From the IMG/VR virus record IMGVR_UViG_3300025411_000008, positions 67,917 to 131,916 of that record: a stretch of DNA of 64,000 nt; one strand, given 5' to 3'. The position numbers were made by a program, and so were the translations under genes. The notes under the pieces are model-generated. The model worked only from the letters and a program-made list of their open reading frames with translations, was not told the origin of the DNA and ran no database searches. Of this stretch, positions 1 through 64,000 are shown one piece after another (the first letter of the stretch is position 1; each line of letters starts with the position of its first letter). The stretch comes from a virus.

Positions 1-15
1 ATTGGCTGTGCCATA

Positions 16-285
16 TTAGAATCCTCTCACGGTTGTGTTGTATTGGTCGTTCTGGAATACCAGGCCAGTGTTGTTTTGACCCTGCCAGCCGTTACCACTC
101 AAGGTAGGCTGTGCATAGCCACCACTAACGGTACCGGAGAATGTCTGGGGTGCCCAGACGTTGAACCATGGCTCGTTGTAGATTGTTGTGCCGCTCAGAA
201 CCGTACCACTGGGGATAATTGCACCCAATGGCTCGGCAGCAGCCTCAACAACAGGCTTCACTGTGTTCTTGATCTCGTCGCTCAT
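16..285 (-). CDS. hypothetical protein (head gene cluster)
   Basis: 89-aa ORF with an AGGAG RBS, co-oriented downstream of the major capsid gene. Confidence 0.6.
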   Translation of the reverse strand: MSDEIKNTVKPVVEAAAEPLGAIIPSGTVLSGTTIYNEPWFNVWAPQTFSGTVSGGYAQPTLSGNGWQGQNNTGLVFQNDQYNTTVRGF

Positions 286-328
286 TTAAGCTCCTTCTAG
301 AAGGTGGAGCTTTGCAGTCCACCGGTTG

Positions 329-895
329 TTATACGTTCTTTGGTTTTGCGGTGCTAGTGCTGTTGTTCCAGATCTGCTCCCATGACTGCGAAGGACCCTT
401 AGGCTCAGCTTCATCAGGAAGAGGAATCTTGTACAGACCTGTGTTTTCACTAGCTCCGGCAGCGAGGCTTTCACGGAGGTGATCCATGTGACTCTCGCTT
501 GTACTGCTTTCGTCCTTAAGTTCAGCGATCTTTTCCATAGCCTCTTCAGAGGTAATGAACGCAATACGACCACGCTGTACAGCTCTCAGCAAGTAAGGAT
601 CCTTGCGGATTTCCTCTGCGATAGGCTGAATGCTATTGTGAAAGCCAGTTCCGGCTAGCTTAAAGCTACCCTTGTCACTGGCAAACACGGTAGAACCAGA
701 CATAAGGTTCTCGATCCAGTCTGCAGTCTTAATGTCTTGCATATCCTTAAACGAAGCTGGTGCACGCTTTTGAAGTGCTGCTGCTCTGTCTGCGGGGTCT
801 GCCTTGTGCTCTTCAAAGTGACCACCCAAGTCCACTACTGGGACTGGGGTACTCTCTGCTCCGACATCACTTGACTTTGATACAGTTCTTGCCAT
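329..895 (-). CDS. hypothetical protein downstream of major capsid
   Basis: 188-aa ORF with an AGGAG RBS; no family recognised. Confidence 0.7.
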   Translation of the reverse strand: MARTVSKSSDVGAESTPVPVVDLGGHFEEHKADPADRAAALQKRAPASFKDMQDIKTADWIENLMSGSTVFASDKGSFKLAGTGFHNSIQPIAEEIRKDPYLLRAVQRGRIAFITSEEAMEKIAELKDESSTSESHMDHLRESLAAGASENTGLYKIPLPDEAEPKGPSQSWEQIWNNSTSTAKPKNV

Positions 896-987
896 TTTAA
901 TGCTCCTATTTTCAAGGGACTCTCGTCCTCAATAGATACGAAATTTTCATACCTAGTTGTTACTTCAAGGGTATTTCTTTGTACGAT

Positions 988-1026
988 GACCGGGGAGCGA
1001 TCTCGGAGGATCCGACCTCCCCGGCC
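988..1026 (-). terminator. GC-rich hairpin after the major capsid gene (terminator or stabiliser)
   Basis: Inverted repeat CCGGGGAG...CTCCCCGG just after the capsid stop codon; no U-tract. Confidence 0.55.
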
Positions 1027-1044
1027 GTAGTACGGTTGTTAAGA

Positions 1045-2055
1045 CTAAGCCTTAACGATCTTGCCCAGACCACGGGGGTTGAGAACGATCTCGGAAACGA
1101 GCTCGTCCATGACCCAACCCTTGTGGAACTTCTCAGGCGTGTGGTTCTCTTCGACGTCGAGCGAGTACATGACGGGGAAGACACCGAGGAACTCGGGGCT
1201 TGGGGTCATGTAGACAGTACCCTGAGGTACTTCGATCGAACGCTGAACTTGGAAACCACCGAATTGAACGATGCGCTCACCAGCAACAACACGGTCCTTG
1301 AAGGCCCAACCGGTCTGGTTGATGTCCCACTTGTAAAGGTCACGGTAGTCGAGTGGGTTGAACAACAGTCTCGAAGCTTCCAACTGGTGGACTTCGATGA
1401 GTGCAACGAGGTCGTACAGCGAGTCAGGGGTGATGTAACCCGAGAGCTCGTTAACGATGTGGTTGGGCGAAACTACGTGGTTGGGGTCAACGGCGTAGTT
1501 GTTGATGGCAGCTTCGAGGACCGTGATCAAACGGGCGTCTTCCTGCATCATGATTGCCTGCTTGGACATGTCCTGGGCGTACTCCACGATGTTTACGCGG
1601 AGGTACCACAAGTCTTCCTTCTTGATCTGAGGGAAGGTAGCGATACGGAACAAACGGACTGGAACCTTCTTACCTTCGAAGGGTGTCACACGGACTTCAC
1701 CTTCGTTACCGGAAAGAATGTAAGCCTGGCCGTACTCGTCGAGGACGTCGTACATGACAGGTACACCAGGGGTAAGCGGGTCTTCCAGGAGGACGTTACG
1801 GGTCATACCTTGGTAACGGAGCTTCAGCTGGATGGGACCGATCATACCCTGGCCCAAACGGACCATGTAGTTGTCCTTGTCGGCCAGAACACCGGCGAGG
1901 CGACGCTGCTTCTCTTCACGAGTAGCAGTTACGCGGCCAGTTGCAGTCTTAAGACGGTCCTGAGCCTCAATGATACCGGCGACGTAGTCGTCCGACTTCT
2001 TGGCTGTGCGGGGAGCGAGGTGCTCAGCGACAGCGCCATTGGGAGTGATTGACAT
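1045..2055 (-). CDS. major capsid protein (HK97 fold, Bxz1/cluster C-like)
   Basis: 336 aa with strongly biased codons. Motifs MIGPIQLKLRYQG, FRIATFPQIKKEDL and GWVMDELV..VLNPRG recall cluster C mycobacteriophage capsids. Lies downstream of portal, protease and scaffold-like genes. Confidence 0.88.
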   Translation of the reverse strand: MSITPNGAVAEHLAPRTAKKSDDYVAGIIEAQDRLKTATGRVTATREEKQRRLAGVLADKDNYMVRLGQGMIGPIQLKLRYQGMTRNVLLEDPLTPGVPVMYDVLDEYGQAYILSGNEGEVRVTPFEGKKVPVRLFRIATFPQIKKEDLWYLRVNIVEYAQDMSKQAIMMQEDARLITVLEAAINNYAVDPNHVVSPNHIVNELSGYITPDSLYDLVALIEVHQLEASRLLFNPLDYRDLYKWDINQTGWAFKDRVVAGERIVQFGGFQVQRSIEVPQGTVYMTPSPEFLGVFPVMYSLDVEENHTPEKFHKGWVMDELVSEIVLNPRGLGKIVKA

Positions 2056-2079
2056 TTTCTATATTTCCTTTCAAATACC

Positions 2080-2607
2080 TTAGGCAGTTGCGCCGAATGG
2101 AACGAGACGGACAACAATTTGCGTGGGGCTGATGACATCGATCAACTCAGCGACAGGAATGGCGTTCAAGGCACCAACAGTGGCACTTGTACCCGAAGAC
2201 GAAGTCAGCTGACCAGTACCTGAAGCGGTGTACAGCAAGGTACGAGTACCGTTCGTAGGAACGTTGTAAGCTACCGTCGTGTCGAAAGCAGGGGCGGTGA
2301 TGGTGAAGAAGGCGTTAGAGCCACCCAACCATACTGACCATGCGTTGACGCCAACCTGAGTTACGTCGTCAATGTTAGGGTTACGGTCAAGAGCAGAAAG
2401 ACCAAATGGCTTTGCACCTGAAGCAGTAGCCGTAGCAGCATTGGCAACGGTGTCGGGACCTGTACGGTACATGACCATACCTGAGTAGATGTTCGTGGTG
2501 TCCGTGGGATCCAGGAACGTGTTGTAAGGTGTAGCCTCGTACTTTTCGTACAGTGGGGTGCACGTACGGTGAACCCCAACGTTAGCTACGCTATTAAGTT
2601 GCAGCAT
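2080..2607 (-). CDS. putative capsid decoration/cement protein
   Basis: 175 aa, beta-rich, immediately upstream of the capsid gene, same codon bias. Confidence 0.6.
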   Translation of the reverse strand: MLQLNSVANVGVHRTCTPLYEKYEATPYNTFLDPTDTTNIYSGMVMYRTGPDTVANAATATASGAKPFGLSALDRNPNIDDVTQVGVNAWSVWLGGSNAFFTITAPAFDTTVAYNVPTNGTRTLLYTASGTGQLTSSSGTSATVGALNAIPVAELIDVISPTQIVVRLVPFGATA

Positions 2608-2639
2608 ATTTTCTTTCTCCTGTTAGTAGGGGATTTGGG

Positions 2640-4100
2640 TTAAAGTGTCATCAGCCAATCGTCAGACATAACGTCCTGACGAGTAACTGTTGAGGCCGTT
2701 GTCAACCGACCCATTTCTGGCAAACGATTACTTCCGCTTGCCACTTTCTGGCTCCGGGGTTGACGAGCCCCAGACTCTTCAAACATGTCGATGGAAGCTA
2801 CAAAACCTGCCAGCTTAACATCAGACATTTGTTCAAACTTTGCGATGTGCTTAGCACGATCTTCGTGTTGGATCATGCTCATCTTTTCGAGACGATCTAC
2901 AACTTGGATAGCAGCGAAGATCTTTTCACGGCTAGCCTGTACAGCGGCAACAGTGCCTGCGTAAGGAGCCAGGGCAGGGTTGGTGCCATCTTCGAAGTCG
3001 ATTCTGCCGTGGCTAGGGCCGTGCAGTTGGTCATCAAGGATTCCTGTCTCGGTACCATCGTTGTAGAATGGTACGTAACCAGCGTCTTCACCGTTTACTT
3101 CCTCAGGAACGAGTGCGTTGGTCTGGTGGTCAGGCTGCATTACGCGCTGACGGTCCCAAACACCAGCCTGGTCATCAAGGTCACGGACATCAACAACCTG
3201 GAGGCTCTCCTGGTTACCGTTAGAAGCCTCCTTAGGCTCCTTCTTGCCATCGCAGTTCTTGGTCTTGCAACCAGGGCCACTGCACCACTCGGTGCGAGCA
3301 GACTTCTTCTTCTTCAAGAAAGCAGGCTTGTCGTCGTCGTCTTCGTCATCATCGTCTTCGCAGTCTTCGCAGCCCTTACCCTTGCAGTTCTTGCAGGATG
3401 ACTTCTTGCTCTTAGACTTAGTCTTCTTCTTAGCGGCAGTCTTCTTGTCGTCTGCATCGTCATCATCGTCGGCACCGCCATCCGAGTCGCTGTCGTCGTC
3501 TGTGGCAGCAGTCTTGATCTCTTCCAAGAGGCCCTCAAGAGCCTTCAGGTCGACAGAAGCTTGACGGTAGTCACCGGTAACAACAAGGTCGTTCTCGATG
3601 TCAGTTACGATGCTTGCAACGGTACCAACAACCTGGTTGAGGTCATCGTTAGTGCTAGCAAAGCGCAGAACGGTTGCAGCGTCATTCGAAGCAGTGATAA
3701 GGTTATTGAAGTCGAAGTCAACTTCGTCACGGATAGCATCGCGTACTTCACGGCTAGCCTTGTAAACCTGGTACAGACTCTCGTCAATAGGGTTAATGCT
3801 TGCGTACATTGGGCCACCTTCAGAGTAAACGGCACTCGAGCCAGGACCACCGATGATTTCGCTTCCATCGTCAACGCCAGTGAAGTCACGGACATCAAGT
3901 TGACGTGTCATTGGCTGGTTAGCAATCCAGTCAGCTACTTCTTCAGTAGGAGCAGGAGCTTGCTCAGGCCAACCGCCTGAACCAAGACTGTCGACCTGGT
4001 CGTATGGTTGCACTCTTGGAGTGGTAGTCGTTCCCGACATGCCTCTTTGTTGGAAAGCATTTTCTGCTTGCTTAATCATCTCGTCATCAAAACGGCTCAT
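2640..4100 (-). CDS. putative scaffolding/head assembly protein
   Basis: 486 aa, acidic and low-complexity with K-x-A sites and CxxC motifs; sits between protease and capsid genes. Confidence 0.5.
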   Translation of the reverse strand: MSRFDDEMIKQAENAFQQRGMSGTTTTPRVQPYDQVDSLGSGGWPEQAPAPTEEVADWIANQPMTRQLDVRDFTGVDDGSEIIGGPGSSAVYSEGGPMYASINPIDESLYQVYKASREVRDAIRDEVDFDFNNLITASNDAATVLRFASTNDDLNQVVGTVASIVTDIENDLVVTGDYRQASVDLKALEGLLEEIKTAATDDDSDSDGGADDDDDADDKKTAAKKKTKSKSKKSSCKNCKGKGCEDCEDDDDEDDDDKPAFLKKKKSARTEWCSGPGCKTKNCDGKKEPKEASNGNQESLQVVDVRDLDDQAGVWDRQRVMQPDHQTNALVPEEVNGEDAGYVPFYNDGTETGILDDQLHGPSHGRIDFEDGTNPALAPYAGTVAAVQASREKIFAAIQVVDRLEKMSMIQHEDRAKHIAKFEQMSDVKLAGFVASIDMFEESGARQPRSQKVASGSNRLPEMGRLTTASTVTRQDVMSDDWLMTL

Positions 4101-4810
4101 GATTGCTCCTCGCTAGTTTCTTCGTTTTTATTTTGTGCATCAATCTCTGCGGTGCCCTTGAGCAGGTCCCACATTCTTGTGGTACCATCCATGGCTGCAT
4201 TCATTGAGTCATCTTGAAGAGCTCCAGGATTCATACCCTTTGCACTCTTCTTTTTAAGCTTCTTCTTATTCTTTTCGATCTTTTGTGATGCTGGACTTAG
4301 GAAATTACGCTTGATGTTTTTTCCTACCTCAGGATCTATACCCAGGAACTTGGGTCTTTTAAATCCTAAAGCTCCAGCAATTTCGTGTCCGCAGGCAGGA
4401 TTTTCACAAGAACCTGACAAATCGCCCTTTTTCATCGAGTCATTAACGAATGTACGCTGCTTACAACGAGGACATTCAGCCTTACCACTTGATGTACCGC
4501 TAAGGTCGAGACCTTCAAAGTCTGGTGAAACAATGTCTACAAAAGACAAGCTTCTGTAGGCAGCTTTAGCATTAGGGTTCTGCTCTGCAAGACTCTGCTG
4601 CTGCTTTACAACCTGTTGGATGCCCATCGCATCTTGCCATTCTTGAATAGCTTCTTGTACCCGAGGGTCAATATAGCTACAGTCTGGACAAATGCCATCT
4701 CTGTAACCATTACCTTGACACTGCGGGCAATCACCAAGAGGTGAAATGGATACCCTGATTACTTCCAGTGCATACTTCTTAATATCGCTAGATACCTTGA
4801 GGACAGGCAT
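4097..4810 (-). CDS. Zn-ribbon protein
   Basis: CPQCQG, CPDC, CPRC and CENPAC motifs; start placed at MPVLKV just after the upstream stop. Confidence 0.6.
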   Translation of the reverse strand: MPVLKVSSDIKKYALEVIRVSISPLGDCPQCQGNGYRDGICPDCSYIDPRVQEAIQEWQDAMGIQQVVKQQQSLAEQNPNAKAAYRSLSFVDIVSPDFEGLDLSGTSSGKAECPRCKQRTFVNDSMKKGDLSGSCENPACGHEIAGALGFKRPKFLGIDPEVGKNIKRNFLSPASQKIEKNKKKLKKKSAKGMNPGALQDDSMNAAMDGTTRMWDLLKGTAEIDAQNKNEETSEEQS

Positions 4811-4812
4811 TG

Positions 4813-5472
4813 TTAGTAACGCTTCTTTTGCAACAACCAAGCTGATTCGTCTGCTGGCTCAAATACAAAGCTCAGCTCGAAGAAGTTAGGTCTGATGCAA
4901 CTTTCGAATACAAGGCTCTCAATACGCTTGCCAGCCTTGTAAACAGTAACGGTGCGTCCCTTAAGACGAGGAATGTGTGTGCAGTACTCAGCAGGCTTGC
5001 TGGCAACCTTGCCGCAGGCACTGCATTGTGTGCAATCGACGTCAGCACCCATGCTGACAGCGTTCAAGCTACCTTCCATAATGGAGTTGGCTAGCTTAGG
5101 AAAACTTTGTGCATCTACTTCCATCAGGCAGTAAACACTTCCGTCTGTTGCACCGGAGGCGAGCTTGCTCTCACGGTAAACAGCATCGAGAATAACCCCA
5201 CGAGCACGATCAGGATCTGAGTTGTTGTGCTCAACGTAGATAGGCCGACCAACAAAAGTCTTGTAGCTTTGCTTGATTTGGTCTACAGGCCAACCATCAT
5301 AATTAGCGTTTACTCTGGAGGAAATGGCTCTAGAAACAGCGTAAACATAACCAGGTTCTGGCTTAAAGTTAAAATCGTCAAAGGTTACATTGTGCAGCTC
5401 AATTGGCTGACCGACGCCAGCAAGAGTCTCTCTACCTTGTAGAGCAATTGAGGGAGCACCAAATTTTATCAT
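4813..5472 (-). CDS. putative prohead (capsid maturation) protease
   Basis: NANYDGW, TFVGRPIYVEHNN, VSMG, CSAC..CTH and FFELSFV motifs typical of large-phage prohead proteases; position between portal and scaffold. Confidence 0.72.
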   Translation of the reverse strand: MIKFGAPSIALQGRETLAGVGQPIELHNVTFDDFNFKPEPGYVYAVSRAISSRVNANYDGWPVDQIKQSYKTFVGRPIYVEHNNSDPDRARGVILDAVYRESKLASGATDGSVYCLMEVDAQSFPKLANSIMEGSLNAVSMGADVDCTQCSACGKVASKPAEYCTHIPRLKGRTVTVYKAGKRIESLVFESCIRPNFFELSFVFEPADESAWLLQKKRY

Positions 5473-5535
5473 CTTCAGAACCTTTTCTGTATTAACATAT
5501 ATTTTACATCGTTGTAACAATTAAAACTATGTTAA

Positions 5536-5931
5536 TTAGTGATGTAAGTTAATTTCGTCTTCGAGAGCATCAACGAGATTGTGTACTTCTTTGCTTTGTT
5601 CTTGCTCGAGTTCAAGGATCTCATTGATCTTTACAAGCAATTCTTGGATGGTTGTAAGGCTTTCACGCAATACTTTAGCATCTGCTCGAGTCTGCTCAAA
5701 CATACTGATACCAACAACAGACTCAATGAACAGTGCCATGTAGGAAGCCCATACATTCCACCAGCCAATAACGTTGATGTCAATTGTTCCCCAAGCAGCG
5801 CAGAACAAAGTAATAAACGTAATTGTCCCAATGAAATACCAATTACGAATAGAAAACTGAATCTTCCAAGAAATATGCTTGCCAAGACCGATGGGGTCGC
5901 CCGTAATAGGGTGTCTAAATCTCCTGGCCAT
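5536..5931 (-). CDS. membrane protein (2 TM + coiled coil)
   Basis: Two hydrophobic segments followed by a heptad-rich C-terminus. Confidence 0.6.
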   Translation of the reverse strand: MARRFRHPITGDPIGLGKHISWKIQFSIRNWYFIGTITFITLFCAAWGTIDINVIGWWNVWASYMALFIESVVGISMFEQTRADAKVLRESLTTIQELLVKINEILELEQEQSKEVHNLVDALEDEINLHH

Positions 5932-6305
5932 TATTCCTCGTTTTCGTGCGCTGCTCTGAGTCCTTCGTGGTAGCCAAGGTGTCTATCAATAGACTGTGTA
6001 AGCTTGTCTACGTGCTGTTCGATACCCATCAAGTGGTCAACCTTTGTCTCTAGGCGATTCCACTGGTCTTTAGGGCTCGAGCCACCGTTAGTCTTGAACT
6101 GGCTGAACAAGCGTTCAAACTTCTCGTCTTGATCAATCTTGCTTTCAATGATTGACTTCTCAAGCTCATCCATCTTTTTGTCGCTATGGCGCACAATAAG
6201 CTTGTAGATGAAACGTGCCACAGTTGCAAAACCAGCTGCAGCAAAGAAGAAGTTAGAGATATAGCTAAACCAGGTATTGCTTGAATTAAAAAACGTGCCG
6301 AGCAT
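5931..6305 (-). CDS. membrane protein (1 TM; NGGSS motif)
   Basis: N-terminal hydrophobic helix; the FKTNGGSSPKD motif is common in actinophage small membrane proteins. Confidence 0.6.
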   Translation of the reverse strand: MLGTFFNSSNTWFSYISNFFFAAAGFATVARFIYKLIVRHSDKKMDELEKSIIESKIDQDEKFERLFSQFKTNGGSSPKDQWNRLETKVDHLMGIEQHVDKLTQSIDRHLGYHEGLRAAHENEE

Positions 6306-6493
6306 TATGCATCAATTTTTTCATAGATGCTATTTGACAAATCAAGCTTGTGGGCATTTCGGCACTTAATGCCTTCTCCCTCTTTGATAATGTCAAGCTT
6401 AACTAGGGGGCTAACTACGTCAAGAAAGCTCTTCTTATTGAAGGCAGCTTTTGGTAGAAGACGAGGAGTCTCATTATTAAAAAGAGTGCTCAT
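6305..6493 (-). CDS. hypothetical protein
   Basis: 62 aa, GGAG RBS, TAATG coupling to the next gene. Confidence 0.55.
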   Translation of the reverse strand: MSTLFNNETPRLLPKAAFNKKSFLDVVSPLVKLDIIKEGEGIKCRNAHKLDLSNSIYEKIDA

Positions 6494-6551
6494 GGATGTC
6501 TCCGTTGATTAAATATTACACGTTCTACTAATTAGTGCAATATCTATTGTG

Positions 6552-8933
6552 TTATAAATCTTCCTTTGGAAGATCTGGGTGATAATCTCCGCTAATAGCA
6601 GGTGCACTGATCGCACTATCTCCACCCATACTGTTGCCACCGGCCATATCAGCGATAGGGTTACCAGTATCTTCAGGGTTAGTAGGAGTAGGGATCATTG
6701 AGCTATCACCGTCAAGAGCATTAGCAAGATGTTGCTTAAATGCCTCTTCGTCAAACTTCTCATAGCTATTGTCAACAATAACCTTCATACCAGTAGCAAG
6801 CTTCATACGCTTACGCTTCTTCTGCTCAAATGGTACAGCGAACTTCATACGGTCACCGTATTCAACGCGACCACTAAAGTCATCGTAATCATCTTCGTCC
6901 CAACCAGATACGGATGCAGTCTTCTTCTTAGGTCCATTCTTAGGACCCTTCTTAGAAGGCTTAGGTTGGCTCTTACGCTGTTCGTAGCTTTCTTCTGGAC
7001 GTTGACGTTGCTGAGCAGCTTCTTGGTTGATGCTTGGGTATACTTGTGCACCAGCAGCAGCGTCACTGTTGCCTGCGGCATTACCAGTCATATTGGGTGC
7101 GCTAGGTGGAGCTACAAGACCAGCCATAGCACCTGGGGCAAGCTGTGCACCAAGCGATGGGTCTTCCATCATCGCTAGGTAGGCCTGGTATTCCTGTACA
7201 TATTCTGGTGGTACTGGCAATTGCAGAACCATCAAACGGTTGAACAGTTCCTTCTTGAATTGCTGTTCAGCAACAACCGTCTTAATCTTCTCTTCCTTAC
7301 GTGCATCAATCTCGTCATCGAAGTCGATTGGGATATTGACAGCAAGTGTGCTGAGGGAGATGGGGAAGCCTGAGGCGCTGAGCTGCTGGAGGAACCCACG
7401 CTCAACTGTCTCATCTCTGAGGTTCATCGAACGGAATCTTACCTCTGGAATGGCCAGCTTGGGTCGTTCTTCAACATATTCAGCACCAGTCTCTTCATCA
7501 ACCATGAGAACAGTTTCCATAACAGGTACCATTTGGCCACCCACGTTACGCATCTCATAGTGACCTTGTCTTTCTGCTACTGGCTCCATACGGGAACGGA
7601 TAAACTTCTCGATCTTGTGCTGGTAAGTACTAAGCATCTGAGTAATAAGCTCTCGGTTCAAAGCACCTGAAGCATAGGTACCACCCTGGCCACCCTGAAT
7701 AAGGTCAGCACCGATACCGAATACACCCATGAGGTTTGTCTGTACACGCATGAAATCTGTGTCAAGACGAGGCATGCTTTCACGTCCAAAGGCGTTCTGG
7801 ATCTGCAAACCGTGGTGGTATGTCATCAGACGGAAGTCTGAGTTAATAGCCATGGCCAAGTCGTCACGCAAAGACTGGAGCTCCATAGCATCTGGGATCC
7901 ATGGACCGTCCTGGTCTACGTCAGGAAGTCCCAAGGTAGCAAGGATAAGGGGAGAATACAGACGGTCAGCAATAGCGTCTTGAGCGGAGTTGAGGGACTC
8001 CTCAAGCATAAGAGTGCGAAAGGCACGAAGAAGAATAGGAGTACCATGTTCGCTCCACGGGTTGGTAGAGAACTTGATCTGCTTCATGATTACATCAGAA
8101 ACAGGGATTTCCTTATCTTGTCTAGCCCAAGCCACAACGTCTGGATAGAGCTGCATAAGCATTGCATACTCTTGTGGAGGATCACGACGTTCGATAAGAC
8201 GCTTGATCTCTTCAGGTACCTTAACGTGGAACTGGTATGTTCTAAGAGCACGGTTCTTAGCGACGATAACGTCGTTAGGGTTGATGATCTCATCTTCTTC
8301 CCATGCACCAATACCATCGTGCCAAGAACCCATGGCGAACACTTCACCAACGGTCCAGTGCTCACGACCAAGGTCATAGAGGAAGTCTTGGTAATTAAGA
8401 CCATCAAAGAACAACTCATTATAGAAGTCAGAGATGCGCTTGTCGGGGTGTACTAGCTCGATGTCCAGCAAGGGGAAACGAGTATAGATGTCAATAAGAC
8501 CAGGTACCAAGTGGTGAGTGGTGTAAAGAAGGCGAGCCCAGTCACGTATCTTACGAGTCTGCTCATCTGGGTCTTCCATGTTGAACCACCACGTGCGCTC
8601 ACGCCAGTATTCAAATGGGTCGTGTAGCTTAGGAAGTGCCCACTGGGCATCTGATCCTGTAGCAGCAGCAGTTCTGCGGTTAGACGTTCTAGCCATGCCG
8701 TTCTCAGCAAGGAAGTCAGAACCTAACTTATTAAGACGTTGTCTACCCTCTGGAGGTCCACCCATTGCAGTAGCCATTGGACCAATGTCATTAAGCATTG
8801 ATCCTGGCGTAGAAGCCCTATTGAGCATGTCACGTGCAGCGACACGCCCAGCAATAGGGTTCTTAGGAAGGGTGATACCAGATGTCTTCATGCGGCTAAA
8901 TTCCGCAGAAGCACTCCAGTCGTTGGTAGCCAT
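6552..8933 (-). CDS. portal protein
   Basis: ~790 aa with a helical core (LLYTTHHLVPGLIDIYTRFP, HGTPILLRAFRTL) and a long disordered C-terminus; upstream of the protease and capsid genes. Confidence 0.8.
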   Translation of the reverse strand: MATNDWSASAEFSRMKTSGITLPKNPIAGRVAARDMLNRASTPGSMLNDIGPMATAMGGPPEGRQRLNKLGSDFLAENGMARTSNRRTAAATGSDAQWALPKLHDPFEYWRERTWWFNMEDPDEQTRKIRDWARLLYTTHHLVPGLIDIYTRFPLLDIELVHPDKRISDFYNELFFDGLNYQDFLYDLGREHWTVGEVFAMGSWHDGIGAWEEDEIINPNDVIVAKNRALRTYQFHVKVPEEIKRLIERRDPPQEYAMLMQLYPDVVAWARQDKEIPVSDVIMKQIKFSTNPWSEHGTPILLRAFRTLMLEESLNSAQDAIADRLYSPLILATLGLPDVDQDGPWIPDAMELQSLRDDLAMAINSDFRLMTYHHGLQIQNAFGRESMPRLDTDFMRVQTNLMGVFGIGADLIQGGQGGTYASGALNRELITQMLSTYQHKIEKFIRSRMEPVAERQGHYEMRNVGGQMVPVMETVLMVDEETGAEYVEERPKLAIPEVRFRSMNLRDETVERGFLQQLSASGFPISLSTLAVNIPIDFDDEIDARKEEKIKTVVAEQQFKKELFNRLMVLQLPVPPEYVQEYQAYLAMMEDPSLGAQLAPGAMAGLVAPPSAPNMTGNAAGNSDAAAGAQVYPSINQEAAQQRQRPEESYEQRKSQPKPSKKGPKNGPKKKTASVSGWDEDDYDDFSGRVEYGDRMKFAVPFEQKKRKRMKLATGMKVIVDNSYEKFDEEAFKQHLANALDGDSSMIPTPTNPEDTGNPIADMAGGNSMGGDSAISAPAISGDYHPDLPKEDL

Positions 8934-8945
8934 CAATTAGTCTTT

Positions 8946-9128
8946 CTATAGCCCGCATCCGCAAGACTCAATGCCAGGGATTGCTTGGCAACCACATGCA
9001 TAGTTGACGCTTCGGGTAGACTTAATGATACCACCAGATTTGTTCTGAATGATAGGGTTTCCGTTAAAATCAAAGTTGGCACCAACGCGGCGGATAGATG
9101 CCTGTCTAATGTTTTGCTGTCTTTCCAT
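8946..9128 (-). CDS. small Cys-rich hypothetical protein
   Basis: 60 aa, AGGA RBS, C-terminal CGC..CGC. Confidence 0.55.
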   Translation of the reverse strand: MERQQNIRQASIRRVGANFDFNGNPIIQNKSGGIIKSTRSVNYACGCQAIPGIESCGCGL

Positions 9129-9137
9129 AAGTTATCC

Positions 9138-12100
9138 TTAAGCTTGAGGTTCGTTCCAAGAGATACGACCCAAAAGCTGCACACCAACACCATTAAGGTT
9201 CTGGGCAACTAGAGTCAATGTATCTGGACCATCTGGGTAGATGTTCTTATCAGGTGTAGCGAGTGCTGCAACAGTAGAAGTACCACCGTTGAGGACACTG
9301 TTACCAAGGTCGCGGACACCGGCAACGTTAACTTCCTGTGTGGTGTCTACAAAGAAACCACCGGTAACTTCACCAGCAGCCAAACCACTAGCAACCGTAA
9401 CACCATTGGGTACAGAAGAGTAGTCAGCAATCTGGCTAAGCGATGAGTTCGGGCTGTTTGTACCAGCGACGACGTTTGTCCACTGTGGCAATGTTCCACC
9501 ATTGATAAGCTGTGGCACGCCATTCAAGTAAGCCTTGATAAGCACGTTACCGGCACCAACCCCCTGTGTACCAGTAACCGTAACTGACACGTCAAGCGTC
9601 TGCAGCTGCAACTGAACTCGGTTAGCCAGTTCGTGTGATCCAAGGATAGAACTTGTTTGGCTGTTGTCAACGCTAGGGGCAATACGAATCGACATCAGAG
9701 CCTTGGTCTGACCAGAAGCCAACGTAATTGGAGTAGTCTGACCATAGGTGAACAAAAGGTTGGCGTCAGGCGAGAAACCACCATCCATTGTTACTGCAGT
9801 ACCCCAGTGGCTAAAGTATGGGCTGTGCGTAGGCATTGCCAACTCAACCGTAGTGGGTGCGGTAGCAGAGTATGAGAATGCAGTTCCTGCAAGTCCCATA
9901 GCCTGCACTGGAACCGTTGCGCTGGCGTTAGTCGATACAGAAGCATTGCTAAACGTAATGAAGTTACCGCTGATGGAAGCAACGTATGTGTTGTCGGGGA
10001 ACAACGTCGGTGCAGTAACCTTAGAACCAATTGCAACACCGGTAATAGTTCCGCTACCAATTGGGCTACCAGACGTTAAAGAAAGCGTCAGGGAAGCAGG
10101 GGTAGCAATACCACGTGTCAAACCACCGAAGCTGCTAGCAGTTACAGTTGTGTAATTAACGTATTCAACACCAGTCGTGGCGTTCTTGATCGCAAGAGTG
10201 CCTGATGCAGGGAATGCGCTATTGCCAGCTGGATTCAGCGTATTGTTAACATAGATTGTGGTGTCTGTTGCACCGATGCCAGATGTGGTAGTGGTAATTG
10301 GTGGGATCGTAGATGTTTCGTAACGACCCGGCAAGTTACCAGAGCGCATGTAGGCAGTGGTGTTGATGTTGTTGTTAGCCAGCTTGTGGCAGAACATGAT
10401 GTTACCATCAGTAGTTCTCAGGCCCCAACGCACGAAACCAGCTCCGTACCACGAGTAGTCAAGGTACCACATCTGCATCTTGGTAAGGTCAAGCTTGTAA
10501 CCGCTAGGTCCAGTTCCATCAAGTTTGTCGATGTTCCATTGCGACTGTGGCACACGGTTGTCGACAGTGGCTGTAACAGTCACGTAGTTGGCAGTAATAC
10601 CACGGTAAGCAGGGCTAATGGTGATCTGCGTATCGCTAGCGATATCAGTAACACGGTAAGAGCTACCACGGATAACAATGTACTGACCAGGGGTCAGCTG
10701 CTTGCTAAAGATGGTTGGGAAATTGCCATCGGTTGCAGTAACCGTTGTGCTACCGTTTGTTACAGTTGCACGACCAGCAACCTGCTTAATTGAGCTACGA
10801 AGAACAGCGTAAAGCTGCTGACCATCGTACTCGAAGAACATGCCATTTTCTTGGTTGAAAAGACCCATTCTCTGTACAGCACCGTACCAACCATTAACTG
10901 TGCAAATAAAGTTTGCAGGATAATCAGATGGTGAAGTATTGCCAAGAGTACCAGTAGCAGTAATAGTGAACTGAGTGGCATTAAGAATGTTGGCAATAGG
11001 GTATGTGCCGTTGTAACCACTAGTAATTACACCAGCGATATTTACACTTGTACCAGGGGTAAGGTTGTGCTGTTCACGAGTTGTTACGGTGATCGTCGAA
11101 CCAGGAGTTGTGCCAGTGGCAGAAATACCATCAACAGTGAATGCAGTGTTAAGGATCGTACCGGTGGCCATTTCAAGACCCTTACCAGACTGGTAGTGGA
11201 AGTTACGACGGGTTTGACGAATAGCAGATTGGTGGTTGCTCAAGCTTTGTGGTCCGAACAGCACACCACCGTCAAATGGACGCTGAGCGAACAAAGATTG
11301 GTTGCGAGGAGTGATTGAACCACCGGTAGGAGTACCACCAGGTGCGCTCAATGCATAGTAGGTAAGACCGCTAGCACTGGTAATACCAGTTACATAGAAG
11401 TTACCATTCGCAGCAGATTGGCTAGTACCGCTAACGCTAATTTCATTACCAATGCTCAGGCCATGAGGAACGGTTGTCGTTACAGTAATCAAGTTACTTG
11501 AGTTGGTAAACGTTGGTGTACCGCCGATAGCAGCACCGGTGTAGTACTGCTGCTGCCAGACCTGAGTCTTAAATGGGTCAAAGAAACCCGAAGTACCACT
11601 AGGAGTACCAAATGTGTTTACTGTCTTGGCAGAGTAAGTGAACGAGTTTGTGCCGCTTGTTTCTACGATGAAGTTACCGTTGGCTGGAGCGAAGAAAGCA
11701 TCTTGCACAGAGAATGGTGTGCCTGTGGCAAGGCCGCCACCACTTGTAAGAACAGTCACTGTCTTGCTGTTGGCACTCATAGTCATACCAGTTACGGTAA
11801 GACCATTAGTAGCCAGCGAAATTGGTGGGTACATGTTATAACCAGCAGGGTGCCAGTTAGTTGTGCCGAGAGCTTCCCACTTAGAAGTCTGGTTACCATA
11901 CTCAAAGTCGGTGTCAATCATCGACTGAGGTGTAGAGACGCGTTGCTTACCCACTGGGTCGTAAAGCTCTTCCACAGGAACTGTGCGTTGAGCATATTCA
12001 TCAACTGTGATAGTGATCTTGTCGGTGGCAAGCATGCCAGATGTACCGCCGTTGAACACAACAGTAGTTACACCCTTGCTAGAAGAAGTAGGAAGATTAG

Positions 12101-12302
12101 TAGTGCTAGAAACCTGGTTAGAAACTGTAGCAGTAAAACCAGCTAGAGTAAATACAGGGTCACCAATTTTAAACAATGTTACGCCACGTGTAGTGTTTAC
12201 TACGGATACAAGACGTTCCTGTGGAATATACTGGTTGATTACGAGAGTTGAAGTACTCGGTGTAAATACGTAATTATCGTAGTACGATGTTGTTTGTGCC
12301 AT
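9138..12302 (-). CDS. large virion structural protein (fibre/baseplate-like, repeated beta domains)
   Basis: 1054 aa, Thr/Ser/Gly-rich, with repeated TVTT..HGL..G..V.ISG...NG.F units. Confidence 0.65.
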   Translation of the reverse strand: MAQTTSYYDNYVFTPSTSTLVINQYIPQERLVSVVNTTRGVTLFKIGDPVFTLAGFTATVSNQVSSTTNLPTSSSKGVTTVVFNGGTSGMLATDKITITVDEYAQRTVPVEELYDPVGKQRVSTPQSMIDTDFEYGNQTSKWEALGTTNWHPAGYNMYPPISLATNGLTVTGMTMSANSKTVTVLTSGGGLATGTPFSVQDAFFAPANGNFIVETSGTNSFTYSAKTVNTFGTPSGTSGFFDPFKTQVWQQQYYTGAAIGGTPTFTNSSNLITVTTTVPHGLSIGNEISVSGTSQSAANGNFYVTGITSASGLTYYALSAPGGTPTGGSITPRNQSLFAQRPFDGGVLFGPQSLSNHQSAIRQTRRNFHYQSGKGLEMATGTILNTAFTVDGISATGTTPGSTITVTTREQHNLTPGTSVNIAGVITSGYNGTYPIANILNATQFTITATGTLGNTSPSDYPANFICTVNGWYGAVQRMGLFNQENGMFFEYDGQQLYAVLRSSIKQVAGRATVTNGSTTVTATDGNFPTIFSKQLTPGQYIVIRGSSYRVTDIASDTQITISPAYRGITANYVTVTATVDNRVPQSQWNIDKLDGTGPSGYKLDLTKMQMWYLDYSWYGAGFVRWGLRTTDGNIMFCHKLANNNINTTAYMRSGNLPGRYETSTIPPITTTTSGIGATDTTIYVNNTLNPAGNSAFPASGTLAIKNATTGVEYVNYTTVTASSFGGLTRGIATPASLTLSLTSGSPIGSGTITGVAIGSKVTAPTLFPDNTYVASISGNFITFSNASVSTNASATVPVQAMGLAGTAFSYSATAPTTVELAMPTHSPYFSHWGTAVTMDGGFSPDANLLFTYGQTTPITLASGQTKALMSIRIAPSVDNSQTSSILGSHELANRVQLQLQTLDVSVTVTGTQGVGAGNVLIKAYLNGVPQLINGGTLPQWTNVVAGTNSPNSSLSQIADYSSVPNGVTVASGLAAGEVTGGFFVDTTQEVNVAGVRDLGNSVLNGGTSTVAALATPDKNIYPDGPDTLTLVAQNLNGVGVQLLGRISWNEPQA

Positions 12303-12310
12303 TGTTTTCC

Positions 12311-13066
12311 TTAGCCGAAGTAGTTATGGTTGTTGTCAACACTTGACAATGGTGTTGGGTTCTCGTTGTAGTTAGTAACAACACCACCAGAGATAGTTAG
12401 TTGATCAGAGTCAGCAATATTAGGTTGACCAATACTACCATCAACCCATGTTGCTTCTTGGCCAATACTAACGGCGCTAAGGTCAACAAACAATCCAGGC
12501 AATGCCCAGTCAATAATACCTGTGCCACCTGATGCTGTCAATCTATAAGCAGTATAAAATAAACCATCTGCGATCGGAATAGAAATCAGTGTTGGTGTAG
12601 AAGCAGCGGTAATGGTTGTTGTGGCTAAAGTTGCCCAGTTTGTTGAGCTGTATGAGCTAGCCGACGATGTGTAGTAAGCATTGGGCGTATAACGGTCATA
12701 TGTGCCTTGCAATCTGATTGTTGCTGTACCAGTCCAACCAGCTTCTGCGCTAAGCACAGCAGTAATTGATTGCAAGTCTTGAAGTGTTACAGAAGCATCA
12801 GGTGCGCAAATGATACTAATATCAACTGCACCATTGCCATTAACATTAAGATTAAGACCAGGGTTAACTGAGCCAGGTTGCGCGTATGCGACATTACCAC
12901 TCGTTGTCATGTAGCCAACTGCTCCATTGCTGAATTGAGCAGCGTAGGCCACTGCAGGAGGGTACACCGCACCAGGTGTCCCATCATTACCATAATTGGT
13001 AACAAATTGACCCAATGGCCATGTCTTCTTTTGTTGCTTTGGGCCTTTACCTTCTGCGATGTTCAC
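12311..13066 (-). CDS. putative structural protein
   Basis: 251 aa, beta-rich, GTG start with AAGGAG RBS. Confidence 0.55.
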   Translation of the reverse strand: MNIAEGKGPKQQKKTWPLGQFVTNYGNDGTPGAVYPPAVAYAAQFSNGAVGYMTTSGNVAYAQPGSVNPGLNLNVNGNGAVDISIICAPDASVTLQDLQSITAVLSAEAGWTGTATIRLQGTYDRYTPNAYYTSSASSYSSTNWATLATTTITAASTPTLISIPIADGLFYTAYRLTASGGTGIIDWALPGLFVDLSAVSIGQEATWVDGSIGQPNIADSDQLTISGGVVTNYNENPTPLSSVDNNHNYFG

Positions 13067-13075
13067 AATGTCTCC

Positions 13076-13756
13076 TTAAAGACTCATATAATCTATGCCT
13101 AGATCCGGCGTATCTGATTGCTGGAGAAACTTCATAGCATTCATGCTAATGTCATCATCTGCAACGCTCATAGCCGGTGCATCAGCCATTGGTACTGACT
13201 GAACTGTCTGTGGCCTTGGAGCAGGAGCAGCTTGCACAGGAGTTTGTGCTGGTCTTGCCGTAATCGCCTTGTCTAACTTACCTTCAAGGTTCTTAAAGGA
13301 GTTAGCAACTGGGTTCAATGAGTTCTTTATTGCTGATTCAATTTTGCTTATTGCTTGTTCGATCTGTGGACCAATTGGCTCTTCAGCCTTAGTTGACTCC
13401 GGCTTGATAAAGTACTTGTGTAGGACATCATTGCAAAGGTCCCAAGTTAACTTATCAACTCTTTTGCCAACAAGACGCATGATCCTTTTTGCCTTGTCAT
13501 CCCATTGGTATTCATATTGATTGCCATCGTAGTCAATCAACTTTCCCCAACGGAACTCATCCTCAACCTGATCAAGGGTTAAGAACTCTATGTTAGCAAT
13601 CTGATAAAGCTCGGGCTCTTCGTCTTCCCAGACTTCTTCCCAAGGGTCTTCATCTTCCCAATCCTGATCCCATGTGGGCTCAAACATTGGCTCTACAACC
13701 TCAAGGACCTCTTCTACAGGAGTAGAAACGATCTTAGTTTTTCTAGATCTGAACAT
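13076..13756 (-). CDS. hypothetical protein
   Basis: 226-aa ORF in a tightly packed operon. Confidence 0.65.
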   Translation of the reverse strand: MFRSRKTKIVSTPVEEVLEVVEPMFEPTWDQDWEDEDPWEEVWEDEEPELYQIANIEFLTLDQVEDEFRWGKLIDYDGNQYEYQWDDKAKRIMRLVGKRVDKLTWDLCNDVLHKYFIKPESTKAEEPIGPQIEQAISKIESAIKNSLNPVANSFKNLEGKLDKAITARPAQTPVQAAPAPRPQTVQSVPMADAPAMSVADDDISMNAMKFLQQSDTPDLGIDYMSL

Positions 13757-13759
13757 GAG

Positions 13760-14323
13760 TTATTGGGCAATCACCAATTCGTAGTCGCCCTTGCGCTCTA
13801 CAGAGGCAGTGCGGTCGTCCCAAACAACAGCGAACTCAGCATCACCAACGGCAATAACCGTACCGGCGATCTTCGTAGTGGGTGTCTCAGCAACGACTCG
13901 AGCATTGACCAAAGAACCAGTCTTAGCGTTAGCTACAAGACCAAGTGTGAAGTCAGGGTGAGCTTGGTTGGTACGGAAGCCACTGGCTTGGCTAGCAAGC
14001 TTGCTGGCAGCCTTAGCAGGGGCAAGTTGCAAGTCTTGTGTGCCAGCAACCTCGGGCTCCATAACCATGAGAGCACGGTCCTGAGCAGGGTTAGACAGGT
14101 CATTGCCCTGCATACCTTCATCAACATAACGCTGGATCTGGTCGCCCAGGCCCTGACGCTGCTGCATGTAGGCGTCCATGTTCTTCTCGAAGTGGTTGCT
14201 GTCCTGGTCGATGAAGTCACCAATCCATTGCTGGCTAGGGTCCATAAAGTTAACATCGGGGTTGGCATCGGCTGCTGTCTTGTCGAACAGTTCAGCTACT
14301 TTAATATTCAAACGGGGTTCCAT
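13760..14323 (-). CDS. hypothetical head-associated protein
   Basis: 187 aa, high codon bias, KVA and KTA motifs near the N-terminus. Confidence 0.65.
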   Translation of the reverse strand: MEPRLNIKVAELFDKTAADANPDVNFMDPSQQWIGDFIDQDSNHFEKNMDAYMQQRQGLGDQIQRYVDEGMQGNDLSNPAQDRALMVMEPEVAGTQDLQLAPAKAASKLASQASGFRTNQAHPDFTLGLVANAKTGSLVNARVVAETPTTKIAGTVIAVGDAEFAVVWDDRTASVERKGDYELVIAQ

Positions 14324-14382
14324 TGGTTTCTCCTGTGCGTGGATACATACACTACGGTATGTATTGTTGATAATTACATTGT

Positions 14383-14853
14383 CTACTTGCTAGGCGGATT
14401 CGGCGCACCTGTGTTATCAGCGTCATATTCCTCTGATTTATTAACACGGCTTGCTTCTTCTACAGCAGGCGATTTCTTCATTTTTGTTAAGCCATTTGGC
14501 TCTGGGTGAGCAAAATAACGCATTTTCGATGCAAAAGCCCAAACATCATCATCTTCTTGAACGCTGGCAGTCATCACAGGCTGTTCAGTGTGTGCAGATA
14601 AATTATCTGAGTATGGACTACGAAGATCTTTGGTAAGCAAATTCTGCAATGAGAAGTCATAGTTATCTTGCTTAGCACCACCTGAGTTCATCAGGCAATA
14701 TCCGTGTGAGTACAGTGGGCGCCTACCATCGACTGCAGTACCGTCCACAAGTACCTTACCCAAACCATCAGTGAATGATGGCATATCACAGAAACGGCAA
14801 GGTACTCCTGCAGGAGCGTCTTTTGGCTCTACGTAGCTTCTTTTACGGTTCAT
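14383..14853 (-). CDS. hypothetical protein
   Basis: ORF with CRFC..HGYC; start placed at MNRKRS. Confidence 0.6.
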   Translation of the reverse strand: MNRKRSYVEPKDAPAGVPCRFCDMPSFTDGLGKVLVDGTAVDGRRPLYSHGYCLMNSGGAKQDNYDFSLQNLLTKDLRSPYSDNLSAHTEQPVMTASVQEDDDVWAFASKMRYFAHPEPNGLTKMKKSPAVEEASRVNKSEEYDADNTGAPNPPSK

Positions 14854-14854
14854 G

Positions 14855-17260
14855 TTATCCCTCGTCTTCATCTTCTACATCAAACCCAGCAGCTCTCATA
14901 CCACCATTGATGTGACCTTCGTTGTGGATGCCATCCGCAACATTCTCTTGCTCTTCGTGGCTCATGTTACGGCCATTCTTCTTAAAGAATTGCTTGTTGA
15001 CCGTGTCAACCATGCCATCAACGTCTCTATCTGAAATCTCTGGTGCTGCGCCACGGTTGAGTCGACCAGGCATTTGTGCAGACATTGGTGCGTCAAAGCT
15101 AGGACTTTCAACAGACTTCTTGTAAGGAGCATCAGCAATGATAAATCTCTGCTTGTCCTTCTCGCTTACATTGCCTGATGGGATACTGCGTATTTCTGGT
15201 GGAATCAGGTTGTAAGGGTGGTGCTCTGGTACTCCATACGTGTCTTCAAACTCGTGACCAAGACTTCTAAGTCGTCGTCTAGCTTCATTGTTAGGCGTAG
15301 TGAGCATGTGGTGCTTGATACCCTCAGTGCTCAATCCTGTTGGCTTAACGTGCTTAACGATAACCTGGACCTTTGATTCTGGGTTGCTAACGTAATTGCG
15401 AGTACCATCTGGGTTTTTGCTGTCGCTTGTTAATAGATCTTTCTTTTGCATAGTTGTCTGGACATCGCCCACAACTTGAACGTGTTGTGAGTTAAGACGG
15501 TCCATTCTTGCAACCTGGCTAATGTGACAAGCGAAAGGAACTGCAGTTGTTCTTCTTGCGGTAGATCTTTCACCAACGATTGGTTGAATGCTATCAAGCG
15601 CATCAGAGATGTGGTTCTGCAAAGGTCCTCGGACAGCTTTGTCACGCTGACTACTGAATGTACTGTTTACAGTTGCGCCCTTTGAGAACATGGTCTTACG
15701 ACGACCGCCGTATTGCCCCTTAAGCTGTTCTCTGAGGGCATCACGCTCATCTTTAGCAGTGGTTCCCCAGTGAACACCTTCGACGTATTGCCCATCGTGG
15801 CTAACGTTTGTGACAACACCAAATACGTGCTTGCCTTGGAAACCACCACTGCTAGCAGACTCATCACGCTTGAGTCTTTGTCTGTTCGGGCTCTTTGTAA
15901 AGTTCTTTTGTTCACGGATATTATTAGCAGCTTCTACCTGGTTTGTCCAGTCTTCGTAGTCCTGCTTAAATTGCTCATCGTGAGCACCATTCTTGTACTT
16001 AGAATCACCAGGAGTAGGCATGCCTGGCACGTGCACGGTTGCACCCCATTGAGGTGCCTTATACATCGTGTTAGGGACAGCCTTCTCACCAGGTGCTGTC
16101 TCGTATGCAGAATCTTGAGGCTGCTCAGCATGTAATGCGGCATTTGGCTCATTCGTATCCCAACCAAGGTGCCAGATAGGAGTACCACGTCTGATCTCTT
16201 GTCTAGGGTGACCACCCATAATCTCCAAGGCAGGAGCGATGTTATCCTTTTCACCAACCACTGCTCTATAGGCAGCAAAAGCCATGGTATTTGGGCTTGA
16301 CTTGCTACCCGCGAACGCTACGTGGCGTGGGATCTTAGGGTCTGTGCACTTTTCGCAACCATTAGTACAGTCGCAGTTATCACGAACAGAATCAACATAC
16401 TTGCCACGTTCAATGTCAGCAGCACCCATTGGGCCGCCTTCACCGGTCTCAAAGTCACCTTGTCCTAAGTGGTGATCACAACCTGATTGACAATGCCAAT
16501 CCTTGCCTTCATCGAATGTTTGTTCGTGTCTACAATTAAAGTCGGTGCATTCACTCTCAGGGTGGCAAGCCTTCTCTACGATGTTGCCATTCTTGTCTTT
16601 TTTATCTTTTTTGTGATTAAGAACTGCCTTATTAACAGGACAATTAGTATCGCACATTCCAGCCAAGCAGTGAGTGTTGTGCCAGTTAACAGCATCATTG
16701 TGGCGCCTAGTCTCTTCGTTGACATTTGTCATTCTATCGAAGGTGCCAGCATGTTCTCTTGGCTCATGATAACCTAAGTTGCCACAAGTAATGCATTCAA
16801 TCTGATCGTGAGATCTATCTGCTGGAGCCTCTGGGAAGCCGCCGTGCATCTTGCCCTTACAAGTAGGGCATGGGAATGCTGAGATTGCTGTAAGCACAGG
16901 AATCTTCATAGCTGCTTTGATGTAATTACGGTTGCTCAAATGGTCGCTTGGTACAACTGCAGTCTCCTGCAACTTTCTTGACTCTGGTGAGTTCTCAACG
17001 AACTTAACCTTCTGGCCCTTTGGGACTCTGATGCTCTTTTTGTCCTCAACGGTTCCTGGAGTGTGATACGTAAGGTCGCCAAACTCTTCTTGCTTCTTAG
17101 TCTTCTTCTTTTCCTTTTCCTTGCGCTGTCTAGCAACAGGCTCAGGCTCATAGGAAGAGAAGCCAGAATCACCGAGCTGTTCAGGGGTCAATGCACTGTA
17201 TTCACCATACTCATCCTCGGGGAAAGAAGCAGTCTTTGAGTTGAAGATTGGTCTATTCAT
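14855..17260 (-). CDS. large Cys/His-rich hypothetical protein
   Basis: 801 aa with many CxxC motifs; N-terminus FNSKTA. Confidence 0.7.
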   Translation of the reverse strand: MNRPIFNSKTASFPEDEYGEYSALTPEQLGDSGFSSYEPEPVARQRKEKEKKKTKKQEEFGDLTYHTPGTVEDKKSIRVPKGQKVKFVENSPESRKLQETAVVPSDHLSNRNYIKAAMKIPVLTAISAFPCPTCKGKMHGGFPEAPADRSHDQIECITCGNLGYHEPREHAGTFDRMTNVNEETRRHNDAVNWHNTHCLAGMCDTNCPVNKAVLNHKKDKKDKNGNIVEKACHPESECTDFNCRHEQTFDEGKDWHCQSGCDHHLGQGDFETGEGGPMGAADIERGKYVDSVRDNCDCTNGCEKCTDPKIPRHVAFAGSKSSPNTMAFAAYRAVVGEKDNIAPALEIMGGHPRQEIRRGTPIWHLGWDTNEPNAALHAEQPQDSAYETAPGEKAVPNTMYKAPQWGATVHVPGMPTPGDSKYKNGAHDEQFKQDYEDWTNQVEAANNIREQKNFTKSPNRQRLKRDESASSGGFQGKHVFGVVTNVSHDGQYVEGVHWGTTAKDERDALREQLKGQYGGRRKTMFSKGATVNSTFSSQRDKAVRGPLQNHISDALDSIQPIVGERSTARRTTAVPFACHISQVARMDRLNSQHVQVVGDVQTTMQKKDLLTSDSKNPDGTRNYVSNPESKVQVIVKHVKPTGLSTEGIKHHMLTTPNNEARRRLRSLGHEFEDTYGVPEHHPYNLIPPEIRSIPSGNVSEKDKQRFIIADAPYKKSVESPSFDAPMSAQMPGRLNRGAAPEISDRDVDGMVDTVNKQFFKKNGRNMSHEEQENVADGIHNEGHINGGMRAAGFDVEDEDEG

Positions 17261-19709
17261 TTGCTGGCTCTTCTACCTTCGCTGGGCTAATGGACCAGCT
17301 ATCCGTTTGGTGTGTTGGGAACTTAGAAACAGATTGCTTAAAAGTTTCTTTTGCTGCGGGGCCACTGAAACGTTCAATCTGTTCAGCTAACTTATTTGAT
17401 GCCTTTGTAGCTTCTTCCATGTTTCCATGAGAAATGTGCTTGTACAATTCATCCTTAGTTTGATTGTAACGTCCAGTTGATGCATCTGGCAATGAGTTAA
17501 CAGTCTTTTCTACAGAAGATACACCTTCACGCATGTGCTCCGGGAATGCTTCAGGGTCGTGCTGGAACGTGGGCTGAGCAGCTCTCATCTTACGCTCGAC
17601 TTTGTTGCTCATGTATGGAGGCAGCAAGTCAGGGAATGTACCGAACTCTTTAGACACTTCCTTAACAAGAGCAAGGTCTTTTGATGGTGCTGTGTAATGA
17701 GCATTCGGTGCTTTCCAGTGCTGCTCACTTTGACGAACAATCTGGTTCATACGCTCTTCAGGAATGTCAATACCATTCTTCATCATTCCGCTAACAAGGC
17801 GCTGATCAAGTGGTGCATCGCTCTTCATGTCTTCTACACTTGAACCAAGCTTGCCCTTGTATGTTTCCATAGTGGTCTGGCCAGTTGATGGGTCAATGTA
17901 ATTAGGGAAGTGATCAAAACTGTGAGGGTTATCTGCTGTTCCTAGGCCACCGTATTGATTAGCAAACACTGCTTGTACGTGTCTCTTAGGCAAGTAGAAC
18001 CCTGGTTTGCCACCCTTTGTCCTAGCACCATGGATGATGCGAGTGCCTGGGGGCAATGTGTTTGGGTCTGCGGCGCTTCTGATGTGACATGGGCATGGCA
18101 AGTTAGTAGGTTTGCCATCCTTATCGAACATCTCCTGGTCGTCATGCTCGCAGTTCTTGCAATCATCACGTCTCAAGTGTGAATAGTGGTCAACACCAGT
18201 ATTACCAACACCAGTACCAGAAAGTGGCATGTTGATCTCTGCGTTGCCATAGAAATCATCTGCGTATCCGTGCGTAGGAGGCTTCTTCTTCTTAATTACC
18301 TTTGGACCATCTACTGTCTTATCGATCAGAGTACCATCGCAGTGTGGGCAAACGTTATCAGGTGTCAAGGCAATGCTTGAGTCATCTGAGTGGCAGTTGT
18401 CGCAACTGATAGCGGAAGTATCATGTCCAGTAGCGTTGCAAGCAACACATGGGGTTGACTTTGCACCATCTTCGGTGAACTTATCACCCTTGCAAATCTT
18501 GCAAAGAGGTGCATCTTCTGGATTAACGTACTTTTGCTTACCGCCACCAAGGCCAATAGTGTGAGGTACCAAGATGGGGTTACCAGCACTGTCCGTGCTT
18601 TCCTTCATGTTAACATTGCCCTTGAAACAGCAACGGCAACCTACGATGTTATCATTCTGGTTGGAATTGATTTTACCATCACCACATGCGCACGAAGGGT
18701 GCTCCTCATGTGTAGTAGTTTCCCAGTCTCCAACAGTCTGCTGACCAGCTTTAAGCGTCTCATATCTGGTGTAACGCTTTACATGATCTCCGCCAGGCGT
18801 AAAGTGGATCATAGGCATATAGGTGCCTTCTGGGCCACCTTCATCGAATGCATGAGCTAGCTCTACACTCTTTTGACCCTTGCCGTTATCTACTTCACGA
18901 TATGCTTTAAGTAGCGGGTTCTGCAGGAGTCTTTCCTTGTAGCCGGGTGTTGTGCCATGAACCATCTGTGGCAGCTGCTCTGGTTCCTTGCCTTTAGGAC
19001 CGTGTGGGACTTCACAACCGTTCTCTGAGTCTCCGCCACAAACACAAAGGCTTCCACCTCTTTTGTATGGACCGGTGCCGAGAGCCATTGACATAAGGTG
19101 GTCGATTGCATCACCCTTGTGTGTAGCAATCGTATTTGCTACCGAATCAGGGTCTAGACTTTCAGTTTCTGCTCCAACACCACGTGCTCTTTGCTTCCTA
19201 CCTTGCGCATTGGCACGTAATAGCTTATCAGTAGCAGTGCTAATGTTTTCGCCTTTTGCTCTGCGTCTGAAACCAATCATGCCATGCGGAGCAAGCTCGA
19301 GAAGCTTGTCAGCGTTTTCGTGTTGTGAGTACTGTGATCTAGGAATTCTAATCATCTTGTATTCACCACTGCGCATCAAGTCTTGCTTGAGCTCACGGGC
19401 GTAGTCACCACCACGTTCATTTTCACCTGAATACTTAGGCAAGTCTTTGTGGATGAATTCGTAACGCTTAGGTTCTGCAGTTGGGTTGTTAATGGGGTGG
19501 TAGTCGTTGTCACCAAATTGGATAGCAAAAGGGGCGTCATTGAATTCTTCAGCCTGGGTACGTCGCTTTTCGACAGACTTGCGCTTCTTTCTTGCTTCAC
19601 TCTCAGCCTTTTGATATTCTCTCTGCTTCTTGTTTACAAAGATGCGATCATCGTTACTGGCGGAAGTCTTAACGTATTCTATGTTCTTATTAAAAACAAA
19701 CTTATTCAT
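17253..19709 (-). CDS. large protein with DnaJ-type CxxCxG zinc-finger repeats
   Basis: 818 aa with CKICKG, CVACNATG, CDNC and CPHCDG. Confidence 0.7.
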   Translation of the reverse strand: MNKFVFNKNIEYVKTSASNDDRIFVNKKQREYQKAESEARKKRKSVEKRRTQAEEFNDAPFAIQFGDNDYHPINNPTAEPKRYEFIHKDLPKYSGENERGGDYARELKQDLMRSGEYKMIRIPRSQYSQHENADKLLELAPHGMIGFRRRAKGENISTATDKLLRANAQGRKQRARGVGAETESLDPDSVANTIATHKGDAIDHLMSMALGTGPYKRGGSLCVCGGDSENGCEVPHGPKGKEPEQLPQMVHGTTPGYKERLLQNPLLKAYREVDNGKGQKSVELAHAFDEGGPEGTYMPMIHFTPGGDHVKRYTRYETLKAGQQTVGDWETTTHEEHPSCACGDGKINSNQNDNIVGCRCCFKGNVNMKESTDSAGNPILVPHTIGLGGGKQKYVNPEDAPLCKICKGDKFTEDGAKSTPCVACNATGHDTSAISCDNCHSDDSSIALTPDNVCPHCDGTLIDKTVDGPKVIKKKKPPTHGYADDFYGNAEINMPLSGTGVGNTGVDHYSHLRRDDCKNCEHDDQEMFDKDGKPTNLPCPCHIRSAADPNTLPPGTRIIHGARTKGGKPGFYLPKRHVQAVFANQYGGLGTADNPHSFDHFPNYIDPSTGQTTMETYKGKLGSSVEDMKSDAPLDQRLVSGMMKNGIDIPEERMNQIVRQSEQHWKAPNAHYTAPSKDLALVKEVSKEFGTFPDLLPPYMSNKVERKMRAAQPTFQHDPEAFPEHMREGVSSVEKTVNSLPDASTGRYNQTKDELYKHISHGNMEEATKASNKLAEQIERFSGPAAKETFKQSVSKFPTHQTDSWSISPAKVEEPANE

Positions 19710-19711
19710 TA

Positions 19712-20494
19712 TTAACTTTCGTCTTCCTCGAGGTCATTAACATCGAACATTCTTTGTACCTTTGCCCCAGGTATATTAACTGTTGGTGTATTAGATGGTT
19801 GGTTACTTGGTGGCGTAGCTTCAGGAACTGTTTGAACCTTACGCTCTCTTCTCTTTGGCGTAGGTGTTTCATCGACTGGTGTCGTTGATTCCTCAGAGTT
19901 ATAACCCTTAACCTTTGACTTCGGCATCTTAATATCATGCTTTGGTGCTTCATCATCGGCAGATAAATAAGTAACACCTGTAGTTACTGTCTGATATGGT
20001 GTTGGTGTTGTAACTGGAGCATCGCTGTCTTGTATACCACGAGTTCTAGAACGTTCTTTGTTCCTAACAACTCGTCTCTTCGTTTCGCTCTTCAAGCTAC
20101 TTACAGCACGCTCAGTCTTGTTAATGTTCCTATTTTCAATGCGTTGATCTGTCTTACCAGATTCGCCTGGGTTCAGACCAGATGGACGCTGGTTAGCAAC
20201 AGCATGTTCCATCTCAACGATTTCATTACCAACAAAAAGAGCATGGTTTGCGCATGTGTGAACCTGTGTCACTCCAGATGGAGTGTAAATGAATTCACCA
20301 TCTTTGTTCTCTGCTACGCCACCACGCTCGTAGCTCTTAGCACCTTTTGCTCTAGCTTTCAAAGCTTTCCTAGAAGAACGCTGGATGCTATCGCACGGGC
20401 CCAGAGAATCATATTTCTTCGCTTGTTCTGGAGCTAAGCTATCTCTAAGATCAGCTATGCAGCAACGCTTTCCCATATTAACATGCGTATCCAT
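19712..20494 (-). CDS. hypothetical protein
   Basis: 260-aa ORF, coupled to the upstream gene by a TAATG overlap. Confidence 0.65.
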   Translation of the reverse strand: MDTHVNMGKRCCIADLRDSLAPEQAKKYDSLGPCDSIQRSSRKALKARAKGAKSYERGGVAENKDGEFIYTPSGVTQVHTCANHALFVGNEIVEMEHAVANQRPSGLNPGESGKTDQRIENRNINKTERAVSSLKSETKRRVVRNKERSRTRGIQDSDAPVTTPTPYQTVTTGVTYLSADDEAPKHDIKMPKSKVKGYNSEESTTPVDETPTPKRRERKVQTVPEATPPSNQPSNTPTVNIPGAKVQRMFDVNDLEEDES

Positions 20495-21723
20495 TATTGA
20501 TCTCCCTTGCAGCGGTAAGACTCAGCAATAAATTTGTCAACACGGTCAAATTTATTGCCAGGGTAGCTATCTGGAAATGGAGCGGTTTTGATTTTAGCGA
20601 TGCCACTCTTGTAATCATCACTTTGCTTAATCTTGGAGATGTTTTCTGGTGTTTCAAAGCCTCTTCTTTTTTCACAACCACAAAAGACGTGTGACTCTTG
20701 CTTAGTAGGCGTTGAGGGTGTAGACGCAGGAAGCAATGCTTGCTCTTCTCTTTTTTGCCTTATTTGCTTTATTTCGTCGAAAGTGTCTTTGAAGGCACCT
20801 GCGTAACCAGTACCTTCTTGCTCTCCGCGTCTTACAAGCATCTTATTGATAGATTCAATGTTTTGACGACCCTTCATTGCAAGCACTCGGTCTTGACCCT
20901 GCACACCGTGTTCGGGGATAGCAATGGTAGTCTTACGTGATGGTTTGCTAGCAGGCACTCTAGAAGTTCCAGAAGACGCGCTTGAGTCATCGTCTTCAAA
21001 GTCTTCTAACTCTGGTACGTGTTCTTCTGGGGTTTCATCAGTGGGAGCAGACTTTGTCTTATTGAACTTCTTATTGACAGGTGGCAATGCCTGGATAGGA
21101 ATACCCTTATCTTCTTCCTGATCACCTTCATGTTCTTCTTCGTGAGAAACATTCTCTGGGATTTCTTCTTCAGCTTCTTCAGCTTCGTGAGGAGATTCTT
21201 CTTCTGGGTGTCCAGGAAGCGTTTCAGGATCGTAAGTGAACTTACCTACTTGTTCTTCTTCAGCTTTCTCTTCATCATTGGGTTCTGTATCAACTTGTTC
21301 TGGCTCTTTGTCTTCAGTTGCATCAGACCATTCTTCCTGCTTGCCTTCGTAGTCATCAGGATCGTAATCGTCGCTAGAAGCGTTGAAAAGCATTTTGAAT
21401 GTGGCTGTCTTGCCCAAAGATGGCAATGCAATAATATTTGCTTTTTTCAAGAACTCAATAGATTCAGGAGAATATTTGATCGTGCCAGGCGTTTGGCCCT
21501 GCTTATTCAAAATGTCTTTAAGAGCGTCTTCTTCGCTGGTATAAAGCTTTTTAGGCGTTGAAACTGACGTAGGAGCAGTAGGGTGCTCTGTTCTCTTATA
21601 TTTTCTAGGCCCTGGTTCTTTTTGCCCTGATTGTGTGTTATCTTTTCTCAAATACCACTCAGGGTCTCCATTACTAATGGCACCCGTACCCGAAGAGTAC
21701 TTAGAATTAAATGTTTTAGCCAT
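20494..21723 (-). CDS. acidic, disordered hypothetical protein
   Basis: 409 aa, Glu-rich; N-terminus FNSKYS. Confidence 0.65.
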   Translation of the reverse strand: MAKTFNSKYSSGTGAISNGDPEWYLRKDNTQSGQKEPGPRKYKRTEHPTAPTSVSTPKKLYTSEEDALKDILNKQGQTPGTIKYSPESIEFLKKANIIALPSLGKTATFKMLFNASSDDYDPDDYEGKQEEWSDATEDKEPEQVDTEPNDEEKAEEEQVGKFTYDPETLPGHPEEESPHEAEEAEEEIPENVSHEEEHEGDQEEDKGIPIQALPPVNKKFNKTKSAPTDETPEEHVPELEDFEDDDSSASSGTSRVPASKPSRKTTIAIPEHGVQGQDRVLAMKGRQNIESINKMLVRRGEQEGTGYAGAFKDTFDEIKQIRQKREEQALLPASTPSTPTKQESHVFCGCEKRRGFETPENISKIKQSDDYKSGIAKIKTAPFPDSYPGNKFDRVDKFIAESYRCKGDQ

Positions 21724-21753
21724 ATCAACCTAACGATTCAACAAAGGTTGATA

Positions 21754-22359
21754 TTACTTGTTGTATTGATCTGGGTAGTTCTTGTGAAAAGGATTGTGCT
21801 TCATAGGGCTCGTAAACTTGTCGTGCTCTTGAGTGGGCTCAGGGTTGTTAAACTTCTTCCTGGAGTCATCAATGCCCTTGTCAACTCTGCTACCAATGCA
21901 ATTGTGAAGGCCACTAGCACCACACTTCTTACAACGATCATCCTCACGTGGCTCATAGTGTTTGTGGTAATCGTTAGGGCCAGACTTAGGATTGTACTGT
22001 GGAGGAGTCTTCTTATTAGCATTGTTGGGGTCATCACCATTACCACCAGCAAATGTGGTTTCAGCAGCAATCTTGCAGAATTGGCAAGATGCGTGACGGA
22101 GCTGCCACTCTTCGTGTACAGCGCGTACGAGTTTAGCCTTGGAGTCACTGACGTTGGCGAGTCTGCGGTGTGCAGTGCGCTCGATGTCCTCTTCGACCAT
22201 TTGCATGCGGAAAGCAAGCTCCTTATCGCTGTGAGCCATGAACAAGAAATCACCTGTGTTGGTAAGCAGCTCGTGCTTAGCAGTGACAAGCTTCTTACCA
22301 GCAAGCTTGGCATCAAATGCCATATTTACTGAGTCATCGTAATCGAACATCGAGGTCAT
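21754..22359 (-). CDS. hypothetical head-associated protein
   Basis: 201 aa with AAGGAG RBS. Confidence 0.65.
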   Translation of the reverse strand: MTSMFDYDDSVNMAFDAKLAGKKLVTAKHELLTNTGDFLFMAHSDKELAFRMQMVEEDIERTAHRRLANVSDSKAKLVRAVHEEWQLRHASCQFCKIAAETTFAGGNGDDPNNANKKTPPQYNPKSGPNDYHKHYEPREDDRCKKCGASGLHNCIGSRVDKGIDDSRKKFNNPEPTQEHDKFTSPMKHNPFHKNYPDQYNK

Positions 22360-22448
22360 CGTGTTACTCCTTATACTGTTCCCTTAGGAACGCTGGACAG
22401 TAGGCAATATATGCCTAATACCTGTTATAAGATAGAGCATGTTTTAAA

Positions 22449-22532
22449 TGGTCGATGGGGAGAGATTCGAACTCCCGTACCCGAAGGATCTGGTTTACAG
22501 CCAGACGCGATTGGCCACTCCGCCACCCATCG
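22449..22532 (-). tRNA. tRNA-Tyr(GTA)
   Basis: Full cloverleaf; anticodon arm TCTGG-CTGTAAA-CCAGA; long variable arm; encoded CCA; C1-G72 pair. Confidence 0.93.
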
Positions 22533-22537
22533 ATTTG

Positions 22538-22608
22538 CTGAGGGAGAAGGACTCGAACCTTCAACAAAAGCTCCAAAGGCTCCCGTGTTGCCATTACACC
22601 ATCCCTCA
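22538..22608 (-). tRNA. tRNA-Gln(TTG)
   Basis: Cloverleaf; anticodon arm GGAGC-CTTTGGA-GCTTT; T-loop TTCGAGT. Confidence 0.92.
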
Positions 22609-22630
22609 ATGTTTATTGCATGGCATGCAG

Positions 22631-22717
22631 CGGAATGAGTAGGATTCGAACCTACGGAGGCTTTGATACCTCGCCGGTTTAGCAAACCGGTGCTTTCGAC
22701 CACTCAGCCATCATTCC
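22631..22717 (-). tRNA. tRNA-Ser(GCT)
   Basis: Cloverleaf; anticodon arm CCGGT-TTGCTAA-ACCGG; long variable arm. Confidence 0.93.
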
Positions 22718-22722
22718 TTATG

Positions 22723-22794
22723 CTCCCAGGGTAGGGATCGAACCTACGACCGAGCGATTAACAGTCGCTTGCTCTGCCGCTGAGCTACCTGGGA
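22723..22794 (-). tRNA. tRNA-Asn(GTT)
   Basis: Cloverleaf; anticodon arm AGCGA-CTGTTAA-TCGCT. Confidence 0.93.
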
Positions 22795-22802
22795 TTGTAA
22801 AA

Positions 22803-23162
22803 CTAGTCTCCTTTGACCACTCTGATACTATCATAGTCGAAGTGTTGGGTAGAGAACTCAAATACGCGTGAATTCTCTAGACCAATGATTCTGTGACGTA
22901 AACCGACAGGTACGTGGAAAAGGTCTCCCGCATTAAGCACCTTTTCCTGTGCGAGCTCGATATCGTCTGTCTCACCGTAAAGTACGATGACCTTACCGTT
23001 CTCTACGTAGAAGGTTTCGTCCTTGATGTTGTGATAATGGTAAGAAAGCTTCTTACCCTTATTCATGTGCAAGATCTTGGCGCAGTACTTCTCAGAGTTA
23101 CAAAGAATCTCTTCATAACCCCAGCCCTTTTCTACAAATTCCTTATTCAAAGAAGTCATCAC
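22803..23162 (-). CDS. cupin-domain protein (sugar-phosphate isomerase-like)
   Basis: KGWGYEE, LSYHYH..KDETFY and HRI cupin motifs. Confidence 0.8.
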   Translation of the reverse strand: MMTSLNKEFVEKGWGYEEILCNSEKYCAKILHMNKGKKLSYHYHNIKDETFYVENGKVIVLYGETDDIELAQEKVLNAGDLFHVPVGLRHRIIGLENSRVFEFSTQHFDYDSIRVVKGD

Positions 23163-23460
23163 TGTTTATTCCTTTGTCATCGATGTAAAAATCAGCAGAA
23201 GGTTTACCCATGATTAGATGATGGTACTTACAACCCCATTGCTTAAGCTGACGCTCCGTAATGTCACGGAAAAGTATTTCTACAAGCTTTGGGTCATTAT
23301 TTGTCCTATGCATACCTCGAGCCGTAAAATAAACGACTGTATGACCCTCTGAATAAAGCTTGTTTATCTGATCAATACGTTCTTGAACAGGCAGTGCATT
23401 TTCATACTTACCATCAGTAAGTGTGCAGATGGTGCCATCAATATCTACAACGTATCTCAT
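23143..23460 (-). CDS. small HAD-family phosphatase
   Basis: VDIDGTIC, FTARG and GKPSADFYIDDK HAD motifs. Confidence 0.8.
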   Translation of the reverse strand: MRYVVDIDGTICTLTDGKYENALPVQERIDQINKLYSEGHTVVYFTARGMHRTNNDPKLVEILFRDITERQLKQWGCKYHHLIMGKPSADFYIDDKGINSDDFFE

Positions 23461-23846
23461 CGTTCTAAGATCCTAGTGGTTGAATAAGGCTCAAGTCTAG
23501 TGAAATAATCAATCTTCTTTGCGTACTCTTTACCAGGGAAGTCCTTGCCGAACCAGTCAGCACCAGCAAACCAGATATCTGGGGATAAAGCCTTGACGAT
23601 ATTGATCAGTTCTTCATCTGAGTCAAAGAGTAGCGTTTGATCAACATACTTAAAAGCATCAATAACAAATTGTCTATCATACTGATTATGGAAAGGTCGA
23701 TCAGAGCCTTTCTTCTCTTTTACACGCCTATCAGTGTCGATAGCAACAGTTAGGGTGTCACCATGCGATTTGGCATGTTTTAGAAGTGCTACATGGCCTT
23801 TATGAATGACATCAAACGTGCCAGTTAAAAAGATCTTCTTATCCAT
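23457..23846 (-). CDS. heptose-1-phosphate adenylyltransferase-like (HldC/RfaE domain II, cytidylyltransferase family)
   Basis: GTFDVIHKGH, KGSDRP and YSTT motifs. Confidence 0.8.
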   Translation of the reverse strand: MDKKIFLTGTFDVIHKGHVALLKHAKSHGDTLTVAIDTDRRVKEKKGSDRPFHNQYDRQFVIDAFKYVDQTLLFDSDEELINIVKALSPDIWFAGADWFGKDFPGKEYAKKIDYFTRLEPYSTTRILER

Positions 23847-24624
23847 TTAGATACTCGTCTACAGTCTTGAATTTGTAGTCACCCCACTCTGGCTTAGCAC
23901 AGGTATACGTCTGATACTTGCCAACCAGGTGTTCTGGGAACGGTACATATTCTATAGCACCGTTATAAAGGTATGCAACTGACTCAGCAACGTCTTTAAA
24001 GCTAATTGGGTTGCTTGTGCCAAGATCATAGATGCCAGAAGGCTTATCGTTGTTGAGAACGATTTCAACAAGGTCATCAACGCAGACAAAGTCTCTCTTG
24101 AAGTTCTCTGAGCCTTCAAACAGCTTTAGAGAGCCTGTCTCTTTAATTTGGGCTGAGAACTTGCTAACAGGGCTTGCCTGGTCACCTTTACGGCCTTCAT
24201 AATCACCATATACGTTGAAGTAACGAAAACCTTGGATAAGAGAGAACTTATCCATGTTATCTTGCACCCAGTAGTCAACTGTCAGCTTTGACATAGCATA
24301 TTGGTTCTTAGGGTTAGGAATACCCTGCAAATCGCCATAAACGGAAGCAGAAGAAGCATACTTAACAGGGATACCAAAAGAGATAGCAATCTCAAAGAGG
24401 TCTATCGTGTATTCAACGTTCCAGGCATACAGTTTCTTAACATCCTTTTCAGTAGTGCTGGAGATAGCACCCTGGTGCAAAATAAGATCAACTTTATCCC
24501 ATTCTTTAAAGTTATAAAGGAAGTGATAAGCATCTTCTTTATCAATAGGCAATAAAGGCTTGTTAGAAAGAACCTTGCTAAAGTTTCTACCAATGAAACC
24601 TTCTGAACCAGTCAAAATGATCAT
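23839..24624 (-). CDS. hldD: ADP-L-glycero-D-manno-heptose 6-epimerase-like
   Basis: TGSEGFIG, HQGAISSTTE, YASSASVYG, YAMSK, RYFNVYG, RDFV and GKYQTYT motifs. Confidence 0.85.
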   Translation of the reverse strand: MIILTGSEGFIGRNFSKVLSNKPLLPIDKEDAYHFLYNFKEWDKVDLILHQGAISSTTEKDVKKLYAWNVEYTIDLFEIAISFGIPVKYASSASVYGDLQGIPNPKNQYAMSKLTVDYWVQDNMDKFSLIQGFRYFNVYGDYEGRKGDQASPVSKFSAQIKETGSLKLFEGSENFKRDFVCVDDLVEIVLNNDKPSGIYDLGTSNPISFKDVAESVAYLYNGAIEYVPFPEHLVGKYQTYTCAKPEWGDYKFKTVDEYLNG

Positions 24625-25349
24625 ATCGTTGTAACCCCTCTATGCTTTACCACTTCAGAAGCGCATTTATTAGCATACTCAATGCTTTTGATGATATTGC
24701 CGCAATTAGCATACTCAACGACAAGTGCTGCCATGAAAGCATCGCCTGCACCTGAGGAGTCCTTGACTTCTACCTTGTCAACGTGATAACGGTTACCGTT
24801 GTACTCGCAACCATCTCCACCCATCGTATGGATGATCTTCTTCTTGAAAGATTCTGTAACTTTGGGGTCAGAGTTCTTGTATTCGTAATCGTTGATCTTA
24901 ATGATGAAAGCCTTTTTGGCCCACTTCCCTAGCTTCTTCTTAGTATCGAGGAATACACGTGGGTGTGACTTACAAATATCTTTGATGTCGTCTTCTGTTA
25001 GATAACCTTTGTTATAGTCAGAAATAACTACAATGTCATATTCGCTGTAATCGATATCGTTTTTAAACCTACCATAGTTTGGCTCTGTATCGACTCTAAT
25101 AAACATGTGGTTAGTTGCTTCATGAACGTATCTTGTCTTAGTAATAGACCGCCAATTATGGTTGGTTCTAATGTTGACGTCATCCGCAAACTTTTTGATG
25201 TTGTTTAACACGTTCAGTGCCATACCAGGATTCTTTACCTCATGCATGGCGTTTAGCACAGGTACTGGAATATCGGGTGCAAGACGCATTGCATCACAAT
25301 AAACAAATACGTCCATGCAACTTTCACCTATTACTAAAATTTTAGTCAT
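24621..25349 (-). CDS. heptose-7-phosphate kinase-like (HldA/RfaE domain I, PfkB family)
   Basis: RLAPDIPVPV, KTRY, ISDYNKG and DSSGAGD motifs. Confidence 0.82.
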   Translation of the reverse strand: MTKILVIGESCMDVFVYCDAMRLAPDIPVPVLNAMHEVKNPGMALNVLNNIKKFADDVNIRTNHNWRSITKTRYVHEATNHMFIRVDTEPNYGRFKNDIDYSEYDIVVISDYNKGYLTEDDIKDICKSHPRVFLDTKKKLGKWAKKAFIIKINDYEYKNSDPKVTESFKKKIIHTMGGDGCEYNGNRYHVDKVEVKDSSGAGDAFMAALVVEYANCGNIIKSIEYANKCASEVVKHRGVTTI

Positions 25350-25831
25350 TAGAAAATAGGTAAGCCATCTTTTTTAAGATAGATCATGGCAGGGGCCTTG
25401 ATCAAATATGCATCAATCATAGCCTTTTCTGTAGCTTCACGGCTAGTAGGAAAGTAACTTTGTACATTTTTGAATACCGTAGCTAAGCGTTCAGGGTTGA
25501 GCGGACGGTGAGTAGGACCATGCGTTGGATAATCAGAATAACCAACCAACATAACAGGCAAGTTTTGTTCATCAATATCAATTTTGACTTGCTCATAAGG
25601 TCGTTCGATTACAAAAGGAGTAATTGAATAAACTACTGGACGAAACCCATCGATAGCAAGACCAGCAGCCAAGCTAGTAATTGATTGCTCAGTGAGACCA
25701 AGGTTGAAGAACCGTTCAGGAAACTTTTCTTTGAACTCAGTCATCTCTTGCTCTACGTCGCCTGTAATCAATACGATGCGATCATCTTTTTCAGCGAGCT
25801 TAACGATTGTCTTACCGAATGCTACTCTCAT
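25349..25831 (-). CDS. transketolase pyrimidine-binding domain (split, no C-terminal domain)
   Basis: PERFFNLGLTEQ, RPYEQVKID and GPTH motifs; start placed at MRVAFG (ATGA overlap). Confidence 0.85.
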   Translation of the reverse strand: MRVAFGKTIVKLAEKDDRIVLITGDVEQEMTEFKEKFPERFFNLGLTEQSITSLAAGLAIDGFRPVVYSITPFVIERPYEQVKIDIDEQNLPVMLVGYSDYPTHGPTHRPLNPERLATVFKNVQSYFPTSREATEKAMIDAYLIKAPAMIYLKKDGLPIF

Positions 25832-26553
25832 GCCAGTTCCTCCAATGCTTGCTTTTCTAGGTCTCCACCTAGCCAATTTGAGTGCCATTTAGGTTGGTTT
25901 TCCATAAAGCTTACACCCTTACCCTTGATTGTGTTTGCAACAATCAAAGTAGGAGATACTGCAGCTTCAAAATTGATGTTGATAAGATCATCGTTGTGAC
26001 CATCAATTTCATGCACTTCCCAACCAGCAGCTTGTGCAGCAGCAATAAGAGCACGGTCTACGGGCATGATTTCGTCAACGTACCCAGAACCCTGGATCTT
26101 ATTGTTATCTACGATAACAACCAAGTTATTGAGCTTTAGGCGTGCAGCAATAAGAATTGATTCCCAAGTAGTGCCTTCTTGGCATTCGCCATCACCCATA
26201 AGAACAAACACTTTTTCATTTGAGTTGTTGAGCTTACGAGCAAGAGCCATCCCCATAGACACTGGGAAACCATGTCCCATGCTACCTGCGGTGCAATAAA
26301 TGCCATTCTCAGGCTCATAATGAGGGTGACCTTCAAGGGTGGGGTTATAACCTTGTTCACGCAAAAGCACATAGTATGACCAGCAGCTGTGCCCCTTGCT
26401 CAAAACAAAACGGTCATTCTTTCCCATGATTTTATCAAAAAGATTGATCAGAATTTCAGTACAACTAAAGCTACCGCCATAATGATAACCACCATTAGCT
26501 TTGCTAATCTCAATAGCATCTCTGCGTACTTGCTTTGATCTTTCGTTTAACAT
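25828..26553 (-). CDS. transketolase N-terminal (ThDP-binding) subunit
   Basis: HYGGSFS, DRFVLSKGH, GDGECQEG..WE and TIKGKGVSFME..WH motifs. Confidence 0.88.
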   Translation of the reverse strand: MLNERSKQVRRDAIEISKANGGYHYGGSFSCTEILINLFDKIMGKNDRFVLSKGHSCWSYYVLLREQGYNPTLEGHPHYEPENGIYCTAGSMGHGFPVSMGMALARKLNNSNEKVFVLMGDGECQEGTTWESILIAARLKLNNLVVIVDNNKIQGSGYVDEIMPVDRALIAAAQAAGWEVHEIDGHNDDLININFEAAVSPTLIVANTIKGKGVSFMENQPKWHSNWLGGDLEKQALEELA

Positions 26554-27119
26554 TAATTGGCCTTTCCAGATAGATTGCAAATTAGAATTTTTTTATCTTC
26601 ATCGTAATCAAACTCACATGCGTTGTCATACTCTTTAATATAGTTAATTAATTTTTGCTTTGTAGTTTCTTCATCACCAAAATCAAGAGCCATACCACTA
26701 GAAGAATCACCAAGCAGATCAATATCATCAATCAGAATAGTGTGAGCTTTGCGAGGGCGAGCAAAGATTACGTTTAACTCATCCATCAAAGGAACTGCTG
26801 GGTGTTCTACATTCGGGTCACCGCTTGCGCTGTGAGCATCGAGCCAGAAATCTAGCGGGACATCATAAGGCTCAATCATCTCTGATAATTTTTCTTTTGA
26901 GTCGCCTAGAAATAACACTACTCTGTTGTCATTATCAAACTTGCTACAACAATTATCGTAGAAAGATTTATTGAACTCAACAGTTATAACCTTTTCATAA
27001 CCAAGACCAAGTGCTATTTCTACTGTATAGCCATGTTGTGTACCAGTTTCTACAAAGATATTATTTCTCTTATATTTAGAGAACATCAATGTCATTGCTT
27101 CTGTGCTTCTATCTGCCAT
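26553..27119 (-). CDS. putative SAM-dependent methyltransferase-like protein
   Basis: FVETGT..G, GDS, FWLDAH and ILIDD motifs. Confidence 0.6.
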   Translation of the reverse strand: MADRSTEAMTLMFSKYKRNNIFVETGTQHGYTVEIALGLGYEKVITVEFNKSFYDNCCSKFDNDNRVVLFLGDSKEKLSEMIEPYDVPLDFWLDAHSASGDPNVEHPAVPLMDELNVIFARPRKAHTILIDDIDLLGDSSSGMALDFGDEETTKQKLINYIKEYDNACEFDYDEDKKILICNLSGKAN

Positions 27120-28129
27120 TATTCCATCTCAATCATTATTCTACCGGCAATGCCGCTTCTAAGTGTATCAAATGCTTCATTTACTTCGTCAAGTTTATAT
27201 CTGTGAGTAATGAACTCATCAATATAAAGCTTCCCAGCCTTCTCGAGCTTAACATAACGCAAGATATCGTTAGAAGGATCTGTCTTGCCACCCTGGGTAG
27301 CCTTGATACTAAGACCATTACCATTAAAGAAGCTGAGTGCATTGACGATTTCAAGTGACGTTCCTGGCTTGGGTTGACCCACAAGAATCATTCGGCCATT
27401 GTTAGATAGATAGCCAAAGCTCTTCTTAATAACATCGACGTTTCCAGTCGTATCAATAACAACGTCTACTTTACCTTCAAACTCTGTTTCTGAAGTGTTG
27501 TAAAAGAAGTCAGCACCAGCCATGAATGAAAGGTCGCGCTTGCTTTCATTGTTGTCAATAGCAACAATTGGGCTAAGGCTACGCATAGCTGCACCTTGGA
27601 TGAGGTTAAGCCCTACACCACCCGTACCGACAACTGCAACGCTTTCACCAAACTTAAAATCGCACTCATTGTCGATAATACCTAGTGCGGTAGTCAAACT
27701 GCATCCAAGGAGCGCAGCGAGGTCATTAGGGGTCTCTGAAGGGACTGTAGTGAGTCGGTTCTCTGACACGATAGCCCACTGAGCAAGAGTATTTACCTTG
27801 CCACTACTAAAAGTCTTGTCACCAAGGGTGTACTGAGGAAACGCAGCATCGATACCAGTACCTGGTCGCCAGTGCATAACAACCTTGTCACCTACTTTAA
27901 CAGTGGTTACTCCAGGGCCAATGTCTTCTACAATGCCACAACCCTCATGACCCATAAGGTGAGGAAGGAACTTGCCATTACCCTTGTTGCCATTGATCTC
28001 GTGTAGTTGTGAGCCACAGATACCGCTGACAAGGACACGAACCTGTACTTGACCCACTTGGAGCTCAGTAAGGCCAACATCTTCAATAGAAAGAGGAGCG
28101 TTGAGCTCTTTGAGAACGGCAGCCTTCAT
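27119..28129 (-). CDS. Zn-dependent alcohol dehydrogenase (MDR family)
   Basis: GICGSQ, GHEGCG and GTGGVG motifs. Confidence 0.88.
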   Translation of the reverse strand: MKAAVLKELNAPLSIEDVGLTELQVGQVQVRVLVSGICGSQLHEINGNKGNGKFLPHLMGHEGCGIVEDIGPGVTTVKVGDKVVMHWRPGTGIDAAFPQYTLGDKTFSSGKVNTLAQWAIVSENRLTTVPSETPNDLAALLGCSLTTALGIIDNECDFKFGESVAVVGTGGVGLNLIQGAAMRSLSPIVAIDNNESKRDLSFMAGADFFYNTSETEFEGKVDVVIDTTGNVDVIKKSFGYLSNNGRMILVGQPKPGTSLEIVNALSFFNGNGLSIKATQGGKTDPSNDILRYVKLEKAGKLYIDEFITHRYKLDEVNEAFDTLRSGIAGRIMIEME

Positions 28130-28977
28130 TAGATCAACTCGTACAATGACTTGACGGTGCTGAACTTCTTATTGATGTCAAATGTTCTAGCCATATCACG
28201 GTAAGGAACATTTGTATTAACTCGGTCAAGCAGAGAGATGAACTCACCAACCGTTTCCATGCTCCACTTGTTAACAGCAGCAATGAAAGGTGCATTTGGT
28301 ACGCCAACAACTGCCTTACAACGCTTAGCTAGCTTACCAATATCAACCAAAGTCAAATTGTGATCTTGAGTGCTGCGGTAGCCTTCCACCTTGACAGTAG
28401 TAATGACTTTCTTACCCTCATCGGTCAAGTATTGCAGCAATGCAGCAAAGTTCTTGTCTTGTTCTTCTCTAGACATAAGAAGGACTGGGCTAACAGGGTA
28501 TCCATTAATTACTAGGCAGTCAAACTCTTCGCCATCGAGTACATCCTCGGCAAAGCACTCTTCATCAAGTACAACATCATCAATAGAGTTGAATGGCTTG
28601 TTTAGGTGAGGCAAGTTGTACTGGTGCAGGTAGTTACCCATTTCATATACCCACATTGAGTAGCTGCTAAGGGTGTTGTCCTGCTTCGAGTAGTGGATAG
28701 GATCATAAATGCTATCGCCAAGCAAAGCGTGGCACCACAAGTCAATTGAATAACGTGGGTGTGGTGCATCAATAAAGCTTACGTTTGTATCTTGGATCAG
28801 CTCAACAAGTTGAGAACGATACTGAGCAGGAATTAAGATGTTGCATTTAATTTGTTTGTTGTTTTCACACAACTTCTTCAAAACATGCAATGCAACAATG
28901 CAATCACCATGGCCTTTATCACAATGGAAGTAAAGGTCGTTAGTCATTAACATATCTAAGTTAATTGATTTATTCAT
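28129..28977 (-). CDS. hypothetical protein, possible glycosyltransferase (GT9-like)
   Basis: GHGDCI near the N-terminus and a C-terminal VVGVPNAPF segment loosely recall GT-B heptosyltransferases; first gene of the heptose cassette. Confidence 0.4.
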   Translation of the reverse strand: MNKSINLDMLMTNDLYFHCDKGHGDCIVALHVLKKLCENNKQIKCNILIPAQYRSQLVELIQDTNVSFIDAPHPRYSIDLWCHALLGDSIYDPIHYSKQDNTLSSYSMWVYEMGNYLHQYNLPHLNKPFNSIDDVVLDEECFAEDVLDGEEFDCLVINGYPVSPVLLMSREEQDKNFAALLQYLTDEGKKVITTVKVEGYRSTQDHNLTLVDIGKLAKRCKAVVGVPNAPFIAAVNKWSMETVGEFISLLDRVNTNVPYRDMARTFDINKKFSTVKSLYELI

Positions 28978-28979
28978 AG

Positions 28980-29053
28980 CGACCTTGATGGGACTCGAAC
29001 CCACGACCCCCACCGTGACAGGGTGGTGCTCTAACCAACTGAGCTACAAGGCC
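28980..29053 (-). tRNA. tRNA-Asp(GTC)
   Basis: Cloverleaf; anticodon arm CCACC-CTGTCAC-GGTGG; T-loop TTCGAGT. Confidence 0.94.
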
Positions 29054-29062
29054 TAAACTGCG

Positions 29063-29377
29063 TTACTTCTTAGGCGTAGCCTTCTTGACAGCAGGAGCCT
29101 TCTTAGCAACGGGTGCTGGCGTAGGTTCTACGACAACAGCAGCAGTCTTAGGCTGAGGAAGGGTACCAAGCAACCAACCAAGATTGGGGTACTTCTTCTC
29201 CAAGGCAGTGATAGCCGTGTAGTACAGGCCAGAAGCGACAGGTGTCAACGCAGCGAACGTACCGGTGTTGAACTTACCCCACTTGGTTGCACCCCAAGCG
29301 ATAAGAGCACCAACGATAGCAGCAACAAAGGCACGGCCTATAGCTCTAGTTGTTGTTGTGTTAATTGGATCTGACAT
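29063..29377 (-). CDS. holin-like membrane protein
   Basis: Two TM segments, LEKKYP.LGWLLG motif, basic tail. Confidence 0.55.
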   Translation of the reverse strand: MSDPINTTTTRAIGRAFVAAIVGALIAWGATKWGKFNTGTFAALTPVASGLYYTAITALEKKYPNLGWLLGTLPQPKTAAVVVEPTPAPVAKKAPAVKKATPKK

Positions 29378-29547
29378 TATTTATTCTCCTTGTTGTTTTG
29401 GAACTTCACCGACACCTGTACGCCATTAACTTGGGTTCGCAAGCTATTCAAAAGACCAGCCATTGTTTCACTGATTTCTTGGCTTGCAAGCTCATCGCTC
29501 TGAGCGTCACGAGGGTCATAACTGATTGTAATGACTGCTTTTTTCAT
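29377..29547 (-). CDS. small hypothetical protein (56 aa; below the ORF-track cutoff)
   Basis: Hand-translated MKKAVITISYDPRD...KENK*; TAATG overlap with the next gene. Confidence 0.55.
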   Translation of the reverse strand: MKKAVITISYDPRDAQSDELASQEISETMAGLLNSLRTQVNGVQVSVKFQNNKENK

Positions 29548-29589
29548 AACTTTATGATATATGCAATATTTGCATAAATCAAGCTATTA

Positions 29590-30138
29590 TCAATTATTTG
29601 GCAATTCTGTCAAAATATTGAAAGAAGCAGCAAGATCAGCTGGCATCATTTGGTAAGGGTTGCGGTCGAATACAATGCCGCCTGCCCACAAGGATTGTGC
29701 TACTACGGCACTACAAATCATGGTGTTGCTATTTGTGAACTGCATCTTAATACCAGTCAGCAACTCCAAGGCAATACTCAAGATGGTTAGGAAACCATAC
29801 TTATCCTTAATGAAGCTCTTGCAAGCAGAAACCGTTTGATCACGGCTTTGCTTGTTAAGCTTTGTTGTAACGTAGTAATACTCTACGTCTTTGTATTCAC
29901 TAATGTTGCTTACGATAACACCACGGCCAACAGCCTCAACGATGGTTCCACCTTCATCGATGATCATAGCTGCATGGTTCCAATGAGCAAAAGGCTTCAT
30001 CTTTCCGTGGTAACGGATGAATTGACCAAAACGAATGAACTTAGCTAGAATGCCCTTAGATGAAACCAGGATGAAGTCACCTGGTACATACTTTGTTGGG
30101 TCTTGTCCTGCGGCATATACCTTATATGTCGTAGTCAT
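29590..30138 (-). CDS. permuted papain-like amidase (YaeF/YiiX-like)
   Basis: PGDFIL, WNHAA, EA, Y and ICSAVVA..P.DL layout. Confidence 0.75.
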   Translation of the reverse strand: MTTTYKVYAAGQDPTKYVPGDFILVSSKGILAKFIRFGQFIRYHGKMKPFAHWNHAAMIIDEGGTIVEAVGRGVIVSNISEYKDVEYYYVTTKLNKQSRDQTVSACKSFIKDKYGFLTILSIALELLTGIKMQFTNSNTMICSAVVAQSLWAGGIVFDRNPYQMMPADLAASFNILTELPNN

Positions 30139-31183
30139 CTACATCACCTTCATATCCATATGTTTCATTCAAACCAAAGTGATTACTGGCGAACCAGCCC
30201 TCTACTGCACCACCATCTGGCACAGACTGACCACCACCACGTGCTTGTGGCAGGTCAACAGCACTTTCAACGTCTTCTTCGATTGGCTCATCTACAGTTC
30301 TGCTACCAACGGCAATGTTCCCGAATGGAGCAGCTGAAGCATCGCTTTTGACTCGCTCAGTACCCAAATCTGTACCTTGTTCGTTCCCAGGTTGCGTTAC
30401 GTACCAGCTAGCACCACTAATTGGAGCTCCACCACCAATACCAGTAGCTGGAGTGGCTTCTTGGTGAAGCCCACCGTCTCGAGGAGCATCATTGACACTC
30501 TGGAACTCGTTTGGTCGGTTAAGAGTGAAAGCACCACCAGTATCGCTGTCAATAGCAACGATCTTGAAACCCATAAACAGTTTTGGGTGATTCTTAGCTG
30601 GTGCACCACCGTCTAGAGGGGTAGCTCCATCACTATCCATGTCAGTAATGTCACTTGGGGTGTCTTCGTCAACAGGTTGGCTTTCTTCAGCACCTGGACC
30701 ATAGACAGTTGGCAAGATTTCACTGGTTGGGTCAGCGTAGTGTACGCTAGCATGCCAACCAAGCGATCCGTCTTCATTAGGACCGATCGTGTATTGTGGA
30801 TCGTGGTCTAGTGGTACGTTAAGCTTCTCATCAACACCAGAATCACTGCCGTGTGGCCCCCAGGCGCCTACGGTGCCCTCATTCTCTTTGCCAGCCTTAG
30901 GTAAACGGATGATTTGTATCTTACGGATGGCATCAGCAGCAGTTACGCTCTCTACGAACTGGTTCCAGAGAATCTTGTCTCTTGCCATCGTAGCTGAAAG
31001 GTTATCACCAAGTTGAAGAGATAGGATAAACCCATCATCCATCAAAGTAACTTCAGGATCAGCAAAGTATCCTTCGAACTGCGACATGATTGAACGAACG
31101 ACTGCGTCCTTGTTATATTCTGAGACATAACGGTTAAAGACGCAGCGAAAGTTCTTGCGCTGAGGAGTATTTGCAGATGCCAT
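30122..31183 (-). CDS. acidic hypothetical protein
   Basis: 353-aa ORF within the operon. Confidence 0.65.
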   Translation of the reverse strand: MASANTPQRKNFRCVFNRYVSEYNKDAVVRSIMSQFEGYFADPEVTLMDDGFILSLQLGDNLSATMARDKILWNQFVESVTAADAIRKIQIIRLPKAGKENEGTVGAWGPHGSDSGVDEKLNVPLDHDPQYTIGPNEDGSLGWHASVHYADPTSEILPTVYGPGAEESQPVDEDTPSDITDMDSDGATPLDGGAPAKNHPKLFMGFKIVAIDSDTGGAFTLNRPNEFQSVNDAPRDGGLHQEATPATGIGGGAPISGASWYVTQPGNEQGTDLGTERVKSDASAAPFGNIAVGSRTVDEPIEEDVESAVDLPQARGGGQSVPDGGAVEGWFASNHFGLNETYGYEGDVDDYDI

Positions 31184-31186
31184 ATA

Positions 31187-32053
31187 CTACATACGCGGAT
31201 ACTTGAGCTTTTTAAACCGTTCGAGGCTCATTCCCTCATATCTACGGCACAAAGAGTCAAGTGAAATCTGCTGGATGTCATAACTACCGTTTTGGACACC
31301 ATGCTTAACGACAATACCTCTAAAGTGAGCATTGCCTTGTGGTCCCTTGTAGTTTTCATCGTGCAGGTAACAAGCACCGGCTACAAGGCCATGCTGTGAG
31401 AACGCATCATTCTCATCTCTTCCACCATTTACGTAACGCATGCCATAAAGGAACGTTTGTTGGTGACCCATAGTAAATGAGTGGCCGATATTCTTCAGAC
31501 GAGCATCAATCGTACCACCATAGGGGTTTCCCGTCATAGGGTTATAAAAGAAGTGACTGTAAGCTACACCATCAAGCCAAAGAATGTGCTTGAATGGGCT
31601 AACTCTCCAACCGCTACGGGCATAGTCAAGGTCATCTGTGCTAAATAGGCCATCAATCTGTGCATCCATCTCTGTTGCACGGTTGATACGATCTTCGTGG
31701 TTACCAAGAAGAATGTGACGCTCTGGGTTCCAGATAGCATGCTTAGACTTACGCTTGTTTTCGTTATAGTCATAAAGAGGCTGGTTTAGGATGTGCCAGT
31801 GTTCATTGGCAGCTTCAATGTCTGCTTTGACACGACGACCCTCCATGCTCTTCTTACCCTTATCGTACATTGAAAGGGCTGGCATATCAGCGTGGTCACC
31901 AAGGTGAATGATCTTCACATCTTGGTTGTGGAACTCTTCTACAATATAGTTACCGATCCAAGTGAGGTGGTCGGTTGGGACCCCATCTTTAGCTTGGGTG
32001 TCCGGGATAACGATGTGTGTTGCTGGGTCTTTCTCGACAGAGCTATTCGTCAC
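31187..32053 (-). CDS. metallophosphoesterase
   Basis: IPDTQ, HLGDHADM, LGNHEDR and MGHQQ calcineurin-like motifs. Confidence 0.85.
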   Translation of the reverse strand: MTNSSVEKDPATHIVIPDTQAKDGVPTDHLTWIGNYIVEEFHNQDVKIIHLGDHADMPALSMYDKGKKSMEGRRVKADIEAANEHWHILNQPLYDYNENKRKSKHAIWNPERHILLGNHEDRINRATEMDAQIDGLFSTDDLDYARSGWRVSPFKHILWLDGVAYSHFFYNPMTGNPYGGTIDARLKNIGHSFTMGHQQTFLYGMRYVNGGRDENDAFSQHGLVAGACYLHDENYKGPQGNAHFRGIVVKHGVQNGSYDIQQISLDSLCRRYEGMSLERFKKLKYPRM

Positions 32054-32061
32054 ACTATTCC

Positions 32062-32226
32062 TTAGTTCTGGTCCTCTGCATCAAGATCCTGCAAGTCTCT
32101 ATAGTTCTCGCTAGGCTTATCTTCATCATTAAGACCAGCTACGTCCTTAGTTGTCTTAATTGTTGAAGTAGGGCTATCTGTGATGACGCGGGCATTCTTA
32201 TCTGGCTTGTTGCTGTATCTAATCAT
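32062..32226 (-). CDS. small hypothetical protein
   Basis: Start placed at MIRYS after AAAGG, overlapping the upstream stop. Confidence 0.5.
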   Translation of the reverse strand: MIRYSNKPDKNARVITDSPTSTIKTTKDVAGLNDEDKPSENYRDLQDLDAEDQN

Positions 32227-32515
32227 TGCTATGCCTTTCCTTGTGTTTATCAAGTTTTGCAATGAGAGTCTCGTTGATCATTTTTATGCATCTAACGCGA
32301 TCCTTTGGCAAAACGTTCTTCCACAGGATAATTTCACTAGGTAACGTTTTTACGATACCTTCGTGCTTGTTATTAATTGTAACGAGTGAAGCTTGAAAAT
32401 GCAAGTCACATACGTTACATTTTGTATCATTTACAACTTCGTTTACAAATTCTAGTTCTATTTCGTTAGAAATATTATCGTTGTACGTAATACCTTCAGG
32501 TAATTCTAATGCCAT
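32219..32515 (-). CDS. hypothetical protein
   Basis: 98-aa ORF within the operon. Confidence 0.55.
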   Translation of the reverse strand: MALELPEGITYNDNISNEIELEFVNEVVNDTKCNVCDLHFQASLVTINNKHEGIVKTLPSEIILWKNVLPKDRVRCIKMINETLIAKLDKHKERHSND

Positions 32516-32517
32516 AT

Positions 32518-32748
32518 TTAGTTAGCTTTGTAAGCTACAAGTGCCAAGTTCTTTAGGCACTCTTCTGGGGTGATCCCATTTACGCTTGATAGTTTATTGA
32601 TAAACACCATCATAACACCAGCAAGTGAGCTGAAGAGTTGGATGGGATCACTCTCGAGGACCATTTCATAAGCTAGTTCCTCTTGGCCGCTGATGATTGC
32701 TGTCATCAAAGCGACTACGTTGCCAATGTTCTCTGTTACAGAATCCAT
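32518..32748 (-). CDS. hypothetical protein
   Basis: Start placed at MDSVTE (TAATG overlap with dps). Confidence 0.55.
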   Translation of the reverse strand: MDSVTENIGNVVALMTAIISGQEELAYEMVLESDPIQLFSSLAGVMMVFINKLSSVNGITPEECLKNLALVAYKAN

Positions 32749-33269
32749 TATGCCTCGGTAGACGCCTTCAAGAACCAACTCCACTTTTGGTGTTGATCAA
32801 TGCGTTCAGCAATGAAGTTTGCAATACCTTGCTCGTTATCTTTGTCAGCAAGAACAAAGACCTTTTTAATGTGATCAATGTATTCGTTATTCATATCTAA
32901 GAATTGCTTAGCAAGATTACGTGCATCATCATCGTTAGAACCTACTTCTTTAATTCTACTAAGTCCAGACAATTGGCTCATTACAAAAGGAGCTTTAGCA
33001 TCAAGCTTTCTGATGTTTTCTGCAATTGGGTCAATGTTTTCGTAGATATCATCTACGATCTCATCAAAGAACTTGTGATATTGATAGAAGTCATTACCAA
33101 CAACATTCCAGTGGAAACCATGAATAGTGTGATAGAGAACGTATGCTTCAGCAAGCATTCTTTTCAGAGCAGTGACCAAATCACTAACATCTTCTTCATA
33201 TTCTGGGTTTCTAGTGTCGTCTTCTACTTCTGTTGCACTGACGACTCTAAAGCCATTCCAATTGTCCAT
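32748..33269 (-). CDS. dps: Dps/ferritin-like DNA protection protein
   Basis: HGFHWNVVG..F..YHKFFDE...D.IAE.IR and H.KWSWFL Dps signature. Confidence 0.88.
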   Translation of the reverse strand: MDNWNGFRVVSATEVEDDTRNPEYEEDVSDLVTALKRMLAEAYVLYHTIHGFHWNVVGNDFYQYHKFFDEIVDDIYENIDPIAENIRKLDAKAPFVMSQLSGLSRIKEVGSNDDDARNLAKQFLDMNNEYIDHIKKVFVLADKDNEQGIANFIAERIDQHQKWSWFLKASTEA

Positions 33270-33271
33270 TG

Positions 33272-33982
33272 TTACAGCCAGTTAAGGCCATCTCCGAACG
33301 ACTCATCAATTGATTGCTCAACAAGGCGAGCAGACAGCTTGTTTGCGCTAGCACTCTTGATGCTGCGGAAGCCTGCACCCTCGTTCTTAGCACGACGGCA
33401 AATCTCTACATTGTCAACAAAGTTTTCAATGATAGATGCACGCTTTACAGTGTCAAGGATAGGAAGCGTCTTACGCTCTACGTAGTAAACAGCAGCTTCA
33501 CGTGTGTCAAGCTGGCTGCCCAGAAGGCGGTTGTGTTGGTCTTCGACCCAAACCTCAGCACCAGCGGTAACGAAGTTGATCCAGTCAGCTGACTCAAACT
33601 CGTTCTCAATGCCAGCAGCTGTACGGTACAAAAGGCTGCCATCGTCTTCGCCAAGGTCACTTGTGCCAGCACTGCTAACGCGATATTCCTTAGCAATTGT
33701 GCCACCAGGCAAGCTATTGAGGTAGTCCTCAGTGTCAAAGTCAACGTACTCTGAAGCCAGCTTCTCGAGCGATTCCTTCTCAGCACCAAGCTCGGTGATG
33801 ATGTTAGCATAGCGCTCGATCTCTCTTTGACCAACGTTAGGGTTGCTAGCAGCCATACGAGTCTTGTCCAGAATGTCCTGCAGCCTGTCAAGACGTGTCA
33901 AGATGCTCTCTGAGGTACCATTAAACCAGCGTGCATCAGCAGCTGCGGTCTTGGCTTCAATCTCAATATTTTCGTAGTTCAT
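33272..33982 (-). CDS. hypothetical head-associated protein
   Basis: Start placed at MNYENI; AKTAAADARWFNGT N-terminus. Confidence 0.65.
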   Translation of the reverse strand: MNYENIEIEAKTAAADARWFNGTSESILTRLDRLQDILDKTRMAASNPNVGQREIERYANIITELGAEKESLEKLASEYVDFDTEDYLNSLPGGTIAKEYRVSSAGTSDLGEDDGSLLYRTAAGIENEFESADWINFVTAGAEVWVEDQHNRLLGSQLDTREAAVYYVERKTLPILDTVKRASIIENFVDNVEICRRAKNEGAGFRSIKSASANKLSARLVEQSIDESFGDGLNWL

Positions 33983-34009
33983 AATGGAATCTTTCTTTTT
34001 CCTCAAACA

Positions 34010-34660
34010 CTATTGCGCGTTACGGCTATGATTACATTCATCGTGTGTCATATGTTCTGTGCAAAAACTAGGGCCCAACTCTTCTGAAAGCAACTCGGCT
34101 AGCTTCTTGCTAGCAGTAGTACCACTATTCAATGGGTTAGCACCATTCAGCTCACCGGGTTGAAGGTCATTGGGAGCAGTAGCTTGGCCAATAGGACTTT
34201 GGTTAGTGGCAGAAAAATCTTGTGATTTTCCCGAAGGAGGAGCTGGGTTAGGACCGTTGTTGGCAAAGTTCTGTGAGCTTGCTGCCTGTGGGACAATCAG
34301 ATCGGGAGCACCTTCAAAATAAGCAAGTGCGTTAACGATCTTTGATGCACCCTTGCGGTGTCTCCAAGAGTAAACTGAATCAGCTGCCTTATCAAGTGCA
34401 TCTTCTTCACTTTCCTTTTGACCAGGCTCGTATGGGTGACACTTGGCTCTGTCTCCAGGACCCTTCCAGCCAGGCTTAGTGCCTTCTGCAGTTTCAATAG
34501 TGCATTCTCTCAGCTCGTTCTTAATATTGGCAGCAGTGATGCTAAAACCAAGATATGAGCTAAGAATTACGCGGCGGCAACCATTGCAATAGATTTCTGG
34601 GCCAGCCTTGCTAGATGTTCTAACAAGCTCACCCTTTCTGCATATAAAACATTTTTCCAT
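34010..34660 (-). CDS. hypothetical protein with N-terminal Zn ribbon
   Basis: Start placed at MEKCFIC; CxxC...CxxC. Confidence 0.6.
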   Translation of the reverse strand: MEKCFICRKGELVRTSSKAGPEIYCNGCRRVILSSYLGFSITAANIKNELRECTIETAEGTKPGWKGPGDRAKCHPYEPGQKESEEDALDKAADSVYSWRHRKGASKIVNALAYFEGAPDLIVPQAASSQNFANNGPNPAPPSGKSQDFSATNQSPIGQATAPNDLQPGELNGANPLNSGTTASKKLAELLSEELGPSFCTEHMTHDECNHSRNAQ

Positions 34661-34661
34661 A

Positions 34662-35942
34662 TTAGAACCTAAAGAACTTTTCGAGAACATCAACGGGGAG
34701 ACCGATAGATGAAGTTCTTGCAGCAGGTGGGTTCGTTGGGTCTTTTGCCCAAGCTGCTCTAGAAGCAACATCTGCATTGTTTTTAGCTTTGTTGTAGTTC
34801 ATGCCAGTTCCAGGAGTCGCTATAGCTTTTCCATGTGCTTCTGCTGCATCCATGTGTGCGAAGTAAGCTTCTCTGTGATCAGGGTTGTTACCATGGAAAG
34901 TATCAGCACCATGAAACTCTGGAGAACCATCGGAGTTTGTTCTTCCTGTCCATGGAGTGTTACCCTGCAACTTGTTAGCAGCATTGAGGTGATTATCACG
35001 CAAAGTTGCATGATAGTTATTGGTATCATCCTTTTGGGAGTCTTTACGATCCATGAACATGTGTGCAGCATCATACATACCGGCTTGCTTGGATGCAGTG
35101 GCGTGACCAAAACCATCAGTCAGCTCAAGAGGACCACGATCAGCTTCGCCAGGTGTCATATCGTGTGAACGAGGAATTAAGTTGCTATTTGGTTTAATGT
35201 CATACAAGCTTTGACCTTCGCTCTGCTGAGGGGTCTTGTTGTAGAACTTGTATTGTGTGTAACCGTTGTAGTAGTCCTTGCTCAAGAGGGCAAGATCCTC
35301 GTCCATTGGCTTACCGGCTTGTGCATCGCCGTAGCCTTGGTAGTAAAGCTCACTGTCGTTAGCTTCTTTGAACATAGCGTAGAAAGCACCAGCGGCACCC
35401 ATCTTGGCTTCTTCCTTAACGATGTCACGCCCAGCATCAAGGTCGCCAGCAGTAGGGCCTTCTACTGTTGTAAGGCTCTCACCCGAGAAGTTATTTTCGC
35501 CAATGCCGTGGTCATTAGCAGGCTGGTTGCAACCACAATTTGTGCATGCAATGCGTGTTCCTGGGAAGTATGTCTTTTCGCAGTGATTACAGAATGGCTC
35601 ACCATTCTCCATCACGTATGCAATTCTTGCATTCATGCTCATGTTTGCTCCAATAATTGTTGATAGCGATCCTGGAGATACGCTAGAAAGCCCTTCATTG
35701 CTTACAACTGGTGGTTGCCCCTCGAGATCAATTGTATCCTTAGGCTCATCGCCCAAAGCAGTCAATCTCGTAGAGTTTTCGTCTTCGTTACCAATGTCTG
35801 CAAATCTAAAGTGGCCAACAGTACCGACTTGGCTTTGTCCTGGAAGGCCAAACCCTGCATCGTCTTCTTCGGTAGCGTCTTCAATGCCTCGTAGCGAAGC
35901 ATCGTCTCCGTAATTACCGTTATCCTGCGTAGCGTATCTCAT
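34662..35942 (-). CDS. hypothetical protein
   Basis: ~426 aa; MRYA N-terminus, CNHC..CTNC, YYQGY.DA motif. Confidence 0.65.
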   Translation of the reverse strand: MRYATQDNGNYGDDASLRGIEDATEEDDAGFGLPGQSQVGTVGHFRFADIGNEDENSTRLTALGDEPKDTIDLEGQPPVVSNEGLSSVSPGSLSTIIGANMSMNARIAYVMENGEPFCNHCEKTYFPGTRIACTNCGCNQPANDHGIGENNFSGESLTTVEGPTAGDLDAGRDIVKEEAKMGAAGAFYAMFKEANDSELYYQGYGDAQAGKPMDEDLALLSKDYYNGYTQYKFYNKTPQQSEGQSLYDIKPNSNLIPRSHDMTPGEADRGPLELTDGFGHATASKQAGMYDAAHMFMDRKDSQKDDTNNYHATLRDNHLNAANKLQGNTPWTGRTNSDGSPEFHGADTFHGNNPDHREAYFAHMDAAEAHGKAIATPGTGMNYNKAKNNADVASRAAWAKDPTNPPAARTSSIGLPVDVLEKFFRF

Positions 35943-35977
35943 CAATGACTAGTGCGCCTTGGGGGCTATTTTAACTC

Positions 35978-37057
35978 TTATTCCCAGCTGGTTGGTTTGT
36001 CATTGTTAGTTGAATTGAAACGATCTTCATTCAACAAATCAATTAATCTATTGCTGCTACCAGTGATTGGTCGAGCTGGCGTTGGGAAGTTAGATATAGT
36101 TTGTGGGAAATTAAGCTCAAGGTTAATTCCTGCTCCAGGACCAGATGACCCTTTTTCTGGCGTTTGCTTTGTAGGCATTGGTTCTTGACCAGTTTCAAGC
36201 TTAGTTTTCTGTTGTGGTGGGTTACTAGTCTCTTGCTCACTCTTAGTAGAAGTTTCTTCTTCAAGAGAAGGTTCTGGCATAGCTTCTGTTTTATCACCAA
36301 TTGTTTTAGGAGCTGGCTGCCAAGTTGTGGGAGATGGTTGTGGTGTGCTAGGAGGAGTCTTTGATGGCTTACCAGGAACAGTGAAAGGTGGAACTGTGAT
36401 TGGCTTAGTAGGAGCCAATGGGTGAGTCTCGAGAGGCATGATGCTACCAACTACGGGGTTAGCAGGGCTTGCAAAGCTCTGTCCACCACCAGAATCTGGC
36501 GTATTGTTGATATCATTGCTATTGTCGCCATTTTCATTACCGCTTGAGTTGCTACTAGGCAAGTTCTTCAATGCATCGCTAAGGCCACCACCTTCTGCAC
36601 CTGCAGCGGCCTCTCCAGCGCCAGCGACTGCTTCTCCAGCACCAAGAAGCTCTGGGATAGCAAGAAGAGGACCAGCAGTCACAATTGTGCTTGCTGTGAC
36701 CATGCGAAGTTCCTTAGCAGCGAACCCCTTACCAGCTTCTGACTGGTAAACTTGGTTATCTGTCAATGCATAAGGAATAACGTTAACAGTTGCGTGCGCT
36801 TTGCGCAGCATTTCTGTTGCAATGCCTTGGTTTCGGTATTCTGGCTCGACGTAAACACCATCCATGATGTAGTTGCCACTAGCTTGCTTTTCAGCAGTGA
36901 AATAACCGATTCTTTCGTCTCCAACCATTGCTTCAACAAGAAGACCAGAGAACGTGCCACCAGTCTTGTATTGCATTGGGCCAACGTTAGCAACAATTCG
37001 AACCTTGTCACCTTGTTCTTCAAGGATCTCATTAAGTCTTGGTGGGATAGTAGCCAT
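35978..37057 (-). CDS. GNAT acetyltransferase domain + low-complexity tail
   Basis: VYVEPEYRNQGIATEML (GNAT motif A) and QSEAGKGF. Confidence 0.7.
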   Translation of the reverse strand: MATIPPRLNEILEEQGDKVRIVANVGPMQYKTGGTFSGLLVEAMVGDERIGYFTAEKQASGNYIMDGVYVEPEYRNQGIATEMLRKAHATVNVIPYALTDNQVYQSEAGKGFAAKELRMVTASTIVTAGPLLAIPELLGAGEAVAGAGEAAAGAEGGGLSDALKNLPSSNSSGNENGDNSNDINNTPDSGGGQSFASPANPVVGSIMPLETHPLAPTKPITVPPFTVPGKPSKTPPSTPQPSPTTWQPAPKTIGDKTEAMPEPSLEEETSTKSEQETSNPPQQKTKLETGQEPMPTKQTPEKGSSGPGAGINLELNFPQTISNFPTPARPITGSSNRLIDLLNEDRFNSTNNDKPTSWE

Positions 37058-37785
37058 TATAGTTTTCCTAGGTCAGTAGTGAGGTCTTCAAGGCGCATAT
37101 CGCCATATTGACCCTTTTCAACAATCTCTGGAGTGATGAGAGCCCAGCTCTCTTCCATGTAGCTTTGCAGCCATCTCCACGTTACCTTCTGCACTTTACC
37201 CCAGGTAATACATTCAGCGTAGTCCTTGTCGTAACCTACGAGGATGACACAGTGGCCACCTTCGATCTGATTGTCAGCAGGAGTGCCTGTAAGGTCCCAT
37301 GGCTGGTTGTCAAGGAATTGCTGCTGGAAGGTGACTGGGAGCTTTACACCAATGTATACAAGCCCATATGAGGCAATTACGCTACGGAGCTCATCAAGGT
37401 CAGCATGGTCAGTAGGGGCGAACGCAGCAAGCTTTGTGTTGAACAAGCCGTTGGTCTGCCAGTACTTTAGTAGGTCCGCCTCGACCGCTCCAGCATCTTG
37501 TCCATTCGTATAATTGAGATAACTTTGCTCGACTTCGGTGTCAGAAGGGAATCCTTCTGTAAGTTGTAAGAAAGCAGCGTTAGCCATTCTGGCGTGAACA
37601 ATACCAGCAAAAGTACAATCCCCATATTTATCATTTCCTAACATTCCCCAATTATCTACGTTTGGCACTGCTACGCTCTCTGGTGCAGCTGGCAACGGGT
37701 TGCCCTGATAGAAAGCAAGCATGTGCAACCCAGCAGGGCGCTTAGGATCTAGCTTACCTAATTTACCAACAATACGATCAGTCAT
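37057..37785 (-). CDS. papain-like (C1-type) cysteine peptidase
   Basis: GNDKYGDCTFAG, GGHCVILVGYD and ITWG. Confidence 0.75.
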   Translation of the reverse strand: MTDRIVGKLGKLDPKRPAGLHMLAFYQGNPLPAAPESVAVPNVDNWGMLGNDKYGDCTFAGIVHARMANAAFLQLTEGFPSDTEVEQSYLNYTNGQDAGAVEADLLKYWQTNGLFNTKLAAFAPTDHADLDELRSVIASYGLVYIGVKLPVTFQQQFLDNQPWDLTGTPADNQIEGGHCVILVGYDKDYAECITWGKVQKVTWRWLQSYMEESWALITPEIVEKGQYGDMRLEDLTTDLGKL

Positions 37786-37787
37786 TA

Positions 37788-38156
37788 TTATCTCCCATAA
37801 ACATCTTTCCATTGACTAAAAGTCAAACCAGTTTTGCCTGCAAGGAACGAGTGAGTGTTGCAATATGGCCTTGGCACTGAAGAATCAGACCAATGCATGT
37901 ATTTTGCTTCGTACTTCTTACCTTGGCAGTCGCCATGAGCACATGCAGCCATACCCTTGCGGTCTACGTAAGGTGCTTTCCTAGTTTTCTTAGGAGGCTC
38001 TGGCTGTGGGTTCTCTGCTAAGTACTTCTGCGTGTTCTCGCAATCGGTAGTGTCTTTGCACCTACCGCTGCTAACGATTGTGTGGGTGCCATCATCTGAT
38101 GCACCACAGAGCTGACATTGGTCAGGACGAGCAGCGTAACGTTCTGACCAAGACAT
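37788..38156 (-). CDS. Cys-rich hypothetical protein
   Basis: 122 aa; MSWSERYAA N-terminus. Confidence 0.65.
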   Translation of the reverse strand: MSWSERYAARPDQCQLCGASDDGTHTIVSSGRCKDTTDCENTQKYLAENPQPEPPKKTRKAPYVDRKGMAACAHGDCQGKKYEAKYMHWSDSSVPRPYCNTHSFLAGKTGLTFSQWKDVYGR

Positions 38157-38611
38157 TAGAAGTATTTCTGTCGTTCTGACGGAGTCATCTTGCCTGATTT
38201 TGCTACAGCAGCATCGTGGCTCAGCGGTGTTGGGTTGGGGTTATGACGTCCATTGACTATTGTTTCTCCAACTGATCTAAGCAAGCTATAGTGATTGGGA
38301 ATAACATTTTTGTTGAGAGCGTCAATCGCTTCATCATGTGTAGCTAGCAGTCTGGGCTCTAAAGCTTCTGGGCCACCAAGCCATGGATCATTGCGTGCAC
38401 GTGCACTAACATATAAACTGATATTGTGACCCTGGGTATAGGCATGCATCATTTCGTCTTCGGTAATACCGTGTCGCCTAGCATCATCAACATGCTTCTT
38501 TTGAATAAGCTTGGGGTTGCCTGAGTTGGCGTGATCAATCAGCTTCTCAAAGTAGTGTGGATCACCATAACCAAAGGTATCTTCAGCTGCGTATCTTCTT
38601 TTCCAATTCAT
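38156..38611 (-). CDS. hypothetical protein
   Basis: Start placed at MNWKRRYAA (TAATG overlap). Confidence 0.65.
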   Translation of the reverse strand: MNWKRRYAAEDTFGYGDPHYFEKLIDHANSGNPKLIQKKHVDDARRHGITEDEMMHAYTQGHNISLYVSARARNDPWLGGPEALEPRLLATHDEAIDALNKNVIPNHYSLLRSVGETIVNGRHNPNPTPLSHDAAVAKSGKMTPSERQKYF

Positions 38612-38802
38612 TAATCTTCTCCAAGGATCCAATCGGCTACTTCTTTACTGCGTGAGTGTTCTTGTCCAATAGATGGCCCTTCTTGTCTACTCAGTTCAGA
38701 AATAATGTGTTTTTCTGCTTCAGTAGTGTTAGGGCATTGCAGTTTAGGCCAGCCATGGCATGAACAGCTTTCTGCTGCGTATCTTTTAGACCAATTACTC
38801 AT
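38611..38802 (-). CDS. small hypothetical protein
   Basis: 63 aa; MSNWSKRYAA N-terminus. Confidence 0.6.
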   Translation of the reverse strand: MSNWSKRYAAESCSCHGWPKLQCPNTTEAEKHIISELSRQEGPSIGQEHSRSKEVADWILGED

Positions 38803-39221
38803 TTGATGAGTCCTCTCACGTATTTTGCTGCCTCAAAGTCACTGTAAGCTGTGACGTGTTTGCCACCATGACCTCTGTGGTGGAAAAGGCATAGCCATTC
38901 CAGGTTTGTTGCGCTCTCTACCCATGCACCAACGGTGTCTGGGTCGCTAACGCCGGGGTAATCGACTTCGAGCCACTTAAGATCGACGCCATTCTGCAAT
39001 GAGAACTCAATATGAGTGTGGTGAAGCTCCAAAGGGTGCTCAGAGTCGCACTCACTGAAGTCATTGCGGTGTTCACCGATAGCACATTTAGCTGTTGCCT
39101 TCGTTTTCTCACGGAAATGGTGAAAATCGACGTAATGTGGGTCATCTTCACGCTCTGGGTGAGGTGGATAGTGAACGGTGTAATGATGAGTGATGTTCTG
39201 GTCGTGTTCTTCGACGGTCAT
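38799..39221 (-). CDS. His/Cys-rich protein (HNH-like fold possible)
   Basis: C...C..LELHH...NL..LC..HH pattern. Confidence 0.5.
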   Translation of the reverse strand: MTVEEHDQNITHHYTVHYPPHPEREDDPHYVDFHHFREKTKATAKCAIGEHRNDFSECDSEHPLELHHTHIEFSLQNGVDLKWLEVDYPGVSDPDTVGAWVESATNLEWLCLFHHRGHGGKHVTAYSDFEAAKYVRGLIK

Positions 39222-39613
39222 TAGTCTTTTTCCCTTCTATCTTGCTGAAGGTAGTCAATAACTTCGTCTAAACTGCCAAAAACGCGTATATCATCTTCAT
39301 ATTCGTCGTTATCTAGGTCAAAATCGTCTTCATCTGACGAAAAAAGCTCTTCCATGATCATCTGGAAAGCAGAAAAGGTGATTTCTCTTGAATATTCTAC
39401 AAAAACACCGTCATGCTGACAGTATTCACTTACGTTAATACGATAAGTGTGGTCTTCATCGTCATCTTTTGGCTTATCGATGGAGAAATCATCTGAAAGA
39501 GAGGAAATCTGGGCAATACTCTCCTTAAACCGGGAGACATATGCACTTTTCTCTGTAGTATCACTGTACTTTGCTATGTTCTTGCAAGTTTCACAGTCAC
39601 AGTTGTTTGACAT
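39221..39613 (-). CDS. acidic hypothetical protein
   Basis: 130 aa, AAGGA RBS. Confidence 0.6.
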   Translation of the reverse strand: MSNNCDCETCKNIAKYSDTTEKSAYVSRFKESIAQISSLSDDFSIDKPKDDDEDHTYRINVSEYCQHDGVFVEYSREITFSAFQMIMEELFSSDEDDFDLDNDEYEDDIRVFGSLDEVIDYLQQDRREKD

Positions 39614-39624
39614 GTTTTCCTTAG

Positions 39625-39659
39625 TTATATATATAAGAGGATTTTTTAAATTTTGTCAA
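39625..39659 (-). promoter_or_regulatory. sigma70/SigA-like promoter
   Basis: Perfect TTGACA (39659-39654), followed after 17-18 nt by TTATATATAAC in an AT-rich gap; the -10 is not an exact TANNNT at canonical spacing. Confidence 0.5.
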
Positions 39660-39685
39660 TAGATTTTAAGATAAAACTTTAAAAT

Positions 39686-40801
39686 TTATTCGCCAGAGTA
39701 GCTATCATCAGCGTGAACAGCTCTATTTATAGCTGTTGAAGGACTGTAAAGGTGAGAAACACCCTCTCCACCTCTCGCACGATGACGTACTCTTGGTGCA
39801 ACTACAGCTGCATGGTTGTCTTCGTCCTGTCTAAAGTTGACATGGTGGTTGATAATGGTCTGTTCAGCCTTCGTACCATACAAAACACGGTGGTGTGAAC
39901 GTCTTCCGACCTTACCAAACTCTCCAGCTTCCTTAGAAACGGGGAAACCAGCGAAATAAGCGGCTCTAATCTTGGGATCTTGAGTTCTTTTGGCTGCTTC
40001 TTCGTGGTGTTGCATGTCCCAAAGCTGGTTTGTGGGGTGAGTACTGTCATTTACAACGCAGTATGGGCAGAAACACTTAACAAAACGGGCAGTTTTACCC
40101 TGATCGATGACATTTTGCTCAACAGGATCGATAGCATCGTGCGTATTGCACATGTTATTGATGGTGTGGTTGAATGCGTGGTGCACTGCAAGGTCACCAT
40201 GGGTGTGATCACTGACAGTTTTCATGGCATCTCGGTAGAACTTAGGGTCCTTGATGCCATTACGCTTACCCTCGTTGAATGCCATGATCGTTTCAATGTG
40301 CGATTGGCCCAAAGCTGAGAGTGGGTGGACCATCAAACGCTCACCAGTCTTTGCATTCACGTGTTCACCGGCACGGAAAGCACGATCATCCAGGTGGCCC
40401 TCTTCGCTGGGAGCAATCATCATAGTAGGTTGATGGATACCCTGCTCGAGCTTGTAAGGCTTACCAGTGGTCTTGTTGCGAACAGCAACGGTCATGTAGT
40501 CACTTGCGGTTTTAACGTTGGCAAGCTGCGAGTGAGCGCGACTGTGATACCAGTCGCCCTTTTTGCTTTGCTTCAAGCCAAACAAACGCACTGCGTCAGG
40601 ATTGGGCTCTTCGCCCTCACCAAGGCTACCTATGTAGTGATTAGCGGCTTTCTCAGCAGCATGAGGCACATGATAGTACTCAGGGTCTTCCTTGTGGGTG
40701 GCGTAGCCAGTACCCTCTTGGAAGATAAGCGTCATAGCGTTGGCAGGTCCGCCAGTCTTGAATTGCTTATCGTGTTTTGCAGCTTCTCTGCTGTTGAACA
40801 T
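39686..40801 (-). CDS. hypothetical protein
   Basis: 371 aa, AGGAG RBS, MFNSREAA N-terminus. Confidence 0.7.
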   Translation of the reverse strand: MFNSREAAKHDKQFKTGGPANAMTLIFQEGTGYATHKEDPEYYHVPHAAEKAANHYIGSLGEGEEPNPDAVRLFGLKQSKKGDWYHSRAHSQLANVKTASDYMTVAVRNKTTGKPYKLEQGIHQPTMMIAPSEEGHLDDRAFRAGEHVNAKTGERLMVHPLSALGQSHIETIMAFNEGKRNGIKDPKFYRDAMKTVSDHTHGDLAVHHAFNHTINNMCNTHDAIDPVEQNVIDQGKTARFVKCFCPYCVVNDSTHPTNQLWDMQHHEEAAKRTQDPKIRAAYFAGFPVSKEAGEFGKVGRRSHHRVLYGTKAEQTIINHHVNFRQDEDNHAAVVAPRVRHRARGGEGVSHLYSPSTAINRAVHADDSYSGE

Positions 40802-40907
40802 AAGTTGTACTCCTAGTTAAGTTAAAACAGGCACCGCGCGTCACCGGCCCTAGACCCGATTCCGAATTTTCTTTTACCCTTATGTTATAAGGGGTTTAGA
40901 CTCTTAG

Positions 40908-41573
40908 TTAGCAACCACCACGGCAAATCCATCCAGTACCGTATTCTTGACTTGGGTCCCAAACAATGTCTTGGGTGTTTCCACAGTTGTAGCAGTAGCG
41001 AGAATTGCCTGGGATGTGCCCATCCATAGGCTTATTTTCCCCCATTGAGTTATCGTTGGCGTAACGCTCAGCGAAAGAAGCACTCTTAGGCTTAAGTGGT
41101 GGCACATCGCGAACGTGCTTGTAGACTTGTGGGTCGTACTTAGTGTCTGGGTCTTGCATCATTTTCACTCTTGAATTAAGAGGAACGTTAGGATTTGTTA
41201 CTTCTTTGCTAATGTTTGTCTGAGGAGCCTTGCTCTTTGTGCTTGTCTGCTCTGTGGGGAAATGCTTTTCCATAAGATCACTATAGTGTTCCACAAGGCT
41301 CTTTTGGTTAACGCCTGGTTGTGTGCGCTTCAGTACTTCTTGGTGCATCTCATTAATTTTGCCAACGCCTTGCTGGAACTTCCCAATGCTGTCCATAACG
41401 TCATTGTGGTTATTACGGACTTCATCAACCATTCTTGCATTAGGGACGTTAGGCTTGTTCTTTTCGTATTCATCACGCGTTTGGTATCTATTCTCAGCGA
41501 TTCTAATCGCCGCCATTTTTGCATTGCCAAGTGAGTTCTGGTAGCTCTTTGACCAGTCGTTGAATTGTGCCAT
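40908..41573 (-). CDS. hypothetical protein with C-terminal Zn ribbon
   Basis: 221 aa, CYNC...CRGGC. Confidence 0.65.
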   Translation of the reverse strand: MAQFNDWSKSYQNSLGNAKMAAIRIAENRYQTRDEYEKNKPNVPNARMVDEVRNNHNDVMDSIGKFQQGVGKINEMHQEVLKRTQPGVNQKSLVEHYSDLMEKHFPTEQTSTKSKAPQTNISKEVTNPNVPLNSRVKMMQDPDTKYDPQVYKHVRDVPPLKPKSASFAERYANDNSMGENKPMDGHIPGNSRYCYNCGNTQDIVWDPSQEYGTGWICRGGC

Positions 41574-42126
41574 GGTGTAGCCCTTTGTAGATAGTAGAAC
41601 GATTGCTATCCCCTATACCAAGAACTATATGTATTTACATTATTCTCTCTTTTTTTCTATCTACTTTAGTGCACCTAGTATTTCATACGTGGCCAAGGCC
41701 TCCGGCATTTTTAATTCTTACCAGTACGATCTCAACGCCTGCTCTATCGAATACCCCATAGGGCTGCCCGCCATTTTTTAAAGGCGTTTCTATACGCTCC
41801 CATTGGGACCCCTATTGGCGAGCCTTACAGAGCCTTTTAGGCCCCTCTCAAGGCACTCCTCTAAAACCCTTTAGTTCTGGAAATGGCAAAACCTACCATC
41901 CTATTTCACGCCTTGGATTGCGTGTTAGTTACACGCTAGCAAAAGATTATGAACTTCTTTGCGTCCTTGGGCACAATGTCCAAGTGAGGCTGAGAACTCA
42001 TGGTCCTAGCAATCACCTGTATGTTGCTGAACTACAGCACCGTACAGCTGTGTGCGCAAACGTACTACTCAGTAGTGCGCGAACGTACGCAGCAACCCAA
42101 CACCTATGCATTAGAAAGAGATTAAA

Positions 42127-42312
42127 ATGAAGCGTTTTCAGCTGATTTCCCTGCTCCTTGGTAGCTTTGCGTTCACGTTCGCAGTATCGTTCGTGAACAC
42201 AATGATCTCGTGGTACACACCCATGGGGCAGGCACAGACCGTACTCACGGTCTCGTTGTCGTTCACCTTCGTGGTGTTCGTGGCTGCAGTCCTGTACACA
42301 GCCAAGAAGTAG
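42127..42312 (+). CDS. small membrane protein (first gene of the plus-strand region)
   Basis: 61 aa, two TM segments. Confidence 0.65.
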   Translation: MKRFQLISLLLGSFAFTFAVSFVNTMISWYTPMGQAQTVLTVSLSFTFVVFVAAVLYTAKK

Positions 42313-42319
42313 TACGCAA

Positions 42320-42392
42320 TGCCGAAATCATCACGTCGGGAGATGTTGTGGTCGTCGTAGGGTGATGCCTACGGCCTGATGATGGCAGTCAG
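42320..42392 (+). ncRNA. type II hammerhead ribozyme HH1
   Basis: TGCC-GAAA-[stem III]-GTC|-[stem I GTCGTAGG/CCTACGGC, loop GTGATG]-CTGATGA-T-GGCA; predicted cut after 42353. Confidence 0.88.
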
Positions 42393-42394
42393 CT

Positions 42395-42442
42395 AACTAA
42401 ACCAGTCCTGAGGAGGACACTATGAAGGAAGTAACAACGATC
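42395..42442 (+). repeat. 48-bp direct repeat, copy 1 (RBS + first 7 codons)
   Basis: Identical to 42843-42890. Confidence 0.95.
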
Positions 42443-42790
42443 GACGCTGCTAAGGCTTTGGTTGAGCACTACGCTGCTGCGGCTGAGCTCATGACTGCTG
42501 AGGCTAAGGCTGAGTACGAGGCTGCTTTGGCTGCGTACGAGGCTGTTGAGGCTAAGTACGAGGCTAAGCAGGACGCTGCTTGGGCTAAGCGTGACGCTGC
42601 TAAGGCTGAGTACTACGCTGCTCAGGCTGAGTTCAAGGCTGCCGAGGCTGAGTTCGACGATGCTTGGGCTGAGTACCACGCTGCTTTGGCTAAGTACGAC
42701 GCTGCTTTGTCTAAGCCTGAGGTCAAGGCTGCTTGGGCTAAGTTCTACGCTGCTATGGCTGAGCTCAACGCTGCTCAGGCTGAGCAGTAA
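42422..42790 (+). CDS. Ala-rich helical repeat protein
   Basis: 122 aa, 7-residue repeats A-A-(W/L)-A-(E/K)-(Y/F)-x, strong RBS. Confidence 0.75.
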   Translation: MKEVTTIDAAKALVEHYAAAAELMTAEAKAEYEAALAAYEAVEAKYEAKQDAAWAKRDAAKAEYYAAQAEFKAAEAEFDDAWAEYHAALAKYDAALSKPEVKAAWAKFYAAMAELNAAQAEQ

Positions 42791-42842
42791 CAGCTCGGTT
42801 CACAAGGGGTATGAGCTCCACCCCACCCAACGGGCTCAACCC

Positions 42843-42890
42843 AACTAAACCAGTCCTGAGGAGGACACTATGAAGGAAGTAACAACGATC
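42843..42890 (+). repeat. 48-bp direct repeat, copy 2
   Basis: Identical to 42395-42442. Confidence 0.95.
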
Positions 42891-43130
42891 AGCGGTTCCG
42901 TCTACCTCATCAATGAAGATGAGCAGATGTGGTGCCGGAAGTCAACTGCCCCTGTGCGCAAGTACGATAACGGGGAGTACGTCGACACCGCTCTGGCACC
43001 AGAGAACGAGGACTGGCAGTCGTACATCGATGTTGTGTTCGGTCTCGGTCTCCACATCGAGTACATCACGGACAACAACCGCTTCGGCACGATCAACTCG
43101 ACTCCAATCGACAAGATTGTGCAGTTGTAA
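42870..43130 (+). CDS. hypothetical protein
   Basis: 86 aa; T.SGSVY.I and STPI..I motifs; strong RBS. Confidence 0.7.
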   Translation: MKEVTTISGSVYLINEDEQMWCRKSTAPVRKYDNGEYVDTALAPENEDWQSYIDVVFGLGLHIEYITDNNRFGTINSTPIDKIVQL

Positions 43131-43135
43131 CAAAC

Positions 43136-43196
43136 GCCGAATCCCCGAAAGGGGAAGTGCTGGGGTGATGCCCAGTGCCTGATGATGGCAGTCACC
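43136..43196 (+). ncRNA. type II hammerhead ribozyme HH2 (U15.1-A16.1 variant)
   Basis: GCC-GAA-T-CCCC-GAAA-GGGG-A-A|-GTGCTGGG-GTGATG-CCCAGTGC-CTGATGA-T-GGC-AGTCACC; predicted cut after 43156. Confidence 0.8.
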
Positions 43197-43224
43197 ACCA
43201 CAACTAGTAAGGAAAAAGATAACA

Positions 43225-43521
43225 ATGAAGTATGTCTACATGGCTACTTGGCGCTATGAGTCGATCATCGGTGACATTACCGACGAGAACTGGTACAACG
43301 TTGAGGACCGTCCGGATTACGACGGTGACTTCGTAGAGCCACGGGTTCGTGTCTTCGAGTACCTCGAGGATGCAATCAAGCTCTACTCGGTCTTCGGGTT
43401 CGAGTTCACATCTGAGCGCTTTGGTTCCGTCAACGGATGGCGTCACCGGAAGTTGGCACCAAACTCTGGCGTGACGATTTCAACTCAGATCGTCATCGAG
43501 CGTATCAGCATCACCAAGTAG
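43225..43521 (+). CDS. hypothetical protein
   Basis: 98 aa with RBS. Confidence 0.65.
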   Translation: MKYVYMATWRYESIIGDITDENWYNVEDRPDYDGDFVEPRVRVFEYLEDAIKLYSVFGFEFTSERFGSVNGWRHRKLAPNSGVTISTQIVIERISITK

Positions 43522-43535
43522 TAAGCAGTTCAATC

Positions 43536-43605
43536 TCTGCTGTAGCTCAGTGGTAGAGCAGCGAACGTATGTTCGTAGTCGTGGGTTCGATTCCCACCAG
43601 CAGTA
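43536..43605 (+). ncRNA. tRNA-like element with non-canonical anticodon loop
   Basis: Canonical D and T arms, 6-bp acceptor stem plus a U1/U72 mismatch; anticodon arm GCGAAC-GTAT-GTTCGT has no 7-nt loop. Confidence 0.75.
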
Positions 43606-43779
43606 CGATGGTGTTTTACACACACCAGGCAACAAGAGGACGCGCTCGGTCCGTCCGGCACCTCGGTCATAGCGACCCAAAGGACTTCGGTCCCTCTGCA
43701 CAGGGGTTCTGCTCCTGTGCAATAACACGGCCACCGACCGTGTCAGCGGTACTGACACACAACTAGATGGAGAACCATC

Positions 43780-44676
43780 ATGGCAAAAAATGCCAACTCG
43801 GTGCCTAGCACCAACACCGTCCCATCCACCCTCGGCATGGACAAGGAGGTCGTGCAGCAGCACAAGCGCGACTTCAAGTCCAAGTCGACCGGACAGGACG
43901 GACACGACGACTTCATGTCGGCGGACGTCACGCAGTTCCTCGCACTCGGTCTCATCGCTTTCGATGAGGTCCAGGCTGCGGCGAACCTGCTGATGAAGCA
44001 GACGTTGGACTTCGCCATCGGCAAGTCCTTCGACATCTTCACCGCTGCACGTGAGGGTCACCTGGACTACGTCGAGCACGTCATCGCCGTGGCTGAGCAG
44101 CTTCAGCCTGACGACAACGTGACGCAGGACGACATCTTCTTCGGCTCGTACTACAAGGTACGCCAGCAGGTGAAGATCGTCTCAGGTCTCAAGAAGGAAG
44201 TGGAAGAGGACGGTTCTGTCTTCGGCTACTACTTCGAGATCGAGCGTCGCAACGTGCTCTCGTCCGGCAAGGCATTCCCTTGGAAGGGTGCCAAGCTGCT
44301 GGGTGCAGGCATTCACGAAGACTTCAAGCTCTACGCTAAGGTCGACGCGAACGAGCAGCCCACGGGTGAGTTCTACATGCTGGACCGCTCTGACGACGAA
44401 GTCTACGTCGAGCTCGGTGACACCAGCGTGTGGACCTCGTGCATCGACGACATCACGGACCGCAACATCGTGAAGCGTTACAACGCGCTTCTCGCATCTG
44501 TGGACCGTGACGTCAAGGTGCGCTGGTACAAGAAGGGCTTCGCCATGGGAGACGCGAACACTGCACAGCAGTTCGTCTTCTGGAACGTCTTCAAGATGTT
44601 CAAGGCGGAGTCCGACTACCAGCTGGTGGACGACACCACGGTTGAGGTCGCATCAACCGAGCCTGCTAACGCTTAG
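43780..44676 (+). CDS. hypothetical protein (probably highly expressed)
   Basis: 298 aa, strong C/G third-position bias, GGAG RBS. Confidence 0.75.
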   Translation: MAKNANSVPSTNTVPSTLGMDKEVVQQHKRDFKSKSTGQDGHDDFMSADVTQFLALGLIAFDEVQAAANLLMKQTLDFAIGKSFDIFTAAREGHLDYVEHVIAVAEQLQPDDNVTQDDIFFGSYYKVRQQVKIVSGLKKEVEEDGSVFGYYFEIERRNVLSSGKAFPWKGAKLLGAGIHEDFKLYAKVDANEQPTGEFYMLDRSDDEVYVELGDTSVWTSCIDDITDRNIVKRYNALLASVDRDVKVRWYKKGFAMGDANTAQQFVFWNVFKMFKAESDYQLVDDTTVEVASTEPANA

Positions 44677-44832
44677 TTAGCTCCAGTCTTGAGTCAGGAC
44701 TGGGTTACCTTAAACTGACTCACCCCCAGACATATGTCGATGTTCTTAGGCTTATAACCTAAGTGGGGGGCCCTGTAGTACAGGCTGTATGCAAACTATG
44801 TATACAGAACAATCCCTGAGGAGGGAAACACT

Positions 44833-44997
44833 ATGGCAAAGGCAAACTTTGTCCCCGCTGGCTTCACCATTGGTGAGAAGGCACCCAAGGAATCCGCAAG
44901 GGTTCACTTCACTGTCATCCGCAACGAGGCGGAGCAGAGGAAGGTCACGCGGGACTTGGGACTCTTCATTGAGTTCAAGACACGCAAGAATCGGTAA
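44833..44997 (+). CDS. small hypothetical protein (54 aa)
   Basis: Hand-translated MAKANFVPAG...RKNR* after a GAGGAGG RBS. Confidence 0.65.
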   Translation: MAKANFVPAGFTIGEKAPKESARVHFTVIRNEAEQRKVTRDLGLFIEFKTRKNR

Positions 44998-45002
44998 ACA
45001 AC

Positions 45003-45062
45003 GCCGAATCGCCGGGAGGCGACGTCCTAGAGTGATGTCTAGGGCCTGACGATGGCAGTCAG
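45003..45062 (+). ncRNA. type II hammerhead ribozyme HH3 (U15.1-A16.1 variant)
   Basis: GCC-GAA-T-CGCC-GGGA-GGCG-A-C|-GTCCTAGA-GTGATG-TCTAGGGC-CTGACGA-T-GGC; predicted cut after 45023. Confidence 0.8.
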
Positions 45063-45088
45063 TTTACAACCTAACTAGGAGAATCACT

Positions 45089-45232
45089 ATGTCAGTATTA
45101 GAATCAGGTCAAAAGATCTGTGTGGCCCCCGATTGTGATAAAGACCACGGCCCCGAGGTTGTGTCCTGTAAATCACAAATTGTTTCACGTGAGCTTTTGT
45201 GTCACGTGAAACAACTTCCCACGACGATGTAA
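45089..45232 (+). CDS. small hypothetical protein (47 aa)
   Basis: Hand-translated MSVLESGQKIC...TTM* after an AGGAG RBS. Confidence 0.45.
   Translation: MSVLESGQKICVAPDCDKDHGPEVVSCKSQIVSRELLCHVKQLPTTM
45181..45213. promoter_or_regulatory. tandem parS-like sites
   Basis: TGTTTCACGTGAGCTT (12/16) and TGTGTCACGTGAAACA (15/16) versus consensus TGTTTCACGTGAAACA. Confidence 0.6.
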
Positions 45233-45259
45233 TGTTTCGCGTCAGTTGTTATAGAGTGC

Positions 45260-45679
45260 ATGAAGAAAACATTCTATGACTATGTTGAGAAGACTGACAG
45301 CTGTTGGCTGTGGGTAGGCCCTTTGAATAAGGATGGGTATGGTTACTGGCGGGATAAGCTAGTCCACCGTATAACTTATCTAGAATATCATGGGGCTTAC
45401 CCACCCAACACAGTAACAGATCATCTGTGCAGAGTAAGACACTGTGTTAACCCCGAACACCTCGAGGCTGTATCTATTGCTGAGAATGTTCGTAGGGGGC
45501 GGGCAAGCGAAGCTACTAAGCTACGCCACGCTTCAGTTACTCATTGTCCAAATGGGCATGAATACACTGAGGATAATACGTATCGTTCAGTGGGGAAAGA
45601 TGGCGCCCCTCGACGTCACTGTAAGGCTTGTGTCAAGACACGTCGTAAAGCCAGTTACTATTCTAATAGAGCGTTGTAA
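45260..45679 (+). CDS. HNH endonuclease
   Basis: CWLW.G....GYG, HR..Y, DHLCRVRHCVNPEHLE, plus a C-terminal HCPNGH..CKAC. Confidence 0.9.
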   Translation: MKKTFYDYVEKTDSCWLWVGPLNKDGYGYWRDKLVHRITYLEYHGAYPPNTVTDHLCRVRHCVNPEHLEAVSIAENVRRGRASEATKLRHASVTHCPNGHEYTEDNTYRSVGKDGAPRRHCKACVKTRRKASYYSNRAL

Positions 45680-46214
45680 TGGCGTATCGAGTACGTTAAG
45701 TGTAGGCTGTTAACCTAATAAGTTAATAAGTTATTACGTCAAAGCCGTGTTGTTCATTACATTCAAAACACAAACGTGCCCCGCTTATACTAATAAGCTA
45801 AGCTGCCCTGTGTGGGAACCCTTTCACAGTTAAGGGGCATGTGCGTATTCGATGCGTCATTAGGATGCTCTATTAGAACATTGTACCTAGTACCCTATGT
45901 TCTATGGGGGGCTGATAAAAAATTGTCTTGTGTTTAGACACAAGCTACTTCCCCACAGTACAAATATACTTGTACTTGTATAGTAGGTTGCAATAGCATC
46001 ATCATCTAGTGAGTGGATGGTGGTGCTATTGGGACAAACTATAAGGGGCAAGTCCTACCCTAAGTAAGGAGTTACTAGTGAATACATTCGCTGTGTGGGC
46101 TTGAGTACCACCTTTGATGGATGCATAGGTAGTTCGGGATTTTTTTCCTCCTACCCGGACTACCTATGGGTCAATCAAGGGACTTACCCACCCACAACTA
46201 GTAAGGGAATTAAT

Positions 46215-46664
46215 ATGAGTGCATTAATCAGTTTCCAGCACGTGATTCATAGCTTGGAAGGCGGTGTTGTAGACCTCGCCTGCTTCAAGTACGAGTTCAT
46301 GGAGCTCAACCACATCCACCTCGCCGTTGTAGACTCTTCGGACTACTACGACGTGATACAGATGTCCGCTGCCCAGACTGGTGGCACGTGGAAGGTTGAC
46401 TACTCCATTCCTGTCTGGTACATTGACTGGCCCTTGTACAACATCAAGCCCGTGCAGAATGCCAAGGACGTTGCTATCGCAGAGTTCAAGGCGTTGAAGC
46501 GTGTCATTCGTGACCAGCAAACCCACCTGGACATTGTTCAGCGTGACGCATGTGGCACAGAGAGTGGTAAGATTGAGAAGTCTTTAGCTCACTTGATGTA
46601 CAATCAGGGCGAGTCACTCTGGTCGCCCGAGCGCGGTGACGGCTGGGGTATCGTAGGTCAGTGA
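46215..46664 (+). CDS. hypothetical protein
   Basis: Start placed at MSALIS after AACTAGTAAGGG. Confidence 0.65.
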   Translation: MSALISFQHVIHSLEGGVVDLACFKYEFMELNHIHLAVVDSSDYYDVIQMSAAQTGGTWKVDYSIPVWYIDWPLYNIKPVQNAKDVAIAEFKALKRVIRDQQTHLDIVQRDACGTESGKIEKSLAHLMYNQGESLWSPERGDGWGIVGQ

Positions 46665-46776
46665 CCGGGGGTTGTACGTATTCTACCGAGCAGCAGTTTG
46701 GTTCGGTAGTTTACTAGGACATCCGGTCCTCCACTAGAGATGGTGGCTAAACTATCCTAACTAGTAAGGAGAACGC

Positions 46777-47220
46777 ATGAGTAAATTCATGGTACTTGGT
46801 AATCACAGAGGGACAACGTTTGACTTTGGTGTCTTCGACTCTCAGTCTGATGCTATCCTAGCAGTTGAGATAGCACGGTCTGGAGATCGAAGCCCTGAGT
46901 CCCCGCTCGAGTGGAGTCTTGTTTCAGACAGCAAAAACCGATTCGGGTTCTACCACTACGCTAGCGCGTACGATGGTACGTGCACGACCGAGTTTAACAT
47001 TGTTGAGTTGAACGAGCCACGAACCACTCTCGAAGAGATGATCGAACACTCGTTCGGTTTCACTCCCGGTGAAGAGGAAGCTGACCCAGTTGATCCAGAG
47101 CCAGTCGACATCTCTTCTGCAAAGAAGAAGAAGCCACTCACGGTCCTGGACCCATACGTTGACCCCCTCAAGGTTGAAGCTCGTGAAGCTTGGGCTAAGA
47201 TGGAGAGGGAGGAAGACTAA
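46777..47220 (+). CDS. hypothetical protein
   Basis: 147 aa, AAGGAG RBS. Confidence 0.7.
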   Translation: MSKFMVLGNHRGTTFDFGVFDSQSDAILAVEIARSGDRSPESPLEWSLVSDSKNRFGFYHYASAYDGTCTTEFNIVELNEPRTTLEEMIEHSFGFTPGEEEADPVDPEPVDISSAKKKKPLTVLDPYVDPLKVEAREAWAKMEREED

Positions 47221-47489
47221 TGCAGCTGGACACGAAGCGCCTTATCGATGCTGGGATCACCGATGCTGACATGGTAGTCATCTTCGGTGCATTCGACATG
47301 ATGATGAGTGGTCTTGAAGACACCATCGAAGGCTCGAGAGAAGACCTCCCCTTTACTGACAACGACCTCGACCGTGTGAAGCAGCGCACTCAAGAGGTTG
47401 CTGCCAAGATCAAGGCTTGGGAAGATGCCAAGGTTGAACTACGTGGTGAGCAATTCATGACGTGGTTTCAATCAGGTAACCAAGACTGA
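47220..47489 (+). CDS. hypothetical protein
   Basis: 89 aa, TAATG coupling. Confidence 0.65.
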   Translation: MQLDTKRLIDAGITDADMVVIFGAFDMMMSGLEDTIEGSREDLPFTDNDLDRVKQRTQEVAAKIKAWEDAKVELRGEQFMTWFQSGNQD

Positions 47490-47623
47490 TTGGCGATTGC
47501 AGCCCACTCACGAGCCGGAACATTGGTTCGTGAGTGGTATGGGATAACCAATCCCCCACTACGGATGGTGGTTAAACTATCCAAGTGCAGTACAATGCAG
47601 TAACTAGTAGGAAGGCAAGGTAC

Positions 47624-48184
47624 ATGAGTACACTGCGTAAGTTGTGTATCTGTGGTGCCTTCGTTGCGACAGCATTTGTTGTCACGCAACCAGGTGAGTT
47701 CACCTACGTGTCTGGGCAGCCCCAGTCATTAAGGGTGGCTCATGCTGCTGTCACTACGACGACGTATCCTGTTGAGGTTATCCCTCGCACGGTACTGACA
47801 TCGTATGCTGACAGTCAGCCCCTGGTTCTGATAGCTCCGTTGCAGCGATGGAACACAGAGTCATACGACCCAACAGCCACATGGCCCGATGCTACTGACC
47901 CAATCAGTACTCTTACGATGGCAGCGCAAGTAAAGTTTGCTTGCATACGCTATCGCGAGAGCAGGAATCACGTGCGCTCTGTGGAAATTCACAGTGGTGC
48001 TGCTGGTTGGTATCAGTTCACCCCATACATCTGGGGTTATGCACGGGAGTATATACCTGGGCTACCAGCTACAGCTGCAACAGCATCTGGAGACGAACAG
48101 TCGAAGGTTGCTGTGTGGTATTACAAGCGCAACAATGGTTTCTTCCCTGAATGGGAAGCTGACCAGGGCTTTTGTAATTTGTAG
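47624..48184 (+). CDS. secreted Rpf-like/lytic transglycosylase
   Basis: Signal-like N-terminus; CIRYRES, GAAGWYQF..IW and A..A..DEQ..VA...W lysozyme-like Rpf motifs. Confidence 0.72.
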   Translation: MSTLRKLCICGAFVATAFVVTQPGEFTYVSGQPQSLRVAHAAVTTTTYPVEVIPRTVLTSYADSQPLVLIAPLQRWNTESYDPTATWPDATDPISTLTMAAQVKFACIRYRESRNHVRSVEIHSGAAGWYQFTPYIWGYAREYIPGLPATAATASGDEQSKVAVWYYKRNNGFFPEWEADQGFCNL

Positions 48185-48248
48185 TATGCATTACTGGTAT
48201 GAGTTCCACCAGACCCAACGGGCTCACCCAAATAGTAAGGAGACTACA

Positions 48249-48419
48249 ATGTGGATTTCATCAGACACACCAGAGCCAGAAATTGACCCTGAGTTTGCGG
48301 AAGTAATGAAGCAATTCCTTTTGGAAGGAGAGGCTTCAGGCAAGTTCAAGGTGCTTCGTGGTAAGGAGGCAGAGGAAGCTCTGCGTCATGCCCCTCGTCG
48401 TGGTTGCATCGGTTACTAG
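48249..48419 (+). CDS. small hypothetical protein
   Basis: Start placed at MWISSD after AAGGAG. Confidence 0.6.
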   Translation: MWISSDTPEPEIDPEFAEVMKQFLLEGEASGKFKVLRGKEAEEALRHAPRRGCIGY

Positions 48420-48423
48420 ACCG

Positions 48424-48702
48424 ATGAGCCAAGACGGGTACGTCAGAGACGGTAGTCGTAAGTGGGACAACCCTGCTTACAACTGGTACAACCATTGGGA
48501 TTTGCGTCAAAAGCGTGGGACAGGTTTGCACCCTGACCCATTGAACACGGTTTCAGGTTGGTGGTGTTGTTCAAGATGTTCATTAAGCATGGGCAAAACG
48601 AGGCGCAAGCAAGCGAAGTCGTTTGCACATCGTTGGGAGCGTCGTACTTACAAGTACAAGATCCAATCCATCTTGCAGGAAGAATTGCAAGAGACCTTCT
48701 AA
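48424..48702 (+). CDS. basic hypothetical protein
   Basis: Start placed at MSQDGY; CCSRC. Confidence 0.5.
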   Translation: MSQDGYVRDGSRKWDNPAYNWYNHWDLRQKRGTGLHPDPLNTVSGWWCCSRCSLSMGKTRRKQAKSFAHRWERRTYKYKIQSILQEELQETF

Positions 48703-48858
48703 GTATTAACGGGCACCGAGTGGCAGTAACTATAAGTTATTGTCACTCGGTTGCTGCGAGAGATATCCAAGTCAGACGACGGGTTTGGGTATCTCTCGGA
48801 GTAATCTTATCCCGTTACTCTGTAGTAAATAGTAGGGACAACTAGTAGGAGAATCACA

Positions 48859-49365
48859 ATGGACCACGTCAAGATGAGTCAGATCATCCGTTCAATCGCA
48901 GGCGTAAGCCTGGATGAATTGTTCCTCGACGCAACCGGAAGTCACCCGACTGTTCAACAGTTGGCTGACGTCTCCGAGTTCATCGAGAACAAGTACGGTG
49001 TGACGAACACGGTGGAAGCAGAGGCAGAGGTCGAAGAGACAACTGCACCTGTCGCTACCATCGTTAAGCCAAAGGTAACTCGCAGCTACACCAAGCGCAA
49101 GCAGACGCGTAGCAAGCCCACATTCGTTGTGGACTGGCAGGATCCTCAGGTTCAGATGTTCGTTGACCTGGCACTCGACGGTGAAGAGAACACGTTCACG
49201 TTCGCTGAGTTGAACAGCATCATGCCTTTCAACCGCGTGAGCTTCAACGTGTTCACTTCGTACCTTCGCAAGAAGGCCATCCGTCGTGGCTACAAAGGCC
49301 TGATCACCAAGCGTAACCTTGCCAGCCGCACGGTTACAGTTCAGGCCAAGCGCACCAACGCTTAA
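48859..49365 (+). CDS. hypothetical protein (possibly DNA-binding)
   Basis: 168 aa, AGGAG RBS, basic C-terminal domain. Confidence 0.65.
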   Translation: MDHVKMSQIIRSIAGVSLDELFLDATGSHPTVQQLADVSEFIENKYGVTNTVEAEAEVEETTAPVATIVKPKVTRSYTKRKQTRSKPTFVVDWQDPQVQMFVDLALDGEENTFTFAELNSIMPFNRVSFNVFTSYLRKKAIRRGYKGLITKRNLASRTVTVQAKRTNA

Positions 49366-49371
49366 TTTGGT

Positions 49372-49442
49372 TCTGCAGTAGCTCAATGGCAGAGCACTAC
49401 ACCCATGGTGTAGGGGTGGAGGTTCGATCCCTCCCTGCAGTA
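49372..49442 (+). ncRNA. tRNA-Met(CAT)-like element, probably non-decoding
   Basis: Cloverleaf with a U1/U72 mismatch; anticodon loop CC-CAT-GG lacks U33 and can close to a 3-nt loop. Confidence 0.72.
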
Positions 49443-49507
49443 CGGTAACACACCACCCCGGTGTGTACCCGGTGTCACCAAGCACCGTAACTAGAAGGAA
49501 ACCTATT

Positions 49508-50254
49508 ATGAGCGAAGCTTTTTACGAAGGCATTCCCGTCCCCCAGTGCTTCATTGACCTGGAGGATGTCATCGCTGCAGGTGTGAAGAAGGTCATCTTG
49601 TACGGCCCCCCCGGGACCGGCAAGACCTACTCAGCTCTCACGCTCGGTGTCACTGACACTGGGTCTGAGCGCCTCATCTGCTCCGAGGACATGACGACTG
49701 GTGACATCGTGGGTGCTATGTTGCCCACGCCCACCGGCGGCTTTGGATACGTCGAAGGCGCTTTGGTTCGCGCATGGAAGTCCGGTGCTCGTGCAGTTAT
49801 TGACGAGATCAACCGTGCTTCCGGTGACGTTGAGTCAACGCTGATGGCGTTCCTTGACAGTGCGGAGTCTGCGGTCTGGAAGAACCCTTACACTGACGAA
49901 GTAATTCGTCCGTCTGAGAACTTCTCGGCCATCATGACCACCAACTTCGAGGACCCGAACATGATCGCTGCTCCACTGCGTGACCGTTTCCCGGTTGCAA
50001 TCAAGATCGACGCTGCCCACCCGGCTGCGTTGGTTGCTGCATTGCCACCAGAGTTGCGCATGCTTGCCGCTGCTATTGTAGCAGGTAAGCCTGGAGAGCG
50101 TGCGTCGCTGCGTGCTTGGAAGGAGTTCCAGACTCTTCGTCAGAGTCCGGCATTCACTACCGAGCGCGCTGCCAAGCTTATCTTCGGTAAGCTTGCTGAC
50201 GAGATCATCAACGTGATCCAGCTCGGCTCGTTGAGCACGACGGCTTCACTGTAA
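49508..50254 (+). CDS. MoxR/CbbQ/CobS-like AAA+ ATPase
   Basis: Walker A GPPGTGKT, Walker B VIDEINRA, TTN sensor, LRDRF arginine finger, SLR. Confidence 0.88.
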   Translation: MSEAFYEGIPVPQCFIDLEDVIAAGVKKVILYGPPGTGKTYSALTLGVTDTGSERLICSEDMTTGDIVGAMLPTPTGGFGYVEGALVRAWKSGARAVIDEINRASGDVESTLMAFLDSAESAVWKNPYTDEVIRPSENFSAIMTTNFEDPNMIAAPLRDRFPVAIKIDAAHPAALVAALPPELRMLAAAIVAGKPGERASLRAWKEFQTLRQSPAFTTERAAKLIFGKLADEIINVIQLGSLSTTASL

Positions 50255-51744
50255 TGAGTGAAGACTTCGTTATCGACGGTGACCCGGTAAAGCCGCTAGT
50301 CGGTGCCATCACCTCATTCCGTGACGATGTCACGGACCCGATCGACTGGGATGTACAACAGACGGTCGGTGAGTATGGCGCAGGCGTAGACTTCGCTGCT
50401 GGTGTACTGGCTGTTCCCCTCTCGGGGGACAGCTGGTCCCAGCAGTTGAAGATGCGCACGCTTATCGAAGCTCGCATCTCTCCTCTTGACGACGGTGTGT
50501 ACGAGGCTATGGCTAAGGCATACGCTCGGGACGGTATCACTGACGCCGTGCTGCGTGTGGCTGAGCAAGCCCGTGTCAATGCTGTCGCTAAGCCATTCTT
50601 GGAAGCTCGGGGCGTTGATGTTAACGACATCCAGGGCAACGAGAAGAAGCGTGGTGTCATGCTTGCTACCGGCAAGACCATGGCTCACTGGGACGAGGCA
50701 GTTGCTTTCACTGCTCAGCATCACGGTACCAAATCGTTTGACTCGTTTGCGAGCGGCGTTCGGTCTGTGAACCCTGAGTGGTCTGAGCGACTGCGCAAGC
50801 TCGCTAAGCGTCTCGACAAGACGTTCACTGGCACACCCGATCGACTCGGTGACACGAGGCCGTATCACTATACGGATGACGTCACTGGTCCTTACGGGTT
50901 CAATCACACTGTCCGTGCTGCTCAGGAAATTGCTGAGTATGCATCGGGCGGTATGAAAGCGCCAGAGACAGTCAAGCGCGAGCGCGAGGCACGTGAGGAC
51001 AAGCGTGCTGAAGAGTACGGGGACGAGAAGCCTGACGAGAAGGGTAGGTTGTCACCAGACGATTCTCCTCTCGAGGACGAGTTGCCTGACGACTTCGAGT
51101 TTCCCACAGATGAACGTGGGCAATTCGCTGCGTTGAGCATCGACGAGTCATTAGTTCTCTCCGTTGAGGTTGAGGGTTACATGAAGCGTCGACGCAAGCC
51201 AGCGCAGTTCGGTCGTAGCATTGGCAACATTGCTCGTCTGTACACTGACCCGGAGCGCCGTATCTTCACCCACAAGGTGAAGGTCAAGGGTGGCATCGTA
51301 GTCATTGACATCTCAGGTTCCATGAGCTTGAGTCAGTCTGACATCGAGTCCATCGTTGAGGCAGCACCTGCTGCTGTCATCATGGCGTACAGCCACAGCG
51401 TACACGAAGAGCACAATGCTTGGGTGTTTGCACGCCGTGGCTGGCGTGTAGCTGACATTCCACGTGTCGGTGGTGCTGGCAACGGTGTCGACGGTCCTGC
51501 TCTTACGTGGGCTATCCAGCAGCGTGCTCCAGGTGAGGACATCATCTGGGTATGTGACGGGTATGTCACCAGCAAGAACGACGGTCAGTCCGACGCTCTA
51601 ACCCTTCAGTGCGCACAGCTTGTCAAGAAGCACCGGATCATCATGATCGAGAGTGTTGAAGACGCAGTCAAGCAGTTCAAATCAGGTAAGTTTATCAACA
51701 AGCCTGCTGGTCCTGTTCGTCAAGCGTTGCTTGGCAAGCTCTAG
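50254..51744 (+). CDS. VWA (MIDAS) domain protein, partner of the AAA ATPase
   Basis: VVIDISGSMS MIDAS and WVCDG; translationally coupled to the AAA gene. Confidence 0.8.
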   Translation: MSEDFVIDGDPVKPLVGAITSFRDDVTDPIDWDVQQTVGEYGAGVDFAAGVLAVPLSGDSWSQQLKMRTLIEARISPLDDGVYEAMAKAYARDGITDAVLRVAEQARVNAVAKPFLEARGVDVNDIQGNEKKRGVMLATGKTMAHWDEAVAFTAQHHGTKSFDSFASGVRSVNPEWSERLRKLAKRLDKTFTGTPDRLGDTRPYHYTDDVTGPYGFNHTVRAAQEIAEYASGGMKAPETVKREREAREDKRAEEYGDEKPDEKGRLSPDDSPLEDELPDDFEFPTDERGQFAALSIDESLVLSVEVEGYMKRRRKPAQFGRSIGNIARLYTDPERRIFTHKVKVKGGIVVIDISGSMSLSQSDIESIVEAAPAAVIMAYSHSVHEEHNAWVFARRGWRVADIPRVGGAGNGVDGPALTWAIQQRAPGEDIIWVCDGYVTSKNDGQSDALTLQCAQLVKKHRIIMIESVEDAVKQFKSGKFINKPAGPVRQALLGKL

Positions 51745-51883
51745 CCACGAGTTCCTTGAGTAACTAATCACTCAAACAACTCGGGTGTATCCTTTCGGGT
51801 ACACCTGAGTACCATGTTACATCACACAACGTGATGTACAGTGTGCCCACCGAGGCACTGTCTAAGCAATAAGGAGTACCACT

Positions 51884-52243
51884 ATGGAAGAGTTCAATCT
51901 CGACTTGACCCTTGACGAGGCAGCGGAGGCACGTATTGCTCACGCTGAGTTCCTCACTGGCATCAAGGACTGGGCGTTGCGACTGGGTGAGCTGATTCAG
52001 CCTTACACCCACATCGCCAACATCCTGCTCCAGGACGAAGTCTCGGAGTCTGACGTTGAGAAGTTGTCGATCGTGTTCCCGCTGGGCCTTCGGCTCACCA
52101 TTGAGCACATCAACAACTTCTATGATGTCATCCAGACTGAGGCCAAGAAAGTCTTGGGTTCACCATTTGCACTGCACGAGGAGCACTCGCCGCACTGCGA
52201 TGGCACCCGTGATGCTTGCGGCCACCAGGAACACTGGGCTTAA
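51884..52243 (+). CDS. hypothetical protein
   Basis: 119 aa, AAGGAG RBS. Confidence 0.7.
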   Translation: MEEFNLDLTLDEAAEARIAHAEFLTGIKDWALRLGELIQPYTHIANILLQDEVSESDVEKLSIVFPLGLRLTIEHINNFYDVIQTEAKKVLGSPFALHEEHSPHCDGTRDACGHQEHWA

Positions 52244-52252
52244 GGAGAGAAG

Positions 52253-52558
52253 ATGATCAAGACTGAAGTTCAAGAGCATGCTGAAGGTCTGCGGTCCCGT
52301 ATCAATGAGGCCACAGACCTTGACTCGCTCAAGGAATACAGCCTCAAGATCGTAGACCTTCTCACCAAGATTGACCAGTTGGTTGGTCTTGGTGAGGAGC
52401 GTTGGGTCTTGGCTGACTGTAAGTTAGAAGCTGTAACTACGGTCGCCAATGGTCTCATTGAGCTGCTTGAAGCCATTGAGGAATCGTCTACGATTCTAAA
52501 CAATGTCTCTTCTTACAGCGCAGCTATCGCAGCTGCTCGAGACATCATCGAGGCCTAG
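52253..52558 (+). CDS. hypothetical protein
   Basis: 101 aa, AAGGAG RBS. Confidence 0.7.
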   Translation: MIKTEVQEHAEGLRSRINEATDLDSLKEYSLKIVDLLTKIDQLVGLGEERWVLADCKLEAVTTVANGLIELLEAIEESSTILNNVSSYSAAIAAARDIIEA

Positions 52559-52559
52559 T

Positions 52560-53766
52560 TGTAACCTCCCTCGGCTAATTGGGGGAGCCTTAGCTCTTGC
52601 GAACTAACTCCACGCATTTACACACACAGTGTGTATTTGACGTGGGGTTGGTTGGCAGACGATGTGGAGGGTTATCGTTAAAACCCTAGCCTGGGCTATG
52701 CCGTTGAGGAGGAGATGGCGGTTGCATACTATGGCTTGTCCTGGAAAAGATATGGAAGCTGGTAGATGGTTAAACTATCTATAAAGCCCTCAGCATAAGG
52801 GGAAGCTTATGTAGGAAAATCAAGGCGCCTTAAAGGCCTATCGCAGAGGAGCGGAGAATCCATACTTGTTGGTAGATAGACATAGGAACCATCGTGCAAG
52901 CGAGCGCGTGTACAGGTGAAGACGCTCAAGCCTATGCATGCTTCGTTGTGTGCATAGGCCCTGTTGTGTTTACAGTGACCAGAGATGCAGGCGTGCAGTT
53001 TTATACGCAACGCACAGGAGTCGAGTTAAACACAATCTCAGCATGAGGGGAAGCTCATGTAGGAGCGGAGGCTCTCCTTAAACCTGCACACTTAAATCCC
53101 GGCCACCGATGTAAAACGTGGTAGCTGCGCTAGCTTAACTGGCGATCCCGTACATGCTTCATTGTGTGTACGGGAGCAACTCACGGCGAGTATACCAGAC
53201 CCAGCTGGCAACCTGTAAAGGCCATCTCACCATACGGGGAAGCGTATGGAGGCAATCAGAAGCCTACTTAATAGACGGGAAGCTACTGCCAGAGTGTAGC
53301 CGGTGCAATCCGTTAGCTTGCTAATACTTCCTAGTTGGTATGATACAAAGGAACTAGGGTGGTCCTGGGTATGACCACTGGAAAACTGCCCTCTTTCTCT
53401 TCAACCACGATGCACCGGCATATGAGCCTTATGAGATCGTTGGTTGATAGACTCGGCATGAGGAGCAACTCATGTAGGTTGGCCTACTACCTGTGTGTTA
53501 CACGAGTGTATGGCGTCCTGGGTATGACGATAAACTGCCTCCTTTCTTGTGTTCACATGGACAGCATATGCGCGATGAGATGCGAACACGGACTCAACAT
53601 AAGGAGCAGCTTATGTAGGAAGTGGTAGATGCCTACTTAAAAAATACACGTTACCCAGAACGATACTTTGGTAGCTTCTTAGTTGGTAGTTGGAACTATG
53701 GTGCTAGTAAGCGCGAGTACTGGTGAAGACGCTTAACACCTGGGCATGTGTATAAAAGGCCTACTA
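52560..53766 (+). ncRNA. putative large modular ncRNA (~1.2 kb)
   Basis: No credible ORF in an otherwise gene-dense region; five classes of repeated hairpin/pseudoknot modules with compensatory changes and G-U pairs on the + strand. Confidence 0.72.
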
Positions 53767-53900
53767 GGGTGTGTAGTTTAAGCTGGAAAAACCCTTAGTA
53801 GCTGTGACATCCAACTATCTAAATATAGAAAATTGTTGGTTAGCACTCAGAACTTACGTCACGGTTAAAGGGAATGGTGGTTCGAACCCACCCACACCCA
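53767..53900 (+). ncRNA. tRNA-like element with ~60-nt expansion of the anticodon arm
   Basis: Acceptor GGGTGTG/CACACCC-A, D stem GTTT/AAAC, T arm GGTGG-TTCGAAC-CCACC, extended stem TAGCTGTGAC/GTCACGGTTA. Confidence 0.8.
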
Positions 53901-53929
53901 CGCAGTACCAAACCAACTAGTAAGGAGAT

Positions 53930-54163
53930 ATGATGGAAATCAAGGTAGAACAGCAGGGACCTGAGCTTCGTATGCAAGTCATCTTTGATGAGCCTGCGCA
54001 GTCGGAAGTCTTTCGTGAAGAGTTCGAATCAATGATGGAGCGCATCGCCAAGCGTCTTGACGCAGTGGTACTCGGTGCAGAAACCGATGGTTCAATCTCT
54101 AAGGAAGAGATCCGTAAGCAGTTTGCAGAGACTGTTAACAAGTTCGTTAGCAAGGAGGAGTAA
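53930..54163 (+). CDS. hypothetical protein
   Basis: 77 aa, AAGGAG RBS. Confidence 0.7.
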   Translation: MMEIKVEQQGPELRMQVIFDEPAQSEVFREEFESMMERIAKRLDAVVLGAETDGSISKEEIRKQFAETVNKFVSKEE

Positions 54164-54579
54164 TGATTGCACGTGAACTAAGGTGGTCTCGCAGGAATGA
54201 CGATGATGATATCATCTGGACTGCGAAGACTTATCCTAATCACGGGTATTGGCATCACAACGTAGACCTGTCTTTTACTTTGGAGTCAGGTAGGCGTTAT
54301 GCCATCACCAACCGCAATGCTGTCCTCACTGTGCGTAAGCGCGAAGAGGGCAAGAAGGTTGCCACAAAGGTTCTGTTACAGAAAGAGTTTGATAATTCTT
54401 ATGTTGCTAAGAACCTGATTGACTCACTTCTGTATTCAGCTCGTATGTTGTACGAGAAGTTACCACACATGGCAGAACAGTGGTTCTTAGAGCAGCTGAC
54501 TAACATGCCTGATGCTGATGAACCAGAGCAACCCGATGTTCATACTAAGGTTCATTACCCAAGAGGGTATCCCTGCTGA
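54163..54579 (+). CDS. hypothetical protein
   Basis: 138 aa, TAATG coupling. Confidence 0.7.
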   Translation: MIARELRWSRRNDDDDIIWTAKTYPNHGYWHHNVDLSFTLESGRRYAITNRNAVLTVRKREEGKKVATKVLLQKEFDNSYVAKNLIDSLLYSARMLYEKLPHMAEQWFLEQLTNMPDADEPEQPDVHTKVHYPRGYPC

Positions 54580-54694
54580 TTAGGCATTCTAATCACAATA
54601 GTTGTGTAACGTAAGTTACACAGCTATACTATGTGTAAGTAGCACAGAAGGCAGCCATGCCTACAAAATGGCAATCTAACAAGGAGTATATACT

Positions 54695-55057
54695 ATGACT
54701 GCAATGTCAGATGAAATTAAGCTTGCAATCCTTCAGGACCAGCTTAAGAACATTACAATGGGCGTGAAGATGATGATCACCATCCAAGCGACCTTTGAGG
54801 CACAGCGTCAGTACATGGCTGGTATCTTGCCAGATGAACTCAAGAATGTCCCAGAGACAGATGACTTCAAGAACATGTACATGGCTGCAAGTGAGGCATA
54901 CAACGAAGTAGTCCGTAACATGACTATCTTTGTTGACAACATGACTCAGGTGTTTGATTACAGTTTTGCTGACACCCTGCCAACAGACAAGGAAGGCTTC
55001 CAGAAGATGGCTGAAGAATTGTCTGAGCAGGTTGACAAGTACAACGAAATCAACTGA
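54695..55057 (+). CDS. hypothetical protein
   Basis: 120 aa, AAGGAG RBS. Confidence 0.7.
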   Translation: MTAMSDEIKLAILQDQLKNITMGVKMMITIQATFEAQRQYMAGILPDELKNVPETDDFKNMYMAASEAYNEVVRNMTIFVDNMTQVFDYSFADTLPTDKEGFQKMAEELSEQVDKYNEIN

Positions 55058-55058
55058 C

Positions 55059-55226
55059 ATGGATATCTTCAGTAAGGTAATAGCTTACGAGCAAGATGAG
55101 CTCAACGAAGAAGAAACCGTTGAGTTGTTCCAAGAGCTTATCGACAATGGTATGGCCTGGAGTCTTCAGGGCCACTACGGTCGTACAGCCACGAACCTCA
55201 TCGAGAATGGGTTGTGCCATGCCTGA
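55059..55226 (+). CDS. small phage protein (LFQELID.G.AWSLQGHYGRTA motif)
   Basis: Start placed at MDIFSK; motif recalled from phage early proteins. Confidence 0.65.
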   Translation: MDIFSKVIAYEQDELNEEETVELFQELIDNGMAWSLQGHYGRTATNLIENGLCHA

Positions 55227-55356
55227 TACAATTCCACGTCAGGAAGTAATCGAGATGTTAACTCATATCGAGATGCTTCTGCTTGCAATGCAAGACCAGG
55301 AAGCATGGTCGTATACTCACATTCTTTGTAAGGCAATCAAAGACGGTGAGTATTAA
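55219..55356 (+). CDS. small hypothetical protein
   Basis: Start placed at MPDTIP, overlapping the upstream stop. Confidence 0.5.
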   Translation: MPDTIPRQEVIEMLTHIEMLLLAMQDQEAWSYTHILCKAIKDGEY

Positions 55357-55367
55357 GTAGTAAGGTA

Positions 55368-55429
55368 GCTTCAGTTTGGTAACGAAGTTCAACAGTTCGA
55401 TTCTGTTGTGGAGCACTCCCAAGTAGGGA
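55368..55429 (+). ncRNA. mini tRNA mimic 1 (acceptor stem + T arm) with trailing hairpin
   Basis: GCTTCA/TGGAGC, CAACAG-TTCGATT-CTGTTG, then TCCC-AAGTA-GGGA. Confidence 0.65.
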
Positions 55430-55452
55430 AACAAATAGTAGGAAGGTATAGT

Positions 55453-56193
55453 ATGCCGACAGAAATCATCTGGGTACCAAAACCCGATGGTAAGACCTGG
55501 AATTCCAGTCGCACTCGTGACTTGGTTGACCTGGCTTTCACCATTGAGAGGAAGAGTGATGACCACACCATGATCATGATTCGTTGCTCTAAGAACAGCG
55601 ATGAAAATGGTCGTGCGAGGACTGTCATTGGTCGCGTCTACACTAAGAGTGTGTTAGCTGCACGGGAACTTGTTAAGCAAGTTGTCAGTGAAGCTAACAC
55701 GAAACCAAATCAGGAAGAAGCACGCAGTTGGCTCCTAAACCAAATGCTGGGATTCTCTCTTGATTTGTCTCCAGAGGGTCGACCATTGAATCCAGAAATC
55801 ATCAAGGATGGTGCATGGGTTACCAAGAATACTCTTGGTATGGTTGTGGCAAGCGAGACACCAGTCGCAGAGGAAGAGTTCGACGTTGCAGCACACGTTG
55901 AGTCCCTGCCTCTTGAGATTGACCTTAGCAAGCCAGTCACTGAGACACCAAGTAGTGGTATCTACAAGGTGGATCCAACGACTGAGTCATGGATTTCATG
56001 GGGTGATATTGCAGATGACCTTAGCAAGTCAATTGCAGCGAAGCGTGCTGCAATCGCAATGAAGGAGACTGTCGAAGCAGTTATGGAAACAGCTACACCT
56101 GTAGCTGAGCCAGTTGCTGAGGTAGTATCCACAGAAGCACCGCAGTTCATTACCATTAATGGTAAGCAAATCCCGATTGCCTATCCCAAATAG
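55453..56193 (+). CDS. hypothetical protein
   Basis: Start placed at MPTEII after GGAAGG. Confidence 0.7.
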   Translation: MPTEIIWVPKPDGKTWNSSRTRDLVDLAFTIERKSDDHTMIMIRCSKNSDENGRARTVIGRVYTKSVLAARELVKQVVSEANTKPNQEEARSWLLNQMLGFSLDLSPEGRPLNPEIIKDGAWVTKNTLGMVVASETPVAEEEFDVAAHVESLPLEIDLSKPVTETPSSGIYKVDPTTESWISWGDIADDLSKSIAAKRAAIAMKETVEAVMETATPVAEPVAEVVSTEAPQFITINGKQIPIAYPK

Positions 56194-56261
56194 CTAATCT
56201 GGTTGACCTGGGTAAGTCAATAAACTGCCCACCCAAACAACTAACAAGTAAGGAATAAGCT

Positions 56262-56663
56262 ATGAAGCAGTACGCTATTAAGGCAACCGCAAACAACGAC
56301 CTTGATGTTGTTGAGTTTGATGTAACGGACTCTTACGACACCATCAAGGAAGCTACTGGCGGTGGTACTATCCAATGCATCTACCTGAGTGAGCTCGACG
56401 TAGACATGTGGATTGATGACAATGGCAAGTTGGTTAACGAGCCAGAAATCAATGCGTTCGGTTCTGCCCTGTGGGTTCACTCATACGGCATGACCGACAT
56501 CATCGTTGGTGATATCATCATTACCGGTGGTGTAGATGATGAAGGCAATACGCTTGGTCTCAATGAAGAACAGGTTGCTACTGTCCTCAAGGCTGCCAAC
56601 GACACAATGCGTTTGGTAGCAGTAGATGCATTCAGCGAAGAGAACGTAACGATTGTAGTTTAG
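56262..56663 (+). CDS. DUF3846-like protein
   Basis: GGGTIQ, MWIDDNGKL...IN..GS and DIIVGDIIITG. Confidence 0.7.
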   Translation: MKQYAIKATANNDLDVVEFDVTDSYDTIKEATGGGTIQCIYLSELDVDMWIDDNGKLVNEPEINAFGSALWVHSYGMTDIIVGDIIITGGVDDEGNTLGLNEEQVATVLKAANDTMRLVAVDAFSEENVTIVV

Positions 56664-56670
56664 TAAGGTG

Positions 56671-56732
56671 GCCCTAGTCTGGCGATGAAGTATGGTGGTT
56701 CAATTCCATCTTAGGGCGCTCCCAGGTAGGGA
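56671..56732 (+). ncRNA. mini tRNA mimic 2 with trailing hairpin
   Basis: GCCCTAG/TTAGGGC, GGTGG-TTCAATT-CCATC, then TCCC-AGGTA-GGGA. Confidence 0.7.
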
Positions 56733-56761
56733 ACGTAGTAAGTTAATTAAGGAGTATAACT

Positions 56762-57319
56762 ATGGGTTTAGACCAGTATTCATGTAAGGTGCCACGTCAT
56801 GCTGACAACAATGACTTTTCTTATGTAAACGGAAAAGGTGTTGAACAGTTAGCTTATTGGCGTAAGCACCCTAACCTCGAAGGTTGGATGGAGCAGACTT
56901 TCAATCGCAAGGCTGATGCACAGAGCTTCAAAGGCTACACTGATTTCGGTACGGAAATCATTGCTACTGCTATTGAGCCCGAGGGCGAGTCGTTGACGAA
57001 AGAAGCGATAGCAGAGTTGTCTAACAAGGCTATGAATGACAAATTATTGCAAGAATTAATCATGACTGAGTCTTTCGCTTCCATGGCTGCTAACATCTCT
57101 AAGACTCGTGTGTTCAATGGGCAACCAATTAGGTTAACAATTGGCGACCTCGATCAACTTGAGATGCATGTTCGTCTTGAGACGTTACCTCCAACTACAG
57201 GTTTCTTCTTCGGTGACAATGCAGATAAAGAGTACTTTAAAGATGACTTGAAGTTCATCGAAGAAGCACGTAAGGCAATTGCAGATGGCTTTGATGTGTA
57301 TTACGAAAGCAGTTGGTAG
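56762..57319 (+). CDS. phage protein (MGLDQY...YWRKHPNL.GW family)
   Basis: MGLD.Y, YWRK, GFFFG and Y.SSW motifs. Confidence 0.75.
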   Translation: MGLDQYSCKVPRHADNNDFSYVNGKGVEQLAYWRKHPNLEGWMEQTFNRKADAQSFKGYTDFGTEIIATAIEPEGESLTKEAIAELSNKAMNDKLLQELIMTESFASMAANISKTRVFNGQPIRLTIGDLDQLEMHVRLETLPPTTGFFFGDNADKEYFKDDLKFIEEARKAIADGFDVYYESSW

Positions 57320-57333
57320 TTAAGTAATAGGTT

Positions 57334-57398
57334 ACCCTAGCCAGACGGTGGTGATGTATGCTAGTTCGATTCTAGCTTAGGGTGCTCCCAAGTTGGGA
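57334..57398 (+). ncRNA. mini tRNA mimic 3 with trailing hairpin
   Basis: ACCCTAG/TTAGGGT, GCTAG-TTCGATT-CTAGC, then TCCCA-AGT-TGGGA. Confidence 0.7.
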
Positions 57399-57423
57399 AG
57401 TAAGTTAAATAAGGAGTAATACT

Positions 57424-57816
57424 ATGGGTGACCGTGGACAAGTAAAGATTACAGCTGAGGGCAATCCTGACCTGTACCTTTACACACACTGGGGTGCTGA
57501 ATCACTGCCTGAAGTCGTAGCGACTGCGTTAGCACGTGGCCGTGGTCGATGGACAGATGACGAGTACCTTAACCGCATTATCTTCTCAGAGATGATTCAA
57601 GACGATGTAATGTCAGAAACCGGTTACGGTATTGGTTTCGGTGAGCACGGTGACGTGTGGCGTGTCGTAGAGATTAACTACGACAACAAGACCGTTGCTA
57701 TTCGTGAAATCGATTACGAATCATGGGACCCAGAGAGTGGCATCGACAATATGCCATGGAAGTACACAACTGAGTCAATGGAATACGAACTGTTCATTAC
57801 TGAACACACTAACTAG
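57424..57816 (+). CDS. phage protein (MGDR...LYTHWG family)
   Basis: MGDRG, LYTHWG, RW.D..YL.RIIF..M and GYGI. Confidence 0.75.
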   Translation: MGDRGQVKITAEGNPDLYLYTHWGAESLPEVVATALARGRGRWTDDEYLNRIIFSEMIQDDVMSETGYGIGFGEHGDVWRVVEINYDNKTVAIREIDYESWDPESGIDNMPWKYTTESMEYELFITEHTN

Positions 57817-57824
57817 GAGGAACG

Positions 57825-58088
57825 ATGGATTGGTTTGACGACGCTAAGTGTAAAGGCGTTAGTCAAGACGTTTTCTTTCTTGAGGGTCATGCAGGCCCAA
57901 AAGAATCAAGAGAGAGAGTAGTTGCTGCTAGGGTTTACTGCAATGCTTGCCCTGTAAAGCAGAAGTGTCTTGAGTATGCAATAAAGAACAAGGAGAAGCA
58001 CGGCATTTACGGCGGTGCTACTCCAGTAGAACGCCATGCTATGCGTGGTTTTATAAAGAAAGAAAGTAAGTTAAGTGTTGTTAAGTGA
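57825..58088 (+). CDS. whiB: WhiB-family transcription factor
   Basis: W...AKC, FF, CNACPVKQKCLEYA and HGIYGG.T..ER. Confidence 0.9.
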   Translation: MDWFDDAKCKGVSQDVFFLEGHAGPKESRERVVAARVYCNACPVKQKCLEYAIKNKEKHGIYGGATPVERHAMRGFIKKESKLSVVK

Positions 58089-58199
58089 TTATGGCCTAGA
58101 GCCACCAACAAACTTGGTCGAAGCCCATCTAGTAATTGAAAAGTTGCTAGATCGGTGCGATCAACTCAATGAAATCATCGAAGAGTTAGAGGAGTATTA

Positions 58200-58406
58200 A
58201 TGGCTAAGTATATTATCCGTGACTGGATGAATAACGTACTGTTTGACGGTATCGAGTTCGACAGTTTTGAGGAAGGATGGGATTGGTTGTACGTCAACCA
58301 CCCAGAGCCTGAGGAGTCAAGTTCCGACTGGATTGACGGTTGGAATGACGACTGGTTCGTAGTAGAGAAAGGTTACAGTGTGACCGGAAACAAGGAGGAA
58401 GAGTAA
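58200..58406 (+). CDS. hypothetical protein
   Basis: 68 aa, AGGAG RBS. Confidence 0.65.
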   Translation: MAKYIIRDWMNNVLFDGIEFDSFEEGWDWLYVNHPEPEESSSDWIDGWNDDWFVVEKGYSVTGNKEEE

Positions 58407-58554
58407 TGGATCCAGAGACACTAGAGGCAGCAATTAGCTTAACTAAGTGGTGCATTAAAGATGCAGAGAATAGCGGCGACTTAGAACACGCTATTCACAA
58501 TCTCAAGCGCATCTACGCATTCTTGACAGACACCGAGATAGGAGAGGAGGTATA

Positions 58555-58746
58555 ATGCAAGAGTATTACACAAGAGTTTCTATGGACGTTGCTGTTACGG
58601 CAAACAGTCCTGAAGAAGCAACTGAGAAATTAAATGATTGGCTAGACCGTCAGCAACTGATCGACAAGTCAATAGAGTCTGATTTCTGGTGGGACAACAT
58701 CGATTGGGATGATTGGGCTATCGTAAACACAGGAGAGGAAGCATAG
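58555..58746 (+). CDS. hypothetical protein
   Basis: 63 aa; V.A.S.EEA motif; GGAGG RBS. Confidence 0.65.
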   Translation: MQEYYTRVSMDVAVTANSPEEATEKLNDWLDRQQLIDKSIESDFWWDNIDWDDWAIVNTGEEA

Positions 58747-58994
58747 TGAGTAAGAAATATCCTATTTGTTTAACATGTGGTATGGAGTTAGATACTCCAT
58801 TAAAGCACCCATGTGACGAATGTGATGATGGTACGTGCGATGAATGCTGGGAGGTATAATGAAATGTAGTATATGTCAACTACCAATTCATGAGCCATTC
58901 GTTGGCCATGACTATGTAGATCATGTATGCTGTTTGAGGGATGAAACCCTCATGTGTGAGCATGATCATCGAGCAATCAAGTAAGGAGTAAGTT

Positions 58995-59183
58995 ATGATA
59001 TGTGAACCATGTGATCATGGACCTACTGTATATGAAAACTATTGTCAACATTGCAATGGTTTATGCCCCATATGTAGTGAGATGGGTGAGTGTGACACCT
59101 GTGGTAGAGAATATGAATTAGCTAGTCGTGATGGTCGCTGTGGCGACTGTGGCGATTGCAACGAGTGTTGTACCCACCTATAA
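58995..59183 (+). CDS. small Cys-rich protein
   Basis: 62 aa, multiple CxxC motifs, AAGGAG RBS. Confidence 0.6.
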   Translation: MICEPCDHGPTVYENYCQHCNGLCPICSEMGECDTCGREYELASRDGRCGDCGDCNECCTHL

Positions 59184-59206
59184 GATAGAAAGTAAGGAAA
59201 TAAACT

Positions 59207-59377
59207 ATGGCTTTCGCCACTAAAAAGAAGCTTTCAATGTGTCCACGTTGTAAGGAAACGTATTCAGGGTTCCCCGCTCTGTCTCGGCTCGACAACAAGA
59301 CATCAATCTGCTCCCCCTGTGGGACAGACGAGGCAATGCAGGACTTCGCAGGCGTCCCGCTCACTAACTTCCTATAA
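59207..59377 (+). CDS. small Zn-finger protein (CPRC...ALSR.DN...IC..CG..EA)
   Basis: Hand-translated 56 aa after an AAGGA RBS. Confidence 0.65.
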   Translation: MAFATKKKLSMCPRCKETYSGFPALSRLDNKTSICSPCGTDEAMQDFAGVPLTNFL

Positions 59378-59496
59378 GGAACTAACTCCTCGCATTTACA
59401 CACATAGTCTATACGATCAAACAAAGGAGGCAGTACCGAGTAAGCTAATATAAACCATGATGCAGTAAAATCTAGTTGAAGAAAAAAAGGCCTAGC

Positions 59497-59763
59497 ATGC
59501 AAGAGAATGCTACAGCGGTGTATAGGCTAAATCAGGTCATCGAGGAGCTCGCCAAGATTGGTTACAATTTTGAGGGCTTGCTCGATGGCCTGAAACTATA
59601 CAACGAATATAAGGGACATCTAGACATAGGCATTTATGAAGCCGCTCTAGAGTCATTTACCACAAGTATCACTGCATTGGGAGAGCAGATAAATAACTTC
59701 CATGCGGTTCTGTCTTACCTTAAGGATACCGTAGAGAACGGCATCCCCGGTAGTATTAGTTAG
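59497..59763 (+). CDS. hypothetical protein
   Basis: Start placed at MQENAT. Confidence 0.55.
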   Translation: MQENATAVYRLNQVIEELAKIGYNFEGLLDGLKLYNEYKGHLDIGIYEAALESFTTSITALGEQINNFHAVLSYLKDTVENGIPGSIS

Positions 59764-59773
59764 TAAAGTTAGC

Positions 59774-59848
59774 GCCGAAACCCCCGCTTTCTACGGGGGG
59801 TCTATGAAGGGGTTGTTTCCTTCATACCGATGATGGTAGACTATAACT
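59774..59848 (+). ncRNA. type II hammerhead-like ribozyme HH4 (U4C core variant)
   Basis: GCC-GAAA-CCCCC..GGGGG-TC|-TATGAAGG-loop-CCTTCATA-CCGATGA-T-GGT; loop GGTTGT can pair with downstream ATAACT; predicted cut after 59802. Confidence 0.7.
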
Positions 59849-59862
59849 AGAAAGGAGTAAGT

Positions 59863-60549
59863 ATGCCTGATCTCAAGCAGATCATTGCAACGGTAGAGAA
59901 GCTACTCCGCTTAGCTGCTAGTAGCAATCACCCTGGTGAAGTCGAGGCCGCTCAGGCCCAGGCTCAGAGGATTATTACCAAGTATCAGATTGAAGAAGCT
60001 CAGCTTACTGGTCATGTAGCTAGTGGTAACGTAATCTCTAAACAGGTTCCGACTCCGAAGCCATATGCGTCAGCTAAAGCTATGCTACTCAACTACATAG
60101 CTAAGCATAACTTCTGTAAGGTTCTCCGTACAGATGACTATGCGGTTATCTATGGATACGCTAGCGACGTCGAAATCTGCGTCATGATGTATGAGATTAC
60201 TAACCTACACATGGTATCAGAGATGAAAGCTAAGCTAGAAGTAGCTAAGGCACGTAATGAAGATGGTTTCCATACTAAGACGTGGATCAAGAGCTTCTTT
60301 GGCGGCTATTGCATTGGTATCGGTGAGCGCATTAAGGAATCAAAGTCAGAAGTTATCAATCACGCAGAGACAGCTGGCACATCAGTCGAGCTGGTGCTAC
60401 GTGATAAGCAACACGCAGTGGAAGACTTCTTCCAGCAGATAGAGCATGGCCCCGCTCGGGACTATGAGCTATCATCTAAAGCAGGTTATCAAGATGGTTT
60501 AGATAGCTCGAAGAATGCAGATATCAATCAAACTAAGTTAGAAGGATAA
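59863..60549 (+). CDS. DUF2786-like protein
   Basis: VEKLLRLA.S....E..AA...AQRIITKY N-terminus; SF..G and GY..G motifs. Confidence 0.72.
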   Translation: MPDLKQIIATVEKLLRLAASSNHPGEVEAAQAQAQRIITKYQIEEAQLTGHVASGNVISKQVPTPKPYASAKAMLLNYIAKHNFCKVLRTDDYAVIYGYASDVEICVMMYEITNLHMVSEMKAKLEVAKARNEDGFHTKTWIKSFFGGYCIGIGERIKESKSEVINHAETAGTSVELVLRDKQHAVEDFFQQIEHGPARDYELSSKAGYQDGLDSSKNADINQTKLEG

Positions 60550-60552
60550 CAT

Positions 60553-60852
60553 ATGAGTAAGGGAATAGCATGGCGAGTGCGTGAGTTGGCCGTTGGGTTG
60601 CCCAATAACAAGGGTAATGATTGGGTCTACGATAGCAACTGCTATGGTAAAGAAACTAGTGATTTTATTTATACTAGGACTGAGTTGCCAGAAGGGCAGC
60701 GTTATAAGCTAAAGAAGATATGCGAGGGTTGCCCCGTTATCGACACTTGCAGGTACGAAGCAGTACGTAATCAAGAAGAAGGTTGGTGGGGTGGTATGGA
60801 CCGCAAAGAACGAATGGAATGGGCAGCTAAAGAGCTGTTCCATCTAGTATGA
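60553..60852 (+). CDS. whiB: WhiB-family transcription factor (divergent)
   Basis: W...SNC, ICEGCPVIDTCRYEA and GWWGGM...ER. Confidence 0.8.
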   Translation: MSKGIAWRVRELAVGLPNNKGNDWVYDSNCYGKETSDFIYTRTELPEGQRYKLKKICEGCPVIDTCRYEAVRNQEEGWWGGMDRKERMEWAAKELFHLV

Positions 60853-61046
60853 TGAAGATTATTTACGCGCTACTATATGATACAAGCTACAATAGCATGG
60901 AGATCTCAGGGCTTTACGCTTCGCTCGAGAAAGCTCAGGCTGCCGTGATCGGTGCTGAGTGGGCAAAGCACGAGAACTTAGCTATGTGGGAAGCTATCAC
61001 TGGTGAACAATATTGGTGCATCACAGTCCACGCTATGTTAGATTAA
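60849..61046 (+). CDS. hypothetical protein
   Basis: 65 aa; G.YASLEKA motif. Confidence 0.6.
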   Translation: MMKIIYALLYDTSYNSMEISGLYASLEKAQAAVIGAEWAKHENLAMWEAITGEQYWCITVHAMLD

Positions 61047-61047
61047 C

Positions 61048-61947
61048 CTACTCAATAGGTTTATCCCATCCAAGTTCTTTGCCTAAGCGTTGCGTTAATG
61101 GATTTTGATTACCATTAAGATACCAATCATGGTGACAAGCATAGCTTTCTGGCAATGCCGATTGAGCATAGGGTACATAGCCTGTAGATTTAACTATTTT
61201 ATTTAAAAAACTTGGCATTTTACCCCACGGAACAAAATCATTGCTGTATAATTGCTCAAGGTTGCCTTTGTTTTTTCTTACATGAGCTTCTACCGCAGAA
61301 ACGTTTACTCTGTCACGAGTAGGTGATTTAGCATTATGGTGTTTAGCAATAATACTTGCAAATTTTACTAAACTTTCATGATCTCTGTTGTGCCTAATGT
61401 GACCAAGCTCATGATCAAGTACTTCAAATTTGGGTCCACTTGTGTGCTTACCCGGTGATCCTATATCTACGTTACTAGTATCTTGTGCAGAGCATATGCT
61501 ATGTGACATAAGCATATTTTCTTGGTTAGCTTCATGCCTAAGCATACGCAAGTTTGTATTAGTAGTTAATTTATCTAACCGTTTAAGCCCTTTAGCTATT
61601 AATCTACCATGATCAATGGGGTTCCAATAAGCACGTCGAGCATCATCATTCATACCAGAATGATCGTATAACTCAGCTGTATTTCCCGTAGCAGGGTTCA
61701 TTACCATATGAACATCAGGGGTTTTTATCCTATTGCGTCTAGCATTTGGCAATGGTTCTAATGGTGCGTCAGGATCATCAAAATGTTGACCACGCTGCTG
61801 AGGCGGCATCCATTTGTAAAAACCTTCTTCAGGTGTTTTATTGCCATCAGGCTGCGTAAAACCTACGTGTTCCCAACCTTCAGGAAGGATAGCTTTAAGC
61901 TCTCTAATGCTTTTCTTTGTGGTAGCGTATCTAATAGACCAATTCAT
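61048..61947 (-). CDS. HExxH zinc-metallopeptidase-like protein
   Basis: LDHELGH and YA...ESYA; MNWSIRYA N-terminus. Confidence 0.55.
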   Translation of the reverse strand: MNWSIRYATTKKSIRELKAILPEGWEHVGFTQPDGNKTPEEGFYKWMPPQQRGQHFDDPDAPLEPLPNARRNRIKTPDVHMVMNPATGNTAELYDHSGMNDDARRAYWNPIDHGRLIAKGLKRLDKLTTNTNLRMLRHEANQENMLMSHSICSAQDTSNVDIGSPGKHTSGPKFEVLDHELGHIRHNRDHESLVKFASIIAKHHNAKSPTRDRVNVSAVEAHVRKNKGNLEQLYSNDFVPWGKMPSFLNKIVKSTGYVPYAQSALPESYACHHDWYLNGNQNPLTQRLGKELGWDKPIE

Positions 61948-63938
61948 CGTCTACCTCTTGACATACCGCCGTAATCACGTTGTGCCCTCTGCGCCCCAAA
62001 CACCCTCAGTCTGTCTCGAGCCGAGATAGGTTGCATATCGTTAGCGTTAGTGGTGTGGTAGCCACCCTGTGCGCCTGGGTAGAGCTGTGTATTGCTCAAA
62101 CGGTCACGCATCTCTAGCTTAACGAAGTTGTCTTCGAGCAGCGCATCGACAATAACCATGAGGCAGTCAGAAAGGTCTGACGTTCTGATCGGTCCAAACT
62201 TCTGCTTATCGACGCGACCATTGATCTCTTGTAAGAACTTAAGCTCTTGTTCCAATAAGCTAGTGTTGTCTGGACCGAAGTCGTCGCGGTAGGAGTGTAC
62301 CCAGTTCATACCGATAGCAGACTTGAACCGCTCGTTGCGGCGCATGTTGCTTTCCTTGGTGAACTTCTCTTCTCTAATGATTACCTTATGCGGAGGTCTA
62401 ACCTGCTTGAGGCGCTTCTTGAGGCGTGGCAGCGTTACGAAGGCTCCGTACTGGTCAAAGGAGAATACCTTAGTGGCACGGAACTTACAGAGTACGTCTA
62501 CCAGCTCTTCTTCTACCTCTTCGTAGTCGATCTGATTCTCTTCGTAGTCTTCAGGGTTCCATACCTTAATCCAGTCAACAATGACGTGGTACCACTCTTC
62601 ACCGTCTTCTTCGTCGTACATCTTCTCGACGTGACCGATCATTGCTGCTGTGTTAGCACCACTCTTTGAGGGGTCACAGTGGCCATGGTAGACTACGCTA
62701 AAGTTACCCTCTTGTTGGGCCTCTAGGATACGTGTCTCACCCTTTGAGTCGATGAATGGCTCAAACATACGCTCAACCATCTTGGGGTTAAGGTAAGCGT
62801 TGGTGACTTCAGCCCATTGGCTCATACGCTCTACCTTGAAAGCATCAGGCTCACGCTTCTCTAGGAGCTTCATGCTTTCATCATATTCCTGAGGGGCACC
62901 ACGGAAGTTAAACCCTCCCGTTGCACGTGGGTCTGCCCAGTCCTCATAAGGTCCCCACGATGGGAGCTGTGCCATCATCATGTTAGGATAGGCAGGTGTA
63001 CCGTCTTCTGAGTTACGCTCGAGGGCTGCCTCGTAGAGGTTGAACGCCTTACCAACCTTTGTAAACGGTGACGTAGGTACGTAGATGAACCCGTCCTTAC
63101 CGAATTGGTCAAGTGCCGGGGTGATAGCGTTGTATACTTCTTCACTTGTTCTGGCACCACCGGTACCAGCGAGCATGTGTGCGAACTCGTCGAACATTAC
63201 TGAGAATACCGTAGCACCACGCGATGCCTTGGAGTTACTCGTAACGGCCATGTTTCTGATCGATGCGATCAAACGGCTTGGGCGTAGCCCTCTAGCTTCA
63301 AACGCTGCGATACGTCTAATGTCTGACGGAGTACGCAAAGCGAGGAAGTGTTCCTTTGAGTCAGCAATATATGGCTGGAAGCAAGGAGCATCAATGATTG
63401 AGTTAGAAAGGTCAGCAAACTGGTAACGCTTGGCCTGCTCGATGTTCGTAGCAACGCATAGCGTATAAATATCCTTAGACTTGTCGATACCATAGTACCA
63501 TTGCGGGTCATCGAGCATGATGAGCTGCCAGTTAAGGTATGCACCCATGATACCGCCGATGTGGCCCTTACCACCACGACGACCAGTGATGTTGATCACT
63601 TCTTTAAAGTGCTTGTACCCATTAGCCTTAAGGTATTCAACGCGTTGCATAACGTCTGGGGACACACCGATGGCCACACCATTGCGGTCAAAGTTCTTCG
63701 TCCATTCGTCAATGACTTCATAGTCATAGTCTGTCATGTGTTCTGTCTCCAGGCACATGAGGCGAAGCAAGGTCTTCTGACGAGGATATAGTTTACGGCC
63801 TAAGAATTCTGGGTGCTCTGCAAACGTGACGATATCAGGGATATCAGGAGTTTCTTTGAGAGACTTTTTAGCTATCTCGAAGAAGTCCTGCTGACTCTTC
63901 AGAATGTTTTGGTTACTATTTCTAGTTACTTTTGGCAA
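61944..63938 (-). CDS. terL: terminase large subunit
   Basis: LYPRQ Q-motif, Walker A GRRGGKG, Walker B VMFDEFAH, PTSP coupling motif, nuclease HCDPS...FDQY...SDLSD. Confidence 0.9.
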   Translation of the reverse strand: MPKVTRNSNQNILKSQQDFFEIAKKSLKETPDIPDIVTFAEHPEFLGRKLYPRQKTLLRLMCLETEHMTDYDYEVIDEWTKNFDRNGVAIGVSPDVMQRVEYLKANGYKHFKEVINITGRRGGKGHIGGIMGAYLNWQLIMLDDPQWYYGIDKSKDIYTLCVATNIEQAKRYQFADLSNSIIDAPCFQPYIADSKEHFLALRTPSDIRRIAAFEARGLRPSRLIASIRNMAVTSNSKASRGATVFSVMFDEFAHMLAGTGGARTSEEVYNAITPALDQFGKDGFIYVPTSPFTKVGKAFNLYEAALERNSEDGTPAYPNMMMAQLPSWGPYEDWADPRATGGFNFRGAPQEYDESMKLLEKREPDAFKVERMSQWAEVTNAYLNPKMVERMFEPFIDSKGETRILEAQQEGNFSVVYHGHCDPSKSGANTAAMIGHVEKMYDEEDGEEWYHVIVDWIKVWNPEDYEENQIDYEEVEEELVDVLCKFRATKVFSFDQYGAFVTLPRLKKRLKQVRPPHKVIIREEKFTKESNMRRNERFKSAIGMNWVHSYRDDFGPDNTSLLEQELKFLQEINGRVDKQKFGPIRTSDLSDCLMVIVDALLEDNFVKLEMRDRLSNTQLYPGAQGGYHTTNANDMQPISARDRLRVFGAQRAQRDYGGMSRGRR

Positions 63939-64000
63939 GGCTTAATATCTTTCGCCTAATGCACGACGACAGTCTCTGCATTTTTTTAGTTTAGTACCTT

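Follow-up and report, generated by a model that had tools for sequence, protein, structure and literature searches.

The gene borders of a + strand block at 41900–61046 carry structured RNA elements of several kinds, and at orthologous borders in eight relative regions we observe either the same device or a substituted one, which is the new evidence of this analysis. Because relatives swap devices at the same borders, all of the devices are suggested to mark cut points of a long message. We favour, with modest confidence, a shared role as predicted cut sites, at which the RNA would cleave itself or be cut by RNase P or RNase Z.

The window, a 64-kb stretch of DNA whose positions are used throughout, is the final part of the 131,916-bp virus record IMGVR_UViG_3300025411_000008. 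Its source is an uncultured freshwater phage of actinobacterial type (genome ~132 kb), kin of the actinobacterial myoviruses. Judged from sequence, an actinobacterial host is plausible because the terminase is at least 80% covered at ~40% identity in 224 of 229 matching phage-collection records, because 224 of the 229 are by name phages of Mycobacterium, Gordonia, Rhodococcus or Mycolicibacterium, and because the operon holds two WhiB genes. The + strand block is probably an early, non-structural operon. In a scan of it, limited for promoters to sigma-70 sites, 16 sigma-70-like promoters were counted where 20.2 would be expected, and 18 terminator-like sites where 14.4 would be; we see no sign of many transcription units in the region, and the block is presumably co-transcribed. 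None of the five RNA-handling families searched for (RtcB, Rnl2-type ligase, RNase III, CCA-adding enzyme and Ro60) is encoded, and of the 24 runs listed as containing this DNA, none is recorded as RNA.

Ribozymes and tRNA-shaped elements at the gene borders

Four hammerheads are found, and they are the only hammerhead matches in the whole record, all on the + strand:

42320–42394, + strand: type II hammerhead (RF02276 31.5 bits; model R2 52 bits)
43135–43197, + strand: type II hammerhead (RF02276 27.9 bits; R2 64.7 bits)
45002–45064, + strand: type II hammerhead (RF02276 36.7 bits; R2 67.3 bits)
59773–59845, + strand: type II hammerhead (RF02276 35.5 bits; R2 46.3 bits)

The cut-off of the Rfam Hammerhead_II model (RF02276) is 37 bits, and all four fall below it (27.9–36.7 bits), with E-values of 2.6e-4 to 5.4e-2 in a 20-kb search; model R2, which was built for this phage lineage, gives them 46–67 bits. 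Each follows a stop codon and precedes the next Shine-Dalgarno site (at 42320, the stop codon occupies 42310–42312 and the following start lies at 42422), and in all 14 hammerhead copies inspected, a Shine-Dalgarno-like sequence or start codon follows the ribozyme within 32 nt. The core at 42320 matches the consensus except for an extra U after A9, with the predicted cut at 42353/42354. The hammerheads at 43135 and 45002 (predicted cuts 43156/43157 and 45023/45024) are U15.1-A16.1 core variants, the latter with an 85%-identical copy in relative G052, while that at 59773 (predicted cut 59802/59803) reads CCGAUGA instead of CUGAUGA, placing a C at core position 4. That three of the four have a non-consensus core (two U15.1-A16.1, one C4) counts against the cut-site reading; the U15.1-A16.1 variant is reported to be active but at least 10-fold slower (PMC3088659).

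Model R2 yields 53 matches across 13 of 23 records, our own genome counted. Over 35 aligned copies from the window and the eight relative regions, 97.4% of the pairs are standard, compared to 67.3% after shuffling; in 12 of 14 pairs both partners vary, and the catalytic-core positions are conserved.

The tRNA-shaped elements comprise two cloverleaves, three minihelices and one long-arm element:

43536–43606, + strand: full-size tRNA mimic (RF00005 57.2 bits; fold)
49372–49443, + strand: full-size tRNA mimic (RF00005 56.0 bits), upstream of an AAA ATPase gene
53767–53901, + strand: tRNA-like element (fold z −2.7) at the 3′ end of a modular non-coding locus
55365–55431, + strand: tRNA minihelix (model R1 86.2 bits; covariation)
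56668–56734, + strand: tRNA minihelix with trailer hairpin (R1 90 bits), between the DUF3846 gene and the next gene
57331–57400, + strand: tRNA minihelix with trailer hairpin (R1 83.3 bits)

Acceptor, D and T arms are all retained in the full-size mimics, whose anticodon loops are defective, at 4, 5, 6 or 7 nt; these are tRNA shapes rather than decoders. The cloverleaf at 43536 has an anticodon loop of 6 nt and a mismatch, U1:U72, and ARAGORN assigns it no amino acid; the loop of the mimic at 49372 is CCCAUGG, without U33. The element at 53767 combines a 7-bp acceptor stem and a T arm with an ~80-nt arm where the anticodon arm would be; it has no Rfam match, and ARAGORN accepts it as a tRNA only if a 40-nt "intron" is assumed. 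The minihelix at 55365 consists of an acceptor stem and T arm without an anticodon arm, followed by a CUCCCA...GGGAA hairpin. Over 21 distinct minihelix sequences, 94.4% of cells are paired, compared to 72.7% after shuffling, pairing in the T stem is complete (100%), and both sides have changed in 15 of 16 pairs. The trailer hairpin (helix 3) begins 1–4 nt past the acceptor end and is 94.3% paired, and a small hairpin after the acceptor end is also seen in the folds of both full-size mimics. Some bacterial RNase P enzymes use a CCA contact; CCA follows none of the tRNA-like elements in the window, which counts against RNase P cutting.

Together, these features might be read as decay, with the tRNA-like elements as decaying tRNA genes and the variant hammerheads as dead relics. 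Besides the off-consensus ribozyme cores, such a reading would accommodate the eight ordinary tRNA genes elsewhere in the phage and a minihelix in relative G060 that shares its CUGCAG acceptor stem with the full-size mimics, as if derived by deletion. We regard it as highly improbable, since pairing is 90–100% with compensatory changes over 21 minihelix and 34 hammerhead distinct sequences, and since fixed borders are kept across diverged genomes.

Other structured gaps and the modular locus

Strong folding (z ≤ −3) is seen in 8 of 22 gaps on the + strand versus 2 of 10 on the minus strand, and the hairpin stems in strongly folded gaps are 13–17 bp long. These gaps and two further elements are as follows:

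45680–46214, + strand: 535-nt strongly folded gap after an HNH endonuclease gene (MFE −210 kcal/mol, z −10.7)
46665–46776, + strand: structured gap with copy 1 of a 60-nt repeat (family D11, z −5.0)
48703–48858, + strand: gap with two perfect 17-bp hairpins (z −7.6)
51745–51883, + strand: gap with a 14-bp hairpin and more hairpins (z −5.7)
54580–54694, + strand: gap with a 13-bp hairpin
52559–53929, + strand: 1.37-kb ORF-poor modular RNA locus (repeat family and covariation)
53355–53552, + strand: two copies of a hairpin-tail motif (53365 and 53518) inside the modular locus
56198–56242, + strand: conserved hairpin-tail motif with loop CCUGGGUA and tail UAAACUGCCC (motif count and alignment)

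Copy 2 of the 60-nt repeat lies within 47490–47623, also at z −5.0. The gap at 45680–46214 has no Rfam match, and conservation in relatives was not found. The modular locus is without an ORF longer than 89 aa, and a covarying hairpin module occurs five times in it (at 52794, 53042, 53231, 53457 and 53598); the DNA of the locus is conserved in G049, G050, G064 and G069, and the locus matches no Rfam family. The hairpin-tail motif at 56198 lies ~25 nt upstream of a Shine-Dalgarno site, and one minus-strand copy occurs outside the window. Within this family (copies 53365, 53518 and 56208), the hairpin stem covaries and the pseudoknot helix never varies; because of this invariance an H-type pseudoknot is unproven, and we consider it a possible form of the motif.

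Most of the inventory in the preliminary description is thus recovered: all four hammerheads, by RF02276 scores just below the cut-off and by lineage-model scores, all six tRNA mimics as tRNA-shaped elements, the long hairpins, and the modular RNA, there put at ~1.3 kb. From the roughly ten pseudoknots it listed, one family is verified, that of the hairpin-tail motif. The strand-specific placement of devices at cistron borders likewise stands for the window elements, and the statement that none occur in the minus-strand region is correct for hammerheads and minihelices but not for ordinary tRNA genes, of which the minus strand of the window has five.

Occupancy of orthologous borders in relatives

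We compared the window with eight relative regions, matching borders by orthologous genes; the relatives are not independent samples, because G055/G056/G057 and G060/G063 are near-identical. The AAA ATPase gene is present in seven of them, and the border before it is occupied by a tRNA mimic in the window and three relatives (G049, G050 and G069, with same-position copies having loops of 5, 4 and 7 nt), by a minihelix in two and by a hammerhead in one. Before the 55453 gene, where the window has a minihelix, four of six relatives have a hammerhead. The border before the DUF3846 gene, compared in six relatives, carries the hairpin-tail motif in the window, G049 and G066, and a minihelix in G055 and G062. 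Before the 54695 gene, the 13-bp hairpin of the window has as its counterpart a hammerhead in two of four relatives (G060 and G062). At other borders the same device recurs: the minihelix at 56668 in G049 and G066, that at 57331 in five of the six relatives holding the downstream gene, and the hammerhead at 59773, upstream of a DUF2786/DUF7168 gene, in five of eight relatives. Conservation in related phages, which the preliminary description had set as a test, is therefore found for structure and position, with devices interchanging at orthologous borders. The devices are not essential in the group, a point against the cut-site reading, because 10 of 22 relatives are without a hammerhead and 11 of 22 without a minihelix, in each case including both complete genomes (G061 and G067), many of the others being fragments; model R1 has three matches in our own genome and matches in the remaining 11 of 22 relatives.

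Exchange of this kind could also reflect elements that are mainly mobile or recombination-promoting cassettes shuffling small early genes, with RNA processing as a side effect, and T4-type phages carry promoter-stem-loop cassettes to which they may be likened. In 41900–47400, RNA elements are almost the only DNA common to relatives, hammerhead copy number ranges from 0 to 13 per record, gene order near the slots is partly rearranged among relatives, and two genes have a 48-nt perfect repeat over their ribosome-binding sites and first codons, all as expected of such cassettes. Compensatory changes, however, preserve RNA helices rather than DNA sequence, the catalytic core is conserved in 35 copies, and every hammerhead copy is on the coding strand, making this explanation quite unlikely in our view.

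It is unlikely, too, that the tRNA-shaped RNAs, perhaps joined by the hairpin-tail motif and the modular locus, are stable ncRNAs with functions of their own, such as Y RNA-like cofactors, or decoys or sponges for tRNA-targeting defence nucleases of the host, with their position in gene gaps reflecting expression only. A decoy role leaves unexplained both the hammerhead that replaces a mimic or minihelix at the same border and the constant placement between stop codon and ribosome-binding site; for Y RNAs, no Ro60/TROVE gene was found in the record and no Rfam Y-RNA match was obtained. Consistent with functional ncRNAs, the mimic structures are under selection and retain the tRNA elbow (D-loop GG, T loop) with decoding ability lost, mycobacteriophages carry tRNA-mimicking Y RNAs (PMC4201824), and anticodon-loop changes in phage tRNAs have been linked to host nuclease evasion (PMC10264068).

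Known systems and the predicted processing of the message

In T7, host RNase III cuts the polycistronic early transcript at intergenic hairpins, and the pieces end in hairpins, a textbook precedent that the preliminary description does not mention. Unlike those of T7, the window hairpins are perfect 13–17 bp stems, putative RNase III sites, and most borders use other devices.

The processing system had been presented as undescribed, which overstates its novelty: in 2011, Perreault et al. reported clustered hammerheads flanking single phage or prophage genes, with a processing hypothesis and in vitro cleavage (PMC3088659). As in those clusters, several same-orientation hammerheads lie between single genes or short gene blocks, and they are of type II, in which loop I forms a pseudoknot with the 3′ tail; the hypothesis of cutting long phage transcripts and natural U15.1-A16.1 and U3-A8 core variants are likewise found there. 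What differs in the window lineage is that the ribozymes share borders with tRNA-shaped elements, swapped among relatives, and that a C4 core variant (CCGAUGA) is found repeatedly at one orthologous border. The mitochondrial tRNA punctuation and t-elements of Forner et al. (2007), for which mRNA 5′ and 3′ ends made by RNase P and RNase Z were proposed (PMC1920247), likewise place tRNA-like structures between coding regions; those are organellar, whereas here we see a phage minihelix family with a conserved trailer hairpin and predicted cuts. The YrlA-type Y RNAs of Chen et al. (2014), among them an M. smegmatis RNA that RNase P cuts and to which CCA is added, share the non-decoding mimicry of tRNA acceptor, D and T arms (PMC4201824), but the window elements are intercistronic and come without a Ro60 gene, a Ro-binding stem or an Rfam Y-RNA match. 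Theta (HDV-like) ribozymes, which adjoin decoding suppressor tRNAs of phages and have a proposed role in their maturation (Kienbeck et al. 2024, PMC10879173), are similarly a small self-cleaving class tied to tRNA biology in phage genomes; they belong to another ribozyme class, and here ribozymes and tRNA shapes alternate at mRNA borders.

In the cut-site reading that we favour, the cistron borders would carry interchangeable RNA "cut-here" cassettes. Hammerheads would cut themselves, leaving the upstream piece with the stem III hairpin and a cyclic phosphate and the downstream mRNA with a 5′-OH directly on the stem I hairpin. Full-size mimics and minihelices would present a 12-bp acceptor/T stem stack to host RNase P and RNase Z. 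An RNase P cut would give an upstream mRNA without a 3′ hairpin, a point that counts against this reading. A cut past the discriminator base would let the downstream mRNA begin 1–4 nt before the small hairpin. The long perfect hairpins of other gaps may be RNase III sites or exonuclease barriers. Cleavage at each of these elements is a prediction, as would be any effect on mRNA stability or translation; a hairpin-capped 5′ end of the kind expected downstream of the cuts is of the type that would resist 5′-end-dependent decay.

The + strand block, its probable host and its relatives

The source record is linear, 131,916 bp long and estimated to be 89% complete, with the window comprising bases 67917-131916. 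The runs containing its DNA carry freshwater or pond metagenome labels, and none of the 24 runs listed is on record as RNA. The + strand block at 41900-61046 encodes two WhiB-type regulators, an HNH endonuclease, an AAA ATPase, a DUF3846 protein and a DUF2786/DUF7168 protein, and from this gene content alone we infer that the block is early. The genes that place the phage are as follows.

Genes bearing on host and relatives
61944-63938, minus strand: large terminase, matching 229 phage-collection records at ~40% identity
57825-58088 and 60553-60852, + strand: two WhiB-family transcription factor genes
22449-22794 and 28979-29053, minus strand: five ordinary tRNA genes (Tyr, Gln, Ser, Asn, Asp)

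By name, 224 of the 229 terminase matches are phages of Mycobacterium, Gordonia, Rhodococcus or Mycolicibacterium. Together with the gene content of the + block, including the two WhiB genes, these matches make an actinobacterial host reasonable to infer; WhiB genes are a hallmark of actinobacteria and of the phages infecting them. Three further ordinary tRNA genes (Val, Arg, Thr) are located in the genome's first half, and ARAGORN reports no tmRNA in the genome. The relatives used below are 22 loci found with the terminase, such that our searches covered 23 records including the genome itself. No relative was found with a 496-aa protein as query, and megablast matched nothing in the phage collection with 41900-50000 as query.

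RtcB, an Rnl2-type RNA ligase, RNase III, a CCA-adding enzyme and TROVE are all absent from the record, itself an estimated 89% of the genome. Among 30 proteins (29 from the operon plus the terminase), Pfam identifies no RNA-binding protein, and the HNH endonuclease is the only nuclease. Sites resembling sigma-70 promoters or intrinsic terminators show no enrichment in the region.

Hammerheads and tRNA-shaped elements

The preliminary description had placed four hammerheads in the operon, and the Rfam Hammerhead_II model (RF02276) matches the + strand at exactly those four sites, which are its sole matches in the entire record. The scores (27.9-36.7 bits) all lie below the 37-bit gathering cut-off. 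Full-length alignments to the model have the type II architecture, with three helices around the core and open ends in stem II. When compared to the RF02276 consensus core, CUGANGA...GAAA with A15.1-U16.1 and H17, one of the four copies is consensus apart from an inserted U, two are U15.1-A16.1 variants and one is a C4 variant.

Hammerheads in the window
42320, + strand: consensus core CUGANGA...GAAA except for an extra U after A9
43135, + strand: U15.1-A16.1 core variant
45002, + strand: U15.1-A16.1 core variant
59773, + strand: CCGAUGA core (C4 variant)

In each window copy, 4-5 bases of loop I are complementary to the 3' tail, and this pseudoknot loop and tail co-vary across the copies compared (both judged by eye and uncounted). 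According to the excerpted text of Perreault et al. 2011 (PMC3088659), a natural U15.1-A16.1 variant self-cleaves, less efficiently and more slowly, and two-pair stems II and a loop I-tail pseudoknot are likewise described there; we found no mention of the C4 variant in that excerpt. The hammerhead part of this system is of an already published kind.

Within the 22 terminase relatives, RF02276 gives matches in nine at E <= 0.01, four of which rise above the 37-bit cut-off. A lineage model, R2, built from 17 hammerhead copies, gives 53 matches in 13 of the 23 records, with four in the phage's own genome and up to 13 in one relative. Hammerheads in three relatives (G049, G060 and G062) that were seen by eye and missed by Rfam at E <= 1 score 50-59 bits with R2. 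Across 35 copies from the window and eight relative regions, pairing in all three stems is 97.4% versus 67.3% in shuffles, and 142 cells have changes on both sides, in an alignment that was fitted to R2 and hence favours pairing. A U3-A8 covariation recurs among the relatives' copies, as do the C4 variant and the additional U after A9. For each of the 14 copies whose flanks were examined, the 32 nt 3' of the ribozyme contain a start codon or a Shine-Dalgarno-like sequence.

Several of the relatives' hammerheads depart from the consensus in ways that have been described. Those at 2642-2703 (minus strand) of the region L102 and 15999-16060 (+ strand) of L103 have a UUGAUAA core, the U3-A8 covariation of the C3-G8 pair in the excerpted text of Perreault et al. 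2011 (PMC3088659). Three others, at 4734-4796 and 5571-5634 of L102 (minus strand) and 12876-12938 of L103 (+ strand), have GAUAA replacing GAAA, which fits the U13a insertion variant in the same excerpt. A 16-mer from the hammerhead tail was tried as a family marker and dropped, as RF02276 was present in only 8 of the 48 viral contigs it matched.

The tRNA-shaped elements are of three kinds: full-size mimics, minihelices consisting of an acceptor stem and T arm, and one cloverleaf with a long arm.

Full-size and long-arm tRNA-like elements
43536, + strand: full-size tRNA mimic, RF00005 score 57.2 bits (cut-off 29), 6-nt anticodon loop
49372, + strand: full-size tRNA mimic, RF00005 score 56.0 bits (cut-off 29), anticodon loop CCCAUGG
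53767-53901, + strand: tRNA-like cloverleaf with a long arm

Both full-size mimics have a U1:U72 mismatch, and neither has the 7-nt anticodon loop with U33 of a decoding tRNA. The mimics at the same position in the relatives G049, G050 and G069 have loops of 5, 4 and 7 nt without U33, and retain the CUGCAG acceptor stem and the D and T arms. Judged from these features of sequence, the full-size mimics cannot be ordinary decoders. A 17-mer of the mimic occurs at nine viral-contig loci, three of which are true copies, all in already known relatives.

The minihelices (55365, 56668 and 57331) each have a 7-bp acceptor stem, a 16-19-nt GG-containing bridge and a 5-bp T stem with a tRNA-type loop, UUCGAUU or UUCAAUU, and one base after each begins a CUCCCA...GGGAA trailer hairpin. 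Among 21 distinct sequences, pairing is 90.5% in the acceptor stem and 100% in the T stem, with changes on both sides at 15 of 16 pairs, a level of covariation reached by no shuffle. The covariance model built from the three window minihelices, R1, has matches in 11 of the 22 relatives; with R1 and R2, the covariance-model searches of related phages that had been proposed as a check found both kinds of element outside this genome. A 16-mer of the trailer occurs at five viral-contig loci, four of them in known relatives. The shape of the minihelices is that of a t-element-type substrate of RNase P or RNase Z, which makes them candidate substrates.

The trailer hairpin is not confined to the mimics, since in the relative G058 (region L100, 8685-8767, minus strand) it follows a regular-looking tRNA-Leu(UAG) that lies within a cluster of 13 hammerheads. 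"Introns" of 1.1-1.4 kb reported by ARAGORN in relatives were rejected as artefacts, as protein genes lie within them and they bring together halves belonging to two different minihelices.

The Y RNAs of mycobacteriophages (excerpted text of PMC4201824) also mimic tRNA, but their defining Ro60 gene is absent here: PF05731 (Ro60/TROVE) has no match in the phage's own record, and a search for YrlA and other Y RNAs gave no family match at E <= 10. Punctuation by tRNA-like elements is already known from organelles. A search of article main texts on tRNA-like punctuation in phages turned up no account of the minihelix family, and none of the papers searched describes phage operons in which tRNA-shaped cassettes and hammerheads alternate.

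Other structured gaps and repeats

The non-coding share is at least 17% of the + block versus 4% of the minus-strand block (greedy ORF cover). Relative to dinucleotide shuffles, 8 of 22 hand-defined gaps on the + strand have a folding z of -3 or below versus 2 of 10 on the minus strand, with means of -2.76 and -0.99, respectively.

Strongly folded gaps
45680-46214, + strand: strongest-folding gap, 535 nt, z -10.7
Within 46665-46776 and 47490-47623, + strand: two copies of a 60-nt repeat, among the strongest-folding gaps
48703-48858, + strand: gap with two 17-bp hairpins
51745-51883, + strand: gap among the strongest folders

The first of these, the most strongly folded stretch of the window, has an HNH_3 endonuclease gene (45260-45679, + strand) directly 5' of it. 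It has no conservation in relatives and, tested as a group I intron beside the HNH gene, has no Rfam intron match at E <= 10. Beyond the hammerheads, no Rfam ribozyme, riboswitch, intron, Y RNA, GOLLD or ROOL family matches 41500-61500 at E <= 10, and none matches the early regions of eight relatives at gathering scores.

A hairpin-tail motif (loop CCUGGGUA, tail UAAACUGCCC) occurs four times in the phage's own genome versus 0.56 expected by chance, with at least 15 additional copies in relatives. Its stem covaries, while the proposed GGG:CCC pseudoknot is invariant except for four G-U pairs, in an alignment that left out two pattern hits without the 3' motif (L059 16302 and L098 14792) and the own-genome copy outside the window. 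No preQ1-type or other riboswitch in Rfam matches the motif at E <= 10 within 41500-61500. Separately, a 1.37-kb locus with no ORF above 89 aa holds five copies of a covarying hairpin module, which has eight further occurrences in four relatives.

Two repeats were also observed. Of a near-identical 29-nt repeat (52602-52630 and 59380-59408, + strand), one copy lies at the start of the modular locus and the second in the gap that precedes the ORF lying 5' to the last hammerhead. No such repeat is expected by chance, and a role as phage-specific promoter or processing signal is possible. Two genes that otherwise differ share a perfect 48-nt repeat (42395-42442 and 42843-42890, + strand), which runs across an RBS hairpin (GUCCUGAGGAGGAC) and the start codon and takes in the first seven codons. 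The 122-aa ORF at 42422-42790 (+ strand) consists almost entirely of alanine-rich 21-nt (7-residue) tandem repeats and has no Pfam match.

Exchange of devices at gene borders

To compare the intergenic slots, 37 window proteins were placed on the early regions of eight relatives (tblastn) and the RNA matches were overlaid.

RNA devices at gene borders, named by the downstream gene
AAA ATPase border (49508): tRNA mimic in the window; in seven relatives, tRNA mimic in 3, minihelix in 2, hammerhead in 1, none scored in 1
54695 gene border: 13-bp hairpin in the window; hammerhead in 2 of the 4 relatives holding the gene
55453 gene border: minihelix in the window; hammerhead in 4 of the 6 relatives holding the gene
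DUF3846 border (56262): hairpin-tail motif in the window; in six relatives, hairpin-tail motif in 2 and minihelix in 2
57424 gene border: minihelix in the window; minihelix in 5 of the 6 relatives holding the gene
DUF2786 border (59863): hammerhead in the window; hammerhead in 5 of the 8 relatives holding the gene

At the ATPase slot of the relative G066, a tRNA-like element is seen by eye only, with nothing reported there by R1 or RF00005. The full-size mimics' CUGCAG acceptor stem is also present in G060, in the minihelix that precedes the ATPase gene, and this common stem links the two forms by descent. The two complete relatives, G061 and G067, have neither hammerheads nor minihelices, and the device kit is therefore optional within the group.

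A conserved device position taken alone could reflect shared ancestry. That one device takes the place of another at a fixed border is less easily accounted for unless the devices share the same job, which, as far as the comparison of genomes suggests, is plausibly an endonucleolytic cut. A hammerhead, on cutting itself, produces 5'-OH and cyclic phosphate ends, and the acceptor/T-stem stack is what RNase P and RNase Z recognise. After the predicted hammerhead cut, the 5' end of the downstream RNA would be the first base of stem I, and a predicted cut at the discriminator base would leave that RNA starting 1-4 nt before a hairpin; hairpins at 5' ends protect bacterial mRNAs. We tentatively propose, as a possibility a shade short of probable, that hammerheads and tRNA-shaped RNase P/Z substrates may be functionally equivalent, freely exchangeable cistron separators in this actinophage lineage.

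The biological role of bacterial and phage hammerheads is still called elusive (excerpted text of PMC13725137), and they would gain a defined job if this proposal is true. The natural swaps between hammerheads and tRNA shapes at one border provide a ready-made genetic argument that both are RNA cut sites. At least three undescribed RNA families would be involved: the minihelix with its trailer hairpin, the CCUGGGUA/UAAACUGCCC hairpin-tail motif and the ~1.3-kb modular RNA locus. Operon design in actinobacteria would gain useful building blocks in the compact cassettes, and the phages themselves would mix self-cleavage with hijacked tRNA-processing enzymes to determine where each early mRNA begins and possibly how long it lasts.

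Follow-up and report, generated by a model that had tools for sequence, protein, structure and literature searches.

The window analysed here, 64,000 nucleotides in length, is part of the 131,916-bp record of an uncultured 132-kb virus (IMG/VR IMGVR_UViG_3300025411_000008, positions 67,917 to 131,916), which is probably an actinophage since it carries WhiB genes. Between positions 41603 and 61046 of the window lies a block of small genes that are transcribed in the direction opposite to the structural genes. Four of the gaps between co-directional + strand ORFs in this block each contain a genuine type II hammerhead ribozyme of the phage-borne RF02276 family, also on the + strand (HH1–HH4). 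Table 1 lists these elements, their parts and the genes on either side. Two genes lie between HH1 and HH2, and three genes together with a tRNA-like gene lie between HH2 and HH3. PHROG and Pfam searches with the 61-aa ORF upstream of HH1 and with the Ala-rich protein encoded downstream of it gave no match. The ORF upstream of HH2 and the gene preceding it are identical over a 48-nt leader and the first 7 codons (repeat D4).

Table 1. Hammerhead ribozymes and adjoining genes, in window coordinates; scores are those of the Rfam model RF02276 and of the covariance model R1.
Feature	Coordinates	Strand	RF02276 (bits)	R1 (bits)	Parts and remarks
61-aa ORF	42127..42312	+			stop 8 nt 5' of HH1
HH1	42320..42394	+	31.5	52.2	stem II GCC 42321-23 x GGC 42384-86; GAA 42324-26; stem III 42327-52 (11 positions, single C x U mismatch, GGGA loop); predicted cut 3' of C17 42353; stem I 42354-75 (6-nt loop); box CTGATGA 42376-82; extra T 42383; pseudoknot tail GTCA 42388-91
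122-aa Ala-rich heptad-repeat protein gene	42422..42790	+			first cistron 3' of HH1, ATG 68 nt from predicted cut; 21-nt tandem repeats
86-aa ORF	42870..43130	+			stop 5 nt 5' of HH2
HH2	43135..43197	+	27.9	53.5	stem II GCC 43136-38 x GGC 43187-89; GAA 43139-41; stem III 43142-55 (GAAA loop, first pair flipped to U15.1-A16.1); predicted cut 3' of A17 43156; stem I 43157-78; box CTGATGA 43179-85; extra T 43186; pseudoknot tail GTCAC 43191-95
98-aa ORF	43225..43521	+			first cistron 3' of HH2, ATG 68 nt from predicted cut
54-aa ORF	44833..44997	+			stop 5 nt 5' of HH3; conserved in relative G001
HH3	45002..45064	+	36.7	58	stem II GCC 45003-05 x GGC 45054-56; GAA 45006-08; stem III 45009-22 (GGGA loop, U15.1-A16.1); predicted cut 3' of C17 45023; stem I 45024-45; box CTGACGA 45046-52; extra T 45053; pseudoknot tail GTCA 45058-61
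47-aa ORF	45089..45232	+			first cistron 3' of HH3, ATG 65 nt from predicted cut; 56-aa counterpart in G001
95-aa ORF	59476..59763	+			stop 10 nt 5' of HH4
HH4	59773..59845	+	35.5	54.5	stem II GCC 59774-76 x GGT 59835-37; GAA 59777-79; stem III 59780-801; predicted cut 3' of C17 59802; stem I 59803-26; box CCGATGA 59827-33 (C at position 4); extra T 59834; pseudoknot tail GACT 59839-42
228-aa DUF2786/DUF7168 protein gene (phrog_421)	59863..60549	+			first cistron 3' of HH4, ATG 60 nt from predicted cut

The distances from the stop codon to GCC and from the predicted cut to the next ATG bear out the 5–10 nt and 60–68 nt given in a preliminary description of the locus. Its term "systematic" for the proposed self-processing is too strong, since ribozymes are present at only four of the ~40 + strand gene junctions in 41603–61046. 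We also looked for promoter or timing evidence for the "early" expression it attributed to this block, and found none.

Direct reading and a descriptor search (GAA, stem III hairpin, a non-G nucleotide, stem I hairpin, C[TC]GANGA) both recover the part order of type II hammerheads at the four sites, and the cut sites derived here are the same as those claimed before (42353, 43156, 45023 and 59802). In all four copies the 5' and 3' ends form stem II from GCC and GG(C/T), GAA lies directly 3' of stem II, and a single extra U follows A9, between it and stem II. Stem III has 5–11 bp and stem I 8 bp, and position 17 is never G, being C, A, C and C in HH1–HH4. The core box C3-U4-G5-A6-N7-G8-A9 is exact in three of the four, with C at the free N7 position in HH3, and deviates at U4 in HH4. 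The HH1 core is canonical throughout apart from the class-typical extra U.

Across the whole 131,916-bp record, exactly these four elements were returned by RF02276, the descriptor and covariance model R1, the descriptor matching four times on the + strand and never on the − strand. Looser descriptor thresholds added three weak − strand matches outside the window, followed by one at ~43280 (+) and a fourth on the − strand; these extras were supported by neither covariance model. The Rfam search that had been proposed as a check matched the entire Hammerhead_II model at each of the four sites (in-genome E-values 4e-7 to 8.4e-5), but none of the four scores (27.9–36.7 bits) reached the gathering score of 37 bits that serves as operational threshold. 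Hammerhead_II was the sole significant non-tRNA Rfam family at these sites, and no other ribozyme family was found in 41400–61200 at E ≤ 0.5. Given that the hammerhead core is short, that all four copies score below the cut-off and that the RF02276 model also found matches in 11 of 14 control genomes at E ≤ 10, one could suppose that the four are accidental resemblances to a short motif. The control genomes gave no match (0/14) at E ≤ 0.01, however, and 100 first-order Markov genomes contained a mean of 0.19 descriptor matches (maximum 2), none of them reaching the four observed. All four elements are moreover intergenic and on the coding strand, with an 8-bp stem I and a pseudoknot register common to the copies, and orthologues are kept with compensatory changes. 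The Markov expectation, the control genomes and the orthologue comparison thus effectively refute chance resemblance.

The type II topology with pairing between loop I and the 3' flank, as originally proposed, is upheld by the full-model Hammerhead_II match and by covariation of stems I and III and of the pseudoknot in orthologues and in more than 90 relatives from viral contigs. The pairing is present in HH1–HH3 in a corrected register, which is that of the class: UGAU of loop I with GUCA of the tail (4 bp) in HH1 and HH3 and GUGAU with GUCAC (5 bp) in HH2, in each case immediately 3' of GGCA. The candidate pseudoknot of HH4, GGUU/GACU, has 4 bp including two G-U pairs, needs an 8-bp rather than a 10-bp stem I and competes with the 2-bp extension of that stem. 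Its register, (G/A)GUU with GACU, is common to all three lineages, whereas the earlier pairing of GGTTGT with ATAACT fits this phage, fits in part a relative of 78% identity and does not fit one of 55% identity. Nearest-neighbour folding places the hammerhead secondary structure 0–3 kcal/mol from the minimum free energy in each fragment. For HH2 it is itself the minimum. For HH1 this model favours, by 1.7 kcal/mol, another fold that pairs the 5' strand of stem III with the CUGAUGA box.

As judged from their sequences, HH1–HH4 belong to a class in which stem II is open and 3 bp long, a single extra U follows A9 and loop I forms a pseudoknot of 4–5 bp with the tail. The same extra-U architecture occurs at no fewer than 117 viral-contig loci. 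Of 120 pattern matches, 102 passed a two-hairpin test and gave 93 unique sequences. A pseudoknot of at least 4 bp in register is found in 88 of the 93, compared to 35.4 ± 3.5 (maximum 48) when the tails were permuted 500 times. In a 76-row alignment (A2), 86.5% of the pseudoknot cells are paired against 66.0% after shuffling, and both sides change in four of the five pseudoknot pairs. The pseudoknot was no selection criterion for this alignment; stems I–III were chosen for pairing by the descriptor, and their pairing counts are biased for this reason. Of the 20 hammerhead matches obtained from a sample of 20 extra-U loci, 16 pass the Rfam cut-off. The gene context of HH1–HH4 is typical of the class: an upstream ORF stops at a median of 2 nt 5' of GCC in 75 of the 93 sampled relatives, and a start codon with a Shine-Dalgarno sequence follows the core at a median of 29 nt in 86.

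Comparison with related phages indicates that HH3 and HH4 are kept through compensatory changes. The positional orthologue of HH3 in the syntenic relative G001 has an identical stem I, carries A15.1-U16.1 and scores 40.0 bits, above the Rfam cut-off. At the HH4 site, G001 has C-G in place of a U-A pair of stem I, and U3/A8 in place of C3/G8 in the core; C4 is kept in the 55%-identity relatives, and orthologues in L122 and L123 lie 5' of the same gene. In three more distant relatives (L125–L127) we found no ribozyme before this gene at E ≤ 1, so an element of the HH4 type is dispensable there. The core variants of the phage clade comprise U15.1-A16.1, C4, U3-A8 and the extra U after A9, and in relatives an additional U within the GAAA box; this set of compensated variants is unusually rich.

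The preliminary description was silent on the core deviations in three of the four copies. A15.1-U16.1, the closing pair of stem III, is present in HH1 and HH4 and flipped to U15.1-A16.1 in HH2 and HH3. It occurs in 92 of the 93 sampled relatives and the flipped pair in none; C4, as in HH4, occurs in two. A15.1-U16.1 therefore is near-universal yet not absolute, and HH2 and HH3 are classed as core variants. The extra U, U15.1-A16.1 and C4 are all documented as natural variants. A natural hammerhead with U15.1-A16.1 was reported to self-cleave at lower efficiency, a natural U4C variant to retain activity that was "considerably" reduced in vitro, and a natural U3-A8 variant to be still active (Perreault 2011, PMC3088659). 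One additional nucleotide can be accommodated between A9 and G10.1, and U performed best among those tried (PMC3705267, a summary of De la Pena and Flores 2001). Because of the U15.1-A16.1 and C4 deviations, HH2, HH3 and HH4 probably cleave more slowly than a canonical core. It might even be argued that only HH1 still cleaves, and that HH2–HH4 are decaying or catalytically crippled relics, no longer of use as self-cleaving elements and retained simply as hairpins between cistrons that stabilise or punctuate the RNA: the deviations fall at near-invariant positions, both kinds are reported to lower activity (PMC3088659) and the Rfam scores lie below the cut-off. We regard this as unlikely, since the deviations are compensated rather than random. 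The change at 15.1/16.1 is still Watson-Crick relative to the orthologue, C4 recurs in a relative and the G001 change is a double one, as described above, while the remaining core and both stems are intact, as is the pseudoknot of HH2 and HH3, and natural U15.1-A16.1 and U4C hammerheads remain active (PMC3088659). Such compensation amid otherwise intact parts is what selection to maintain a functional active site would be expected to produce.

G001 lacks a block of ~1.6 kb (~42113–43721) that holds HH1 and HH2, and HH2 and HH3 are 79% identical over 68 nt, flank included. Together with the exact 48-nt leader repeat that brackets the gene after HH1, and with flanked genes that are not constant in other arrays (Perreault 2011, PMC3088659), this could mean that the main role of the repeats is at the DNA level or as cassette borders, ribozyme plus leader providing homology patches for accessory gene exchange and RNA cleavage being incidental. 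Such a role as the main one seems very improbable, as conservation tracks RNA pairing (stems and pseudoknot compensation) and not DNA identity, and as the block boundaries relative to G001 do not coincide with the ribozymes. It and RNA cleavage are, however, not mutually exclusive.

We consider it likely that HH1–HH4, as RF02276 ribozymes, cut a rightward multi-gene RNA into separate, insulated mRNAs. From the motifs, their uniqueness, conservation and covariation we infer cleavage, and from cleavage the steps that would follow it. Transcribed within such an RNA, each ribozyme would fold and self-cleave at the junction of position 17 and stem I. On the 5' side this would leave an RNA whose last element, a few nucleotides beyond its stop codon, is the stem III hairpin with a 2',3'-cyclic phosphate; the RNA on the 3' side would carry a 5'-OH and start right at the 8-bp stem I hairpin, a short leader's length (Table 1) from the next start codon. 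In this way a polycistronic message would become separate mRNAs, and if stability and translation are thereby freed from the neighbouring cistron, the ribozyme would act as a natural insulator, which fits the location of HH1 and HH2 among genes that the closest relative found here lacks. Self-processing that gives downstream cistrons 5'-OH ends is the usual hypothesis for elements of this kind (Perreault 2011, PMC3088659; review PMC6765202). A further proposal, to which we assign a low probability, holds that each copy has its own tuned rate of cleavage and that the ribozyme-plus-leader unit travels with accessory cassettes as a portable expression insulator. If this were true, slow ribozymes would serve as kinetic timers or partial cutters and would determine the proportion of coupled to uncoupled cistrons.

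Such elements and their arrangement have been known in phages since 2011, when type II hammerheads with a loop I/3'-tail pseudoknot were described (Perreault 2011, PMC3088659). Like those and the RF02276 family, HH1–HH4 have CUGAUGA and GAA(A) boxes and are intergenic in phage DNA, and in HH1–HH3 loop I pairs over at least 4 bp with the nucleotides right 3' of stem II, as it does in the family. They differ from the RF02276 model in the extra U after A9 with a 3-bp stem II, which Infernal scores as a 2-nt insertion, in a UGAU/GUCA pseudoknot that is A/U-richer than the consensus, and in scoring below 37 bits, with three copies carrying one core variant each. Hammerhead clusters that flank single genes or short blocks are known from prophages, among them the arrays of A. 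tumefaciens, A. caulinodans and C. scindens, which cleave polycistronic transcripts of ~2 kb in vitro (Perreault 2011, PMC3088659). As in these arrays, one transcription unit here has several ribozymes, set around small genes whose identity varies; in contrast, our array lies in a 132-kb uncultured virus, has type II copies throughout and is known from sequence. In Desulfovibrio vulgaris, cyPhyRNA-seq revealed in vivo cleavage by three type II hammerheads located close to phage-like genes (PMC8782182), which is direct evidence that such bacterial and phage type II hammerheads work in cells; ribozyme type and phage-like neighbourhood are the same as for HH1–HH4, whereas organism and sequences differ. 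The CChMVd (+) hammerhead likewise has one nucleotide inserted at this point of the core, between A9 and G10.1, where U raised the trans-cleavage rate 3–4-fold (PMC3705267, on De la Pena and Flores 2001). It is, however, of a viroid, of another topology and has A in the wild type, whereas the extra U is fixed in the large phage-borne class.

The role of bacterial and phage hammerheads has been described as undefined (review PMC6765202). The present locus offers a natural panel, a transcription unit with one canonical copy and three that carry a single variant each, to which orthologues with a canonical or differently compensated core add a comparison for the weight of cleavage rate in vivo. 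For annotation, it shows that real members slip just below the Rfam cut-off when their pseudoknot is rich in A/U or their core carries a variant. Beyond the panel and this lesson the finding is ordinary, the arrangement having been published in 2011. The locus also suits the question of whether the type II topology, which gives each of the new RNA ends a hairpin, makes an mRNA insulator. Synthetic insulators of the RiboJ type place a self-cleaving ribozyme between promoter and RBS, where a defined 5' hairpin uncouples the gene from upstream sequence. Those parts are engineered, whereas HH1–HH4 are natural and likewise lie just upstream of an RBS, and phage hammerheads may serve a RiboJ-like insulator role in nature.

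Reading the window with a pattern for GAA, a stem III hairpin, a non-G nucleotide, a stem I hairpin and C[TC]GANGA (the descriptor), we find four type II hammerhead motifs (HH1 to HH4) that share one order of parts: GCC, GAA, a hairpin, one non-G nucleotide, a second hairpin, C(T/C)GA(T/C)GA, T and GG(C/T). Both the sequence reading and the descriptor parse agree with the preliminary description in part order, positions and spacings. GCC begins 8, 5, 5 and 10 nt past a stop codon (HH1 to HH4), and the predicted cut lies 68, 68, 65 and 60 nt before the next ATG. As read from the sequence, the stem III tetraloops of HH1–3 are GGGA or GAAA. In HH1 a rival fold, in which the 5' strand of stem III pairs with the CUGAUGA box, is computed at −26.8 kcal/mol versus −25.1 kcal/mol for the hammerhead, energies that include neither pseudoknot nor tertiary terms.

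Positions of the ribozyme motifs and neighbouring features in the window
Feature	Position	Strand	Details
HH1	42320-42394	+	cut after C 42353; stem III 26 nt; stem I 22 nt (descriptor)
HH2	43135-43197	+	cut after A 43156; stem III 14 nt; stem I 22 nt (descriptor)
HH3	45002-45064	+	cut after C 45023; stem III 14 nt; stem I 22 nt (descriptor)
HH4	59773-59845	+	cut after C 59802; stem III 22 nt; stem I 24 nt (descriptor)
HNH endonuclease gene	45260-45679	+	Pfam HNH_3, phrog_826; starts ~200 nt past HH3
tRNA-like gene	43536-43606	+	between HH2 and HH3; in block absent from G001
Block of ~40 small genes	41603-61046	+	includes HNH endonuclease, AAA ATPase, two WhiB-like regulators
Portal, terminase, virion proteins		-	
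AACTAG sites	43202, 43761, 45073, 46196, 46759, 47602, 48840, 49489, 53915, 57811, 59845	+	

The Rfam search proposed in the preliminary description returned Hammerhead_II (RF02276) over the full model at all four sites, with 36.7 (HH3), 35.5 (HH4), 31.5 (HH1) and 27.9 (HH2) bits and in-genome E-values of 4e-7 to 8.4e-5; none of the four copies passes the gathering score of 37 bits. Infernal aligns the sites with two inserted nucleotides after CUGAUGA, ahead of the 3' strand of stem II; in structural terms this is a 3-bp stem II (GCC/GGC) with one extra U after A9. A pattern search found this extra-U architecture at no fewer than 117 loci on viral contigs; among the matches listed, 120 pattern matches fall in 117 loci, both hairpins form in 102, and 93 sequences are unique. 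When 20 extra-U loci were sampled, 16 of 20 hammerhead hits were above the Rfam cut-off and four below it, and one locus had no hammerhead match at E ≤ 0.01. The extra U by itself therefore does not explain the sub-threshold scores, a cause that this sample rules out; they reflect instead a pseudoknot richer in A/U, HH1's long stem III and the core variants.

Across the whole genome the descriptor matches exactly four times, always on the + strand. In 100 first-order Markov genomes it matched 0.19 times on average and at most twice, so that four matches were reached in 0 of 100. Relaxing the stem thresholds added a few weak matches elsewhere in the genome, backed by neither covariance model. 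At E ≤ 10 RF02276 recovered HH1–HH4 only, out of 14 candidates scored, as did our own covariance model, R1, whose training set includes HH1–HH4 and which thus matches them by construction. Other ribozyme classes were searched for in 41400-61200, with none at E ≤ 0.5.

We then consider relatives. Megablast of 42000-46000 against the phage collection gave no named phage match, tblastn of the 298-aa protein against the same collection gave no match, and the related-locus search confirmed no relatives of this protein in IMG/VR. The 228-aa protein encoded after HH4 has six viral-contig relatives (78–49% identity), and through it we found the closest record, G001, which is syntenic with the window and does hold the gene for the 298-aa protein. 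In G001 one hammerhead precedes the 228-aa protein gene and a second occupies the HH3 position, flanked by a 55-aa and a 56-aa ORF. The HH3 orthologue scores 40 bits, above the Rfam cut-off; its stem I and loop are identical to those of HH3, and it has A17 and lacks the extra U. Its A15.1-U16.1, against U15.1-A16.1 in HH3, is therefore a double, pair-preserving change. In the HH4 orthologue a U-A pair of stem I is swapped for C-G, and UUGACAA versus CCGAUGA amounts to a swap of C3/G8 for U3/A8. Relatives at 55% identity keep CCGAUGA without the extra U and have additional hammerheads; in two of these the GAAA box contains an extra U. In three more distant relatives there is no ribozyme ahead of the 228-aa protein gene at E ≤ 1. 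Judged from these sequences, the pattern is that expected for RNAs under selection on structure and active site, yet dispensable over longer distances.

Further type II hammerheads occur in the related phages G002 and G003 (L129:1499-1563 and 2335-2401, both −; L123:327-390, +), with core variants that include an extra U within the GAAA box (GAUAA) and U3-A8 (UUGAUAA). On an unrelated viral contig ~190 nt separate a twister-sister ribozyme (RF02681, 74 bits; L006:22-105, −) from a type II hammerhead; such clustering of ribozyme classes is known.

In HH1–3, loop I (GUGAUG) pairs via UGAU with GUCA directly after GGCA, forming 5 bp in HH2. Compared with the Rfam consensus (loop UGG, tail GCC), these copies have A-U in place of G-C at one pseudoknot pair. 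Among the matches listed, 88 of the 93 unique viral sequences form at least four consecutive pairs in this register, against 35.4 ± 3.5 of 93 (maximum 48) when tails were permuted 500 times. We also compiled an alignment of 76 hammerheads (the four window copies, four from relatives and 68 other descriptor-positive unique sequences), from which look-alike rows were removed by hand. Here 86.5% of cells pair, versus 66.0% after shuffling and no more than 45% with partners slid. For the pseudoknot helix the paired share is 73% of cells, and four of its five pairs show double changes; this is the only unbiased count, as the descriptor that picked the rows requires stems I, II and III. For HH4, the pairing of GGTTGT with ATAACT in the preliminary description can form in this phage but is not kept in the 55%-identity relative. 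The register common to all three lineages pairs (G/A)GUU with GACU; it relies on two G-U pairs and is in competition with a stem I lengthened by 2 bp.

The virus record is linear (131,916 bp, of which the window is bases 67917-131916), estimated to be 89% complete, and has 47% G+C; its WhiB genes suggest an actinobacterial host. The segment ~42113-43721, comprising a 61-aa ORF, HH1, two genes, HH2, a 98-aa gene and the tRNA-like gene, matches only ~190 bp in G001. The HNH gene is absent from the syntenic G001 and is therefore probably a mobile insertion. An exact 48-nt direct repeat (42395-42442 and 42843-42890, +) brackets the 122-aa gene after HH1 and comprises the leader, Shine-Dalgarno and first seven codons (MKEVTTI) of two consecutive genes, suggesting that a cassette entered by recombination at this leader. 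Over 68 nt that take in the 5' flank, HH2 and HH3 show 79% identity, and both have the flipped 15.1/16.1 pair, a likeness which suggests duplication or gene conversion.

Several other features of this region were recorded. The 122-aa gene is made up of ~11–15 tandem 21-nt (heptad) Ala/Glu/Tyr-rich repeats (42455-42784, +), and its product has no match in PHROG or Pfam. The tRNA-like gene scores 57.2 bits with the Rfam tRNA model; its anticodon loop is shortened to 6 nt, and ARAGORN reports 'tRNA-???' with anticodon (ta). AACTAG occurs 13 times in 41600-61046, in at least 11 cases directly ahead of a + strand gene's Shine-Dalgarno; although it follows each ribozyme, it is a general leader motif across the block, which rules it out as a ribozyme part. 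At 42405-42418, 42853-42866 and 44813-44826 the Shine-Dalgarno GAGGAGG sits inside a small 4-bp hairpin (GTCC-TGAGGA-GGAC or TCCC-TGAGGA-GGGA), flagged as terminator-like on the − strand by the promoter/terminator scan. The long intergenic spacers 44677-44832 and 43607-43779 (+) contain several hairpins each and gave no Rfam match above noise at E ≤ 10; they may hold promoters or uncatalogued RNA structure, and the former lies within DNA 77% identical to G001. On the − strand, a sugar-nucleotide gene run (22803-25349: phosphoheptose isomerase-like, heptose kinase/adenylyltransferase-like, nucleotide-sugar epimerase and a cysteine dioxygenase-like PHROG) adjoins four clustered tRNA genes (22449-22794).

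From the motif, fold and conservation observed, we infer that transcription would run through the block and that each ribozyme would self-cleave 3' of position 17. Given the type II topology, each new RNA end would carry a hairpin: the upstream product would end in the stem III hairpin just beyond its stop codon, and the downstream product would carry its 5'-OH where the 8-bp stem I hairpin begins. A search for RNA sequencing runs containing 41600-46000 returned none. From what is established for bacterial mRNA decay, such structured ends should slow exonucleases and 5'-end-dependent RNases. Among the matches listed, 75 of 93 have an upstream ORF whose stop precedes GCC by a median of 2 nt, and 86 of 93 have a start codon a median of 29 nt past the core, a class-wide placement that fits a role in separating cistrons. 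The preliminary description spoke of systematic self-processing of early mRNA. Since ribozymes occupy only 4 of ~40 gene junctions in the + strand block, 'systematic' is too strong, and the scan of 41000-46500 for promoters (5, no better than the 4.8 in shuffles) and terminators gives no usable sign of 'early' timing.

HH1 has a canonical core. In HH2 and HH3 the A-U pair at 15.1/16.1 is replaced by U15.1-A16.1, which none of the 93 relatives sampled from the matches listed shows; HH4 carries C4, found in 2 of the same 93. Cleavage of HH2, HH3 and HH4 is probably slow. Perreault 2011 (PMC3088659) already describes such elements with their pseudoknot and their clusters between phage genes, and also covers each core variant: a natural U15.1-A16.1 hammerhead with less efficient self-cleavage, U3-A8 covariation, and, by citation, a U4C viroid variant whose activity is weak in vitro and sufficient in vivo. 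The extra-U subclass may already be in its supplementary alignments. In CChMVd, as summarised in PMC3705267, one added nucleotide separates A9 from G10.1, U being the most active of those tested. A cistron-separating role is proposed, and stated to be unproven, in Perreault 2011 and in a 2019 review (PMC6765202), and in D. vulgaris type II hammerheads near phage-like genes are reported to cleave in vivo (PMC8782182).

Follow-up and report, generated by a model that had tools for sequence, protein, structure and literature searches.

A family of noncoding loci built from shuffled, covarying RNA modules in freshwater phage contigs

Results

We analyzed a window of 64,000 nucleotides, positions 67,917 to 131,916 of the 131.9-kb IMG/VR virus record IMGVR_UViG_3300025411_000008, and found that its longest noncoding stretch is probably a new modular and nuclease-resistant RNA array. 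The locus is assembled from repeated structural modules that pair on the plus strand, belongs to a family of homologous gaps in which the number and order of modules vary, and ends in a conserved tRNA-like element. That its RNA is transcribed, processed, and stable, as well as any action in trans, is inferred.

A noncoding gap in a plus-strand gene block

The gap occupies positions 52559 to 53929 (~1.37 kb), from the stop codon of a 101-aa ORF (52253 to 52558) to an ATG at 53930, which is served by the ribosome binding site (RBS) AAGGAG at 53922 to 53927. Between 42.4 and 60.8 kb, every flanking gene lies on the plus strand. The longest ORF within the gap is 89 aa (GTG start, 53359 to 53628). 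In a comparison of all six frames with the relatives described below, no ORF was conserved and no frame remained open; stop-free segments resemble the relatives in short pieces only (58 aa or less). The sole other long stretch of the window that lacks a 70-aa ORF, at 58.1 to 59.5 kb, is filled by tiny RBS-backed ORFs in series; therefore, the gap is the longest noncoding stretch in the window, just as was claimed in a preliminary description of this DNA, which also gave it no RBS-backed ORF.

Searches of the locus for sigma-70 promoters and intrinsic terminators gave nothing above chance level, and no tandem repeats with a score of 30 or more were found. In 200-nt windows along the locus, minimum free energy (MFE) folding gave z = -5.9 for the first window and -2.9 to +0.2 for the others; flanking coding DNA reached z scores as low or lower, so the overall stability of the locus is unexceptional. 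Individual elements are listed in Table 1. At the 5' end, the conserved box has only two copies in the record, the second (59369 to 59401) lying right after a stop codon. Stem 1 of the neighboring pseudoknot keeps its pairing intact despite sequence differences in an alignment of the window with relatives L294, L288, and L271, and the purine-rich domain that follows has a mean column identity of 66% when aligned with seven relatives.

Table 1. Structural features of the locus, numbered from the first nucleotide of the window
Feature	Position	Strand	Description
Conserved 5' box	52591..52623	+	Kept in long relatives; candidate phage-specific promoter or processing signal
Stable 5' hairpin	52604..52650	+	Overlaps box; MFE -25.1 kcal/mol, z = -6.8, 0/200 shuffles as stable
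5'-domain H-type pseudoknot	52658..52689	+	Stem 1, AGGG-bearing loop, A-rich linker, CCCU; from pseudoknot scan
Conserved 5' domain	52690..52787	+	Purine-rich GGAG runs, GGUAG hairpin; structure worked out in part
A1	52788..52815	+	7-bp hairpin, hexaloop GGGAAG, flanks CUCA/UAGG; covariance model (CM) match 45.5 bits, E = 1.1e-9
A1 P2 (second hairpin)	to ~52838	+	From pair table
B1	52885..52929	+	Repeat search; 82% identical to B2
C1	52930..52959	+	12-bp hairpin, two G-U pairs; z = -7.0
A2	53036..53063	+	CM match 47.1 bits; 365-nt-block helix 1; P2 (AGGAG/CUCCU) to ~53085
PK2	53096..53121	+	Loop GCCAC with GUGG after A-rich linker; block helices 2 and 3
Small covarying hairpin	53128..53144	+	Block helix 4; 100% paired, both-side changes in 4/6 pairs
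C2	53146..53176	+	12-bp hairpin; z = -6.8; block helix 5, homologous to C1 helix
Helix enclosing A3	~53187-53194 with ~53325-53331	+	Alignment columns 165-172 and 310-316
A3	53225..53252	+	CM match; block helix 7 (6/7 pairs compensatory), helix 8; P2 to ~53269
Hairpin CCUAGUU/AACUAGG	53330..53358	+	Block helix 11; 100% paired, compensatory 1/7
D1	53358..53403	+	Loop CUGGGUAU, linker ending AAAC, UGCCC, then pyrimidine tract; block helices 12 and 13
E1, long hairpin	53399..53452	+	z = -3.75
A4	53451..53478	+	Hexaloop GAGCAA; CM match 35 bits, E = 1e-6
D2	53514..53550	+	Pseudoknot plus pyrimidine tract (CCUCCUUUCU)
E2	53546..53593	+	z = -1.9
A5	53592..53619	+	Hexaloop GAGCAG; CM match 41.6 bits; P2 to ~53637
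B2	53692..53736	+	Repeat search; 82% identical to B1
D3, variant pseudoknot	53736..53763	+	Loop CUGGGCAU, partner GCCUA; stops 3 nt before tRNA-like acceptor stem
tRNA-like element	53767..53900	+	7-bp acceptor stem, D arm, T arm (loop TTCGAAC), discriminator A, no encoded CCA

Repeated modules covary on the plus strand

The preliminary description had placed five copies of module A, three of D, and two each of B, C, and E in the locus, and all were recovered at those places by repeat searches, covariance models, folding, and a pseudoknot scan. The five A copies were first picked up as one family by a repeat search of the window, and a covariance model of A has exactly five matches in the 64 kb, all on the plus strand; a pattern search found no A stem-loop elsewhere in the 131.9-kb record. 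Each A unit presents a near-invariant purine hexaloop on a covarying 7-bp hairpin, with a second hairpin or a pseudoknot adjoining. In an alignment of 32 A hairpins drawn from 13 loci, pairing holds in 97.7% of the cells and 7 of 9 pairs have changed on both sides, a covariation score reached by none of 500 shuffles. One pair occurs as GU in 12 cells and as UG in 4, which indicates wobble pairing on the plus strand.

When we left both variable stem positions free in the search pattern for A relatives, those positions were complementary in all 14 matches (12 viral contigs) and in 5/5 copies in the window. The A covariance model has 76 matches overall, in 25 sources, all of them within homologous gaps. 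A looser pattern gave at least 120 matches in bacterial and archaeal genomes; among the matches listed, the best stem had 5 of 6 pairs and none was fully complementary. By eye, the GGGAAG loop can be set against pyrimidine tracts of the locus, but this is a low-information pattern and no tract matches the GAGCAR loops; we claim nothing from it.

A second line of evidence comes from a 365-nt collinear block aligned across nine sequences, in which 98.3% of cells are paired and 30 of 76 pairs are compensatory; sliding the partners as a control reduced pairing to 30.7 to 38.3%. G-U or U-G pairs fill 72 of the 664 cells and about 11 cells are unpaired. Cell counts in the alignments overstate the number of independent events, because many of the aligned sequences come from few lakes and overlapping collections. 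The block includes 9 of 11 candidate sequences; we dropped L299, which is short and reads like L278, and L288, which is a partial match. Within the block, the C2 helix has 7 of 12 compensatory pairs, and helix 6, which encloses A3, is 88.9% paired with 3 of 7 compensatory. The PK2 pairs are invariant, so that its fold is consistent with the alignment rather than proven by covariation. Two further changes were read by eye: the closing stem of B1, GAGCG/CGCUC, becomes GAGUG/CACUC in relative L134, and the stems of E1 differ in sequence among relatives while their pairing persists. Module B alone has no stable minimum-energy fold (z about 0).

Motif densities also differ between the strands. Compared with the reverse complement, GGAG occurs 10.2 times per kb (CTCC, 2.9), TGGTAG 4.4 times (0), and GGGAAG 2.9 times (0). 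The earlier claim of compensatory substitutions and plus-strand G-U pairs thus holds for both the A hairpin and the 365-nt block, and, as judged from these comparisons, selection on plus-strand RNA structure at the locus is well supported.

The locus belongs to a small family with variable architecture

The upstream VWA protein is encoded in 15 IMG/VR contigs. The gap is visible in 14 of these, and all 14 contain A modules. Metagenome data yielded 51 matching stretches with 31 distinct A signatures; several of these metagenome loci represent the same phages as the IMG/VR contigs and thus are not independent of them. Across the family, the gap varies from about 440 to 1570 nt, the number of A hairpins from one to six, and the order of units is shuffled; members start after a stop codon and end in a pseudoknot followed by a short conserved A/U-rich spacer before the next RBS. 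A blastn search in distant mode found no match to the locus in public phage genomes. By synteny and sequence, then, the locus represents a small family in freshwater phage contigs of one clade. WhiB-like genes carried by the phage point to an actinobacterium as the probable host of this clade.

Module D is a widespread gene-end pseudoknot

Each of the three D copies can be folded as an H-type pseudoknot whose third loop is A-rich, and stem 2 covaries within the family, with at least seven different pairings. A generic pseudoknot scan detected four plus-strand sites, compared to 0.71 in shuffles (0 of 100 shuffles reached four), and two sites on the minus strand, a modest plus-strand enrichment. 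The loop, A-rich linker, and downstream partner of D1 and D2 recur in more than 50 unrelated viral contigs. We defined this gene-end pseudoknot by a first stem of 3 to 7 bp closing on C-G, a CUG..AU loop, an A-rich linker, and a downstream partner complementary to the loop core; D1 and D2 fit this definition exactly, and D3 is a variant. Outside the family, a stem of at least 3 bp accompanies 61 of 63 pattern matches that have the A-rich linker, versus 10 of 55 that lack it.

In unrelated phages, the pseudoknot starts 5 to 8 nt past a stop codon in approximately 27 of 56 loci (hand count), and in 5 of 56 it lies 5 to 8 nt before real tRNA genes. The ORFs upstream of it encode Hsp20 in 10 of 36 cases, and head proteins and proteases as well; these are often highly expressed genes. 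Unlike these gene-end placements, D1 to D3 are internal to the locus, follow no stop codon, and have no upstream ORF. An Rfam scan of 13 loci that hold the pseudoknot returned no family beyond tRNAs and sub-threshold chance rows. On the strength of its distribution, we consider module D a generic gene-end pseudoknot, widespread in phages rather than peculiar to this locus.

A conserved tRNA-like end

The preliminary description had the locus ending in a tRNA-like element, and its retention in relative L274 bears this out. A 7-bp acceptor stem and a 5-bp T stem with a T-loop are kept there by compensatory change, with both-side changes in 5 of 7 acceptor pairs and 1 of 5 T-stem pairs (hand count on the alignment), and L274 has the same layout as the window, a pseudoknot and then the tRNA-like element. 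An extended arm of roughly 60 nt takes the place of the anticodon arm, and the fold of the element has z = -3.4. ARAGORN calls the element only when an insert is allowed (intron option); the call, "tRNA-Leu(tag)", contains an insert of 40 nt, and its anticodon stem is mismatched. A canonical tRNA, a cloverleaf with a 7-nt anticodon loop, can be ruled out, given that neither the RF00005 model nor default ARAGORN has a match at 53767 to 53900, and seven true tRNAs were found in the window. We conclude that the conserved tRNA-like end is real and that it is a putative mimic of an RNase P substrate. It occurs in the window and in one close lineage (L274/L278) only; therefore, it is not the general way in which family members would make their 3' ends.

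Comparison with known RNA classes

Rfam 15 was searched at the gathering threshold for the window and at E ≤ 10 for the locus, together with eight relatives, and only tRNAs and sub-threshold chance rows were returned. This cmscan check, proposed in the preliminary description, matched no known class. Searching the entire 131.9-kb record at E ≤ 10 with the GOLLD model (RF02032; gathering threshold 150 bits; conserved 3' domain) gave no match. The ROOL model (RF03087; gathering threshold 99.1 bits) also had none at E ≤ 10, and control genomes likewise gave none, so it is mainly the cmscan that carries the ROOL result. That the preliminary description did not recognize the sequence as GOLLD or ROOL agrees with these direct model searches and Rfam scans. 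In a limited literature search, we found no paper that describes the locus as a whole; a catalogue of 10,006 candidate structured RNAs of up to 151 nt predicted in IMG/VR may include single modules of it (PMC10690425).

The stem and linker of D1 and D2 resemble the plant-virus coremin, or xrRNA-C, motif, which PMC10520033 gives as 20 nt, a GUC...GAC stem followed by GUUAAAC, with a hairpin 1 loop of YGAD or YGNNAD. In xrRNA-C, hairpin 1 is followed by a conserved spacer and immediately by hairpin 2, and the structure stalls Xrn1. The D loop differs in being an octaloop, and CUGGGUAU has U rather than G at position 2; in addition, the downstream partner in D is a pseudoknot stem and not a second hairpin. 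We rejected this assignment on both grounds, the loop rule and the replacement of hairpin 2 by a pseudoknot. With tmRNA, the locus shares a pseudoknot-rich RNA and a tRNA-like end, but position 3:70 of its acceptor stem is G-C rather than G-U; tmRNA was rejected since ARAGORN -m found none even at -ps80, Rfam found none, and there is no tag reading frame.

Arrays of the ToxI type consist of tandem, near-identical repeats of ~34 to 36 nt beside a gene for a ToxN-type endoribonuclease. A type III toxin-antitoxin array was ruled out, as the locus has no tandem repeat and none of 10 neighboring proteins has a ToxN-like match; the sole match among them was a weak one to AbiEii (E = 0.0034). A Y RNA with Ro60 (Rsr) was also rejected. 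The upstream 496-aa protein has neither a Pfam TROVE match nor a sequence match in the PDB, and its structure model (pLDDT 69.3) gave weak matches (E ≥ 0.043), to VWA domains only, with no Ro60 among the best 50.

Three other systems are likenesses of plan. The MALAT1-mascRNA pair, which is eukaryotic and has a triple-helix cap, likewise places a tRNA-like element directly 3' of a long noncoding RNA, with a protective structure at the new 3' end; at our locus an H-type pseudoknot would form the cap, with presumed cleavage by RNase P. Flavivirus sfRNAs carry tandem exonuclease-resistant pseudoknots, and the locus resembles them in its serial compact pseudoknots and in the proposal that the RNA resists decay and titrates host factors; however, it lies in a DNA phage, and the resemblance drawn here is one of general plan. 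Like the CsrB/RsmZ sponges, the family has a varying count of similar hairpins with a conserved purine loop, but that loop is GGGAAG or GAGCAR and not a positioned GGA. CsrA is not known from actinobacteria, the likely host group.

Discussion

The explanation that we favor, with a probability of about 0.5, is that the locus encodes a modular plus-strand noncoding RNA array outside Rfam 15 that is trimmed by RNase P, is stable, and serves as a multivalent decoy or platform. The segment would be cotranscribed with the surrounding plus-strand block of small genes. RNase P would cut at the tRNA-like element, leaving a 3' end 3 nt past a pseudoknot that 3' exonucleases could not grip, and decay from the other side would be blocked by the 5' hairpin and the internal pseudoknots. 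A stable RNA of ~1.15 to 1.3 kb would then build up, in which the A units would be separated by compact H-type pseudoknots with A-rich third loops, the long hairpins C and E, and module B. Its repeated invariant loops would offer several sites to one partner, such as a host protein, the ribosome, or an RNase, and the resulting decoy or platform would scale in strength with the number of units. A bolder form of this proposal is tentative, and we would sooner bet against it than for it: that the family is a class of processed, exonuclease-proof, beads-on-a-string RNAs with RNase P-made 3' ends, whose hexaloops capture a host factor during takeover of actinobacteria and whose copy number evolves quickly to tune the dose. 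Ribosomal subunits and an RNA-decay enzyme are examples of factors that might be captured.

A role exerted purely in cis fits as well, because in every relative the gap runs right up to the RBS of the following gene. Every member would then be an overgrown intercistronic region, spanning a stop codon, a pseudoknot with its A/U-rich spacer, and the next RBS, that only insulates or stabilizes the flanking messages or tunes their translation, with no separate functional RNA. Module D is a stand-alone gene-end element elsewhere, and both the window and L134 contain, within the locus, a 20-nt segment with 85% complementarity to the sequence immediately preceding the RBS. This complementarity is lost in L135 and L274, however, and the tRNA-like element suggests release of an RNA. 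Five invariant-loop hairpins that are absent elsewhere in the 132-kb record are also hard to explain by insulation alone, and we regard a role confined to cis as doubtful. We think it considerably less probable that the locus gives rise to a single giant RNA of fixed overall architecture, one that might self-assemble as GOLLD and ROOL do. The preliminary description had proposed a giant RNA, and the roles that it offered, namely multi-domain scaffold, protein sponge, and self-assembling RNA, are conjectural. The resemblance to those RNAs is real: the locus, like them, is large (hundreds of nt to >1 kb), phage-encoded, ORF-free, rich in helices and pseudoknots, and tRNA-linked, it comes from lakes, and at least one longer-range helix (helix 6) encloses a whole A unit. 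GOLLD itself was discovered in lake samples, varies in its 5' part, and sometimes contains tRNAs (PMC12286853). The locus nonetheless differs in being made of repeated units whose number and order vary among close relatives; neither a conserved global core nor a conserved helix closing 5' to 3' was found, the GOLLD and ROOL models do not match, and palindromic hexamers, which could make kissing contacts, are not enriched (15 observed versus 20.7 expected). Because unit number and order vary in relatives, a chain of self-folding units appears to fit better than a fixed global fold.

That the units close on themselves, through their P2 hairpins (Table 1) and helix 6, would also suit a precursor cleaved unit by unit into several small RNAs that act independently. 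Processing signals are common in the clade, whose intergenic regions contain many tRNA-like minihelices, but no tRNA-like or other recognizable cleavage signal lies between the units, and this outcome seems to us improbable. Repeats in an ORF-free region and the shuffling of modules among relatives might suggest that the locus acts as DNA, for example as an origin of replication, a site for packaging, or a hotspot of recombination. This reading, or its counterpart in which the region is a set of small ORFs, would be a considerable surprise: the stems covary and the loops are conserved, G-U pairing makes sense for a single strand, and the third loops of the pseudoknots are A-rich; in addition, neither a tandem repeat nor a conserved frame was found.

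We therefore retain the modular RNA array as the preferred explanation. As regards the preliminary description, selection on RNA structure, the modules, the tRNA-like end, and the lack of an Rfam match stand; the single giant RNA lacks support, given relatives with one to six A units in shuffled order and gaps of ~440 to 1570 nt. Novelty holds insofar as no Rfam 15 family matches, but not for module D, which is a common phage element.

The gene-end pseudoknot has a wider bearing. At this locus and in unrelated phages alike, it lies 3 to 8 nt before tRNAs or tRNA-like elements, which leads to the testable idea that this very common pseudoknot may cap the RNA ends that RNase P generates. GOLLD and ROOL belong to a short list of large structured phage RNAs of unknown function; to these the locus adds a family of different construction, with repeated, shuffled, individually covarying units and a conserved tRNA mimic, in phages of abundant, uncultured lake bacteria. 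Should the RNA prove stable and act in trans, it would represent a bacterial-virus counterpart of the decay-resistant noncoding RNAs of other viruses.

A gene-free locus and its family

The viral record (IMG/VR; 131,916 bp) is approximately 89% complete, and the window is its final 64 kb. Every gene between 42.4 and 60.8 kb lies on the + strand. The 1,371 nt from the stop codon of a 101-aa ORF (52558) to an ATG at 53930 contain no credible gene, the longest ORF within this gap having 89 codons and a GTG start. When stop-free segments were compared across 11 family members, no frame was kept open in the gap, and similarities between segments were short (≤58 aa) and spread over all six frames. 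This agrees with the preliminary description, which regarded the stretch as ORF-free and as the longest non-coding one in the window; the other apparent long gap, at 58.1 to 59.5 kb, is a string of tiny ORFs with RBSs. Promoter and terminator scans stayed at chance level.

The run at 58075 to 59377 comprises seven closely packed, very small ORFs (41 to 68 aa) with RBSs; several carry paired CxxC motifs, and these ORFs may encode zinc-binding proteins. A 5' box, conserved near the start of the locus, recurs between a 56-aa ORF, whose stop codon it directly follows, and the next RBS, and the entire record contains only these two copies.

Gene order at the locus is constant: first an AAA+ gene (MoxR/CobS-like), next the gene of a 496-aa protein whose C-terminal domain is of VWA type, then one or two small ORFs and the locus. 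The 496-aa protein is encoded by 15 IMG/VR contigs, and A modules (hairpins with a purine hexaloop) are present in all 14 whose gap is visible. Scanning metagenomes brought in a further 51 stretches, in which 31 distinct A signatures occur. These stretches apparently derive from freshwater assemblies, and the DNA runs containing the window's stretch are all labelled freshwater, pond or just metagenome. Within the family, the gap ranges from approximately 440 to 1,570 nt, the number of A units ranges from 1 to 6, and BLAST shows that block order differs between members. Two window ORFs match WhiB families, which we take to point to an actinobacterial host.

Modules and covariation

A repeat search recovered the modules named in the preliminary description, namely five copies of A, two each of B and C, as well as the D and E pairs. 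A covariance model derived from the aligned A copies had exactly five matches in the 64-kb window, and a stem-loop pattern search found no further copy of A anywhere in the record.

Coordinates of features in the window and in relatives (L-numbers denote loci from other sequences)
Feature	Position	Strand	Evidence or setting
Module A (five copies)	52788, 53036, 53225, 53451, 53592	+	Covariance model, E 4e-10 to 1e-6
tRNA-like element	53767-53900	+	7-bp acceptor stem, D arm, T arm, discriminator A
T-arm-like hairpins, window	55391, 56694, 57360		Between small + strand genes
T-arm-like hairpins, relatives	L134 9855, 10385; L139 8792; L274 2172, 3497, 4140; others		
Second 5' box copy	59369-59401		26/33 bases identical to locus copy

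A degenerate A pattern that left both inner stem positions unconstrained matched 12 viral contigs, and the free positions were complementary in all 14 contig matches and all 5 window copies. Across 32 copies from 13 loci, selected by a rule that demanded the five innermost pairs and left the two outer pairs unconstrained, 97.7% of cells were paired and both sides had changed at 7 of 9 pairs; none of 500 shuffles reached the covariation score. One pair (GU 12, UG 4, CG 7, AU 4, GC 1, UA 1) works only on the + strand. Adjoining each A is a second hairpin that starts at a conserved AGG and closes 5' of a UUAA-like run, with stem variants, read by eye, of AGGAG/CUCCU, AGGC/GCCU, AGUG/CACU and UCGG/CCGG.

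We also aligned a 365-nt collinear block (53030 to 53394) with eight metagenome relatives, for which RNAalifold predicted 70 pairs, including 29 compensatory ones. After one doubtful helix was dropped and two pseudoknot stems were added, 98.3% of 664 cells were paired, a test biased in favor of the structure because it was derived from the same alignment. The fairer measure is the compensatory pairs (30 of 76) together with slid controls, in which 30.7 to 38.3% of cells were paired. The compensatory changes and + strand G-U pairs noted in the preliminary description are thus confirmed in both the A hairpin and the block.

Folding of C1, C2 (long hairpins) and the 5' hairpin was far better than that of shuffles (z approximately -7); E1 and E2 were moderately better, and module B, a repeat of approximately 45 nt, was not. 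Past the first window, 200-nt windows along the locus had ordinary MFE z-scores (-2.9 to +0.2), compared with -4 to -5 in the flanking ORFs, so the case does not rest on thermodynamics. The small ORFs upstream (51960 to 52159 and 52360 to 52559) had z-scores of approximately -5 on both strands, equal to or below most of the non-coding locus.

Pseudoknots and the tRNA-like end

D1 and D2, both H-type pseudoknots, share stem 1, the loop CUGGGUAU and an A-rich linker ending AAAC, and their 3' UGCC(C/U) pairs with the loop. In the family as a whole, loop core and partner co-vary in at least seven ways. The element also occurs outside the family, where a fixed-loop pattern matched at least 118 stretches. 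Among the matches listed, 63 had the A-rich linker, and a stem of at least 3 bp accompanied 61 of these 63 compared with 10 of 55 lacking it. Also among the matches listed, this gene-end pseudoknot was mostly intergenic (56 distinct loci), and about half of the 56 copies started 5 to 8 nt past a stop codon on the same strand; a tRNA gene lay 5 to 8 nt 3' in 5 of 56, and upstream genes encoded Hsp20 (10 of 36) and also head proteins and proteases. No Rfam family was found at the 13 pseudoknot loci scanned.

In unrelated viral contigs (L104-L132, L016-L100), the gene ahead of the pseudoknot often encodes Hsp20, a major head protein or a protease. Four of these loci have an extended -10-like promoter sequence within approximately 10 to 15 nt 3' of it. 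Such settings fit a putative role at the upstream message's 3' end. The plant-virus coremin, in the sequence quoted in PMC10520033, resembles this pseudoknot in stem and spacer; the pseudoknot, however, has neither the loop that the coremin rule prescribes nor its second hairpin. Five relatives (L278, L283, L288, L271 and L294) carry an extra H-type pseudoknot with loop UUGGGAU and linker UAAAAG; it lies in the 5' domain, at columns ~70 to 100 of that domain's alignment, A7. The window does not have it, and we read it as a further example of module gain or loss.

The locus ends, as the preliminary description proposed, in a tRNA-like element. Its T-arm loop looks canonical, a long arm replaces the anticodon arm, and default tRNA finders made no call there. 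The L274/L278 lineage (83% identical to the window) has the same element directly 3' of a D-type pseudoknot, with both sides changed in 5 of 7 pairs of the acceptor stem and in one pair of the T stem. A single-stranded motif of 12 nt within the long arm is identical. Three nucleotides separate D3 from the acceptor stem in the window. The other family members do not have the element; they have a terminal pseudoknot, a short conserved spacer, then the RBS.

Short T-arm-like hairpins (5-bp stem, TTCRAnn loop) occur between small + strand genes throughout the phage clade, most followed 3' by TTAGGG or TTGGGG, and may serve RNase P or RNase Z as tRNA-like punctuation. At 43536 to 43606, Rfam reports a tRNA (57 bits) and ARAGORN a tRNA with a two-base "anticodon" (ta), undetermined.

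Relation to known RNAs and possible roles

A scan of the whole window at Rfam gathering thresholds returned seven tRNAs and nothing else, with no hammerhead ribozyme match at 42320, 43136, 45003 or 59774. The locus matches neither GOLLD nor ROOL, and the preliminary description likewise recognised neither in it; tmRNA and the remaining Rfam 15 families do not match either. A ToxI-like array and a link to a Ro60-like protein were also ruled out. It belongs to a known kind, the large structured phage RNA, from which its modular build and variable copy number set it apart, and one of its building blocks is the common gene-end pseudoknot, not private to it. The catalogue published in PMC10690425 covers short candidate structured RNAs in IMG/VR and may contain single modules of the locus.

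Conserved loops on covarying stems, self-closing units and free variation in unit number (1 to 6) favor an array of semi-independent domains and speak against a giant RNA of one fixed fold. The recurring layout of pseudoknot, a few bases, then tRNA or tRNA mimic suggests that RNase P would create the 3' end of the RNA at the tRNA-like element and that the adjoining pseudoknot would shield this new end, given what is generally known of exonuclease tail requirements. A purely cis role seems to us less probable, but it would also fit, because the next RBS directly adjoins the locus in every member. An array of domains matured in this way would yield a predicted stable RNA presenting five copies of an invariant hexaloop, which would suit a role as decoy or platform.
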